Below are positions 1 to 64,000 of a DNA stretch of 64,000 bases, piece after piece. The stretch comes from Chiloscyllium plagiosum (lineage: Eukaryota). Below the pieces are notes generated by a model that was not told the origin of the DNA, ran no database searches, and saw only the letters and a program-made list of their open reading frames with translations. Numbering within the stretch: the first letter of the stretch is position 1; each line of letters begins with the position of its first letter. A program made the translations under genes and the position numbers. The DNA is taken from the NCBI RefSeq assembly GCF_004010195.1, contig NC_057718.1, positions 59,507,622-59,571,621 on the forward strand, in the 5' to 3' direction.

Positions 1-2440
1 TAGATTCTGGTCTTTAGGCAGTGATTTGTTTTATTGCTTTCTTGAGCTTATATACTGTCTCCATGCAGCCACTGTCCTTTTCTTCCTAACATATATATAT
101 AAAAAGCTGTTTGGATTCCATGTAGATCATTTCACCTTTAATCTAGAAACGAAGGGATTGAACTGTCATCACCAATGCATTATTCTGCAAAGCATTAAAA
201 GCAAGGTTTTCTGGGTGACACCTCTTTCTTCTCCCCTTTGTCCTGTCGACTCAGTCCTTGATATCTTCATACACTGACATGCCCAGATGTGCTGTGAATG
301 CTGATATGAGCAAGTCCCCCTCCCCCTTCACTGCTTGTGTCATTAAAACAGGAAGGTGGCTGTTCCCCTGGCATCGTTGGCAAGGCTCATTGTATACTGC
401 AGAGTAAATTATTAATGAAGAGCACTTCTGTCGCAGAATGTTTTACCGGTAGTTAAATGATACAGTGAGGATAGAGCTGTCAATGCTGCCTCACTCCCTG
501 CAACTTCTACATGACATTTATGATGTGGTTCAGACTGCACACAAGCAATTAATTTCCATTGGGGTCTATACTTTGAATAAGAATCCCTGACAATTACTGA
601 GGAGTGTTTGTCAGTGAGCACAACAGAGTCATTGGAAACTTGTACAAAGCAGAAAGCACACAGCTATTTGATTTAGGTATGAGGTGATGCATGTTTCTAG
701 ATGTTTTACCTATATCCCAGCCGACGACAACACAGCACAAGGCAGAGCATTATGGTTTTGTGTTTCATACTCTATTATCTAGGATATTCTGAAGAAGTAT
801 GTCCAAAAACAGATTAGGAATTGGTAAATAGATTCCCTCTTCTCCGGATGGGGAAAGCATTTTGTTTTATTTTCTCTATAGCCAGTTGGTAATTTCTTGT
901 AAAGTTCTGAGGGTGTGTGTTCCACTATTTTATCCCACACTATCATTCATGTGTTCAACCTTGATAGGGAGGATTTTTGACCATGATGAACATCATAATT
1001 GAATGTAATTGATCTGGGTCTCACTCCACATACACACATAAACTCTTGGTCCAGATTTACTATCTCTTAACTGAAGGGTGACTGAGATTAATTGCTACAA
1101 TGACATTGCCTTTTGAAATCAATTAATTTAATGCCCATCTGTCATCAAACTTTTAGACAATGTCGTTAAGCTATTAACTAGATAAACTTCCTGGACTATT
1201 TGGAACTGCTGAGGTTGAACTGGGTCAGTATCAGCTCCACTGCCCATAGTGACACTGAATGATACAAACCAGGAACATCCCAGGTTTTGTTCCTTGTTTG
1301 TGTTGAAAGAGCGCAGTGCGCTGGGAGCCGGAGGTAGTGGTAAGCACACCTTTCTGGTCCTGACTAACATATAGTCACTTCTGTTGAAAAGTCCACCCAC
1401 ATTATATGTTTGTGGAAGATATGACCAATTGCACTGATTCCAATACTGAAGTAGTTGCAAATACACATGAATGCTGACAACTGGAGAGGAGCCATTGAAC
1501 CATATCACAGTATGATTTAGAACTCTCCTGAGAGAAAAGAAGAAATTGGAAGCAAGCAAACTAATCACTTGTCAATTAATCAGTAATAAGAATTTAAATT
1601 GTTCTCTTAGCATAGTATTAATGAATTGATTAATGTACAACCACAGTAACTATCATTTATATTGAACTACTAACAATGTAAAGATCTTGAGATAATTTGT
1701 TGGAGCAGCCAGTAGAATTAGTTTGACACTGAACTTCATAAGGAGATAGGAGAAGAGGTGAATCCAAGTTTAGCTCATACTGCTGTAAAGAAGGTTAGTA
1801 CAGTAGAGGGATGGAGAGGCTGACAGATACAGTTCCACTGCTGATGGCGTGGGGTAACTAGTGGAGGAGCATAGGATGCACTAGAGAAATAAAAGTAAGA
1901 TGTTTAGTACCTCAAGCATTCAGTTAGAGAATAACTGATCTGTGTCTTAACTTTACCTTCTTGAATTTACCCAAAACCCTTATTAGCCTTAACCAAAAAT
2001 AGGCCAGAATGAAGGAATGTGGACTTTGCAGGGAATTGAAAGGAATGAGAGCATTGCAGAGATAAGAAGATGTGAGTTCATGATGGCATTTGAACACCAA
2101 GTTGACAATTTTAAAATTTGACATTGTTGTTAATGCTGCTTGAAGTTCCACTAAATTTTAATATAGTCAATGGAAGCAAAATTTGATAGCCCCAAACTCA
2201 GGTGTGCAGATCACAATGTGTGATTGATCCATGCCCATTTCTTCTAACACAGCAGTGCACAAAATCCGTGCAATGTCTTCATTTAAATGTATCTGTCTGT
2301 TAAACAGCGTGTCTCCAGCAGAGTTCTGTGCGAGGTCAGCACTACTTAAAGCCAACTTGCAATGGGGCATTCTTGCTGCTGTGGATAATGGAAATGACAG
2401 GAGTGTGCAGATCTGCAATAAGAGGGACTGTGGGTAGAAA

Positions 2441-3300
2441 GAATATGCATTGAGCTTCTCTGACACAATACTAGAGACCTTGGTGGAGGACATGGATAGT
2501 GCATAGAGATTCTCTATCCACAGATTAACAGGAGACCCAACAAACAACTGTTGGAAAGGCAATGGGAAAGATAGCCATAGCACTTCACACATCAGTGTAA
2601 CTCTGAGTATCTGGATGAACGAGAGGAAGAGATTAATGACCCTCGTGTGAGTGGTCAAATTCATAGAATTTGTTTTCAATTATCAAAACATCTCACTGAA
2701 ACTCTAGCCTCACACAGGTCACTCATCCATCATGACTTACACCTCTCATTTATAGCTTCATTTTATCTTCATACACCTAACACTGTTACTAGCCTCACAC
2801 TCACATTTCACGCTCGCATATATTACCATCTATTCCACAATGTCTGGGACATCACATTGCACTATGTTTACTGACACACTTTCCTCATTCTTACAGGACA
2901 ATATGGTGCTTAACTAGAGGCAGCTGGAACTAACCAGCTGGGGACAGGCGCGTTTTCAAGTCTTCCTGCTGATGGAACAAACAGTCCCCATCATGAGAGT
3001 GGTCTTGACTGAAACTTTAGCAAGTGGAGAGGCAGAAACCATGGCAGGGGGTCTTCAGACTAGATGCTATTTCTCATATCCTACTTCTCTGTCTCCCGCA
3101 ATCTCTCCTGTTTGCAGAACATTACTTTTCCGCACACTCTCCTCACCATACCTGATCCTTGTGCTATTTCCCTTTCAGATACTCGCAACTGACTAGGAGA
3201 GTTGCAGAAGCAAGAGATGGTAGAGGATAAAGAAACTGAGGGTGATGAAACTCAATAATTCATCCTGACATTCATAACTGATAGCTCCGATTCTGACACA
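2441..3300 (+). pseudogene. Decayed Harbinger/PIF-type Myb/SANT DNA-binding gene, with remnants of 3 exons
   Basis: Frameshifted translation: FSDTILETLVE..ILYPQINRRPNKQLLERQWE..IAIAL..IWMNERKR..NDLV*VVK (2441-2658). After acceptor ttcttacag (2896) it reads DNMVLN*RQLELTSWGQARFQVFLLMEQTV, the degenerate TGGG motif region. An acidic segment follows acceptor cctttcag (3178). Confidence 0.65.
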
Positions 3301-3599
3301 ATGCATATTTGAGACGAGAGCTAAGAGGCGGCATCTCTACATGATGAAACATGTGAGGAAAGCCGTCAGACTGGTGAATCGGTGTGCACTCCGTCTGTCG
3401 GCTTCCCTTTGGAAAGAGAGAAAGTAAAGTATTTCCATCAATTCACATGCTCTGTCAAGTCACCTCCCTTTGAGCAAAATGCAAAATATTAGAAATACTC
3501 TCTGCTCTAGATGTTAGAGAGCTCAGTGCAAAGAAGTTCATGGAAACTATCATCTTTACAGTCCCTGGAAGTGCTGTCAATAGCTGGCTGTAGGTGATG

Positions 3600-3700
3600 C
3601 TGACGTTGTATAAGACACTGGTTAGACCTCAGCTAGAGTACTGTGTACAGTTCTGGGTGCTACATTATGGGAAGATGTGAATATTTTGGAAAGAGTGCCA
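3600..3700 (+). mobile_element. Short CR1 ORF2 fragment
   Basis: Encodes LYKTLVRPQLEYCVQFW, the CR1 post-RT motif. Confidence 0.8.
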
Positions 3701-5724
3701 TATGATCTGCTATTTACAAATGGCAGTGGAATAGGACTCCTGAGCCAGAACTCAACTGCTCCAATTGTTTCTTTTTTTTTAACAATTCGTTTGTTTTTTT
3801 TAGTTTTCTCTCTACTTGTGGCCATTCCCCTCAATAACAAGTAAACTGTTTTGGATACTGTTGGAGGGGAGGGGTCTGACCAGGGGCAAGCCATGGAGTA
3901 CAGGTCTCTGGCATTGGGCCTGTCCCTGTTGCTGAGAAGGAAAGGGGGAAGAGGAACAGAGCATTAGTCATTGGGGACTCCATAGTTAGGGGGATAGATA
4001 GGAGGGGTTGATGTGTTGCCAACCAGGTGCCAGGGTTTGTAATGTCTCTGATCATGTTTTTGGGATCCTTGAGGGGGAGGGGGAGGGGGAGCAGCCCCAA
4101 GTCATGGTCCACATAGGTAAGAAAAGGGATGGGATCTAAGGCAGAAATTCAGGGAGCTAGGGTGGAAGCTTAGAACTCAAACAAACAGAGTTGTTATCTT
4201 TGATTTGTTAGTTGCGCCATGTGCTAGCAAGGCGAGGAAAAGGGAGAGAGAGCAGTTGAACACGTGGATACAGGGATGGTGCAGGAAGGAGGGTTTCAGA
4301 TACCTGGATAATTGGGGCTCATTCTGGGGTGGATGGGACCTCTACAAACAGGATGGTCTACACCTGAACCAGAGGGATAGCAATATCCTAGGGGGATATT
4401 TGCTAATGCTCTTCGGGAGGGTTTAAACAAATTCAGCAGGAGGATGGGCACCTAAATTGTAGTTCCAGTGTCCAGGAGGTTGAGATACTGAGGTCAGAAA
4501 TAAGGTTTCAAGGTCACTCAAGTTCACCAGTAAGCAGGAAAGTGGTTTGAAGTGTGTCCACTTCAACACCAGGAGAATCTGGTGAACTTGCAGCATGGTT
4601 GGTACCTGGGACTTCAATATTGTGGCCACTTCAGAGACATGGATGGAGCAGGGACAGGAATGGTTATTGCGGGTTCCAGGATTTAGATGTTTCAGTAAGA
4701 TCAGAGAAGATGGTAAAAGAGGGCCAGGTCTGGCATTGTTAGTCAAGGACAGTAATACAGTGGCAGAAAAGACATTTGAGGACTCGTCTACTGAGGTAGT
4801 ATGGCTGAGGTTAGAAACAGGAAAGGAGAAGTCACCCTGTTGGGAGTTTACTATTGGCCTCCGAATAGTTTCAGAGATGTAGAGGAAAGGATAGCAAAGA
4901 TGATTCTGGATAAGAGCGAGAGTAATAGGATAGTTGTTATGGGGGCTTTAACTTTCCAAATATTTACTGGAGCTACTGTAGATGGGTCAGCTTTAGTCCA
5001 GTGTGTGCAGGAGGGTTTCCTGACACAGTATATAGAAGGCCAACAAGGGGCAAGGCCATATTGGACTTGGTACTGGGTAATGAACCAGGCCAGGTGTTAG
5101 ATTTGGAGGTAGGTGAGCACTTTGGTGATAGTGACCATAATTCAGTTACTTTTACTTTAGCGATGGAAAGAGATAGGTATATACCCCAGGGCAAGAGTTC
5201 TTGCTATGGGAAAGGCAATTACGAGGCAAGATTTAGGATGCATAGGATGGGGAAGGAAACTGCAGGAGATGGGCACAATTGAAATGTGGAGCTTATTCAA
5301 TGAACAGCTACTTGATAAGTATATATCTGTAAGACAAAGAGGAAGTGGTTGAGTGAGAGAGCCGTGGTTTACTAAAAAAGATGAATCTGACTCAGCCAAC
5401 GTTGTCTATCTTATACATTGGAGGCAAGGATGCCCTGAGGCACGGTACATTGGGGAAACCGAGCAAAGGCTATGGCAACGGATGAATAGGCACCGCACAA
5501 CAATCAACAGACAGGGGGGGTTCCCTCCCAGTTGGGGAACACTTCAGTGGTCCAGGACGTTCGACCTCGGACCTTCGGGTGACCATCCTCCAAGGTGGAC
5601 TTTGGGACAGGCAGCAGCGAAAAGTGGCCGAGCAGAGGATGATAGCTAAGTTCTGTACCCATAGGGAGGGCCTCAACCGGGACCCTGGGTTCATGTCACA
5701 TTACAGGTGACCACCATGGCACTA

Positions 5725-6135
5725 TACAGACACACAGACAGACATTCCTACACACACACACACACAGGCACTCCAATACACACACATACACACGGACACA
5801 CGTATACACAGACACGCACACAGATACTCACACACACCCTTAGAGACACACACACTCCCACACTCTCACATGCATCCTCTCACACACTTAGACCACTCTA
5901 TACTTACGCACACACATATACAGTCTCTCTCACAGACACTCACAACCCCCCACCCCACACATATGCACACACACACTCCTACAGATGCACACACTCCCAC
6001 ACTCACACATGCACCCCCTCACAGACTTAGACACTCTGCACTCACATACACACATATACACTCTCACACTCTTAACCGCTCACCCCAGACAGGCACACAC
6101 ACACACACAAAGACCCACATGCACACATGTACATA
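5725..6135 (+). repeat. Degenerate (CA)n low-complexity tract inside the PLE
   Basis: Interrupted CA runs. It generates the spurious His/Thr-rich ORFs in the track. Confidence 0.9.
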
Positions 6136-6509
6136 TACGTTTGTGGGGTGAATTTGTACTTGCAGAGTTATATTGTACTTTGCTCAAAAACTGCATGAAT
6201 TCATGTAAGACTCTGTTATGTCACTTTTTAGATTAGAATCAGTCTAAACATTATGGCACAGACAGGGAACACAGGTGGGTAACACCTTCAACATCTTATC
6301 TGGGTAGCACCAATTGTTACAGTTAACCTGAGAATGTAACTTTTTTAAAAACATTTTGTGATTTACACATGAAAGAAGTGAAACTGTCATGGTATTTAAA
6401 TAGATGAAAGACTCAACAATCAAGGTATTTTTCAATGTATAATTTCAGTTACATCACACTGGAAACTTTTGCTATAAATTCTGTACCTTACAATTGTGTC
6501 TTCCATAAC

Positions 6510-6544
6510 CACCTGATGAAGGAGCATCGCTCCGAAAGCTAGTG
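6510..6544 (+). ncRNA. Minimal type I hammerhead ribozyme motif with intact core
   Basis: CAC-CTGATGA-A-GGAGC-atc-GCTCC-GAA-AGCT-A-GTG. Stem I is CAC/GTG, stem II is 5 bp, stem III is the palindrome AGCT. Predicted cut after A6541. Confidence 0.8.
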
Positions 6545-8575
6545 CTTCCAATTAAACCTGTTGACTATAACCTGGTGTTGTATGATTTTTAACTTTGTAC
6601 ACCCCAGTCCAACACCGGCACCCTCAAATCAATCTCTTGTCAAGAGGAAGAAGAAGGCTTATGTTAGGATGAGATGTGAAGGCTCAATTAGGATGCATGA
6701 GAGCTCCAAGTTAGCCAGGAAAGATCTAAAGGGAGAGCTAAGTAGAGCCAGGAGGGGACATGAGAAGTCGTTGGCAGACAGGATCAAGGAAAACCCTAAA
6801 GAATTCTATAAGTATATCAGGAATAACGGAATGACTAGAAATAATATTCGGGCCAATTAAGGATAATAGTGGGAAGTTGTGGTGGAGTCCGTGGAGATGG
6901 GGAATCACTAAATGAATATTTTTCATCAGTATTCACACTAGAAAAAGACAATGTTGTTGAGGAGAATACTGAGATACAGGCTATTAGACTAGACAGGATT
7001 GAGGTTCACAAGGAGGAGGTGTAAGCAATTCTAGAATGTGTGAAAATAGATAAGTCCCATAGGTCAGATGGGATTTATCCTAGGCTTCTCTGGGAAGCCA
7101 GGGAGGAGATTGCAGAGCCTTTGGCTTTGATCTTTATGTCGTCATTGTCTACAGGAACAGTGCCAGAAGACTGGAGGAAGCAAATGTTGTTCCCTGCCCT
7201 TGTTCAAGAAGAGGAGTCGAGACAACCCTGGTAATTATAGAGCAGCAAGCCTTACTTCAGTTGTAGGTAAACTGTTGGAAAAGGTTATAAGAGATAGGAT
7301 TTATAATCATCTAGAAAGGTATAGCTTGATGAGGGATAGTTGACACGGTTTTGTGAAGGGTAGGTTGTGCCTCACAAACCTTATTGAGTTCTTTGAGAAG
7401 GTGTTCAAACAGGTGGATGAGGGTAAAGCAGTTGTGCTGTATATGGATTTCAGTAAGGTGTTTGATAAGGTTCCCCCTGGTAAGTTATTGCACAAAATAC
7501 GGAGGCATTAGATTGAGGATGATTTAGTGGTTTGGATCAGAAATTGGCTGGCTGAAAGAAGACAGAAGGTGGTGATTGATGGGAAATTTTCACCCTGGAG
7601 TTTAGTTACTAGTGGTGTACCACAAGGATTTGTTTTGGGGCCACTGCTGTTTGTGATTTTTATAAATACCTGGTCGAGGGCATAGATGGATTGGTTAATA
7701 AATTCCACTAAGGTTGGTATAGTTATGGGTAGAGTTGAAGGGTGTTGTAGGTTACAGAGGGATATAGATAAGCTGTAGAGCTAGGCTGAGAGGTGGCAAA
7801 TGATGTTTAATGTGGAAAAGCGTGACGTGATTCATTTTGGAAGGAGCACTGGGCTAAAGGTAAGGTTCTTGGTAGTGGAGATGAGCAGAGAGATCTCGGT
7901 GTCCATATACATAGATCCCTGAAAGTTGCCACTCAGGTTGGTAGTGTTGTTAAGAAGACATACGGTGTGTTAGCTTTTATTGATAGAGGGATTGAGTTTC
8001 GGAGCTATGAGGTTATGTTGCAGCTGTACAAAACTCTAGTGCAGATGCACTTGATGTATTATGTACAGTTCTGGTCACCACATTATAGGAAGGATGTGAG
8101 AGCGTTGGAAAGGGTGCAGAGGAGATTTACTAGGATGTTGCCTGGTATGGAGGGAAGGTCTTATGAGGAAAGGCTGAGGGACCTGAGGCTGTCTTTGTTA
8201 GAGAGAAGAAGTTTGAACGATGACTTAATTGAGACAGATAAGATAATCAGAGGGTTAGATAGTGTGGACAGTGAGAGCCTTTTTCCTCAGATGGTTATGG
8301 CTAGCATGAGGGGACATAGCTTTAAATTGAGGGGTGGTAGATATAGGACAGATGTCAGAGGTAGTTTCTTTACTCAGAGAGTAGTAGAGGTATGGAACTG
8401 TCTGCAACAGTAGTAGACTCGCTTTCATGGAATTAAAATGGTCAATGGATAAACATATGGATAAAAATGGAATAGTGTAGGATAGATGGGCTTTAGATTG
8501 TTTCCACAGGTCAGTGCAACATTGAGGGATGAAGGGCCTGTACTGTGCTGTAATGTTCTATGTTCTATGCTCTAT

Positions 8576-9110
8576 TTTCCTTCTGGAGGGAGCTCAGTGG
8601 TGGAGGCAGAGGCAGTGACGGCAGAGACTGGGGGCCAGAGCGGTGACTTTGCCTGTCAGCCATGAGGGGGGTTGGTGTGGCTGGGCAGAACTCTGGCAAT
8701 CAGTGGCATCAGGGATGTGGCTGGGGGCTCATGGTAGCACCATAGGGGGACTCTGGCAGCCTGTAGTGATACAGCTGGTGAGCTCAGGATGGCACCGTGG
8801 AGGTGCGTGGATTGAGAAATTGAGCCCTCATAGGGTAAGCCAACACGGAGCAAACTGCATGCCAATGGCTAAAAAGGACTGTAATTTGGAACTTCTAACG
8901 TTGTTTCTTGTTTACTACTTTATACTGACTAGAAGTGTAATGTTGAACTTTTAACTTATTTCTTTATTTTTCTACTCTTTACTAAGATTTTGTATCTAGA
9001 TAAGTTGTACCTGAGATGGCACTGTGAATGGTGACATTGTAAACTTTTCATTGTACTCCCATATCCTCTGCTTGACTACATGTGACAACAAAACATAATT
9101 CAAAACAATT
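8576..9110 (+). mobile_element. Non-autonomous retroelement with a cttttca.tgtac...catgtgacaa 3' tail
   Basis: GC-rich 5' part and T-rich middle. The tail is shared with 28497-28720 (+) and 43848-46370 (-). Confidence 0.6.
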
Positions 9111-9149
9111 CTAGAAATGATTTACAAGAAGCCCTCCATCACTTATTGT

Positions 9150-9811
9150 TGTTCTGGATCAGACCAAACCCCCTCAAAATATATTAAGAAAATAGCTTTG
9201 ACCCCAACTTTTCCTTATGTTTAAAGGCAAATGTAAGGCATTGTGTTCTGGATGCAATTAGATTAGTCAAGCTACCAGGCTTGAAGTGAAACAGACTTTA
9301 TTCTTATACAGTAGTTAAAATACAAACAAAAGAAAGAAGAATTAGAATAACAACGCTACTGGAAAACTTAACACAATAATAGATAATTTAGTTACTAAAC
9401 AGCAACTGTTCCAACATAGTAACATCCCACAAACGCACCCTTGGCAAAGGCAAATTCAGTAAAATAGATCGTCTCACATGTAATTCTCTAGTCCAGGCGG
9501 AAAGAACATCAAGAGAAAACTCTGAGAGAGAGAGAGAGAGAACTCAAACATTTTGCTGTAGCAGGGCAAGACGTATGGCAGTTTCCAAAATCTCAACAGC
9601 TACTGAAAGTTAAACTAAAATCCTGGTTCTGTGGGAGATTGACACCATCCCTTATGTTGCTTCTGTTGTTCCAACTTTAAAAAAAAACCAAGGCCTCACA
9701 GCCTGTTTAGTCCATTGGCTGGGAACAGACTGCTTGGCACCCCTGCCTCAACTTCTCTTCAAAAACAAAACCAAGACAATATATACCTCTTAAAGCCATG
9801 GCATTGTCATA
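9150..9811 (-). mobile_element. Probable solo LTR
   Basis: Starts TGTT and ends ..TGTCA(TA). AATAAA on the minus strand. The first ~60 bp and an internal (GA)n match 53451-53965. No clean TSD. Confidence 0.55.
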
Positions 9812-10106
9812 TGTTAACTTGCGCACCTTTAATATCAGTGTAAACTTCCAAACACACCCATTAAATCAGAAACAAATCTGAGTAAAATCATTCGGCAATT
9901 CAGTTGAAAATAGTTGATTATCACTTTAAATAGCATTGGTGTTTCATTCCTAGTGCTGAATGCTTGTTTGAGTGTGGAAGGTTAAGGGAAGGCAATAGTT
10001 GCTACGTTGAGTTTAAAGATGACACCATTATCATCAAACCAGTGTTATGTATATATACCTTTTTCAATCATCCCATTTAGAAATGGTATGACACACTTCT
10101 AGAATA

Positions 10107-10819
10107 TGGACACCTCCTCCTACTGCGACCACAACCTCACCTCCCATCACCAAGCCATCATCTCCCAGACCATCCACAACCTCATTACCTCAGGGGATCT
10201 CCGACCACCAGTCTCCAATCTCATAGACGCACACCCCGCACCGCCCGGTTCTACCTCTTACCCAAACTTCACAGAACTGACTGTCCCCGTCGACCCATCA
10301 TCTCCACTTGCTCCTGCCTCACCAAACCTATCTCCTCATACCTTGACACCATCCTGACCTCTTGGTCCAGGATCTCCCCACATACATTTGGGATACAAAT
10401 AACCTGTGGAACGTTTCAGTGAACATCTCTGGGACACATGCACAAACACTTCAACTCCCCCTTCCACTCCGCCAAGGACAGACAAGTACTGGGCCTCCTC
10501 CACTGCCTAATCCTAGCCACCTGACACCTGAAGGAGGAATGCCTCATCTTCTCCCTTGGGAACCTCCAACTACATGACATCAATGTTGATTTCACCAGAT
10601 TCTTCATCTCCCCTCCCCCATCTTAATCCAGAACCAACCTTCCAACTCAGCACCGCCCTCTTGAACTGTCCTACTTGTCCATCTTCCTTCCCACCTATCT
10701 GAGGGCTTATGCCCAAAACATCAATTCTCCAGGTCCTCAGTTGCTGCCTGACTTGCTGTGCTTTTTCAGCGATGTACGTTTTGACTCTCATCTCCAGCAC
10801 CTGCACTCCTCACTTTCTC
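10107..10819 (+). mobile_element. Internally deleted Penelope-like element
   Basis: RT N-terminal remnants (HHQAIISQTIHNLITSGDL, RFYLLPKLH, RPIIS) joined to a GIY-YIG C-terminus and a pLTR with a broken HHR. TSD cacacttctagaata (10092-10106) / cacacctctggaata (10820-10834). Confidence 0.85.
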
Positions 10820-11010
10820 CACACCTCTGGAATAGGTGAGACTTGAACCCACATTCCCAGCTCAAAAATAAGAATATTAGCACTGTGATTCAAGAGACCT
10901 GGAATTATATGGATATTTTCTAACCAATCTGTTCAGAGATGGTATTACACACTTTTGAGGAGAGACTTGAACCAGGTGGGGACACGATCACTGTACCACA
11001 AGAGCCCCTC
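10820..11010 (-). mobile_element. Two tandem degenerate tRNA-derived SINE heads; the first is the host of the PLE above
   Basis: B-box GGTTCAAGTC on the minus strand twice. Both copies share atggta(t)(g/t)acacac and gacttgaacc...cactgt..caagag. Confidence 0.55.
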
Positions 11011-11844
11011 AGGGCAGTGTAAGGCATTGACAGACTCTGCAATCTGCCCATGACATCACCAAAAGGTGGTGTGTGTGATTAGCACCAGTACTATGCACAC
11101 TCTGGACATAAAACAGTTATTATGACACTGATGGTACAAGCATTATAACCAAATGTTTCACTCACCTGGCTGAAATTGACTGTTTTTTTAATAATCAGAA
11201 ATAATACTTTCCAACTAACTGGTGTACTTTTTATGAGACTGTGTGTGTCATAGCTGTGGAGCTATGGAGGAGGATAGATGACCGTTGTTGAAGGAACTGA
11301 AAACTCGAACGTGGTGTATAAAGAATGCTGGGCGCAGGAATATTTGAGGATCCTGTGATGTTTGATGGTTTATTCCAGTTGGAAAAGGGCAGAGGACAGG
11401 TATCTGGGGAATTCCTAGTTTGTGATCAGGGAACAGTTGTCAGTTGCTCAGAGGTTCCCCAGGCAAATGACTTTGGCAACTGACAAGCTGGTGGTTGTTA
11501 GCCCCTTGCTGACCTTTATATCAATTAATCACAAAAAGGAGCCTGAAAGAGCTTTTCGGGAATTGGGGAAGGGGCACAGGATTGAACATCATCTCATCAC
11601 AAAGTGAAAAATGCAAACAGCATTTAGCAACCAAAGCATCAACGCCATTTCTTCAGTTCAAAGTTACACAGAGAACAATCATCATTGACAATACCAGTCG
11701 GTATCTTAAGATATCCAAACAGTAGGTTTGAGATCAGTAGCAACAGATTTATCTGGTCGCAGCTTTCCTATCAACTATCTACAGTGCTATCTTAGATGAA
11801 GTTTGAAGGCAGTAGCTTCTAACAGCATTTACCAGTAGGTTTCA

Positions 11845-12141
11845 GATTAGATTCCCTGCAGTGCAGAAATAGACCCTTCGGCCCAACCAGTCCACACCGA
11901 TCCTCTGAAGAGTAACCCACCCAGACCCATTTCCCTCTAACTAATGCACCTAACACTGTGGGAAATTTAGCATGGCTAATTCACCTGCCCTGCACATCTT
12001 TGGACTGTGGGAGGAAACCGGAGCACCCGGAGGAAACCCACGCAGACACGGGGAGAATGTGCAAACTCCACACAGTCACTCGAGGCTGGGACCCTGGTGC
12101 TGTGAGTCAGCGGTGCTAACCACTGAGCCACTATGCCGCCC
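11845..12141 (-). mobile_element. HE1-type V-SINE
   Basis: tRNA-like head GGGCGGCATAGTGGCTCAGTGGTTAGCAC, V-domain tgtgtggagtttgcacattctccccgtgtctgcgtgggtttcctccgggtgctccggtttcctcccacagtccaaag, and a CR1-like tail. Confidence 0.92.
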
Positions 12142-12345
12142 CATTTTTATGTTGGTAAGTTTGATGAAATTTGTCTTTAATGATATTCTGGACCAAATGG
12201 GATTGTAAGATTTGTACCCAATTTTCCTTTGCATTTAACTTATCTTTCAGTATTATTTGGGAATAAGAGAGCAATAAAGCCTTAATATCTCCTTACGTTC
12301 ATTAGCAATAATTTAGTTCATTTACAAAATAGAAAAGGAATAGTG

Positions 12346-12849
12346 GCTCATTAGAGCCGACTGCCTGTCCCTCTTCCGCGGTTACGTTAGAGCCCGGGTG
12401 TCCTTGGAGAAGGAGCACGCGGTGTCCACCAACACCCTGGAGTTGTTCAGGGAGAGGTGGGCGCCGCAGAGAGTGGAGTGCATTATTTCCCCCTCCAACT
12501 CTATTCTGACTTAATCCCTGCCCTCCCCATCACTGTTTAATCACACAGCATTGCCCTTTGATGGGAAGGGCACTGCTTGTCACTGGCCACTTGGGTGTTT
12601 CTTTTCTTCCCTGCAGTGGAAATTGAATAAAGATTTGTACACCTTGTGTCTCTCATTGTGTCTCACACCTGCACACACACAACATGGGAGCTGGGGAAAA
12701 AAAAGCACTACCGCGGTTAGGCGGGAGTGTGGGGGTAATTTGAAAAAAAAGAAAAGAAACAAACCAGGAGTGCCAGGGGTTCTGTTCACTCTGAGAGCTG
12801 GCTCTGAGGGAGCTGCATCAGTGTCAAGGACTGTCCACATAGGGAAAGT
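12346..12849 (+). mobile_element. 5'-truncated L1/Tx1-type LINE 3' end plus extra downstream sequence
   Basis: DCLSLFRGYVRARVSLEKEHAVSTNTLELFRERWAP..* resembles a Tx1-like ORF2 C-terminus. AATAAA and an A-rich tract at about 12743-12763. Direct repeat gaaaaggaatagtg at 12332-12345 and 12855-12868. Confidence 0.75.
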
Positions 12850-12984
12850 AAATGGAAAAGGAATAGTGTTGATTGGTCGCTGTCATTACCTGGGATTTGG
12901 GCAGCCAAAACACTCTGAGCACTTCAAGGGTAAATGGTAACTGAAGCAGGTTCAGTCAGAGATTGCATTTATATCAATTAACAA

Positions 12985-13530
12985 TATGAGTAAAAAGAGG
13001 AAGTGTTGAAAATACCCCAGAAGATCAAGGGTGAAATGTTACAGATGCAACAGGCTTTAACCAATTAAAGGGGCAGATAAGTGGGAATAGAGGAAAGCAC
13101 AAAAGAGAGGCTGGTAATGTGAATCATTGGAGAGATTAATTGACAGAAAAGATGATAGCACAGTGAAAGAATGAGTGGTACTGTGACAAGTAAAATTCCA
13201 AAATATGGATCTAATGGACCTGTAAATAGCTGCAGAACATCCTCAAGAGATATGGTGTTATTCCTCAAGGTTAAGTTGAGATGGACTGTGGAGTGTGTAT
13301 AACTGGGGGTGAGATCAGGAATTAAAAGTGCATGCTACTGGTAATGGGATCATGCTTGTGGACTGAATAAATATGTTCTGCAAATCAATGATCCAACCTA
13401 GGTGTCAACTCCTCAATGTAAAGAATCATCATCTTGAGCATCCAGTACAGTACACAAAATTGAAAGAAGTCTAAATAATTCATTCTTTTGCTTGAATGAA
13501 GTGTCTGGGGCATGGGACAGTGAGAAGATA
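12985..13530 (-). mobile_element. Old Penelope-like fragment
   Basis: Minus-strand degenerate TSFNFVYCTGCSR..YIEE (GIY-YIG region) followed by a pLTR-like end. Confidence 0.6.
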
Positions 13531-13559
13531 TTGGTTGACACAGATTGAGTAATTTGTTT

Positions 13560-15135
13560 GCTATTTATACAAATGATTTAGATGGTTAGTTAGTTTGCAG
13601 ATGACACCAAAATTGACGATATAGTGGATAGTGAAGAAGGTTATCTAAGATTACAAAGAGATCATGATCAATTGAATCAATGAGCTGAGGATTGGCAGAT
13701 GTAGTTTAATTTGGATAAATGTGAGGTTTGCATTTTGGTAAAACAAACATGGGCAGGGCTTATACCATTAAAAGTAGAGCTTGGGTAGTGTTGTAGAACT
13801 AGGAGTTCAGGTACATAATTCTTTTAAATTTCCATCACATGTAGACAGGATGGTTAAGAAAATGTTCAGCATGTTTGCATTCATTGCTCAGACCTTTAAG
13901 TATAGGAGTTGAGACATTATGTTGAGGATATTGGTGAAGCCTCTTCTGGAATATTGTGTCTAATTCCAGTCAACCTGTTGCAGGAAGGATATTATTAAAT
14001 TGGAGAGGGTTCATAAAAGATTTATCAGTATGTTGCAGAAATGGAGAGTTTGAGTTATAAGGAGAGGCTGGATAGGCTGGGACGTTTTCACTGGAGCTGA
14101 GGAGGTTGAGGGATGACCTTATAAGACTATAAGACATAGAAGCAGAAATTAGGCTATCCATAGAGTCATTGAGATGTACAGCATGAAAAGAGACCCTTCG
14201 GTTCAACCTGTCCATGCCAACCAGATATCCCAACCTAATCTAGTCCCACCTGCCAGCACCTGGCCCATATCCCTCCCTGTTCAGCCTCTCCCTGTAGCTC
14301 AAATCCTCCAACCCTGGCAACATCTTTGTAAATCTTTTATTCAGCCTAACAATCTGCTCCACCATTCAATTATGGCTGATAAATTTCTCAATCCCATTCT
14401 CCCACTTTCTCTTTGTAATCCTTGATCCCCTTGATACTCAAGAACCTATCTAGATCAGTCTTAACTTTACTCAATGACCTGGCCTCCACAGCTTTCTGTG
14501 GCAGTGAATTCCATAGATTCACCACTCTCTGGCTGAAGAAGATTCTCCTTATCTCCATTCTAAAAGGTCTTCCCTTTACTCTAAGGCTGGACCCGAGTCC
14601 CTCCTACCAATAGAAACATCTTCCCAACATCCACTCTGTCCAGGCCATTCAGTAAGTTTCAATAAGATCCCCCCTCATCCTTGTGAACTCCATCGAGTTT
14701 AGACCCAGAGTACTCGAACGTTCCTCATTTGTTAAGCTTTCCATTTCTGAGACCAACTTTTTGAAGAGGTTTATAAAATCATGAGAGGTAGAGATAAGGC
14801 TAATGGCAGATGTCTTTTCCCTAGAGAGGGGGATTTCAAGATTAGGGGGTGTATTTTTTAAGGTGAGAGGAGAAAGATTTACAAAATACATGAGGGGCAG
14901 CTTTTTTACACACATAGTAGTTCGTGTGTGGAATTAACTTCCAGAGGAAGTGGTGGATGCGGGCATGTTATAATGTTTAAAAGACATTTGGATAAGTACA
15001 TGAATAGGAAAGGTTTGGAGGGATATGGGCCAAAGTGTAGGTAGGTGGGACTAGTTTAGTTTGGGATTATGTTTGGCATGGACTGGTTGGACTGAAGAGT
15101 CTGTTTCCGTGCTTTACGACTCTATGACTGTATGA
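13560..15135 (+). mobile_element. CR1 3' fragment hosting two nested antisense CR1 pieces
   Basis: FADDTKI motif through to a (CTCTATGA)n tail. Broken at about 14125 and resumes at about 14765 (gaccttata|gaggtttataaaatc). Confidence 0.9.
14126..14760 (-). mobile_element. CR1 3' end of a different subfamily, itself split by a CR1 piece at about 14160-14338
   Basis: Homologous to 62090-62570 and encodes MEFTRMRGDLIETY. The inner piece has a CTCTATG tail and an internal deletion. Confidence 0.85.
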
Positions 15136-15759
15136 GTCACTGCTTTGTTGAGTGCCTTTGTCTGTCCTCAAACATGAGCCTGAGCCTCTGGTTGCTTTCC
15201 ATCTTAATTCTGCACTCTATTGTTATTGTACCAAATCCATCCTCAACCTCATACACCATTCTTATGATGTTCAAGGAAGCTTTAGAAATAGCGTCTCGTC
15301 TTTCAATCAGGCATTTTACAGTCTTCTGAACCCAACATCACAGTCAGCAATCTCAGATGCTAAAATCTCTGCTCCCTTATATTTTAGACAGTGGCGGCTG
15401 CTAATGCTCCTGCCATTTATTGCTCCTTCAAATCCTTACCCTATTCCTTCATTTTTCTCATTGCACTCCTTTTTGTCTTGTAGTGTCATCCCTTTTATCC
15501 CTTATTCACTCATGCCTTTCAAGTATCACAGATCTTTCCATTTGTTCTTCATTCCAGTGCCCCCGAGTCTAATTTTACTGCCTCTGTACTTCCTTAATCC
15601 CTATTTGATGTCTAACTTTTGTTCATTCTGACGAGAGGTCAATAGCCTGAATGCTCTTTTCCTGATGTCCCAGAGAGCAATCTTGATTGTGGTTGGGAGG
15701 CATATGGGTGGGATTTGAGTTAGGGTTCCAATAGTAGGCAGGAATTTAACACCATAAAG

Positions 15760-16630
15760 AGAATATTGAAGAAACTGGCCAGGTATGATAGCATCTGTGG
15801 AGAGAGAAACAGAGTTAACATTTTAAATCCAATGTGACTTCTTCAGAACAGGGAGGTGTTGGAAAATGTTTTTTTTCTGTATCATCATCAGAGAGGCTGA
15901 TCAAAAGACAAAGGGGTTGTTATTGGTGGAAGAGAAAAAGAGATATAAAATGAGTGTAAATCAAGGTGCGAAAAGGAGAGAGTGGGTCCTCTGAACTAAC
16001 AACTAAGTAAACAAGGCATAAACAAGAGGAGAATGCATGGATTAGGTTGGGGACAATGTTTGAAAAATGCAGAACAGACATAAATTTCTGAAGTTATTGA
16101 ACTCAATATTGAGATCTTAAGGCTGTAGAGTGCCAAAGCAGAAAGTGATATGTTCCTAGAGCTTGCATTGTGTTTCCTTGGAACATTGCAGCAGGCCCAA
16201 GATGGAAATATTAGCATGAGAACCAGGTGGTTTTCTGAAATACCAAGGAACTGTGAGGCCAGGGTTGTTCCTATGGACAGAGTGGAGGTATACCACAAAG
16301 TAATCACCCACTCAGTGCTTGGTCTCGCCAATGGAAAGGAGATCATATCATGAGTAGTGGATTCAGTATATTAAATCAAAAGAAGCATTCAAACCTTGAC
16401 TGATGCACATTTTAAATCACTTTTTCTCTTTCTCCTCCATTAACAACTCCTTTATCTTTTGCTTTGAACCTTTGCCTCTGTGAAAAGTGAAGTTCCAACA
16501 GCTTCCAGCTCTGAAGAAGTCATATCAGACTCAAAATATTAACTCTGTTTCTCTCTCCACAGGTACTGGCAGACCTGTTGAGTTTCTCAAACATTCACTG
16601 TGCCCGTTTCCAGCATCCACTCAATTTTGC
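15760..16630 (-). mobile_element. Old Penelope-like element with inverted pLTR ends
   Basis: Minus-strand GIY-YIG remnant (LLSIGETKH..GLLQCS..GTLQP..LNIEFNNFR). The ends 15795-15850 and 16508-16562 are inverted copies with degenerate CTGAAGA hammerhead cores. Confidence 0.75.
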
Positions 16631-17248
16631 CTTCATCTGGAGGACAATATCTTGGCTTGCTTTGAGGAAGCTCTTCATAGGAAATGTTACAAAAGTACTT
16701 CACTTTTTCTCAAAGCTGTACTTGTCTGCACCAAACAAATTAGATTGGTGGGAGGGGTCCCACTCTTGTTTTAGTACTTAAATAAACAACTCAATTGGGA
16801 TGGTTAGCTACCTGCTTTTTGCCTCAGCTTTCAATCTAGAATCGGGCAGTTTGAAGGCATGTTAAAGATATTTAAATTATTAACTTTTTAACCTGACTCA
16901 ACTCATTCTTGTTTGAGGGCTAAAGTTAACCTTTCCATCACCATTGCCACCATTATAAACTTTGTTTCTCTACAGATATTACTTGGCCTGCTAACTTACC
17001 AGCATTTTTTAAAAATTCATAGTTCAAGTCTGTAATTTGTTTTTGAGCAAGGATAAATACATCAGTCCAAACGCCAATCCTCCTATAACACAATCAAGGC
17101 TATGTCAGCACAAAAAGATACTGTTAATAGTCAAAACTATACAAGTTCAGGCTAATGATTTACTGACATGAAGTAATCCATACCAACAAGTTGCTGTTAG
17201 GCGATGTGCACATTAGAAGACTTGGAAACTAGATAAATAAATAGATTA

Positions 17249-17456
17249 TAGGGGTCCCTAATTTATAAACGTCTGACGTATGCTCACATGTACTTACGAA
17301 TCCGATCTAACGCAGGGGTGTAATTTTATAGACCTGACGTGAACATTCTCTGTACTCACAAACGGCTCCTTTATACTGTTCTGTATTGTTTTCTGACTTG
17401 TACACAAATCGAATGGATTCCAAAGCAGATCCTGTTCATAACCTCAGGACTGCCTG
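17249..17456. mobile_element. Tigger/pogo-like MITE
   Basis: TA-flanked degenerate TIRs: taggggtccctaatttataaac versus reverse complement caggcagtcctgaggttatgaac. Confidence 0.65.
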
Positions 17457-18989
17457 TATAGAAGAAAATGTTCAGTCTACTTCTCTCAGTACTGTATGTA
17501 TTCATACATAGAGATATATGTCAATTTATATACTTATATGCTATGAATTGTCAGCTAGCAATTTAAATCTTTAACAATTATTTTGTTAATCGTATCTCAT
17601 TCTTCCGATAAATCTGTATTTTAAACTCTGAAATTCCAAATATTGCAAAATTGAAACATCACTACACTTCTGAAAGAAATGTAACAACACAAAAACAAAA
17701 CTGCGAATTAAAATTTCTGTAAATATTATTAGATTGGTAACATTGCACAGAGCCATTTTAGTTTTATTTATTTACACATTTTTTTCTGCTTGCTGCTTTT
17801 GTTTACAGCACCCCCCTCATTATATTAGTTAACTTAGTCAAAATATTTCAACATTAAATGGGCTGCTCCCAAGATGCTCAGTGTTTACAGAAAACACAGA
17901 GAGGAAAGATGATCTTAGTTAGCTACAAAAACACCATCTTCAGACAATGAGCTTTACAGTACACCAGAATATTTTAATAGGACTTGGAGCTTTCCAAAGA
18001 ACTTTGGATACTTGATTACAGAAGCCATTGGTTCTTTAAGGGAGTTCAATAAACAGCGTCCTCAGTAGAATGCCTCTTGTTCAAAAACATGACAAAACAA
18101 TTCCCAATGAATTGTTATCTACTGTAACCTCACATATGCCTTGACTTATGCAAAACACTGTTCAGCAGGACTAAGATTTACAACACACACCTGTCCCAGC
18201 TGCCTGTCCTTACTCTCACACTCAGGTTGTGATGCTGTTTATTTTTCTGGCCACTGGTGAACTTGCCACTAAGTACAGTTTAGTATCCAGCTGCCACTAC
18301 ACTCTAAAAACCCTCTGCTTAATGTATTTTTTTAACCATGTTCTGTGTGAAATTAGGTTCTGACTGTTTCAAGCGCTGGTGCTGGAGTATATGCTGTCTT
18401 TGGTATCAACTCCTGACTTTAAGATTGAGTCAGACATTTGGACATTTTAATACATGCACATGTCAGTGAAGCAGCATGTCGGAATGTAAACACATGATGA
18501 AGGTGAGGTAGAGTATGAGCATGTGCCTGCATGGGGGTGGGGGAGGTAGAGTCGAGGTGACATGACTTGGTGGAGAGGGAATGTGACAGGCTGGGGGGGG
18601 GAAGACATGAGTTGAACATGGTGGTGTAACAAGATAAGAGTGGAAGGCAACCTGTGACAGGGTGGGGGAAGGTAGCATTTGAGGATATTGTATGGTTAAG
18701 AGAGTAAAGCAGAGCAGAAAGAAGGATTAGGGTAATATGTCAATGATACGTTTCATTTTATTTCAAATTTTCTATCTGTTGTAACAGTGATCTTAACATG
18801 CATTTTTTGACAACTATATTAACTTGTATAAATTTGTTACTTTAAAAAAAGATTAGACTTTGGTCAGATTTTGAAATGCCTGCTGTGAAGCACAAAAAGA
18901 ACAAGTTGACTGCTTCCAGAAATGTCCAGCAATTGCCAAGATAAAAGCAAACTCAACATCTCCTGTGTGTGACAATCCTTGCATTGTAT

Positions 18990-19200
18990 GAATTCAGTTG
19001 GCTGGACGGTTGGTTTGTGAAGCAGTGTGATGCCAAAAGTGTGGGGTCAATTCCCATCACTATCTGAGGTTACCATGAAGGATTCTCTTTCGCTACCTTT
19101 TCCCTCACCTGAGGTATGGTTGACCTCAGGTTAAATCACAACCAGTCATCTCTCTGTATTGAGAGAGCAGATTTATGGTCTGGTAATACCATAGTGACCA
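18990..19200 (+). mobile_element. tRNA-derived SINE
   Basis: A-box-like tcagttggctgg, B-box-like ggggtcaattccc, and an internal hairpin acctgagg..cctcaggt. Confidence 0.6.
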
Positions 19201-19606
19201 AAGTCCATTTGCATTCTATACAAGTCAAATAAAAGGGCTAGTGAACAACTAAGATGGTCTAGCACAGCCAATTCCGAACAAAGGAGATGATTCAAACATA
19301 ATATGGTCTTAGTAGGTACAAATTGTTTGACAGTTATCCACTACTAAAATGGAATGGATTCTGATGAAGGAACATCAAAAGCTCCTCATTATCTGAGTGT
19401 CTCAGCCCAAAGCCCCAAAGACATGGTTAAAATCAAATTGAAAGGAAAAAAAAATGGAGAAGTTTAGTGGTAAATCGAAGGATTGGAAAAGTTTTAAAAG
19501 CCAACAAAAGATGATCAAAATAGTAAAGAGAGAGAGAGGGCTTCTTTACATCTGTTTAGAAGAAGAGAGAGGCTAGATTAAGCAAAGGCCCCTGAGAGAA
19601 TGAAGG

Positions 19607-19998
19607 CAAAATACTGCTGAAGCTGGAAGTTTGAAACAAATCCAAATCCGAAGATGCGCAGGTTAGGTGAATTGGCTGTGCTAAGTTACCCACAATGTCT
19701 TGGATATACAGGCTTGGTGGATTACTCATGGGAAATGCAGGGTTATAGGGACGGGGTTGTGGTAGTGGTGGGGTGTTGGTCTGGGTTGGCTGCACTTCAG
19801 AGAGTCGGCATGGACTTGATGGGCAAAATGCTTCCACGCTGTAGGAATTCTATGATTCTTTGATTCTATAAAGATAGAGAATGTTGAAAAAACTCAACAG
19901 ATTTGACAGCATCCATGAAGTGAGAAACTGAGTTAACATTTTGAGTCTAGTACGACTCTTCTTCAGTACTGAAGACTCAAAACAATAACTGTTTCTCT
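19607..19998 (-). mobile_element. Short fold-back PLE pLTR copy split by an HE1 fragment
   Basis: Same pLTR family as 15760-16630. Minus-strand CTGAAGA-A-GAGTC..GACTC core at 19932-19969, followed by a short inverted arm. Confidence 0.65.
19647..19869 (+). mobile_element. 5'-truncated HE1-type SINE
   Basis: tccgaagatgcgcaggttaggtgaattggc... with a (TTCTATGA)n tail. Confidence 0.85.
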
Positions 19999-20741
19999 GG
20001 CCTTAGAAAATAAGGCTGGGGAAATAACAATGGAGAATCAGGAAATCGTGAGAGAGGTGAACAAATGCTCTGCATCTGTCATCATAGTAAACGACAGTAA
20101 CAGCCTTCCAAAATACTAATTAATCAAGGGGTGATTGGGAGATGGTATAAGAAAATTAAACATAATACCGATCACGAGAGAAAAACTACAAGAGAAACTA
20201 ATGGGTTTGGTACGTCCCCTGGACCTGATGGGTTGCATCCTAAGATTTTAAAGAATGTAGCTACAGAGATAATGGATGCGCTGCTAGTAAATTCCAAGAA
20301 TCTTGGAAAAGACCCTGAGGATTGGAAGACTGCCAATTTAACAGCCTTATTCAAAAAGCGAGGGAGACCAAAATAAAAGGTAACTATTGGCAAGTTAGCT
20401 CCATATCTGAAAATTTGTTGAATACAAAGGATATAATGTCAGACCATTTAGAAATATGCAATCTAGTCAAGCAGAGTTATAATGACTTTATCAAAGGGAA
20501 ATCAAAGTTGGCAAATGCATTCAAATTCTTTGAAGAAGTAACAAAGAGGATAGATACAGGATAAGCAGTAGATGTAATATTTTTGCATTTGATAAGGTAC
20601 TACATGTATGGCTGCTTAATGTGATAAGAGCCCATGGTGTTGGGGTTAGTATATCAGAATGGATAAAGAGTTGGCTAATTAATAAAAGATAGAGAATTGA
20701 AATAAAGTATGTATTTTCAGGGTGACAACCTGCAACTAGTG

Positions 20742-20986
20742 GAGTGTCATAGGGATCAGTGCTGAGGCTACAATTATTTACAACCAACCCAACCACCCTG
20801 TGGCTCAACACTTTAACTCCCCCTCCCACTCCACCAAGGATATGCAGGTCTTTGGACTCCTCCAGAGTGTCATAGGGATCAGTGCTGAGGCTACAATTAT
20901 TTACAACCAATCCAACCACCCTGTGGCTCAACACTTTAACTCCCCTCCCACTCCACCAAGGATATGCAGGTCTTTGGACTCCTCCA
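20742..20986 (+). repeat. Tandem duplication (123 + 122 bp) spanning a CR1/PLE junction
   Basis: 20742-20864 and 20865-20986 differ by one substitution and one C indel. Confidence 0.95.
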
Positions 20987-21124
20987 TCGCCAGACCACAA
21001 CAAAACGACGGTTGGAGGAAGAGCGACTCATCTTCCGCCTAGGAACCCTCCAACCACAAGGGATGAACAAGGATTTCACACATTTTCAGCTCTGATCTCC
21101 AGCATCTGCAGACCTCACTTTCTC
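20907..21124 (+). mobile_element. Short Penelope-like insertion (GIY-YIG C-terminus fused to pLTR end)
   Basis: HPVAQHFNS..MQVFGLLHRQTTTKRRLEEERLIFRLGTLQPQGMN. Perfect 16-bp TSD ctacaattatttacaa at 20891-20906 and 21125-21140. Confidence 0.9.
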
Positions 21125-23384
21125 CTACAATTATTTACAATATATATTAATGATTTGGATGAGGGAACTGAATATACAATTGCCAAGTTTGTGAATGACA
21201 TGAAACAGATGGGAAGGCAGGTAGTGGGAATGATACAAAGAGTCTGCAGACAGATATAAACAAGTGAAGTGAGTGAGCAAAATAAGTTTGGCAGATGGTA
21301 TATGATATGGGGAATGTATGAAGTTATGCACTTTGACAGGAAGAATAAAAGAGCTGGATATTATTTAAATGGACAAAGACTGCAGAAAGCTGTGGCACAG
21401 AGGGATTTTGGGGTTCTCCTTCATGAATCATAAAAATCAAGCAAACTATCTCAGGGGGTAATAAGGAAGCAAAATGGGATGTTGATCTTTATTTCAAACG
21501 AAATAGCGTATAAAAATGGATGGCCTTGCTAAAACCATGCAAAGCTCTAGTCAGACGACACCTTGAATACTTGAGCAATCTTGATTCGGGAATGATATAC
21601 CAGCAGTGAAGCCTCTTTTCTTATAAGAAGAGGTTGAATCCTTTGAGCTTGTACTCATTGAGTTTAGAAGAATGACAGGAGAAGCTATTAAAATATGTAA
21701 GATTCTGAGGGGGGTTGACAGGGTAGATGTGGAGAGGTTGTTTTGGAGGAGGGCATAATCTCAGTGTAAGAGATCACTTATTTAAGACAGACATGAAGGT
21801 TTTTTTTCTCTCAGAGACTAGTAAGTCTATGGATTTTTTTTGTTTAGGACAGAGGGCTGTAAAGGTTGTCTTATTAAGTATATTCAAAGCTGAAGTAGAC
21901 AGATTTCTAATCAGTAAGGGACTCAAGGGTTGTGGCTGGAGAATGGAGTTGAGGATTATCAGATCAACCATTGCCTCATTAAATGGAAGAACAGTCTCAA
22001 AGGACTGGATAGGCTATTGTACCCCTGTATTCTATGAGATTATGGTCTAAAGTGCTGATTTGCTTGAGCCACTTTTAATTAAACAACCGTTGACTTTTGT
22101 TCATCAGTCAATCATGCAGCTCTAGACTTAGCAAAGCACCTTCCAGGACTGATTTAGAAAGGTTTGTTCTCAACTCTTCTCCCCATTACTCTTTACAAAT
22201 CTCAAATCTGGTTATGGAGAGCTGTGCTCTGAAAGCGATTCTCTCCAAATTCCCCATGCCAGTGAGTTCAAAATCCAGCAATCCTGTTGATTAAATTTAA
22301 ATCAAACTTCCTCATGGTCATTTGATCTCCCCTGTGGGTCTTTCCTGGTTGACTGCACCCAGGGGATCCAATGGTCATTTGTAGACTAATGCAGTTAATC
22401 AATCAATGTCCTGTCTTCTCAGATCTCTTCACCTGGAAATAGCTGTATCACTCTTAAGTAATGAGCAACACCTTAGAGAATTGGGACACAGGAGCAAGTT
22501 CAACATTTTGTGAGAAACAACAGAGTCCTGAAGTAGTGAGACCAGCTGGATTTTTCACAGACTTTCCCTGGGTCATACTTTATGAGTTATTGAGGATGAA
22601 AGCCAGCAGACAAGCCACATGATTATTTTTGTCCATAGGTTCAACATTTGGATAAATGTTAAAGAGCCAGCATCATTCTAGTTAGAAAAATGCAGTCCAA
22701 TGTATAGACTCCAGACTGTTGACAGACTGACGTAGGTACCTAACATAATTGTATGATATAGTGTTGGGCACAACTGGCAGAACAGTTTGACTGACAATCG
22801 CTTCACTGTATGAGTAAAAAAAAAGTCACAGCCCTGCTTCACTCTGTCTGGCTGGTTACAATGCAGAATCCCTTCAAGAAAATCAAGGTTTTCAACTGCC
22901 AGACTAGTTTAGGACATTATGATGCAAAATACTTGCCTTTAGAACATCATCCTTGATTTTCACAAAGACTTGGAGACTGCTTTTCATGGATCTGCAAGAA
23001 AGACAAAAGCTTCATCTTCTATTTCTTTCCAATTGAAATATTAGGGCACACAAATATATTGCTCGGCATGTCTGTTTGAAAATATAAATTAAACCTTATG
23101 TTAGCTTATTGATTTCATGCTGAATGGTTTTTATTTCTCCCACTTCTGTCTTTTTTCTTTGTTTTTCTTCTGGCTATGCTTTTTTTAAAAATCCAAATTC
23201 ATTCATTAAGTGGATGCCTTCAGCACAACACCTGTTTTAACTGCAACTATTTCTGGACTGTTCAGGCACAGATGGTGCTCTTTTGTCCTGTAGCTCCCGT
23301 AGTCTTTAATATGTTCATGCAGATGGCAATTTGACTTGTATTAGTTGTAACAGCGAAATTATTTTCTGTACATAAATAATCTGA

Positions 23385-24118
23385 AAATTAGAGCTAGGTC
23401 ATCTACGAGAGCAATTAGGAAGCTGCTTTTCACACAAGGGATGATGAAAATCTGGATACCTCTCCCTCAAAAGGCTATGGATGCTTGGTCAAGTGATACT
23501 TTCAAAACTAACATCAGTCAATTGCTGTGAGGAAAAGGCATTGAAAGATATATGAACATACAAAATAGAGCAGAAGTGGACCGTTCAGCCCTTCCAGTCT
23601 GTTCCATAATTCAATGATCTGGGTGGATGCTCCTCAGAGGATTGGCATGGACTCAATGGGTCATGTGGCCTACTTCCACACTGTATGAATTCTAAGATTC
23701 TAGAAAGTTCATGGCGAATCAGTTGGTGTTTCGGATTCCACATTCCCATCTATCTCTGATAATCCTTGATTCCCTTGCCTCATAAAGGAATGTATCCATA
23801 TATCCATCTATCCACCTCTGTCTGAAAAGTATTCCATGACCCCGCTTACACTGCCTTCTGAGGCAGAGTTCCAAAGTTGCACAACCCTCATTGAAAAAGA
23901 AATTATTTTAATCTTTGTCTTGGAAAGGTGACCCTCTAACTGTAAAGATGTGCCTTTTGGTTCTGGCCTGGACCCCAGGATGAATCATCTTTTCCACATC
24001 CACCTTGTCAAAATCTTTCAGAATCTTATTGACTGCAATCAAGTCACTCCTCATTCTTCTGAACGCCAGTGGAAATGAGCCTCGCCTGTCCAAACTATTC
24101 CCATAAGACAACCCACCC
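23385..24118. mobile_element. Cluster of old CR1 3' fragments on both strands, with an HE1 tail at about 23620-23700
   Basis: CR1 3' ORF/UTR motifs, including RRMRSDLIAVNKILKDFDKVDVEKM on the minus strand. Confidence 0.7.
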
Positions 24119-24159
24119 AAAAGCAAATAAATAGTGTTGTGGTACAGATTAGCAATGAT

Positions 24160-24692
24160 TTGGAATACTGTGTGCAATTCCCTGCTTTAGGAAGGATTTT
24201 GTGAAATTTGAAAGGGTCCACAAAAGACTTACAAGCATGTTGCCAGGGCTGAATGGGTTGAGATATAGGGAGATGCTGAATAGGCTGGGGCTGTTTTCCC
24301 TGAAGATTCAGAGACTGAGGGGTAAACTTATAGAAGTTGATAAGATCATGAGGGGCATTGATACAGTAAATAGACAAGGCCTTTTCCCCAGAGTGGGGAA
24401 TCCAAAACTGGAGAGCAAATGTTTAAGGTGGGAGGAGGAAGATTTAAAAAGAATCTCAGGGGTAACTTTTTCACACGAAGGGTGGCATGGAATAAGCTGC
24501 CAGAGGAGGGGTGGTGGCTGGTACAATTACAACGTTTACAAAGATCCGGATGGGTATATCAATAGGAAGGGTTTGAGAAGGATATGGGCCAAATGCTGGT
24601 AAATGGGATTAGATTTATTTAGGATATCTGGTCATCGTGGACAAGATGGACCAAAGGATCTGTTTCAATGCTGTACATTTCTATGACTCTAT
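24160..24692 (+). mobile_element. CR1 3' fragment
   Basis: ERVHKRLTSMLPGL..RLRGKLIEVDKIMRG, with a ctatgactct tail. Confidence 0.9.
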
Positions 24693-24811
24693 TCAAATGA
24701 ATGTGAGGAGCATAATAATTTATGTTCTTATGTTCTTAAATGTTGCACTTATGTTTATTTTCAATGTCTACAATCAATATAATGCAAGAAATGGAGACTT
24801 TGTTTATATAG

Positions 24812-25580
24812 AGCATAGAACGTTACAACACAGTACAGGCCCTTCGGCCCATGATGTTGCACTGATCTGTGGAACCAATCCGAAGCCTATCTATCCTACA
24901 ATATTCCATTATCATCCAGATGTTTATCCAATGACCATTTAAATGCTCTTAAAGTTGATGAGTCTACTCCTGTTGTAGGCAGTGTGTTTCATGCCCCTAT
25001 TACTTTTGGAGTAAAGAAACTACCTCTGATATTTGTCCTGTATCTATCACCCCTCAACTTATAGCTATATCACCTCATGTGAGCCACCACCATCAGAGAA
25101 AAAAGGCTCTCACTGTCCACCCTATCTAACCTTCTGATTATCTCATATGTCTCAATTAAATCAACTCTCAACCTTCTTCTCTCTAACGAAAACAGCCTCA
25201 AGTCCCTCAGCCTTTCCTCCTAAGACCTTCCCTCCATACCAGGCAGCATCATGTAAGTCTCTCTGAACCCTTTCCAAACCTTCCATATCCTTCCAATAAT
25301 GTGGTGACCAGAAGTGTACGCAATAAGTCAAATGCAGCTGCACTAGAGCTTTGTACAGCTGCAGCATGACCTCGTGGCTCCGAAACTCAATTCCTCTACC
25401 AATAAAAGCTAACACACTGCCACACTGCTTGCCTTCTTAACAGTCCTATCAACCTGGGTGGCAACTTTCAGGATATATATATGGACACTGAGATCTCTCT
25501 GCAATTTACATTACCAAGAATCTTACCCTTTATTCCTGTTGCTCCTTCCAAAGTGGATCACCTCACACTTTTCTGCATAT
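24812..25580 (-). mobile_element. CR1 3' fragment
   Basis: LAFIGRGIEFRSHEVMLQLYKALVQLHLTYCVHFWSP; homologous to 7900-8575. Confidence 0.92.
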
Positions 25581-25987
25581 ATTGCATCAGACAACAGGGA
25601 CAATATTATCAACTCCATATACCTCAGTATGCCGTGCACACTTTTTTTATTGGACTATCTGTCAAGGTTCTGAACATGTTATCTGGGTTTGTATTGGTTT
25701 TAGTCTGTCAGTATGATGCATAATCAACTATCATTGTGGCAATCCCATTTAACATGAATAAAATCAAAAGTTAATACTTTTTAGAAAACTAATTTTTAGT
25801 TCTACTATACTATACTTAACTAATGTGCTATCAATACCTTTGTATTCAAACTTTTTTTGGTCCTTAGCTCCATCTCCCACTTGTTCATTCAGAAGGTCTA
25901 AGCAACAAGAATGACATTTCCAATAGACATAATGATGTTTTATAAAATAACCAAAAAGGAACAAAAGAGGGAAAAGTCGCTGACTTC

Positions 25988-26282
25988 ATAGAATCCCTAC
26001 AGTGTGGAAGCAGACCATTCAGCCCATTGAGTCCACACTAACATTCTGAACAGCATCTCACCCTGACCCACCCCATCCCTGTAACTCTACATTTCCCATG
26101 GCTAATCCACTTAGCCGCACATCTTTGGACTGTGGGAAGAAACCAGATCACACAAAGGAAACTCACACAGACACAGGGAGAATGTGCAAAATCCACACAG
26201 ATAGCCATCTGCGTGTGCAATATGAATTCAGATCCTCAACACTCTGAGGCAGCAATGCTAACCACTGAACCACCATGCCACC
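25988..26282 (-). mobile_element. HE1-type V-SINE
   Basis: Diverged homolog of 11845-12141, covering head, V-domain and tail. Confidence 0.88.
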
Positions 26283-28496
26283 TTGTCAGAAGACATTAGC
26301 CCACTCTCTCCCAAAGGGCTATTGAGATTAGGCCACTTGAAAATTTCACAGCTATAAGTGATAGTTTATCGTTTGCATCTAGTTGAACAGATCTAGAGAT
26401 AAGGCAGTTGGATGGTGTTAAGATAAGATCTGCCATGATCTAAACGAGTGGCGGAGAAGGTTTGAAAAGCTGAATGACCCACTGTTGTTTTTATGGAAAG
26501 GTGGGAGGTAAAATGGGAGGAGATTAGCGGGGAAGCATACAGAAATGCTGGCGATGTAGAATCCGATCTGAATTTAACGTCCAGGTCTCATTTTCACTTC
26601 CTTTCTTCATTTCCTGCTCAGCAGCTACCCGTGTTGATAACTTGGCTGGATGCTGTGTATGAAAATTGATGGCAAAAGATCATAACTGAGTGTCATGAAG
26701 AATGGTGCCCGACAGTTAGGAGAGACAGACTGTGGGTGGTGGTGTTGAGGCAAAAGGAGAAAGATTAACATCAATCTTTTGTACTCAATCCACAGTTCTC
26801 TGCTGCATATTGAGACTTACGTTCCTGCATTATAAGGTTCCATCTTCAATTATCTTCTGTCTGTTGTTATGTTTTGCTGTTGACAAATAAGATCACTTGG
26901 TGATTTAGGTATAAGACTCTGTTACCAACATGGCATAGAAATCAGCATACATTCTCTGGAAATGGGTTTGAAGAAATTCCAAGCCGTAGGAAAGTATCAG
27001 GCAATTAAACTACAGCCATGGGAATTTTGTATGACAAGTAAAAACCCCTCACTTATATTACTTACCCATAATCCTGAGCAGGAACAGGATATTATGACAA
27101 TTGAGGTAGACTTAATAAGTGAACAAGGGATGCAGGACCAAAGGTTTAACTAACAGATGAGAAATATTCACAGTAATTAAAGAGAAGATTCATAATAGTA
27201 GGATGGAAGGAATTACTTGATCTCTGGGATTTAGTCTCTCCTTTAAGAAGTGATTAGTGACCCATTACGTTTTGGTGCTTAACTTTATTTACTGAGTATC
27301 AGAAATTTGCAGGCATGGACTATATAATGCAGAGGTGGGAGGTTAAAATGTAGTCCTTTCACCTTTGGGATTTGGAAATGGGATGAAAGTCTTTTCTTTT
27401 TGACAGCTGTTAAAGGTACTAAAGGAAATTAGTTTGGTCAGTCTCCATAGAATTCCCACTGGACAAAGGCCCTATGTGCAAAACCCTCCCCTCAGCAATT
27501 TATATTTCCTAATTAGCACAAGATCACACAATGCACAGTATAATGGAGAAATCTTATTTCCAACTGCTACTTAGGCTGGAGAATATGTCAACATTTTATT
27601 CAAAATGGCAAATCACATTGGCATCAAAAGGGTTAAAAGAACACGTGTATCGAGTTTTAAGCAGCATATATACATTTAAATGAATTAGAATTGTACAGCA
27701 TGATATCTGTTTGTGATGGGAAATTATAATTTCAAAATAGCTGAGGGAATATTCTGCCTCATATTGTCCAAATTAGTCCATTTAAAGCAATTAAGCCTAA
27801 ACTGTCCTAACAGACTGTAATCATTGTACCTCAGTAAAGCAGCGGATGAGACACGTGTAAAATATTACCTGAGTGGGAAGCTGTGTGCTGGAGTGGACTG
27901 TACTGTCTCCAGGAATGATATCACAAGGGAAAAGCAGAGGTCAAGTGGCAAATATGCAGAACTTGTTTCACTGCACTGAAGTAATAGAAGATTTATTACT
28001 TGCAGAATATTCAGATATTCTAACTCCTGGCAAAGCTCTGCACTTGGCTTTTGGTTAAATTTGAAAGGAGACACAGGAAATGGCAATTATAAATGTGTAT
28101 GATTTGTGCTTTAGGACTGTAACAATGGCAACCTTTGTTATTTTGCAAAGCATTTGATATGAAGGAGAATCACAGCATTACACCTTCAGCTGCTAGCTCT
28201 AATCCCACAGCAATTAAATTACCAACACATTGCGGTTATTCACCAGATCACTCTCCACCCCCAAACCACCTCTCTCCCAACACACACAGCAACTTACTGG
28301 AGGGTACCTTAGAGAAAACCAGCAAAGTTTAATAAGAAATGTACCTTTAACACAGGAGTGTAATTAAACAAATATTACAGAGCAAATTCCTAGCCTAAGA
28401 ATTGTAGGAAATTTTAGACAGATTTTTTGATATTAGGCAATTTATATCAGCATATTTATTAAAGATAAATGACTTTTGGTAACAGAATATGTACAT

Positions 28497-28720
28497 ATCA
28501 AGATGGCACCGATACAGGGCGACTCTGCCAGCTCTCTACAGCAGATCTTATTCTCACATTTCTTTCAATCGTTCTGCACTTTTAAACCTTAATTATTCCT
28601 CACTGTGTTCAATCACCCTATGATCTTGGTATGTTATGATCTGCTTGTACTGCATGCAAATCAAAACTTTTCACTGTACTTAGGTACATGTGACAAAAAT
28701 AAATCAAATCAATCAAATTA
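28497..28720 (+). mobile_element. Short non-autonomous retroelement
   Basis: Starts caagatggc and ends cttttcactgtacttaggtacatgtgacaaaaataaa(tcaaa)n. Confidence 0.6.
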
Positions 28721-28894
28721 AATTTTGAGAGAAAATATTAAGCAGCTGAATCACATTCTTCTTACTTCACAAAGTCCTTGCTGGTCCCATGCTTACTCTA
28801 ACCCATGTATCTGACTGACACCATGGTCTTTGTTCTTCTTTCTTTCTCAGACTAAAACTAACTACCTCTGAATGGCTTCTCTAACTCCAGACAC

Positions 28895-29421
28895 TTGCAT
28901 GCAATTCTGGTCTCCTTCCTATGGGAAAGATGTTGTGAAACTTGAAAGGGTTCAGATAGACTTACAAGGATGTTGCCAAGGTTGGAGGGTTTGAGCTACA
29001 GGGAGCTGTTTTCCCTGGAGTGCCAGAGGCTGAGGTGTGACCTTATAGAGGTTTACTAAATCATAAGGGGCATGGATAGGATAAATAGACAAAGTCTTTT
29101 TCCTGGGGTGGGGGAGTCCAGAACCACAGGGCATAGGTTTAAGGTGAGAGGGGAAAGATATAAAAGAGACCTAAGGGGCAACTTTTCCACACAGAGGGTG
29201 GTGCATGTGTGAAATGAGCTGCCAGAGGAAGTGTTGGAGGCTAGTACAATTGCAACATTCAAAAGGCATTTGGATGGGTATAGGTATAGGAAGGGTTTGG
29301 AGGGATATGGGTCAAGTGCTGGCAAGTGGGACTAAATTAGGTTGGTATATCTGGTTGGCATGGACTAGTTGGACTGAAGGATCTGTTTCTGTGCTGTACA
29401 TCTCTATGACTCTATGACTCT
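28895..29421 (+). mobile_element. CR1 3' fragment
   Basis: QFWSP..ERVQ..MLP motifs and a (CTCTATGA)n tail. Confidence 0.92.
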
Positions 29422-29682
29422 ACCTTTTGGACTCCATAGCCATACCGAGTGTATCTCTCATTTTGATGTAATACACCTTTATGAAAATCCTTATCTGCAA
29501 TGTTTCCTTCTTCTGCCCTATTCCATATTCTTCAGCTCTTTCTAATCCTCTCCCTCTAGGTCTTACCGTAATTACTTCATTCATGAAACCCATTACCTGC
29601 ACACTGGGACAGTTTCTAAAACAGGTTCTGAAATTCAGCCTCTGCCTCCAGAGATGTGAGTATATCCTTTAGGTTGTGGTAG

Positions 29683-29775
29683 CTTTTGAAGAAGAACAGG
29701 GAGTTCTGCTAGTGTCATAACTAGTATTCATTCCTCATCCAACACTGTTAAAAACAGACTGTTTGGTCATTGTAT
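29683..29775 (+). mobile_element. Probable DeuSINE Deu-domain remnant
   Basis: ttttgaagaagaacagggagttct...attcattcctcatccaacac...aaaacagactgtttggtcatt resembles the Deu core as I recall it; not aligned to a consensus. Confidence 0.5.
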
Positions 29776-30264
29776 ATCGTAAGAGGACATTCTGAGGTTG
29801 TAATAGAGTCTGTATAACTGCCATTTTTCCTTTATTCAAAATTCCCATCTTCTAAAATTATTCTGAGTCAAACTAAAACAATCATTATTACCATCTTTCT
29901 AAAAAGTAGACTCAAAAGGTCAGCCTGTCTTTTCTCTTGAAGGACTTTGAATGCATTCTTTCCACCTTTCTTTTTTATACTTCCTTTTCATAAGCGCTCC
30001 TTCTATCCTTCCAATTCTGCTTTACATTTACTTACAGCATCATGATTAAAATCATTTTAAAAATGTATGATTGTAACTTCATTTTATTGGGTTTCTCACC
30101 GACTAGCTAATATCCGTTTTTACAAGACGTCAATCATTGCTCATTACAATCGATACACTGGCTGCCTATCCAGGAGTCAGTCCTGATTGATGTAAGCTTT
30201 TGTTATGGCTCAGCATCTATAGGACACAGCCAATTTCTTTAGGCTTCACCATGGCTAATTTATG

Positions 30265-30363
30265 AGGTAAAAACAATGACTGTAGATGCTGGAAACCAGA
30301 TTCTGGATTAGTGGTGCTGGAAGAGCACAGCAGTTCAGGCAGCATCCAAGGAGCAGCGAAATC
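30265..30363 (-). mobile_element. 99-bp PLE pLTR fragment
   Basis: Close reverse complement of 37210-37308. Its 5' end is the base right after the HHR cleavage triplet. Confidence 0.85.
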
Positions 30364-30559
30364 TGTTAATCATAGCCTGTCTCTAGCTGCATTCCTAAGT
30401 TAAATTGAGTTGTGTGAATTCACAGAATTTTGATCAATTCTGAAATGAGATTTAATGTTTACATTTAATTTATTGTCACTAGTTCCTTTCTTGCTCCTGT
30501 GGAACATTTTCCAAATGCATCCTCATCTGCTCTGAAGTCTTCTAATGTAAGAGTAATAA

Positions 30560-31088
30560 AAAGATGGGGTACTGGGCTAACGGTCGGATACTTAGTAGTG
30601 TGGATGAGCAGAGGGATCTTGGTGTCCATGTACACAAATCTTTGAAAGTTGCCACCCAGGTAAATAGTGCGGTGAAGAAGGCATATGCCGTACTGGCTTT
30701 TATTGGTAGAGGAATGGAGTCCCGGAGTACTGAGGTCATCTTGCAGTTGTATAAGACTCTGGTGCAGCCGCATCTGGAGTATTGTGTGCAGTTTTGGTCG
30801 CCATACTATAGGAAGGATGTGGAGGCACTGGAACGGGTGCAGAGGAGGTTTACCAGGATGATGCCTGGTATGGTAGGTTCTTTACTCAGCGAGTCGTGAG
30901 TTCATGGAATGCCCTGCCAGTAGCAGTGGTGGACTCTCCCTCATTATGGGCATTTAAGCGGGCATTGGATAGGCATATGGAGGATAGTGGGCTAGTGCAG
31001 GTTAGGTGGGCTTGGATCGGCGCAACATCGAGGGCCGAAGGGCCTGTACTGTGCTGTATTCTTCTATGTTCTATGTTCTATGTTCTAA
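30560..31088 (+). mobile_element. CR1 3' fragment with internal deletion
   Basis: ORF 30564-30899 (LYKTLVQPHLEYCVQFWSP) and a (TGTTCTA)n tail. About 210 bp is missing relative to 8150-8360. Confidence 0.92.
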
Positions 31089-31371
31089 TGTGACTAACAA
31101 AACAAAGTTAGACAAGACTGGCATATGCTAAATCTACCTTTCTTTGAAGAGTTTCAAGAAGAACAGTATAATGTTGTTCCAACAGAGGGAACTCAAGCTA
31201 CAGATGATGAATAGTCTATTGGGACATTTAATGACAATAAACTTATAAATGTTGTGAATGATTCAAAGCATTGTCTCAACATGCCCATCATGGTAATATC
31301 TAATGCTGCGATAAGAATTAGACAATTGATCAAACTAACAAGTGAAAATATCCGACTCTTGAATGGGGTAA

Positions 31372-31765
31372 ACTTGATTGGATCTATGTTTAGCTGTGTT
31401 TCTTAGTGACTTTAAAACAAAGCATCTTCCAAGAATGCCTAACTTGAAGAAGTTCTCTTCCTCTATCTATAAGGATCCCAGTGAGTCTCTTTCTCACTGC
31501 ACCCCCCAGGTCATCTCCTCTGCCCTGAAGCGCTTCAGCCACGTCCTGAAGCAATCTTGCTACCACAACCACATCTCCTTCCCCAGGGCCTGCCTACAGA
31601 ATCACTGATCCCGCATGGACTCCACATTACATTCAGACCAGCATAATTTGGACCTAAACAGAAAACACTGACTCCTGATGAAGGACTGCTGCCCGAAATG
31701 TCGATTCTTTTGCTGCTCAGATGTTTCCTGACCTGCTGTGCTTTTCCAGAACCACGCTCTTGGCT
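31372..31765 (+). mobile_element. PLE ORF N-terminus joined to a pLTR piece with a degenerate hammerhead
   Basis: MPNLKKFSSSIYKDPSESLSHCTPQVISSAL..HISFPRACLQNH..IPHGL is homologous to 54141-54230. CTGATGA..GCCCGAAA at 31675-31698. Confidence 0.75.
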
Positions 31766-34700
31766 TTAATAGTCATCAATCTCAATATAACTGAAAGGAA
31801 GCAGCTGATCAGTCATTCTCAAATTGGGCCTTATTGATAGGTCATGTGTAAATGGTCAATGCCATGTACTGATTGAAGTTAAAGAAACCTGACTGTCTCC
31901 AGAAAGTATCAATGACTCTAATTTGGCTGCAGAGAGACATCTATTCCTCTTGAATGGAACTTAATGCTCTCTTCGTTCAAAGTGAGTTTGGAAGTGGTGA
32001 GGGTCATGTGATTAAGCGGGAGGGTGAGGTGTGGAGATCCCTCCTTACTCCTGCTAATCATGTCCAGAGCTGGAAGGCCAGCAGATGACCTTCCACCAGA
32101 GGTCAACTGAACTCTTAGGTGGCCACCTAAAGGCCTGATCACTGCCATCACTGGTATTTAGCCAATGGTGAGCAGGGTGTTTGCTAGAAGGGTTAGCCAG
32201 CAGAGGTTGTTAGGTTTAGCATCCATTGACTGATGCTAGGGATGAAAGGGACATCATACTGGGACACCTCATACATCTGACCCTCCTTAATGACTTACTA
32301 ATGTCCTGCAGACCCCATCTTATGGAGCTGGAGTCTGAGTCTGTTGGGATTTTGAAGATGTCCTTTCTTACCATGACACATATTAATTAAGTTTAATAGA
32401 GTTTTCTTGTGTTCATTCACAAGAGTGTAAATTTCACCTTTACTACATTCTATATGGGGATCCATTGGTAAGCCATATGGTGCAGCCACATTAGTACTAA
32501 TATTGTAGTGTGAGCATTGAACAACAACTGGCCTTTGGTGAGAAAATCTCAGAAGTGTGATATCCACATTACTGTAGCTTTAATTTGATGGGAGGCCCAA
32601 TAATATCCTGTTAAGTACCTAATTATATCATAATAGCATCAAGTCTCTCAGGAAATAAACAAGAGCTTCCACTAATTCACCAAATGTTGGCCCTAGTCTC
32701 AAGGTATAAATCATCCTCCAACCCAATGGTGATAATCGCTCATCTCCATGCTCTAGGGGCTTATTGGCCATCTAAAATGCACTAAAACAAATGAAGCAGA
32801 GGGCAAAGAGGAGCAAAGCACGCAGAAAATTCAATTGCTGGGGTATTGAAGATTAGGGTACAGGGAGAGGGAGACACAAATGACAGTGAACAATTTTAAA
32901 CCTGCCAACAAATGAATATTAAGCTAACAAGGAGCCGGGAATACAGGTAATTGTTTCCTTGCAAGTGAATGTGGAATCTCTAGCTTAAGGTTGCATATGT
33001 TCAGTAGTTGCAATATGCAGTAGATGCTATTGGAATGAGCACTATGTCAGTTACTACATTTAAATCTGAAATGCAGCGAAAAGTGTTGTTAGGACATGGC
33101 ATGGTTAAAATCTTCTAGCTTTGAGTCTGTGTGATGTAACCTCATGACTCTATGGAAGTAGTTTTAGAGTGATGGGCTATTGCCAATAGAGATGTATTAG
33201 TTAATTTGAAAATAAATGTTATTAACTGTCAGCTGTCTTGTGTCAACTTCAATACTGCAGAGAATATGAGATTAATGCTTTCCTTGAGTCTTGTGGCCTT
33301 GAGTTTAATGATAGGTTGGTTAGTACTCAGCGCGTAGATGCATTCTTCTACCTCTGCTTCTGTGAGAGACCAAATATCTTGTATGTCAACAAAATATGGG
33401 TGTTATTACTATGAGACTACATTACTGAATAAATAAGCTAGTAAGAAAGCAAAATTAGTGATCAAAAATCAGAAAGTAGCCCTTGAGAAAATCTCATGAG
33501 GACCCTTGAGGAGAGGAAAATATACTTTAATCCTTGCTTCCAATTCCGAAGGCAGTGGAAAGCATGTGACATGCCAGGGTTGGGAAAGGAGTAAAGCACT
33601 CAACTCATGATTGTTCTCCCTGGTTCTAAGCCCATCTATTGTCATGAAATTATGACCGTTGTGGTTCTATTCTGCCTGTGATTTTTATATTATTCTCAGT
33701 GATGCCAGATTTTTAAGGCCATTGTATGATTTTTACACTATGTTTTACTCTTTTTTTTTAACATTAAGACACCTTTTGGCAACAGAATCCAAAGTATTTT
33801 ATGATGCTGATGTGGTTTAGTTGAAGTTATCATGGTTTTCTGGTAGTTATCATATCGAAATACTAACTTGTTTGCCATGCCAATTTTCCCCTTTTAATTG
33901 CCAGAGGAAAAAAGCAATCATGCTTGTTAATAGTGGCCAATTGGTTGATTCTCAGTAAAAAAGCATATCTTTATTTAATTTACAAAATTGCCATGGTAAT
34001 AAATTATTATGTGGAACTGCAGGTAATTACATGTTCATATAAATTGTAAATATCAGTATTGTATTCCCTTACCAATAAAAGTATATTATCTTCCAAGAAA
34101 ACAAAAAGTCACTAGGATTGAGCAGAAATGTTACTCAAGATAGACATGAATGCAAAATACTACTTATTTTAAATCTTCACTAAAATTGATAGCAATATAT
34201 AGGAAAACTCAACTTGCTTTTATTGAACAAGAATTTGAATTGCTTGCTATCACCTCTAATCTTCAAATTCTTCTCCTCACTCATCAATTTGACTGATTTT
34301 GTTTGGCTGGAACAGCTGTACCATTCATAATTAAATATTATAAGAGTCATGTGTGTGGGGAAACAAAGGGACCACAAATTGCTAAAAACTTACTTTCTGT
34401 TTCTTGATAAAATTGATTTTGCTGGACCTTTAAAATAGCTGCCACATATCAACTGAATTGCAAAATGGCCAGATTTCTACAAGTTTTCAACAACACATTG
34501 AAAAAGGACAAGGCTAGAATAACCCTTGTGGAATCTCTCACCTGTTATTGTGTGGCTATACTCAAAATCATTGAAACAAAGAGAGCTCAGACCATTGGGT
34601 CAGGGTCTTAAAGGGTCCTGAACTGCATGCTCGAAGGTGAGATCTGTGGCAAAATCACATTTTAAGACTCAGTGAAGCCTACCTTGACATCAAGATCAAT

Positions 34701-34957
34701 TCACTGCATCTTTTGAATATGTCCCAGGCATGGAGGCAAGGTTCTCTCTAGACAGGAGTGACTTGTCCATTCACTGAGATAACATTTATTAATAACATTA
34801 TTAACTGTACATCTCATCTCATTAAAATACAACTGTCTATCCTTCCACTCATTGTGTGCAAACTAGATGCTGAGAATTCATGACATAGAAATCACAGTGG
34901 GTATCTGGCAACTTCAGCACACCACTTGTTCCAAAGAACCTCCATGTTGTACACTAG

Positions 34958-35283
34958 ATTAGATTAGATTACATTACAGTGTGGAAACAGGCCCTTTGGC
35001 CCAACAAGTCCACACCGACCCGCCGAAGCGCAACCCACCCATACCCCTACCCCTACATTTACATTTACCCCTTACCTAACACTACAGGCAGTTTAGTATG
35101 GCCAATTCACCTAACCTGCACATCTTTGGACTGTGGGAGGAAACCAGAGCACCCGGAGGAAACCCACGCAGACATGGGGAGAACGTGCAAACTCCACACA
35201 GTCAGTCGCCTGAGGCGGGAATTGAACCCGGGTCTCTGGCGCTGTTAGGCAGCAGTGCTAACCACTGTGTCACCATGCCGCCC
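34958..35283 (-). mobile_element. Full-length, well-preserved HE1-type V-SINE
   Basis: A box, B box GGTTCAATTCCC, V-domain, (TAATC)n tail, and TSD acactag at 34951-34957 and 35284-35290. Confidence 0.95.
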
Positions 35284-35519
35284 ACACTAGGCACCTACAT
35301 CTCAGAGCTTGTTCCATGAGGGTTCCCACCAGGTGGCAAAGGTGTTACCTTTGATGCTGGTGGGGAAGGATCTCAAGTGAGTGAATAGCTGTGCAGTGTG
35401 CATGCAGGGTTAGTGCTGTCAAGGTTGTAGTGGTCAAAGAGAATGACATTGGCCTTGGTGCCAGGTGGATATGGAAGCAAAGATAGAATGAGTGAGCGAT
35501 ATTGGAAAGGCGATGGTGG

Positions 35520-35745
35520 TACTTTCATTGGTGGACTGGAGAAGGTCTTCCCACATTGCTGTGTATTCCTCCAGACATCGGAGACTGCAGATGGTAGACT
35601 CAGACCAGGTTGGCATGGCCTGGTGTTCTGGTCTCCACTTCCAGTTACGACGGTACTTGATGTCCCACCTCTGTACCACCATATCCTCCAGAACATCCAG
35701 ATCACTGCCTGCAAAGCAAAGTGTCAATTTCCCTTTGTCTGCCAT
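35520..35745 (-). pseudogene. Second decayed Harbinger-type Myb/SANT domain
   Basis: MADKGKLTLCFAGSDLDVLEDMVVQRWDI..RPEHQAMPTWSE, then a frameshift, then SAVSDVWRNTQQCGK..DLLQS. This fits the F..L..L...W..R...QC.K trihelix pattern. Confidence 0.65.
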
Positions 35746-36500
35746 ATCTGGGCAAATATCAGGAACTGTGCAGGGCAGCTCTGGACAGACAGTGCATGTC
35801 CCAGTGCACAGAGGACTTTTAAAGATGGCGCCAAGGATTCTGGTCCATTCCAGGATATCCCAGCAGTGGTGACTACTGGTAGAATGGGGATAGAATTGGG
35901 AAACAGGTGCACTATAGAGATGGGGTAGGTTTGATAATATATGGCAAGATATATTACTTGGATTTGTGGCAAGATATCCCATGAAACTTGACAAAACTAC
36001 CACTTAGCCAAAAAAATGTAAGATTCGGCCTCTGGTCTCCAAGCCTGGCTCAATCACAGATAGGACGGTCAGAATTCATTCTATTGATGCTTAAAGTAAT
36101 TACCCATCTCCTGAAGTTTGCACAATGGGTCTGGCTGAGTAACAGGGGTGAAAACTCCTTTGTTTGCATTAATCACTCACTAATAGCCACCCAGTATGTC
36201 CTGGATGGCCAGCGGAACATGATTAAATTCCTTTTCGATTTTGGAGAGCTTTTAATCACACATTCTTAAAACTTTCAATCAACCTGTCACCACCAGACAA
36301 GAAAGCTGCAGACTCCAATCTAACAGCTGCACCTGTCTGAAAGATAAAGCCTCAAAACCTGCTTCTGAAAGATCTTGAATGAACTGAAAACAAACTGATC
36401 TTCTGTCTAATCCTATTGCCAGGAATTGCTGACTCACCTTGCAGCATACTTTGGTTTTAAGATTCTGATCTGCGAAATTGCTTTTTTCTTTATTTTCCTT

Positions 36501-37740
36501 ATAGAACATAGAACATTACAGCGCAGTACAGGCCCTTTGGCCCTCAATGTTGCGCCAACCTGTCATACCAATCTGAAGCCCATCTAACCTACATTATTCC
36601 ATGTACATACATATGCTTGTCCAATGATGACTTAAATGTACTTAAAGTTGGCGAATCTGCTACCGTTGCAGGCAAAGCATTCCATACCCTTACTACTTTC
36701 TGAATAAAGAAACTACCTCTGACATCTGTCCTATATCTGTCACCCCTCAATTTAAAGCTATGCCCCCTCGTGCTCGCCGTCACCATACTTGGAAAAGGCT
36801 CTCCCTGTCCACCCTATCTAACCCTCTGATTATCTTAAATGTCTCTATTAAGTCACCTCTCAACGTTCTTCTCTCCAACGAAAACTGCCTCAAGACCCTC
36901 AGCCTTTCCTCATAAGACCTCCCCTCCATACCCCTCCATACCAGGCAACATCCTAGTAAATCTCCTCTGCACCCTTTTCAAAGCTTCCACATCCTTCTTA
37001 TAAATGCGGTGACCAGAACTGTACACAATACTCCAAGTGCGGCCACACCAGAGTTTTGCACAGCTGTAGTATAACCTCATGGTTCCGGAACTCGATCCCT
37101 CTATTAATAAAAGCTAAAACACTGTCTGCCTTCTTGACAACCCTTCAGGCAGCATCCAAGGAGCAGCTAAATCGACATTTCGGGCAAAAGCCCTTCATCA
37201 GGAAACGTTGATTTCGCTGCACCTTGAATGCTGCCTGAACCGCTGTGCTCTTCCAGCACCACTAGTCCAGAATCTGGTTTCCAGCATCTGCAGTCATTGT
37301 TTTTACCTTCTTAACAACCCTGTCAATCTGGCTGGCAACTTTCAAGGATCTGTGTACCTGGACACCGAGATCTCTCTGCTCATCTACACTACCACGAATC
37401 TTACCATTAGCCCAGTACTTTGCATTCCGGTTACTCTGAATCACTCACACTTGTCCGCATTAAATTCCATTTGCCACCTCTCGGTCCAGCTCTGCAGCTT
37501 ATCTATGTCTCTCTGTAACCTACAACATCCTTCGACATTGTCCACAACTCCACCGACCTTAGTGTCATCTACAAATTTACTAACCCACCCTTCTACGCCC
37601 TCATCCAGGTCGTTTATGAAAATGACGAACAGCAGTGGACCCAACACTGACCCTTGCGGTCACTAGTAACTGGACTCCAGGATGAACATTTCCTATCAAC
37701 CACCACCCTTTGTCTTCTTTCAGCAAGCCATTACTGATCC
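36501..37740 (-). mobile_element. CR1 3' part hosting a fold-back PLE
   Basis: [26 protein letters not shown] and a (TGTTCTA)n tail at 36501. Confidence 0.93.
37145..37305. mobile_element. 161-bp fold-back PLE pLTR insertion with hammerhead motif
   Basis: Inverted arm plus direct arm. TSD ccttctt(g/a)acaaccct at 37129-37144 and 37306-37321. HHR core on the minus strand at 37171-37204. Confidence 0.9.
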
Positions 37741-40561
37741 TTGTATGCATCTGATTAAGCATGAGAGTAAATATTGCTCAAAACTAAAGGAGTGTCCATT
37801 TTGATGAGTCACTTCAAGATTGACTTTATACTAAAACACGCTTTTGGGAAATGCTCCTCAATGTTATCAAAAGTAAAATACACTGTGTTTGGATAGAAGG
37901 TGAGGGGAATACAAGGTCTATCACTCTCCACTGTTTGTGACATTACAGGTTAACAAGTCCTCCTTTACTAATGTTGTTAAGTTCAACAAATACTATTGCA
38001 ATCTCTGATGAGCTAAATACAAAATACAGCCTGTCTAGGCAGAGTAAGAAGTTAAGGAGGTGATCCCATGATTTGCATCACAATGATTAGATACTGTTGA
38101 AAAGTCGAGAAGCGGACAATAATCAAAACAAACTCATTTTTCATAATAAGGGTTTTTTTTTTTAGCAATAGATGGTTTCATTTATTAACTTCTTAGTATT
38201 GTAGAGGTTTTGAAGTGAAATCTTAACTGAAATACAGGGTAGATTTTAATTTCGAGTGGATTGCCAGCTGAAAATTGTCTGGTACTCTGGTCCATTTCTC
38301 TCCTATTACAATGGGACTGTTGCCTACTGAAGATTCAATCGCTCTTAACCTACCAGATTCATATGTGATGTGTGACGGTGAATTTTAGCATGATCCTGCA
38401 GTGAAGAAGGATTGAGGAGTGGAGAGCTGAGGAAACTCAACTTTCTTTGACCCACTCCAGCACCTCCTGGTCCTTGGCTTAGACATCCAATTACTTGTTG
38501 GGTCTTTTCTTCCTTGCCAACAGCTTCTGGTTGGGTTTCATCTCTGGAAATTCTGTGTCTGTTTCCCTGCTCAGGCCTGGGTTAAAATGCAATCATGGTC
38601 TCATTGAGGTCATGAAGCTCTGAACATACATTCACAGCTATGTAAGTACAATGTGTATATCTTCTGCTATGCTGGTAAAACCTGAACTCAGCGAGAACCA
38701 AAATGTGAAATGGAGCTGCTCTAATTTAACTGCTGCAAAGTTGCATTCCCTTTGAGTAAGTGGGTGACAATCACCCCCTTTTCTTCTTGCTTCTTGCACA
38801 TGTTACAGTTTCAAAAACAACAGAAGCATTTTACTGAAAATTTATTGACATTTCCTTGATATCCACTTTACAGTCATAAATAATTCTTTTCAGATTGAAA
38901 ATGGCATATCCAGCACCTGGGGGAGTGGTGGATCAGATTGCTGTTCTCTGCCAAGTTCTCAGGAAAAATAAATGTATTGGAACTTAAAGAAAATCCAATC
39001 CATCAAAGTGTTATAATATGTTCAATTTGATCCTAAATTAAAATTGATGATGTCGTCTTCTGCTTAAATGACAAAATATCTTGCAACTTCAACACCATTG
39101 CATCAAGAAAACCTTGGCACCTGATTAGAATACATACAATACAATAAATAACCCTGTGGCTTCGCCAGAAATATCCTCATTATATTCCTCTGCCCGTCAA
39201 ATGATCAATAACTTACATTCATTGGCATCAAAAAGATGTCACTTGATATTCATTTTTGCTCATACTAAGTGAGAGAATCAGACAAGCTGATCCTCAAAAT
39301 GTTGAGATAGACAGATTAATTGCAAATGATCAGGTCATGGATGAACCCCCTTCTCTATACAAACTGCAGTTAATATCCAATGTTGTCAATGGCAATTCAC
39401 AAGCAATAAGATGCTTCCTGTTGAATGGGAAAGGATTGACTGAGACACCCAGAACATTTCTGCAATTGTTGAGAAAAGATAGAAATTAATAAATCAAAGT
39501 TGTTTTATTTTGACCATGTCTGTTTGAGAATTCTTAAAGGAATAAAGTGAATGTGATAATAAATTTCTGGATAGTTTATTATTACACATCCTTCATTTTC
39601 TTTAAGAACATTGAAGGTTTTTCATTATTGATGGATAGTTAATAGCAACAGACAGAAATCTAATCCTAAAGGTCAAATTGTGTATGTCTGAAATTAATAT
39701 CATTAGTTAGTAAAAAATGGGAGCAGGGGTGGTCCATTTAGCCCATCCATTCTGTTTCACTATTCAATAAGATTATGGCTGATTGGATTGTGATTTTAAC
39801 TCAACTTTTCTGCCAATTAACTCCCACCAGTTCTTCCCTTTCCATAGGGATTTAAGACAGTTTCAGTCGGTTAAAGGTTACATTTTAATAGTAAAGACAA
39901 AATGGAACCACAGATGTACAAAGGTGAGCTAAGGGTGCAGGACCCAAGCAATCAGAATGATAGCGGTGGCCTCGGAAGAAATTCAGAAAGTGCCAGCCTA
40001 AACTGTGGGAAAACAGGAGAAAAATGGAAATTGCGATATGTAATGTTGTGAAATTTTGTAAAAAGCTGAAATATGCCTGTCTTCCAAAAAAGAGGTTTTG
40101 CACTTCATGCTGATAAAATTATGTGTCCTCGCATATGCGTGAAAATAAATTATTGCTTAATCTCTTTTTCGGGTTCCTAACAATTTATCATGTTGTATAA
40201 TTCACCCCCACACTCCATAATCTTGATTCCCTTACTGACCCTTTATATTAAGAAATATTTCACTCAGCCTTGATTGTATTCAATGAATAAGACTCCATAG
40301 CTCTCTGAGGAAGGGAATTCCTCAGCTCAGTGAACTTTCCCTTTATTGCTTCCTTTACAAGTTTGTTCCTCCTCAAATAAGGTAGCCAAAACATGTATGT
40401 AAGACTTCTGTGCTTTTACATTCCAACCCTCTTTGTAATTTACTTTCCTAATTACTAGCTGAACTTGATGCTAAGTTTTAGTGATTCATGTAGAAGGACA
40501 CTAAAATCCTATTTTAAAACCAAATATCCCAAGAAATTTCCACACTGTTGGGAAATGTGAA

Positions 40562-40685
40562 GTTAAAAATCACACAACACCAGTGCCTTGAACGCTAGTG
40601 CTTCCAAATAAAACTGTTGGACTATAACCTGGTGTTTTGTGCTTTTGAACCTTGTCCACCCCAGTCCAACACTGGCACCTCCAAA
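40562..40685. mobile_element. Tiny fold-back PLE of the 5389-6630 family
   Basis: The direct part matches 6535-6630, and the 5' ~24 bp is an inverted copy of its middle. TSD ttg(g/a)gaaat(g/a)tgaa at 40548-40561 and 40686-40699. Confidence 0.8.
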
Positions 40686-42401
40686 TTGAGAAATATGAAA
40701 GCATTTACTAGCATTTTCAAGACTACTGGAATCAGGTAATTAATTACTATGAGCTACTCTCACTTATTTTCAAATCTACTAGAGAATAAAAGCAGATACC
40801 TAAATTGAAATGGCTGAAACATTAAATAGTAGATCAATCTTTGAAGCTGAGTATGCAGAGCATGACTAACCATATCTACAATACTTTTAGTAACATTTGG
40901 AAAATAAAGAGCTGGATTTGATATTGGAGTAAGGTTCCATGCTAAGAGCTATTCAGAAACACAAAAGTATAGGTTTCCCAAGTGCTCCTCCCTTTTTCAC
41001 TGCTGGGCTCCTTTCTGTCACATTCACACCCAGAGTGAAGTTGTTTTCCAGCAATTTTAGGAGTAAGGTAAGCTGGGGCAGTGGAGGAGTCCAATCACAT
41101 TCGGTGAGGCTGCCTGAGTTTGAGTAGAGACTCTCTAACACTATTGAGTGAGTGCTGATTAGCCAGATCGATGTTTGACGGTTATCAGACTTGATGATGT
41201 TGGGTTGTTCAATGGCTTTGAGAGGGAAGCAAGTGTGTCACGTATTTACCAGGTAGTCTTTTAGAACATAGAGGGAACAGGCCTGCTATTGTTGATATGT
41301 ACTCTGAAGAGTACTACTCATGACACCTCTTGCAGCTTCCGAGACCTGGGATAATTTTTACTTCATTTATTCACTGAATGTGGATGTCATGGCTGGGCCA
41401 ACATCTATTGCCCATCTCTAGTTGCCTGTAAGAAGGTGGTGGTGAACTGCCTTCTTGAACTGCTGTAGTCCATATGCAGTAAGTAGACCCATTATGTCAC
41501 CAGAGATGGAATTCCAAAACACTTAGGAATGGCGATATATTTCCAAGTCAGGATAATGCGTGGCTTCGTGCTGCCGTGACAATATATCTGCTGTCCTTTT
41601 CCTTATAGATGGAAGTCATTATAGGTTTGGAAGATGCTGTCTAAGAATCTTTAGTGAATTTCTATAGTGCATCTTGTAGATGTTACACACTGTTGCCACT
41701 GCGTATGAGTGGTAGAGGGAGTGAATGTTTGTGAATGTGGAGGGATTCAAATGAGCTGCTTTGATCTGAATGGTGTCAAGTTGGAGTGTTGCTGGAGCTG
41801 CACTCAACCAGGTAAGCAGGGAATATTCCATCACATTCTTGGCTTACATTTTGTACATGGGTGGACAGGCTTTGGGGAGTCAGGAGATGAGTTACTCGCT
41901 GCTAGATTCCTCACTTTTGATCTGCTCTTGTAGCCACTGTATTTATATGGCTGGCCTGGTTCAGTTTCTAGTCAATGGTAACTCCCTGAGAGTGAGAATT
42001 CAGTGGTGGTAATGCCATTAAATTAAATATCAAAGGATGATGGTTATATTCTCTCTTGCTGACAATGGTCATTACCTGGCATTAATGTGGTACAAATGTT
42101 ACTTTCCACTTTTCAGAACAAACCTGGATATTCTCCGGATCTTGCTGCATTTAGACATGGACTGCATCAGTATCCTAGGAATTGTGAAAGGTGCTGAACA
42201 TTGTGTAATCATCAACAAACTATCACACTTCTGACCTTATGTTGGGGGGAAGATCATTGATGAAACAACCGAAGATGGAGAAACTTCTGCAAAGACATCC
42301 TGGAGCTGAGTTGATTACCTCCAACAACCATGCCCATCTTCCTATGTGTCAATTATGATTCCATCTAGCAGAAAGTTTTCGTCTTTATTCTGATTGGCTT
42401 C

Positions 42402-43213
42402 ATAGAGTTACAGAGTCATAATGTCATACAGCATGGAAACACATCCTTCAGTCTAACTAGTATATGCTGACCATAATCCCACCCTAAACTAGTCTCACAT
42501 GCCTGCACTTGGCTGATATCCCTCTAAACCTTTCTTATTCATGTTCTCATTCAAATGTCTTTTAAACATTTTAATTATACCCACATCCACCACTTCCTCT
42601 GTAAGTTCATTCCCTGTGTAAAATAATTGCCTCTCACTTCCATTCTAAATCTTTCTCCTCTCACCTTAAAAGTACACCCACTAGTCTTGAAATCCGCCAC
42701 CATAGGGAATAGACACCTGCCATTCACCTTATCTATACCCCTCATTACTTTAAACATCTTTATAAGGTCACCCTTCAACCTCCCATGCTCCAGTGAAAAA
42801 AGTCCCAGCCTATCCTTATCACTTAAATCCTCCATTTCTGGCAACATTCTGGTAAATATTTTCTCTCCCCTCTCCAATTTAATAATATCCTTCTTATTAA
42901 CAGAGTGATCAGAACTGGACACAGTACTGTAGAAGAGGCTTCACCAATATCCTGTACAACCTCAACATGACTTCCCAACTCCTACACTCAAAGGTCTGAG
43001 CAATGGAAGCATTCATGCATAAGTCTTCATAACTAACCTGTCAACTTGTGATGCAATTTTCAAAAGATTATGTACTTGAATCCCTAGTCTCTCTGATGCT
43101 ACCCAAGGGCATACTTTTAATTGTATAAACCTTGCCCTTCTTTATTTTACCAAAATGCAATATCTCATGTTTATCCAAATTAAACTCCACCTGCCACTTC
43201 CCAGCCCATTGAC
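42402..43213 (-). mobile_element. CR1 3' fragment inserted in the family B LINE
   Basis: KDIIKLERGEKIFTRMLPEM..RLKGDLIKMFKVMRG and a CTCTATG-type tail. Confidence 0.9.
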
Positions 43214-44207
43214 CAGCTAGGACTCCTTGATGCCACACTCGGTCAAAGGCAGTCACTCGTATCTCACCTCTGGAATTCAGCACTTTTGTCCATGTTTGAA
43301 CCAAGACTGGTATCTGTGAGAGTGGCCCTCTGGAGAAGACCAAGATGGTTAATCCACTTGGAACTTCCTGCTTGTAATTTTTCAATCTTGTCTAATGTGC
43401 TGTGCTCCCCCATCATTTTGGATGGGGATATTTGTGGAACCTACTCCTCCAGTGAGTTCTTTAATTGTCCATCACAATTCATGACTGGATGTGGCAGGCC
43501 TGCAGAGCTTAATCTCATAATTGTTTCTAGAGTCACTTAGCTCCATCTATCAATTGCTGCTTATGTTGCTTGGCACGCAAGTAATCCATATTGTAACTCG
43601 ACCAGGTTGACACCTCATTTTTGGGTTTGCCTAGTGTTGCTCATGGCATGCACTCCTGCACTCTTTGTTGAACCAGGGCTTATCCATTCGCTTGATGGTA
43701 ATGGTGAAGTGGGGTATATGCAGGTCCACAAGGTTGCAAATTGTGTTGAAGTACAATTCTGCTGTTGCTGATGGTCCACAGCACCTCATGGAGGCCTGGT
43801 CTCAAGTTATTAGGTCTGTTTGAAGTTTGCCCCATTTAGTATGGGATAGAATTAGAATTAGAATTAGGTTTATTGTCACCTATACTCATGTGAAAAGTAC
43901 AGCAGTACAGTGAAATGTGTACCATGTTGCCACACAAGGTGCCACCTTGGGTACAAAGTTCCGAGGTACAGATCTTAATAAAATAGATTAAGCACAAAAG
44001 TAGAGAAATAAAGAGAAAAGCTATAACTTCCACATAACAGTTCTTCATAGTATAAATTAGGAAGATAAAGAAATACAAGTTAAAAGATAAATGTTACAGT
44101 TCTTCCACAAGGTAAAAACAATGACTGCAGATGCTAGAAACCAGATTCAGGATTAGAGTGGTGCTGGAAAAGCACAACAGTTCAGGCAGCATCTGAGGAC
44201 CAGGGAA

Positions 44208-44241
44208 ATCAACGTTTCGGGCAAAAGCCCTTCATCAGGAA
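44208..44241 (-). ncRNA. Minimal hammerhead ribozyme motif
   Basis: TTC-CTGATGA-A-GGGC-tttt-GCCC-GAA-ACGT-T-GAT on the minus strand. Confidence 0.75.
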
Positions 44242-45582
44242 AGAGGCAGAGTGCCTGAAGGGTGGAGAGATAAATGAGAGGATGGTGAGGATGAAGGTGA
44301 TAGGTCAGGGAGGAGGGTGGGGGAAGGTAGCAAAAAGGCGTTCTTCCTCCAGGCGTTTGGTGGTGAGGGAGTGGCGGTGAAGGATGCCCAGGACCTCCAT
44401 GTCCTTGGAAGAATGGGAGGGGGACTTGAAATGTTGGGCCACAGGGCGGTGTGGTTGATTGGTGCAGGTGTCCCAGAGATGTTCCCTAAAAGCACTCGCT
44501 AGGAGGCGTCCAGTCTCCCCAATGTAGAGGAGACTGCATCGGGAGCAATGGATAAAATAAATGACATTGGTGGATGTGCAGATAAAACTTTGATGGATGT
44601 GGAAGGCTCCTTTGGGGCCTTAGATGGAGGTGAGAGAGGAGGTGTGGGCGCAGGTTTTTCAATTCCCCTGTGGTGGCAGGGGAAGGTGCCAAGATGGGAG
44701 GGTGGGTTGTAGGGGGTGTGGACCTGACCAGGTAGTCATGGAGGGAACGATCTTTGTGGAAGGTGGAAAAGGGTGGGGAGGGAAATATATCCCTGGTGGT
44801 GGGTCCATTTGGAGGTGGCAGAAATGTCATCGGATGATTTGGTTTATGCAAAGGTTGGTAGGGTGGAAGGTGAGCACCCGGGGCATTCTGTCCTTGTTAC
44901 GATTGGAGGGGTGGGCTCTGAGAGCGGAGGTGTGGGATGTGGATGAGATGTGTTGGAGGACATCTTTAACCACGTGGGAAGGAAAATTGCGGTTTCTAAA
45001 GAAGGAGGCCATCTGGTGTGTTCTGTGGTGGAACTGGTCCTCCTGGGAGCAGATACGGCGGAGGCAGAGGAATTGCGAATACGGGATGGCATTTCTGCAG
45101 GAGATAGGGTGAGAAGAGGTGTAATCCAGGTAGGTATGGGAGTCGGTGGGTTTGTAAAAACTGTTGGTGTCAAGTCAGTCGTCATTAATGGAGATGGAGA
45201 GGTCCAGGAAGGGGAGGGAGGTGTCAGAGATGGTCCAGGATTTAAGGTCAGAGTGGAATGTCAGGGTCAGGGTCTGACGCCTGGAGGAAGAACGCCCCAT
45301 CTTCTGCCTCGGAACACTTCAACCCCAGGGCATCAATGTGGACTTCAGCAGTTTCCTCATTTCCCCTTCCCCCGCCTCACCCCAGTTCCAAACTTCCAGC
45401 TCAGCACCGTCCCCATGGCTTGTCCTACCTGCCTATCTTCCTTTCCACCTATCCACTCCACCCTCCTCTCTGACCTATCACCTTCATCCCCACCCCCATT
45501 CACCTATTGTACTCTATGCTATGTTCTCCCCACCCCCACCCTCCTCTCATTTATCTCTCCACCCTTCAGACACTCTGCCTCT

Positions 45583-45616
45583 TTCCTGATGAAGGGCTTT
45601 TGTCTGAAACGTCGAT
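45583..45616 (+). ncRNA. Minimal hammerhead ribozyme motif
   Basis: TTC-CTGATGA-A-GGGC-tttt-GTCT-GAA-ACGT-C-GAT. GUC triplet; stem II has two G-U pairs. Confidence 0.7.
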
Positions 45617-45872
45617 TTCCCTGCTCCTCAGGTGCTGCCTGAACTGCTGTGCTTTTCCAGCACCACTCTAACCCAGAATACAGTTCTTCCACAGTCTGCC
45701 GTCTCTCCACGCTGTCGACTTCCCACAAATGATCTCACTGTCACCACACTGCTGGGTTTGAGATCTCTGACAGGCTGACTCATACAAGGCTTCTGTCTAT
45801 TGGGGAAACCCTCTGGATCACAAAACCACTGGCCGCTCTCCTCCAGACATGTGACCTCTGGCTGCTCCACTT

Positions 45873-46204
45873 GGCTTGGGCCTACCGACCGCTGGCTGAC
45901 CCACTCAGCTCAGGCCTACTGACCGCTGGCTGACCCACTCGGCTCAGGCCTACCGACCGCTGGCTGACCAGCATGGCTCGGTCCTCCCGACTGCTGGTCA
46001 TTCGGCTCGGCTCAGGTCTACCGACTGCTGGCTAACCCGCTCAGTTCAGGCCTACCGATCGCTGGCTAACCCGCTTGGCTCGGGTCTCCTGATAGCTGGT
46101 CATTCTGCACGACTCAGGTGGACCGACTGCTGGCTAACCCGCTCGGTTCAGGCCTACCGATTGCTGGCCATCCCACTTGGCCCTGGCCTGCCAACTGTCT
46201 GGCT
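45873..46204. repeat. 34-bp GC/CpG-rich minisatellite, about 9.7 copies
   Basis: Unit is approximately ggctcaggcctaccgaccgctggctgacccactc. Exact 34-bp phasing runs from 45873 to 46179. Confidence 0.95.
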
Positions 46205-46946
46205 GTAGGCCCTCATCTACTGCAGCATTGTCCCTCTTTTCACAAGACAAGGTACGATAAAAAAGGAAACAATAAGAAGGAAAGGAACAAAGAGAAAAAA
46301 GGAGAAACAGATGGAAAGGACAAGACCCAGGCTAAGCCTGGACACTGCCTCCTCCGTGGCCACAGTCTTAAAAAATAATGCTATACAACACAATGTAAGG
46401 CATTTGCAGTGGACTGCGTGATTGTCAATCTTATTCATACTGTCATAGGCAGATGCATCTGTTGCAGGCAGATTGGACAGAATGATGCCAAATATGGTTT
46501 TCCCTCCAGTTGACTTCCTCACCACCTGCCACAGACTCAATCCAGTAGCTAGCTCCTTTAGGACTCAACCAGCTCGATCCGAAGTACAGCTGCCAAGCTA
46601 CTGCTGGTCATTTGCTTGGCCAAAAGTAGTTGAAAATGACAGACAGTCAGCCTCATTGACATATTTAAATGAGCAATTCACCCCATCTATTGCAGACCTG
46701 ACTTTTGTCCAATCCCAGTAGCAATCACTAACTTGGCTGGAGGTGGCAACACAAATTCAGGCTTCATGAGGTGGTTAACAGGGTAATGCATGGCAAGCCC
46801 TCACCCTAGGAAAACCTAACAGAGAGCTCTCGCAGGAGAGCCTGGCCCCAAGGTGTCAACCTCTTATTGGCCTGCCTGGGTACTCAGCAAGTCATACCTG
46901 CTGGGAGTGTCCCCACAGCTCCTTCGCTCAAATCACAGATTAAAGT

Positions 46947-47148
46947 AGGAGAAAGTGAGGACTACAGATACAGAGATCAAATTCAAAGAGTGTAGTGCTG
47001 AAAAAGTACAGCTGATCAGGCAGCATCTGCAGAGCAGGAGAATCAGCATTTTGAGCATTGTCCTGATGAAAAGCTTATGCTTGAAACATTGATTCACCTG
47101 CCCCTCGGATGCTACCTGACTGGCTGTGCTTTTCCAACACACTTCAAC
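46947..47148. mobile_element. 202-bp fold-back PLE pLTR insertion
   Basis: Two diverged inverted arms. HHR-like CTGATGA-A-AAGC-ttat-GCTT-GAAA at 47063-47086. Perfect TSD tcacagattaaagt at 46933-46946 and 47149-47162. Confidence 0.88.
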
Positions 47149-47219
47149 TCACAGATTAAAGTGACAGACCAGGTACTGACAACACGATTGCAATACAAAT
47201 GATTTATTCCGACTTGCAG

Positions 47220-49050
47220 TTATAAGAGTTATAGAGATGTATAGCACAGAAACAGAGCCTTCGGTCCAACTCGTCCATGCTGATCAGATATCCCAAACCA
47301 AATCTAGTCCCACCTGTCAGCACCCAGCCCATATCCCTCCAAATCCTTCCTATTCATATACCCATCCAATTGTACCAGCCTCCACAATATCCTCTGGCAG
47401 CTCATTCCGTATACGTACCACCCTCTGCGTGAAAAAGTTTCCCTTACGTTTCTTTTATATCTTTCCCCTCTCACCCTAAACCTATGCCCTCTAGTTCTGG
47501 ACTCCCCAACCCCAGGGAAAAGACTTTGTCTATTTATCTTATCCATGCCCCTCATGATTTTATAAACCTCTGTAAGGTCACCCCTCAGCCTCTGATGCTC
47601 CAGGGAAAACAGCCCCAGCCTGTTGAGCCTCTCCCTTTGGCTCAAATCCTCCAACTCTGGCAACATCCTTGTGAATCTTTTCTGAACCCTTTCAAGTTTT
47701 GCAATAACTTTCCGATTGGAAGAAGACCAGAATTGCACATAATATTCCAAAACTGGCCTAACCAATGTCCTGTACACTTGCAACATGACCTCCCAACTCC
47801 TGTATTCAATACTCTGACCAATAAAGAAAAGCATTCCAAATGCCATCTTCATTATCCTATCTACTTATGACTCCACTTTCAAGGAGCTATGAACCTGCAT
47901 TCCAAGGTCTCTTCGTTCAGCAACACTCCCGAAGACCTTATCATTAAGTGTATAGCTCCTGCTAAGATTCGCATTTATCTAAATTAAACTCCATCTACCA
48001 TTCCTAAGCCCATTGACCCATCTGATCAAGATCCCATTGTAATCTGAGGTAATCTACTTTGCTGTCCACTACACCTCCAATTTTGGTGTCATCTGCAAAC
48101 TTACTAACTATACCTCTTATGCTCACATCCAAATCATTCATATAAATGATGAAAAGCAATGGACCCAGTACCTCCACCACCACCCTCTGTCTTCTACCTT
48201 TGAGCCAGTTCTGAATCCAAATGGCTAGTTCTCCGAGATCTAACCTTGCTAACCAGTCTCCCATGGGGAACCTTATCAAATGCCTTACTGAGGTCCACGT
48301 AGATCATGTCCGCTACTCTGCCCTCATCAATCCTCTGTTACATCTTCAAAAAATTGAATCAAGTTTGTGAGACATGATTTCCCATGCACAAAGCCATGTT
48401 GACTTTCTCTAATCAGTCCTTGTCTATGCAAATACATGTACATCCTGTCCTTCAGGATTCCCTCCAACAACTTGCCCACCACCGACGTCAGGCTCACCCA
48501 TCTATAGTTCCCTGGCTTGTCCTTACCACCTTCCTTAAGTAGTGGCACAACATTGGCCAACCTCCAGTCTTTCGGCACCTCACGATTGATGATTCAAATA
48601 TCTCAACAGGGGGCCCAGCAATCACTTCCCTAGCTTCTTACAGAGTTCTAAGGGTGCATCTAATCAGGTCCTGGGGATTTATCCACTTTGATGCATTTTA
48701 AGACATCCAGCGCTTCCTCCTCTGTAATATGGACATTTTTCAAGATGTCACTATCTATTTCTTTCCATTCTATATCCTTTTCCACAGTAAACACTGATAC
48801 AAAATACTCCTTTAGTATCTCCCCCATTTCATGTGGCTTCACACAAAGGTCGCCTTGCTGATCTTTGAGGGGCCCTATTCTCTCCCTAGTTACCCTTTTG
48901 TCCTTAATACAATTGTAAAAACTCTTTGGATCCTCCTTAACTCTACTTGCCAAAGCTATCTCATGTCCCCTTTTTGTCTTCCTGATTTTCCTCTTAGGTA
49001 AACTCCTACTGCCTTTATAATCTTCTGAGGATTCACTCGATCTAATTGCT
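47220..49050 (-). mobile_element. 5'-truncated CR1 (most of the RT)
   Basis: ORFs 48660-48953, 48327-48578, 48004-48279 (FADDTKIGG) and 47304-47852. Confidence 0.95.
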
Positions 49051-50438
49051 TAAAACTACATTTGGAAATGGTGATGGTACATTTCCATTTTGATTTTAAT
49101 TGTTCACCCATATGGAGACGGTGGGGAGGCCAGTTAAAATGAAGGTCACTTGTTAAGGCAGGAGAGAGAGGTACTAAGACCAAGTCCTGTGTTCATATTA
49201 TTGCTTGGGGAGATATATCCAATTCTTTATAGTGTTACATTATGGTATGTCTTTTACAATTAAAATAAGTAAAGGAATGAGGGTTTTCATTCAATTAACT
49301 GTTAAGTAAGACATTGCATCTATGTCTATTTTTGGCTTTTCTGATCTACTGGATGTGTCAGTTAGAGTAATATAATGCTACAGTAAGTGAGCATCATTTG
49401 AACCAGGGAAAGTGGCGGACTGGTGTTCCTTGGGGATCAGTCCTTGGACGGATAATTCTTCCAGTTTGCCTGCTTATTGGAGGTTGATAGAATTCAAAGG
49501 GATCTAGAGAGAATCAGCAGTTGTGCTAATGAGTACAGAACCATCTAGGGACTGCGGCCTGATGCAGGGAAAATCTGCAAAGAATGCAGAATATCTCAAA
49601 AAAAAGATTAAAAAGAACATTTTGCTCAGTTAATCACTAATCAATAAACACAATTTTCTAACTGCAGTTTCACTAATAACTTAGATGGAGTCGAATGCCA
49701 TATTTTTGTGCAAGTGCTCTATAGTTCTGGTAATGCATACTTAGTCTTCTAGCGAGAACATGGAACATAAGATTGCATTAATTCCTTCTTATTTAACAGG
49801 GAATATGCACTTTGAAAAGTGCTTTCATCTTGATGATTATCAAGGCAGGAATTGAACTCCTGGAGAGGAAGCTGTTGGACTGAGCAGTCTAACAACTGGA
49901 AAGTTGCTCTGGGAGACCTGGCCCAGTTTAACTGTTGGGTGTCACCAACAGTGCATTGCCAGGTGCCCACCTGAGCTGGCGATGAGAGACAGCTCATCAA
50001 CATTTGGCCAGCAAAGTCTCTGTAACCTACAGGTCTCTGGAGCAGCAGCCAGCTAAGTCACATGACAATGGGCTAAGGTGGGATTTAGGGACATTTCTTC
50101 AGTGAGACTAGGAAGCTCCTTAACCACTTCACCAATTCATAGAGGGCAGGCAAGCCTCCACCCTCACAGACCTATTTGTATAGAAGCAGGAAAGTGGTCA
50201 CTTGTCATCCACTCCATTGATTAGATTCTCCACCCCACCACCCCTGCCCCCAGGCACCAGTGCACACTTTTGCATTGAATACAACTTAGTCACATCTAAT
50301 ATTTTACAACTCCAACCACAATGAATTTCAAGTTGACATTCAGCACTATCAGAACTTGAATGAGCTGCCAGCCCAGAGACAGTGTAAACTCCACTAGGCT
50401 ATCCTGATTTACAGGAAGAAGCTCATAATGTTTTGTAG

Positions 50439-50653
50439 CTGAAAATGTGTTGCTGGAAAAGCGCAGCAGGTCAGGCAGCATCCAGGGAACAGGAGAATCG
50501 ACGTTTTGGGCATAAGCCCTTCTTCAGGAATGAAGAAGGGCTTATGCCCGAAACGTCGATTCTCCTGTTCCCTGGATGCTGCCTGACCTGCTGCGCTTTT
50601 CCAGCAACACATTTTCAGCTCTGATCTCCAGCATCTGCAGACCTCACTTTCTC
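50439..50653. mobile_element. Young fold-back PLE pLTR insertion: 90-bp palindrome arms with hammerhead-derived cores
   Basis: Arms 50437-50526 and 50531-50620 are 89/90 complementary with a GGAA loop. 17-bp direct repeat ctcataatgttttgtag at 50422-50438 and 50654-50670. Confidence 0.95.
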
Positions 50654-51609
50654 CTCATAATGTTTTGTAGACTGGAACAGTTAAATCATTTCTCATAATC
50701 TTCCCTATGGCCGAGTCTAGACCTCTGTTAACTCTTTTCACTGTGTAATCACCCATATAGTAAGCACCATTGACATGCTACAGCTGGCAGGCAAGCATAA
50801 ACATGTTTACGTGTTTGAGCATAATTGGTGTTAACAAGCCCTTAAGAGAAAATAAGTTTTTATTGGATTTGCCCATTAAATCAATTTACAATCCAGGAGA
50901 GTTTCGGCAGATTGGGCAAGATTTTGAAAATATTTTCTCCCAGCTAAATCTTTTCACACTAAAACAGACTTAGCAGATATTAGCTCTATCCTAGAGAGGA
51001 ATTTCACATGGTCTTTGGTGCTCATCCTTATGTTAGGTGCTTTGAATCTTCAGACATCTGTTTCCTCTCAGAACATTTTTCCTGTTCCCAGTTTCTTTGT
51101 CTTGGTCACACCTACTCTGATGACCTTTTACCTGAGCCGAAGAGATGCTGCTAGACAGAATCCTTGGTTAGTAGGAAGTGCTGTTAATGTAGATAAGGAA
51201 AGCTAATGTTTCCAGGCATCGGGTGAAAGAATGGGTAAATTTCTGCAATGAGATGCCATACTCAAATATCGCTGCACACTCTGCATGAAAACACAGTATT
51301 GACCTGTTTTTCTCAGACTTTTTTTGTTGAAAGATAACTTTACAAATAAATAAATGATTGTGGTCAACTTACCCTAGCTGAATAATAACACAATATCAAA
51401 CTCATTAATGTCTGATTGACCCGATATTTTTGGTATCTTATCTTTGTGTTTAAATATTACAGTGTATAATACTTTAGAAACTTGCCTGTATGGAGAAAAG
51501 TTAAATTCTGGCAATCAGTACCAGCCCAGCTAAATATGGGCATCCTCATAATCTCAGAACTCCTCCACAAACTCTCCCCTCTGAGGTAAGATAGGTAGCC
51601 CACCATATT

Positions 51610-53450
51610 TATTTAACCATGTATGGACATCACTGTCCTGGCTAGCATTAATTGCCCTTCTCTAATGGCCATTGAGAAAGTGCTAGTGAGCTTCCCTCAC
51701 ACTGCAGTCTATTTATTATAGGTAGACCATCAATACTGTAAGGGAGAGTGTTCCAGGGGTTTGACCCAATGACACTGAAGGAGGGGCTATATGTTTCCAA
51801 GTCAAGATAGTGAGTAGCTTGGAGGGTAGTGGTGTCACCATGTATTTGTTCCCTTTGTCTTTTTGGATGGAAGTAGTTGTGGGTTTAGAAGGTTTTGTTT
51901 AAGGAGCCTTGGTAAATTACTGCAGTGCATCTTGTAGATGATGCATATGTTTCTACTGAGCGTCGGTGGTGGAAGGAGTGGATGCTTGCGGATGTGGTGC
52001 TAACCAAGTGGGCTGTTTTGTCCTGGATAGTGTCAAGTTTCAAGAGTGTTGTTGGGGTTGTACTTATCCAGGCAAGTGGGAAATATTCCATTACACTCCT
52101 GATTTGTGCCTTGTAGGTAGTGGACAGGGTAGTGGTATCAGGAGGTGAATTACTCACTACAGTATTTCTAACCTCTAACCTGCTCTGCATTTATGTGGTG
52201 AGCCCAGTCAGTTTCTGGTAAATGGTAGCTCCCAGGATATTGATAATGGGGGATTTAGTGAGGGTAATTCATTGAATGTAAAGACGGTTAGATTCTTTCC
52301 TGATGGAGCCAGTCATTGCCTGGAATTTGTGTGCTGTGAATGTTACTTGTCACTTGTTAGCTCAGCTTGGATACTGTCCAAGGCTTGCTGTGTTGATCAT
52401 GGACTACTGATGAGTCATGATGGTAAGGAGCCTTTTGCAGTCGACAAACATGCACATCTTACGATGGCGGGAAGCTTGTTAATGAAGTAGCTGAAGATGG
52501 TTAGGCCATGAACTTACTTGAAGGAACTGGGACTTTTTGCGTCACAGTGAAAATGTCCCTATCGCTGAGAAGACCTGGGATCAAGTTCTTTCACCTGGAT
52601 GAGTTGTTTAGAAATACCTCCCCTGAGTAATTCCTGCAGAGATGTCTTAGAGCTGAGATGTCTAACTTTCAACAAGCATTACTGTCTTACTTTGCGCCAA
52701 ATATGACTCCAACTGAAGAATTTTCCACATGATTTCCATTAACTGTAGTTTTGGCAAGGCTCCTTAGTTCCACACTCAGTTAAATTGGGTCCTGATGTCA
52801 AGGACAGTCACTCTGACCTCACTTCTGGAATTCAGCTCTTCTAACAATATTTGCACCAGGGCTGTAATCCAGTCAGGTGCTGAGTGACTGTGACAAAACA
52901 CAAAAACTGGGCATCTGTGAGCAGGTTACTGCTAAACCAGTACAGCTTGATAGCACTGTTGATGACATCTTTCATTACTTTACTGATGATCCAGAGTAGA
53001 CTAATGAGATAGTAATTGACAGGGTGGATTTGTGCTGATTTTTGTGTACAGGGCATTTCTCCCACTTGGTCTGCTGTAAGTGTTGTTACCATAGCGCAGC
53101 ATGGTGAGAGATGCTACAATTTCTGAAGCACATGCCTCTAATATTATTGTTGAAATGCTGTTAGAATGCACAGCCTTTGCAATATCTCCTGACTCCAGCC
53201 TTTTCTTGATATCATGTGGAGTGAATTGAATTGGCTGAAAACTGGCTGGGAACTTCTAGTGAAATATTTCCACTGGGATGGGCATTTCTGGCTGAAGATT
53301 GCTGTGAATATTTCAGCCTTATATTTTGTATTGATGTGCTGGGCTTCCCCATTGGTGATAGTTGTGGATCCTTCTCCTTCAATGAGTTATTTACTTGTCC
53401 ACTAACATTCACAACTGAATGTGCAGGAATGCAGAGTGTAGATTGGAACT
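51610..53450 (-). mobile_element. Old CR1/L2-group LINE (family B), with a small SINE-head-like insertion at about 52530-52620
   Basis: LSTTYKAQIRSVMEYFPLAW..KLDTIQDK; collinear with 41370-43520. Confidence 0.85.
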
Positions 53451-53965
53451 TGTTATGGACCAGGCCAGACCCCCTCAAAATATTTCAAAAAAGTAGCCGA
53501 GACCCTAACTTTGCTAGTTGTTTTAAGCAGGTGTAGAGTGGATATTCTAGGAGCTGACTCAACCACTTAGTTTTAAACAAAACAGAATTTATTTGCAAGA
53601 TTACTGAATGAAACACAAATGAAAGAGAACAGAATATAGCATAACAACCTATCCAAAAACCTAACATATGATGCTGTTCCAAATTCTTGGAACAATCCCG
53701 ATAAACAACCCATGGCACAAAAGATAAAAGCAAACACAGGGTCTTACAGGAGAGAGAGAGAGAGATGGCAGAGGGACTCCTTCTTCCAAGTAGCTTTTTC
53801 TTGGACCAGCTTAAACCAAACCAGAGAAAGCTGAGCTGGGAGAACTGGCAACTCCCCTTTCATTGTACAAGTGTGTTTTTTTATTTGAAAGCCCTTTTCC
53901 TGAGGCAGTATCTGTTAGCTATAATCAAATTGGCCCTAAAACCCATCCAAGTCAGACCTATCGGC
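53451..53965 (-). mobile_element. Probable LTR related to 9150-9811
   Basis: Starts tgttatggaccaggccagaccccctcaaaatat and has a (GA)n run. The far end is cut by a PLE. Confidence 0.55.
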
Positions 53966-53969
53966 AACT

Positions 53970-54230
53970 TGATGTCTTGGGCAAAAGCCCTTAATCAGGA
54001 ATGATTTTCCTGCTCCTCGGATGCTGTCTAAGCTGCTGTGCTTTACCAGCACCACTCTAATCTAGACTCTGATCTCCAGCACATGCAGTCCTCGCTTTTG
54101 TCTAGTTGATTTTAACCTTACTGCGAATCCTCTTCCAAGGATGCTTACCTTGAAGAAGGTCTCCTCCTCTCGCTACAAGAATCTCAGTGAGTCTCTCTCT
54201 CACTCCAACCCCCAGGTTGTCTCCTTTGCT
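53970..54230 (+). mobile_element. Fold-back PLE pLTR followed by the start of the PLE ORF
   Basis: Inverted degenerate HHR arm at 53970-54002 and direct arm from 54003. ATG at 54141 gives MLTLKKVSSSRYKNLSESLSHSNPQVVS. Confidence 0.8.
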
Positions 54231-54231
54231 C

Positions 54232-55321
54232 AGTGATGCCCAGTTGGGGTTCGCCACAGCCACTCAGCTCCTCACCTCATTACAGCCTTGGTCCAAAAAT
54301 GGACAAAAGAGCTAAATTCCAGAGGTGAGGTGAGAGAGACAGCCCTGGACATCAAGGCCACATTTGACCAAATGTGGCATCAGGGAGCCCTAGCAAAACT
54401 GGAATCAATTGGTATCGGGGGCAAAACTCCCCAGAGGTTGGCTTCATACCTGACACATCAGAAGATTGTCATGGTTGTTAAAGGTCAGTCATCTCAGCTT
54501 CAGGACATCTCTGCAGGAGTTCCTCAGAGTAATGTCTTAGGCCCAACCACCTTCAGCTGCTTCATCAATGACCTTCCTTCCATCATAAGGTCAGGAATGG
54601 GGATGTTCAACAATTATTGCAAAATATTCAGCACCATTCAGGTCTCCTCAAATACTGAAGCAGTCCATGTTCAAATCCAACAAGATCTGAACACCATCCA
54701 GGCTTGGGTTGACATGTGGCAAGTAACATTAACACCACACAAATCCCAGGTTATGACCATCACAAATAAGAGACAATCTAACCACCACTCCTTGGCATTC
54801 AATGGTGTTACCATCACTGAATCCCCCAACATACTGGGGATTATCATTGACCGGAAACCCAATTGGACTCACCACATAAAACACAATGGCTACAATATTA
54901 GGTCAGAGGCTTGGAATACTGCACCAAGTAACTCACTTTCTGACTCCAAAAACCTGGATGTACTATCTATAAACGCAATGTAGAAACTCATCAAAGATCC
55001 TTAAACAGCACCTTCCAAACCCATGACCACTTCCATCCAGAAGGATAAGGGCAGCAGATATATGGGAACAACACCACCTTTAATTTCCCTTCCAAACCAC
55101 CCGCCATCCTGACCTGGAAATACATCTCCGTTCCTTCACTGTCACTAGGTCAAAATCCTGGAATTCCCTCCCTAATGGCATTGTGGGTCAACCCACTGCA
55201 GATGGACTTCAGCAGTTCAAGATGACAGCTCACCACCATCTTCTCAAGGGCAACTAGGGATAGGCAAAAATGCTGACCCAGCTAGCGATCTCCACATCCC
55301 ATAAGTGAATTTAAAAAAAAA
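54232..55321 (+). mobile_element. Family B LINE RT and 3' end
   Basis: ORF 54288-54983 (ALDIKATFDQMWHQG, GVPQSNVLGP, FINDLP; catalytic DD lost) and an A-rich end. Confidence 0.9.
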
Positions 55322-55324
55322 CAG

Positions 55325-55680
55325 GGCATAGAAGGGATGGTGATGATGGCTTCTGGGACGTTGTCTGTAAGGCATGAGTATAATTATGTCAGGTTGTTGC
55401 TTGAGCAGTTTATGAGACAGATCTCCCAGTTTTGGCACTAACCTTCAGATGTTAGACTTAGCAGAGGCAACAGAGCTATGTTTGCTGTTGCTGTGTCCAG
55501 AGCCATAGCCGTTGTTGGTAATCCATCCATTGATAGAACTGAATGGATTATTAGGTCATTTCAGAGGTCAATTATGAGTCAACTACATTGCTGTGGCTCT
55601 AGAGTCACATGTTGGCCAGACCAGGTAAGGACGACAGTTTTCTTTCCCTCAAGGCGATTCGTGAACCAGATGATATTAAT
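55325..55680 (-). mobile_element. Family B endonuclease N-terminal scrap plus a SINE-like fragment
   Basis: PKLGDLSHKLLKQQPDIIIL on the minus strand. 55550-55672 resembles a common shark SINE body (from recall). Confidence 0.55.
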
Positions 55681-56719
55681 TGCACAAGCAATAATACCTC
55701 ACTACTACCTCCCAGCTCATCCCAATTAACCCAGTCTCCAGCCACTCCTCATTTGCACATGATTATTTCATAGACCCAGAAAGTGTTGACAATGATTGCC
55801 AGTGTAAGAAACATAGGTCAGGATTTCAGAGAGTCTTGAATTGGCAAAATGGTTATGGAGGGAGAATGTTCCTGGAGAATTGCATGCGAGTGCTTGCATT
55901 GGAATCACATGAAAACTATCCCGAATTAAGTTGGGGGTAGGAAGGAGCCAGTGCAGTAATCCTACCCACACAGTAGGATGTCAATAAGGCTCACTTATGA
56001 ACCACTTCAGAGTAATTGTCCGAGTTCACAGAAATTTTGCAGTAGGTCATAGATTAAAAACTATTTTCCCAGTTCTCTTTTATTAGCTTACAAACTTGTT
56101 CGATTTTTTGGGTTCTCTTATTGGTGGTCCTCATTTTCAAGCACAGAATGTATCAGATTGAGGGACCCTACATCAGGAGAGGGCAGAAATGTTGAAATCG
56201 ACACCCCTATCCTAGTCTCTAATGTAACTGACATCCCAATCCTCCCCAGCCTCCCTGTCATGTCCCATTCATCTGTGATCAGGGTTTCACTGGGAACTGT
56301 TGGGCTAAGTCTCAGACCTATACCACCAATCCCGACAATGGACAGCTGCCAACCTCTGGTGGACTAGCAGCTCTTAGGGGCATGTTCTTCCAGTGACTGA
56401 GGGGCTGGTTTCCGTGGAAGGCCTGAACAGCTTCAGGTCACCCCACAGAAATGACAAGAACAACATTCTCATTCTCAACTGGCATGGAGTAACCCCCATC
56501 ACTATCACTACATCTAAACTGCTGTTACACCATGCTACTGGACAGCCCCAGAACCAGGATTGTGAAAAGACAAGGCTAAAGTGAACTTTATCTTTAATCT
56601 GCGGATAGCCCTGAGTCTGTGCAAATGGAGGCGAGTCACAGTGACATCAGATCACGTGGAACTACAGCATGAATACACAGGTCTCCTGGGAAAATGGCTT
56701 CTCTTAACAACCTCTGTAT

Positions 56720-57050
56720 AAGAATATAAGAATGAGGAGCAGGAGTAGCTTACTTTACTGTTGAATATGATCGTGGCTGACCTAACCTCGTTTTCAACTT
56801 CACTTTTTTGCCCACTCCCCATAACGCTTCAAAATATTGCTATTTAAAAATCTTTCTATCTTATCCTTCAATTTACTCAATATCTGGCATCTAGCACACA
56901 CTGAGATAATGAATTCCATGGAGTAATGTCCCTTTGAGAGAAGTAATTTCTTACCATCTTCACTTTAAATCTGCTATTTCTATTTGAAAACTATGACCTT
57001 TTGTTCTAGATATACACTCATGGTCAAGAAAGTTTGTTGTCAAGCATGTC
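56720..57050 (-). mobile_element. Degenerate CR1 3' end
   Basis: Similar to 14126-14640 and 62090-62420. Confidence 0.65.
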
Positions 57051-58039
57051 AAGTTAAATTAAATCTGAAGTTTCAAGTCAGTAGTGTATATCTGACATCT
57101 CTCCATGGTGACAATGGTGACCAGACCAATAGGACTGAAGGCAAACAGTAACAGCGTGAAGTGCAGATCAATGATAGTAAATGAGGAGTCCAGCCCAACA
57201 ACGCAAATCCAGAGCTGGGAAATAAAGCTTAGTAGTGGTAGGGGTCTGTTATTGATAGGCATTGATAGACATATCTAGCCACTGAACTGTTGAACTTGAA
57301 AGCTGAAGAAAGCCTGTGTCAGTAAATGGTTAACCACAGGAACAAAGCAACTGGTCACAGTCAGGAGAGTATTACAGAGAATGAAAGTATCTACAGCAAT
57401 GGGAAAGAAATGAACATTCAGGAAATATACCAAGAATAGGGCCACAAATTGGAGCACAGTCTAAGCCATGATCAAACTCCATTGGTAGGAGTCCAATTTG
57501 GACAGTTTTATAGAAAGTCCCAAGCATGAAGAAAGAGACATTTGGATAAGGCTGCAGTGACAGCCCAGAGAATTAAACACAGATTAGAACATTCTGTGAG
57601 ACTCCCAGTGACTGGTGACCTTTCCTGGAAGATGATAGTCTCACAGCAACAATTCAACTTCAATGATGATTCAGACGTGCATTTTAGTTTATGGGGTTTA
57701 ATGTAAGTCACAGGGAAACTAGTTTAAAATTGGATACTGGAGTTTTCTTGTATGTATCGATACTATCAGATACCAGACCATGGTTTATGCCAAGAATCCT
57801 CAGAATATCCTCCAATAAACTTTGAGGCTCAAATGCAACAGCTAGAATAAGAGGCAAGATATATGCTACACTGTGTTATAATAGTAGAAATATTATACCA
57901 AATTTGCACATATCTTCTCGTCACGGTGACTTTATTAAGTGGAGCTGCTTGTATAAGTTTGGTTAGCAGGCATTAACGAAGCTTCAGTCCTAGCATTGGA
58001 AGAAGGTGGGATAAACCATCTACATCTCATAACAGATGC

Positions 58040-60917
58040 CATAGTGTTAAGGGATCAGATGGGGAGGAATTTGTGAAGTGTGCACAAAAAAAACTTTCTC
58101 ATTTAGCATGTGGATGTATCTACTAGAGGACGTGCAAAAGCTGACTTGCTCTTGGGAAATAAGGCAGGGCAAGTGACTTAAGTATCAGTATGGGAGCACT
58201 CTGGGGAAAGTGATCATAATTCTAATAATTTTTTAAAAGAAAATTAATGGAAAAGGATAGACCTGACCTAAAAGTTAAAGTTTTAAATTGGAGGAAGGCC
58301 AATTTTGACAGTAAACACAGATAAAAAGGATAGCTGGAAAATGGGAAGCCTTCAAAAATGAGATAACAAGATTCCACAGACACTATGTTCCTGCTGGGGT
58401 GAATGGCAAGGCTGGTAGGTGTAGGGAATGCTGGATGACTACAGAAGTTGGTCAAGAAAACGAAGGAAGCATATGTCAGGTATAGACAGCAGGGATCAAG
58501 TGAATCCCTGGAGGAGTATAAGGACAGTAGGAGTACACTTAAGAGGGAATCAGGATGGCAAAAAGGAGAGATGAGATAGCTTTGGCAAATAGAATGAAGG
58601 AGAATCCAAAAGGTTTTGACCTGGATAAATGCGAGGTGATGTATTTTGGAAGGTTGAATTTGAAAGCTGAGTACAGGATTAAGGATAGGATTCTTGGCAG
58701 TGTGGAGGAGCAGAGGGATCTTGGTGTGCAGGTACATAGATCCCTTAAAGGGGACCTAATTGAGGTATACAAGATAATGCGAGGCATAGATAGAGTTGAT
58801 AGCCAGAGACTATTTCCCGAGGCAGAAATGACTAACACGAGGGGTCATAGTTTTAAACTGGTTGGAGGAAAGTATAGAGGGGATGTCAGAGGCGGGTTCT
58901 TTACACAGAGAGTTGTGAGAGCATGGAATGCGTTGCCAGCAGCAGATGTGGAGGGAGGGTCATTGGGGACATTTAAGAGAGTCCTGGACATGCATATGGT
59001 CACAGAAATATGAGGGTGCATACATGAGGATCAGTGGTCGGCACAACATCTGAAGGGCCTGTTCTGTGCTGTACTGTTCTATGTTCTATGTTCTAAATGC
59101 ATTAAGAGCAAAAGAGTAACTAGGGAGAGAATAGGGCTCCTTAAAGATCAACAAGGCCACCTATGTGTGGAAAATGAGATACTAAATGAGTATTTTGCAT
59201 CAGTATATACAATGGAGAAGGATATGGAAGCTCAAGAACTTCAGGAAATAAATAATGATATTTTGAAAAAAGTATCCATATTACAGAGGTGCTGGACATT
59301 TTATAATGCATAAAGGTGGACAAATCCATGGGACCTGATCAGGCATATCCTAGAACACTGTGGGAAGTGAGGAAAGTGGTTGCTGGGCCCCTTGCTGAGA
59401 TATTTGCATCATTGATAGCCATGGGTGAGGTTCCGGAAGACTGAAGGTTAGCTAATGTGGGTTCATTACTTAAAGAAGATGGTAAGGAAAAGCTGGGGAA
59501 CTATAGACCAGTGAACCTGATATCAGTAGTGGGCAAGTTGTTGAAAGATATTCTGAGGAACAGGATTTATACGTATTTGGAAAGGCAAGGACTGATTAGG
59601 GATAATCAATATGGCTTCATGCGTGGGAAATTATGTCTCATTAACTTAATTGAGTTTTTTTGAAGAAGTGACAAAGAGGATTGATGAAGGTAGAGTGGTG
59701 GATGTTATCTATATGTACTTCAGTGAGGTGTTTGACAAGGTTCCTCATGGTAGGCTGGTTAGCAAGGTTATATCATATGGAATACAGGGAGAACCAGCCA
59801 TTTGGATACAAAATTGGCTCGCAGGTAGGAAACAGAGGATGGTGGGGGATGGTTGCTTTTCAGACTGGAGGCCTGTGACCAGCAGAGTGCAGCAAGGATT
59901 GGTGCTGGGTTCACTGGTTTTTGTCATTTATGTAAATGATTTGGATGTGAATATAGGAGGTTTGATTAGTAAGTTTGTAGATGACACCAAAATTGGAGAT
60001 GCAGTGAACAGTGAAGAAGGTTACCTCAGAGTACAACAGGACTTTGATCAGATGGGCCAATGGTCCGAGGAGTGGCAGATGGACTTTAATCTAGATAAAT
60101 GCATGGTGCTTCATTTTGGTAGGGCAAATCAGGGCAGGACTTATACACATAATGGTAAGGTCCTAGGGAGTGTTGCTGAACAGAGAGATCTTGGAGTGCA
60201 GGTTCATAGCTCCTTGAAAGTGGAGTCCCAGGTTAGACAGGGTAGTGAAGAAGGCATTTGGTTTGCTTGCCTTTATTAGTCAGTGCATTGAGTATAGGAG
60301 TTGGGAGATCATGTTATGGCTGTACTGGACATTGGTTTGGCCACTTTTGGAATAATGCATTCAATTCTGGTCTCCCTGCTATAGTAAAGATGTTGTGAAA
60401 CTTGAAAGGGTTTGGAAAAGATTTACAAAGCTGTTGCCTGTGTTTGAGGGTTTGAGGTAAAGAGAGAGGCTGCATAGGCTGAGGCTATTTTCCCTGTAGC
60501 TTTAGAGGCTGAAGGGTGACCAGTTAGAAGTTATAAAGTCATAAAGGGCATGGATACGGTGACTAGTTAAGGTCTTTTTCCCAGGAAAGGGTGTCCAAAA
60601 CTAGAGGGCATCAGTTTAAGGTGAGAGGGAAACATTTAAAAGGGACCTAAGAAGCATTTCTTTCATGCAGAAGGTGGTGTGTGTATGGACTGAACTGCCA
60701 GAGGAAGTGGTAGAGGCTGGTACAATCACAACATTTGAAAGGGTAGGTATATGAATATGAATATATGGATAGGTATGTGAATAAGAAGGGATTAGATGGA
60801 TATGGGCCATATGCTGGCAAATGGGACTAGATTAGTTTAGGATATCTGGTCGGCATGGACCGGTTGGACCAGAGGATCTATTTCTTTGCTGTACATCTCT
60901 ATAACTCTATGACTCTA
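58040..60917 (+). mobile_element. CR1 ORF2 (endonuclease C-terminus to 3' tail)
   Basis: GNYRPVNLISVVGKLL, YMYFSEVFDKVPH, KFVDDTKIG, and a (CTCTATGA)n tail. Confidence 0.95.
58618..59094 (+). mobile_element. Internally deleted CR1 3' fragment nested in CR1
   Basis: Has its own (TGTTCTA)n tail. The host resumes at aaatgcattaagagcaaaagag. It creates the chimeric ORF 58555-59013. Confidence 0.88.
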
Positions 60918-62089
60918 ACTCAAAATGGCAGAAAAAGAAGATGCTTAAAAGGCAGCAATCAGCTAACAGAGGGCGTTCTGGAAGGGATTTGCTTTTTCAG
61001 AATATACTTACAAAGAAGGAAGCCAGTATACAGGTCATTGATTTACATGCATTCGAATCTTCACAACATCCTGTACCTTTGGATTGAGAGGAATCTGTTT
61101 CAAGAGAATGAGTCCTTCCTTGATGAAGATAAAGAAGTAAAGTTGTACATTTATTGCATCCTGGAGATTCATCAACAGCAGTTGCTGTCATAGTTGAATG
61201 AAGAATTTTTTTCCTCCATCATTTTAGAAAGCAGGAAAGTAAGCTTGTGTTAAATCCCTCTGTAATGAAAGCACATGAAGCTTCGGAAATTTCTTTAGCA
61301 AATTAAGTGACTACAGAATCTGTGATATCAAGAATTATGGAGTTCGAAAGAGATCTTCAATTCTGCGAGGAAGAGGTCTCAGAGCTTCAACACAAATTCA
61401 AGACAATCAAAGCTTCAGTCAGGGTGGTGCCACAGTTGCACAAAAAGCAGCCCAATGTACACAACCAATCTTTACAATTATGCACTGGGAGTATTGCAGT
61501 GCGCTGGAATTAGAGATAACGTATTGAAATACATAGAATTCTTAGAGTAGATGCTGACACACACTTCCCCTGGCTGGACAATCTAGAATGAGGGGATTTT
61601 AGATTAAGAATCAATGAACAACCATTTAAGCCTGAGATGAGGATATATTTCTTTATTTAGCGTGGGCTTTCATAAAACAAAAGTTATATTCTCATCATTC
61701 ATGTCCATTTCATGGCCAGGGAATTTTTACATTGTGAAACATCACTAGCAAAACATTAGAATGATTTCCTGCGAACCAACTGCAACTACAAAATAACTGA
61801 CCCTTTTGCCTCCCTGCATACTTCTTTTTGACTTTAAATCAACAAAGTTAAGAGTTTTTTTTCCCCTGAATAAGATAAAGTTGAGAGTGGTGAGAAGCTT
61901 CTTCTGGAATCTACATGAGCTGATTTGACCTTTGTTTGGATAAATTTGCTGTTCCAGTTATTATTCTACAATTATACAGAGTTGGTAGGCCTCAAGTTTG
62001 AAGCTTTTACTGAGGTTGCTATAAAAGGGGACCTTAAGGAAGAAGTAGAGAAAAAAATGTAAAATATCTGTTCATGGCATGGATAATCT

Positions 62090-63150
62090 AAGACCACAAG
62101 GCCAGAAGACATAGGAACAGAAATTAGGTCATTCAGCCCATTAAGTCTGCTTCAACATTCAATCATGGCTAATAAGTTTCTCAACTCCATTCTCCTGCTA
62201 TCTCCCTATAACCCTTGATCCCCTTAATACTCAAGAACCTATCTATCTCAGTCTTGGATATACTCAATGACCTGCTCACAGCGTTCTGTGGCAGTGAATT
62301 CCATTGAGTCACCATTCTCTGGCTGAAGAAGGTTCTCCTTAACTCTGTTCTAAAAGGTCTTCCCTTTACTCTGAGGCTGTGTCCTTGGGTCCTAGTCTCT
62401 CCTACCAATGGAAACATCTTCCCAACACCTACCCTGTCCAGGCCATTCAGTATTCGGTATGTTTCAATTAGATCTCCCCTCATTCTTCTAAACTCCATTG
62501 AGTGACGATCCAGATTCCTCAAACTTTCCTTATATGTTAAGCTTTTCATTTTTGGGACCATTCTCCTGGACCTCCTCTGAACACGCTTCAGGACTAGTAC
62601 ATCCTAGTTGAGATATGGGGCTCAAAACTGCACACAAACCACCAAATGTAGTCTGACCAGAGCCTTATAGAGCCTCAGAAGTACATCCCTGCTTTTATTT
62701 TCAAGTTGTCTCAAAATAAATGCCATAATTGTATTTGCCTTCCTAATCCCTAACTCAAGCTGCAAGTTTACCTTGAGAGAATTCTGGACGAGAACTCTTA
62801 AGTCTCTTTACACTTCAGACTTCTGAATTTTCTCCCTACTTAGAAAATAGTTCAAGTCTCTGTTCTTCTTACCAAAGTGCATGACCTCACACTTTCCCAC
62901 ATCTGTACTCCATCTGCCACTTCTTTGCCCACTCTCCTAACCTGCACAAATCCTTCTGCAGCCTCCCCACCTCCTCAATGCTACCTGTTCCTCTACCTGT
63001 CTTTGTATCATCTGCAAACTTAGGCAGAATGCCCTCAGTTCCATCATCTAGATGGTTAATGTATAAAGTGAAATGTTATGGTCCCAACACTGACCCCTGC
63101 GGAACACTACTTGTCACTAGCTGCTATTTTGAGAAGGACCCTATTATCGC
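62090..63150 (-). mobile_element. CR1 3' fragment
   Basis: GVPQGSVLG and KFADDTK on the minus strand; ORF 62181-62561 (RMRGDLIETYRIL). Confidence 0.93.
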
Positions 63151-64000
63151 ACCTACATTTTGACTTTATTACAAGTTCCATCAAGTCTTGGAAACAACGT
63201 AAAAGTGTCATGTTCAGGTTGACCATCAAAACATAAATTGGAGTAATTGCAGGAGATAGTCATGTTCTTGGAAGTTCCTCCTGATACTTTGTTGCTATAT
63301 AAATCGACTGGACTGTCACTTTCTCCTTGGCATTCTGCAATTCATAAAAAAAATTCCACAGTATGTTTCAGGCTGTGTGTTTCAGTGTGTTTCATTGGAC
63401 TCCATTCAATACTCCATCATCTTTACCATGTGCTTTGAAACTGCTCTCATGTCTGATGCATAAGATCTGAGACTCTGGGTTAATGATTTTCTTTTCATGT
63501 CACCTTGAAATCCAAATCCAGAAGCTGCTATTATCCCACTCTCTGTAAGGAATGGCGTGCTCTAACTTTTCCATTCTCAGGTCTTCACGCTTATTAGGGC
63601 TCCAAAATTCAACTAGTGGAAACCCTTCTGATTCAATTACAACTTTCTCGTTGTTAGGGCAGGTATTGGGGTTGATATGGAAGACCTAAGATTTGTGTAT
63701 TGCATAAGCCCTGTCTTTGATCTCAGTGACCAGACGTTTTCTTTAATTTTCCTATAGGATTTTTAAAAAGGTTCAGAAGCTCAGAAGGTTCACAGGTAGT
63801 TACCTGTGAAACTATATAATTCCTTGAAGAATTTGTGCCTGTGTGCATTGCTGTTGCTGTATAATGACAATCAATATAAAGTTGAAACAGCCTGCAGACC
63901 ACCTTGTCTTGCCTCAGACAATTGGTCATTGATATCTTTGCAACTGATCTCATTCAGCCTCTCCTTTCATTTTCCTATAAATTGCAAAGCTGCTTTGTCA

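Follow-up and report, generated by a model that had tools for sequence, protein, structure and literature searches.

A short pattern resembling a hammerhead ribozyme core recurs about a dozen times in a 64,000-nt stretch of the Chiloscyllium plagiosum genome (hereafter, the window), and this raises the question of what the motifs are, how they came to be scattered and whether they cut RNA. The original prediction, made from the letters of the window, assigned them to at least three families of Penelope-like elements (PLEs), put their density at one per 5 kb and supposed that intact copies could cut host transcripts. Minimal hammerheads (min-HHRs) in the pseudo-LTRs (pLTRs) of metazoan PLEs were described in 2014 by Cervera and De la Pena (PMC4209133), and cleavage as dimers is the published model for them. 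Cutting by metazoan Penelope hammerheads in vivo, and its purpose, are declared open in the accessible text of three studies (PMC4209133; PMC11167929; 10.1101/2021.04.23.441226).

A strict descriptor (CUGANGA, a stem II of at least 4 bp, and GAAA..UH) matched the window 5 times, whereas 200 dinucleotide shuffles averaged 0.28 matches (maximum 3); the pattern is thus present where it had been reported, and above chance. A genome-wide pattern search returned 140,744 matches to the intact-core pattern and 28 to a reverse-pattern control, bearing out a very large ribozyme load, and we estimate that the genome holds ∼110,000–140,000 intact-looking cores. Intact cores are spaced at ∼1 per 25 kb (∼40 per Mb). 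A density of one motif per 5 kb therefore holds when remnants and decayed stubs are counted, but not for intact cores, and that of functional motifs had been overstated about fivefold. Family A and B copies, remnants included, number 306 within 1.33 Mb. The Rfam covariance models gave no hammerhead match at E-values up to 5, presumably because those models are larger than the motif. That chance matches or assembly artefacts produce the motifs is close to inconceivable. Assembly gaps do occur inside these elements, but the shuffle and reverse-pattern controls rule out a chance origin, target duplications flank the copies and the motifs also occur in independent sequencing runs.

All of the better copies listed in the original prediction are present, although only those at 6513(+) and 44238(−) are fully intact. 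The decayed sites at about 10700, 15810, 16508, 19932 and 53970 are genuine remnants, and copies at 30266–30363 and 40561–40696 had been overlooked. The copies in the window, with positions in the elements counted from the predicted cut (+1), are:

6299–6631 (+), family B pLTR copy that runs from upstream 3′ UTR through the hammerhead to a long tail (+93), with a hexamer like a poly(A) signal ∼10 nt past the cut
6510–6544 (+), minimal hammerhead of family B with every element intact: CAC/GTG as stem I, a CTGATGA core, an extra A, a stem II of 5 bp, GAA, the AGCT palindrome, and A at 6541 as H17
10702–10820 (+), family A stub beginning within the core (without CUGANGA), G12 changed to A
15758–15855 (−), old decayed family C copy
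16501–16620 (+), old decayed family C copy
19876–20000, family C copy with a short inverted arm; core at 19966 on the minus strand, with A in place of G12 and a GAGTC/GACTC stem II
30266–30363 (−), family A1 copy whose 5′ start is exactly at the predicted cut (+1), hence without a hammerhead
31673–31755 (+), family A stub; hammerhead at 31675(+) with a stem II mismatch and stem III ATGT
37144–37307 (both strands), head-to-head family A1 pair; minus arm with a full core (37201) but ATGT, plus arm starting at −7
40561–40696, family B pair without a hammerhead core
44208–44242 (−), intact-core family A1 hammerhead; C3 at 44238, H17 at 44211, stem I of only 2 bp
45582–45617 (+), family A1 hammerhead of an inverted arm; core at 45586, two G–U changes in stem II
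46947–47139 (both strands), older head-to-head family A pair with a long and a short tail and a 14-nt duplication; the 47063(+) core is decayed, with G10.1–C11.1 and the palindrome lost
50437–50655 (both strands), young pair of family A2 copies, head to head, that folds into a perfect hairpin (−172.8 kcal/mol), with no intact core in either arm (at 50497–50560, G12 changed to A in the minus arm and C3 missing from the plus arm)
53960–54098 (both strands), family A pair; minus arm from −32, decayed and with its tail lost, plus arm from +1 (54003)

Judged from their sequence, these motifs are minimal type I hammerheads of PLE pLTRs, a known ribozyme class. The core elements CUGANGA and GAAA..UH stand in type I order, an unpaired extra base lies between positions 9 and 10.1 in 5/5 window matches, and the 10.1–11.1 pair is G–C in 107 and G–T in 18 of 136 family A copies. 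Stem III is a palindrome, ACGT in families A, C, D and E and AGCT in family B. Because MAFFT misaligned stem II between families, stem pairs were read by script from natural copies. The resulting pair table shows compensating changes in stems I–III across families A to E while the catalytic core stays, in support of the predicted covariation, of at least three PLE families and of their PLE origin. A supposed further stem II variant, AAGC/GCTT, is best read as a genuine subfamily change to GAGC/GCTC plus two later mutations; 9 of the 136 copies show the A–T pair of that subfamily (P = 1e-7 by Fisher's test, the copies being non-independent). The type I core, the extra base A9/G10.1, the G10.1–C11.1 pair, the palindromic stem III and the several covarying families, mostly dispersed as single or opposite-strand copies, all recall the min-HHRs in the accessible part of PMC4209133. 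Compared with these, stem II is shorter here (4–5 bp in families A–D) and stem I weaker, with just 2 bp and a U–U mismatch in most family A copies.

The two family A1 hammerheads at 44–45 kb belong to a longer insertion with recognizable coding remnants:

44111–45679 (−), 5′-truncated Penelope-like insertion; its 5′ arm, at 45358–45679, is inverted
44830–45174 (−), fragment of the RT C-terminal region; related copies have a YIDD motif just upstream
44308–44619 (−), GIY-YIG endonuclease fragment (Pfam E 0.037, below the cut-off; Atlas score 0.96 to GIY-YIG clusters)

A 15-nt target duplication (44095–44109 and 45679–45693) bounds this insertion. The domain order on the minus strand, from 45174 to 44308, is RT followed by a C-terminal GIY-YIG, and the RT core is present in fragments only. 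PDB and Pfam comparisons of the RT fragments gave no clear match; a first look genome-wide gave 54,058 candidates for the RT C-terminal fragment. The copies also show the inverted pLTR, optional tail and target duplication typical of endonuclease-positive PLEs. No full-length element was recovered from the assembly, where the long frames proved to be assembly gaps, and families B–E have no link to an ORF here.

We then asked which RNA the inserts were copied from. Family A2 counts carry on upstream of the cut: 33,820 genome-wide contain +1 to +21, 30,083 reach −13, 21,579 reach C3 and 6,010 reach −53 (the patterns differ in degeneracy, so ratios between them are approximate), and there is therefore no drop at the cut. 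No pile-up of insert 5′ ends was found there. Half of the A2 5′ ends (22/44) fall at −37 to −28 and none at the cut, and plain +1 starts are unenriched (2/163). Instead, the ends cluster on the first bases of the ribozyme, often preceded by an extra G. G makes up 10,476 of the 17,743 non-templated bases ahead of the start (59%, against 26% expected), a figure raised in part by microhomology at the junctions of inverted pairs (9/10 G); among copies with unique flanks, 11/20 carry the extra G. A splice acceptor was rejected as the 5′ boundary: the upstream flanks are unique sequence or inverted arms and share no exon. Ends at the ribozyme start, often with an extra G, rather than at the cut make it likely that most inserts derive from uncut capped RNA.

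The 3′ ends of inserts are bimodal, and in 67 of 69 duplication-bounded head-to-head pairs a long tail is combined with a short one, which agrees with the two sites of RT initiation reported for the Anolis Poseidon element PAc (Frangieh et al., 2024; PMC11167929). As far as its accessible text describes it, PAc also has a hammerhead at the pLTR–ORF junction, two internal RT starts that set the tail, nicking of both strands and a template that is mainly uncut RNA. The dimer palindrome would make sense if each inverted pair came from two RNAs, but this was rejected as a rule: arms mostly share subfamily variants, and in L289 and L311 both arms are fused to U6. A possible exception is L227, whose arms are of two subfamilies and span an assembly gap. 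Head-to-head inverted 5′-truncated copies with a one-end tail and a target duplication resemble known inverted pLTR insertions (Arkhipova et al., 2013, PMC3846280; Craig et al., 2021, 10.1101/2021.04.23.441226), for which self-priming on an antisense template has been proposed (PMC3846280). We infer that the sense-start position, the extra G and the double U6 arms are better explained by one sense RNA primed twice than by self-priming.

Our preferred reading, which we consider likely, is that the motifs are end-repeat hammerheads of several PLE families, that most copies are short dead inserts probably made from uncut capped RNA, and that the ribozyme probably cuts few molecules. The architecture, copy numbers, end positions, CpG decay and U6 junctions are observed; the steps that follow are a reconstruction. 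The first nucleotide of stem I (−32 in family A) would be the transcription start, and the element protein would nick both target strands ∼8–17 nt apart. Priming at two internal sites, ∼+60 and ∼+98 past the cut, would yield one short and one long arm, both copied from one RNA; copying would halt at or near the cap, and the arms would join head to head. Once inserted, copies decay, chiefly at CpGs. Cutting, when it occurs, would probably proceed as a double hammerhead or with the aid of protein, and would leave a 5′-OH open to RtcB-type ligation with an RNA that ends in a cyclic phosphate, for instance U6.

That some cutting occurs in living cells is suggested by rare U6 fusions at the predicted cut. 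An offset-tolerant pattern placed 8/8 U6 junctions exactly at +1, in two families of differing sequence and without microhomology. U6 is also joined to two internal positions in the endonuclease region and to many SINE and other starts, and U6 joins are therefore not specific to ribozyme cuts. U6/LINE-1 chimeras formed via RtcB ligation (Moldovan et al., 2019; PMC6789731) likewise unite the U6 3′ end with retroelement RNA that is then reverse-transcribed. Their junction positions, in the accessible text, are variable, whereas those here are fixed at the predicted cut; by analogy, an RtcB-type ligation may have made them. The structure might instead be retained for promoter activity, protein binding or RT pausing and hardly ever cut, with U6 joined by a nuclease or by template switching at the structure boundary. 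Nearly all inserts do come from uncut RNA, the start site overlaps stem I, and Naiad elements multiply without a canonical hammerhead. We nevertheless regard this as decidedly improbable: the catalytic core is kept in unrelated families whose stems covary, the U6 joins lie on the exact bond, and a vertebrate homologue shows core-dependent cleavage (PMC11167929, accessible text).

Do the dispersed copies then amount to a genome-wide self-cleaving load that cuts or destabilizes host pre-mRNAs? The abundance of intact-looking cores would favour this, as would copies found on both strands in the poly(A) RNA of a related species, a same-strand neighbour within 2 kb of 10 of 51 cores, the U6 fusions, and the depletion of retrozymes in Xenopus genes. 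Against it, the accessible literature reports that a metazoan monomer is inactive and dimers weakly active (PMC4209133) and that the Anolis motif depends on the element's protein (PMC11167929), and the inverted arm just upstream of 29 of 44 young copies would sequester the core. Reads from the relative cross the cut without a pile-up of ends (a weak test, from a single-cell poly(A) library of another species); the available PAc text likewise reports no RNA reads ending at the cut. A CpG transition is present in 79 of 93 broken copies. Non-CpG change is 7.4% (G/C) and 2.0% (A/T) in the core and 4.3% and 2.5% in the tail, a comparison that gives no sign of purifying selection on copy cores, its G/C excess being confounded by junction effects. 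With CpG decay and self-annealing hairpins added to the published inactivity or protein dependence of monomers, routine cutting of host transcripts is unsupported, and we think it quite unlikely.

A further possibility, which we take seriously but doubt, is that the ribozyme mainly frees and circularizes unit-length RNA, and that long inserts come from circles. A transcript running from −32 to a poly(A) site past the downstream cut would carry two hammerheads, and double cleavage with ligation would give a circle, as already proposed in PMC4209133. In the relative's RNA, non-genomic poly(A) follows ∼28 nt past the cut at the ends of 1,168 family B reads. This position precedes both sites of RT initiation, and short inserts are thus all that a linear monomer could yield; moreover, the U6 fusions indicate that the cut end can be ligated. 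However, no circular junction was seen, long copies lack a clear change of subfamily at the cut and are explained equally well by template jumps or read-through tandems, the relative's reads for family A2 revealed no comparable poly(A) site, and core mutants do not impair insertion in vitro (PMC11167929, accessible text). Direct tandems are rare (L215, L217). The window contains no retrozyme-type direct tandem array with a hammerhead per unit, its copies being single or inverted. Non-LTR retrozymes (PMC7229834; 10.64898/2026.07.22.740005) share the very high copy number of type I hammerheads (126,247 in axolotl) and a relation to PLEs, but are, in the text available, direct tandem repeats with canonical ribozymes rather than dispersed or inverted stubs.

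The ribozyme class was already known; relative to the accessible text of the PAc study, what is new is the genomic record of the 5′ end, the long-plus-short rule and the U6 junctions at the cut. Core counts reach ∼140,000 here, against ∼4,000 in coelacanth and ∼9,000 in Xenopus (PMC4209133, accessible text), although the descriptors differ. Supplement file 2 of that study names no shark. In the openly searchable literature, we found nothing relevant on Penelope hammerheads of sharks or bamboo sharks, nor on capped starts of PLEs, U6–Penelope chimeras or pLTR polyadenylation. With > 100,000 intact-looking copies, the genome carries about eight to ten times the density given by the axolotl count. 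The copy ends offer sharp predictions (a start at −32, a cut at +1, two RT starts and one RNA per inverted pair) that make the cycle testable. Tentatively, and with the odds against it, the pLTR may be likened to a retroviral R region that is almost all hammerhead, with RNA starting on the first base of the ribozyme and, in family B, a poly(A) tail added 28 nt past the cut. Copied twice, from two internal starts, uncut RNA would account for the head-to-head stubs, cap-marked and numbering hundreds of thousands. The 5′-OH of cut RNA would be ligated accidentally to U6 but purposefully to its own 3′ end, providing a circular template for long copies. If so, every stage of the Penelope cycle, minimal-hammerhead cleavage in vivo among them, would be preserved in this genome as a fossil record.

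A strict hammerhead descriptor matched the window five times, against 0.28 in shuffles, and the motif is thus present beyond chance at the places named by the original prediction; two of these sites are fully intact (core position C3 at 6513, forward strand, and at 44238, reverse strand), and the others have an altered core or stem or are truncated by an inversion junction. No Rfam hammerhead model matched the window motifs. Covarying stems had been proposed for at least three families of Penelope-like element (PLE) and were found in five, A–E, in a comparison where family C is known from decayed copies only and D and E contribute one copy each. The catalytic core is constant across natural copies and the stems change pairwise: position 1 of stem I is C-G, C-G, T-A, T-A and A-T, stem II varies in length and sequence, and stem III is ACGT or AGCT. 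The family D core, TTGA(C/T)AA, is the U3-A8 covariant reported for Schistosoma; we have only three copies, at L143:7009-7051 and, decayed, at two places in sample blocks, one of the three being at an inversion junction. Direct tandems of the hammerhead unit are rare and retrozyme-like (L215:2286-2485, 199 nt spacing; L217:5915-5965, 50 nt spacing).

The very large ribozyme load that had been anticipated was evident when the genome (3.56 Gb) was searched with a general intact-core pattern, which had 140,744 occurrences where the reversed control had 28; a single 27-nt family A pattern occurred 57,385 times. The family E hammerhead (L207:334-379; 7-bp stem II, extra base T) falls outside the coverage of the genome-wide pattern. 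Site quality was assessed in 1.33 Mb from 23 blocks, one containing the window, where stem II and the palindrome were both present in 48 of 53 intact-core matches; stem I reached at least 2 bp in 41 of these and at least 3 bp in 15. Scaled up, this gives ∼110,000–127,000 plausible motifs, or one per 25–33 kb; the predicted density of one per 5 kb holds only when stubs are counted (306 copies of families A and B in the sample, one per 4.3 kb). Published counts, made with differing descriptors, include ∼4,000 minimal hammerheads in coelacanth and ∼9,000 in Xenopus (PMC4209133); for axolotl, whose genome is much larger, the non-LTR retrozyme literature gives 126,247 canonical motifs. The motif is of a known kind, the PLE minimal hammerhead, and its load is unusually large.

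Other features of the window, which lies at 59.51–59.57 Mb of its contig, are as follows.
44111-45679: insertion in which fragments of the RT C-terminal region and of GIY-YIG precede the hammerhead and tail; it has an inverted arm at its 5' end and a duplication of 15 nt
45819-46203: nine to ten 34-nt GC-rich units, arrayed just past this insertion
50477-50581: palindromic pair with a weak score against microRNA precursor models
4121-5282, 7826-8413, 54237-54983 and 59650-60279: LINE remnants, comprising pieces of RT (Pfam RVT_1) and one of a GDSL-like ORF1

The layout of the 44111-45679 insertion is that known for PLEs; its domain assignments are each weak singly (Pfam below cut-off) and mutually consistent. 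We recovered no complete element, long frames having turned out to be assembly gaps, and the tie to an ORF is limited here to family A among the five families. No host exon was identified within the window. At L215:458-1828, next to a Penelope insertion, an open frame of 457 codons resembles a pol gene of retroviral type. Thousands of hairpins like the 50477-50581 pair could, speculatively, feed small-RNA silencing.

We then located the 5' ends of inserts relative to the predicted cut, +1 being the first base after it. In A2, a young family A subfamily, 33,820 copies contain +1 to +21, 30,083 reach −13, 21,579 reach C3 and 6,010 reach −53, with patterns differing slightly in degeneracy. Among 44 A2 copies picked by a downstream anchor, 22 begin at −37 to −28, 14 at −27 to −14, two at −13 to −2 and six further upstream, and none at the cut; an inverted arm lies directly upstream in 29. 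Ends fall most often on the 5' strand of stem I, where we take the sequence context to resemble an Initiator, and the corresponding position is also where the ends of family B concentrate. The stem I start is preceded by a base other than the templated C in 17,743 cases, of which 10,476 have G (26% expected); among the first 30 loci, G is the extra base at 11 of the 20 that have unique flanks and at nine of the 10 inverted junctions. We read this non-templated G as a probable copied cap. L253 combines an A1-type upstream UTR with an A4-type hammerhead; the switch lies precisely at the inferred start site, the pattern expected of a template jump from the cap.

Of 48 U6 matches, 40 were examined: in four, the fusion partner is family A, joined precisely at +1; in two (L284 and L288) it is internal sequence from the PLE endonuclease region, and in many others a tRNA-like SINE or another sequence. 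We take U6 to join the SINE at its start, or immediately upstream of it, in L278, L279, L282, L287, L290-L297, L299, L307 and L308, and L275 presumably has a U6 copy followed by tRNA-like sequence. With patterns allowing 31 offsets, all seven family A junctions (six loci) and the single family B junction fell at +1, L274 making eight loci; no microhomology was seen at these joins. Hammerhead cleavage leaves a 5'-OH end. RtcB joins the U6 cyclic phosphate to 5'-OH RNA, according to PMC6789731. The junctions are indirect but specific evidence of hammerhead cutting in the germ line. Both arms are U6-fused in L289 and L311, which suggests that both were copied from one RNA.

One single-cell poly(A) run of a related species, 2% of it read, covered both strands and crossed the cut, with no pile-up of read ends there, but most cut molecules would escape a library of this type. 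In 1,168 family B reads, a non-genomic poly(A) tail begins ∼28 nt past the cut, behind an AATAAA/ATTAAA hexamer; no comparable site was found for A2 in this run.

The 3' ends are bimodal, at ∼+60 and ∼+98 in family A and ∼+55 and ∼+93 in family B. Of 162 candidate head-to-head pairs, 69 have a duplication of at least 8 nt (three rows belong to a single locus of a different repeat, and chance may account for two or three of the 8-nt matches), and in 67 of these a long tail is paired with a short one, in keeping with the two RT start sites and the nicking of both strands described for the Anolis element in PMC11167929. Subfamily variants are usually common to both arms; one exception, L227, is a duplication-bounded inverted pair (3502, reverse; 4700, forward) with arms from two subfamilies and an assembly gap between.

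The core is spanned by 136 family A copies, 43 of them intact. Of the 93 others, 79 have undergone a CpG transition, either at C11.1-G12 or within ACGT, and 23 show no other kind of change; change rates are 22% at CpG sites, 2–7% at other core sites and 2.5–4% in the tail. Such CpG-dominated decay suggests that conservation of the core acted on active elements rather than on inserted copies.

The proposal that intact copies cut host transcripts was not supported: monomers are described as inactive (PMC4209133) or protein-dependent (PMC11167929), inverted pairs fold into long hairpins, and CpG decay disarms copies. A same-strand neighbour lies within 2 kb of 10 of 51 cores, so cis dimers in host pre-mRNA are possible. 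We found no paper on these end signatures in the open-access literature; a supplement of PMC4209133 and those of the retrozyme preprint may list shark motifs. The signatures at the ends of the inserts make the Penelope cycle testable.
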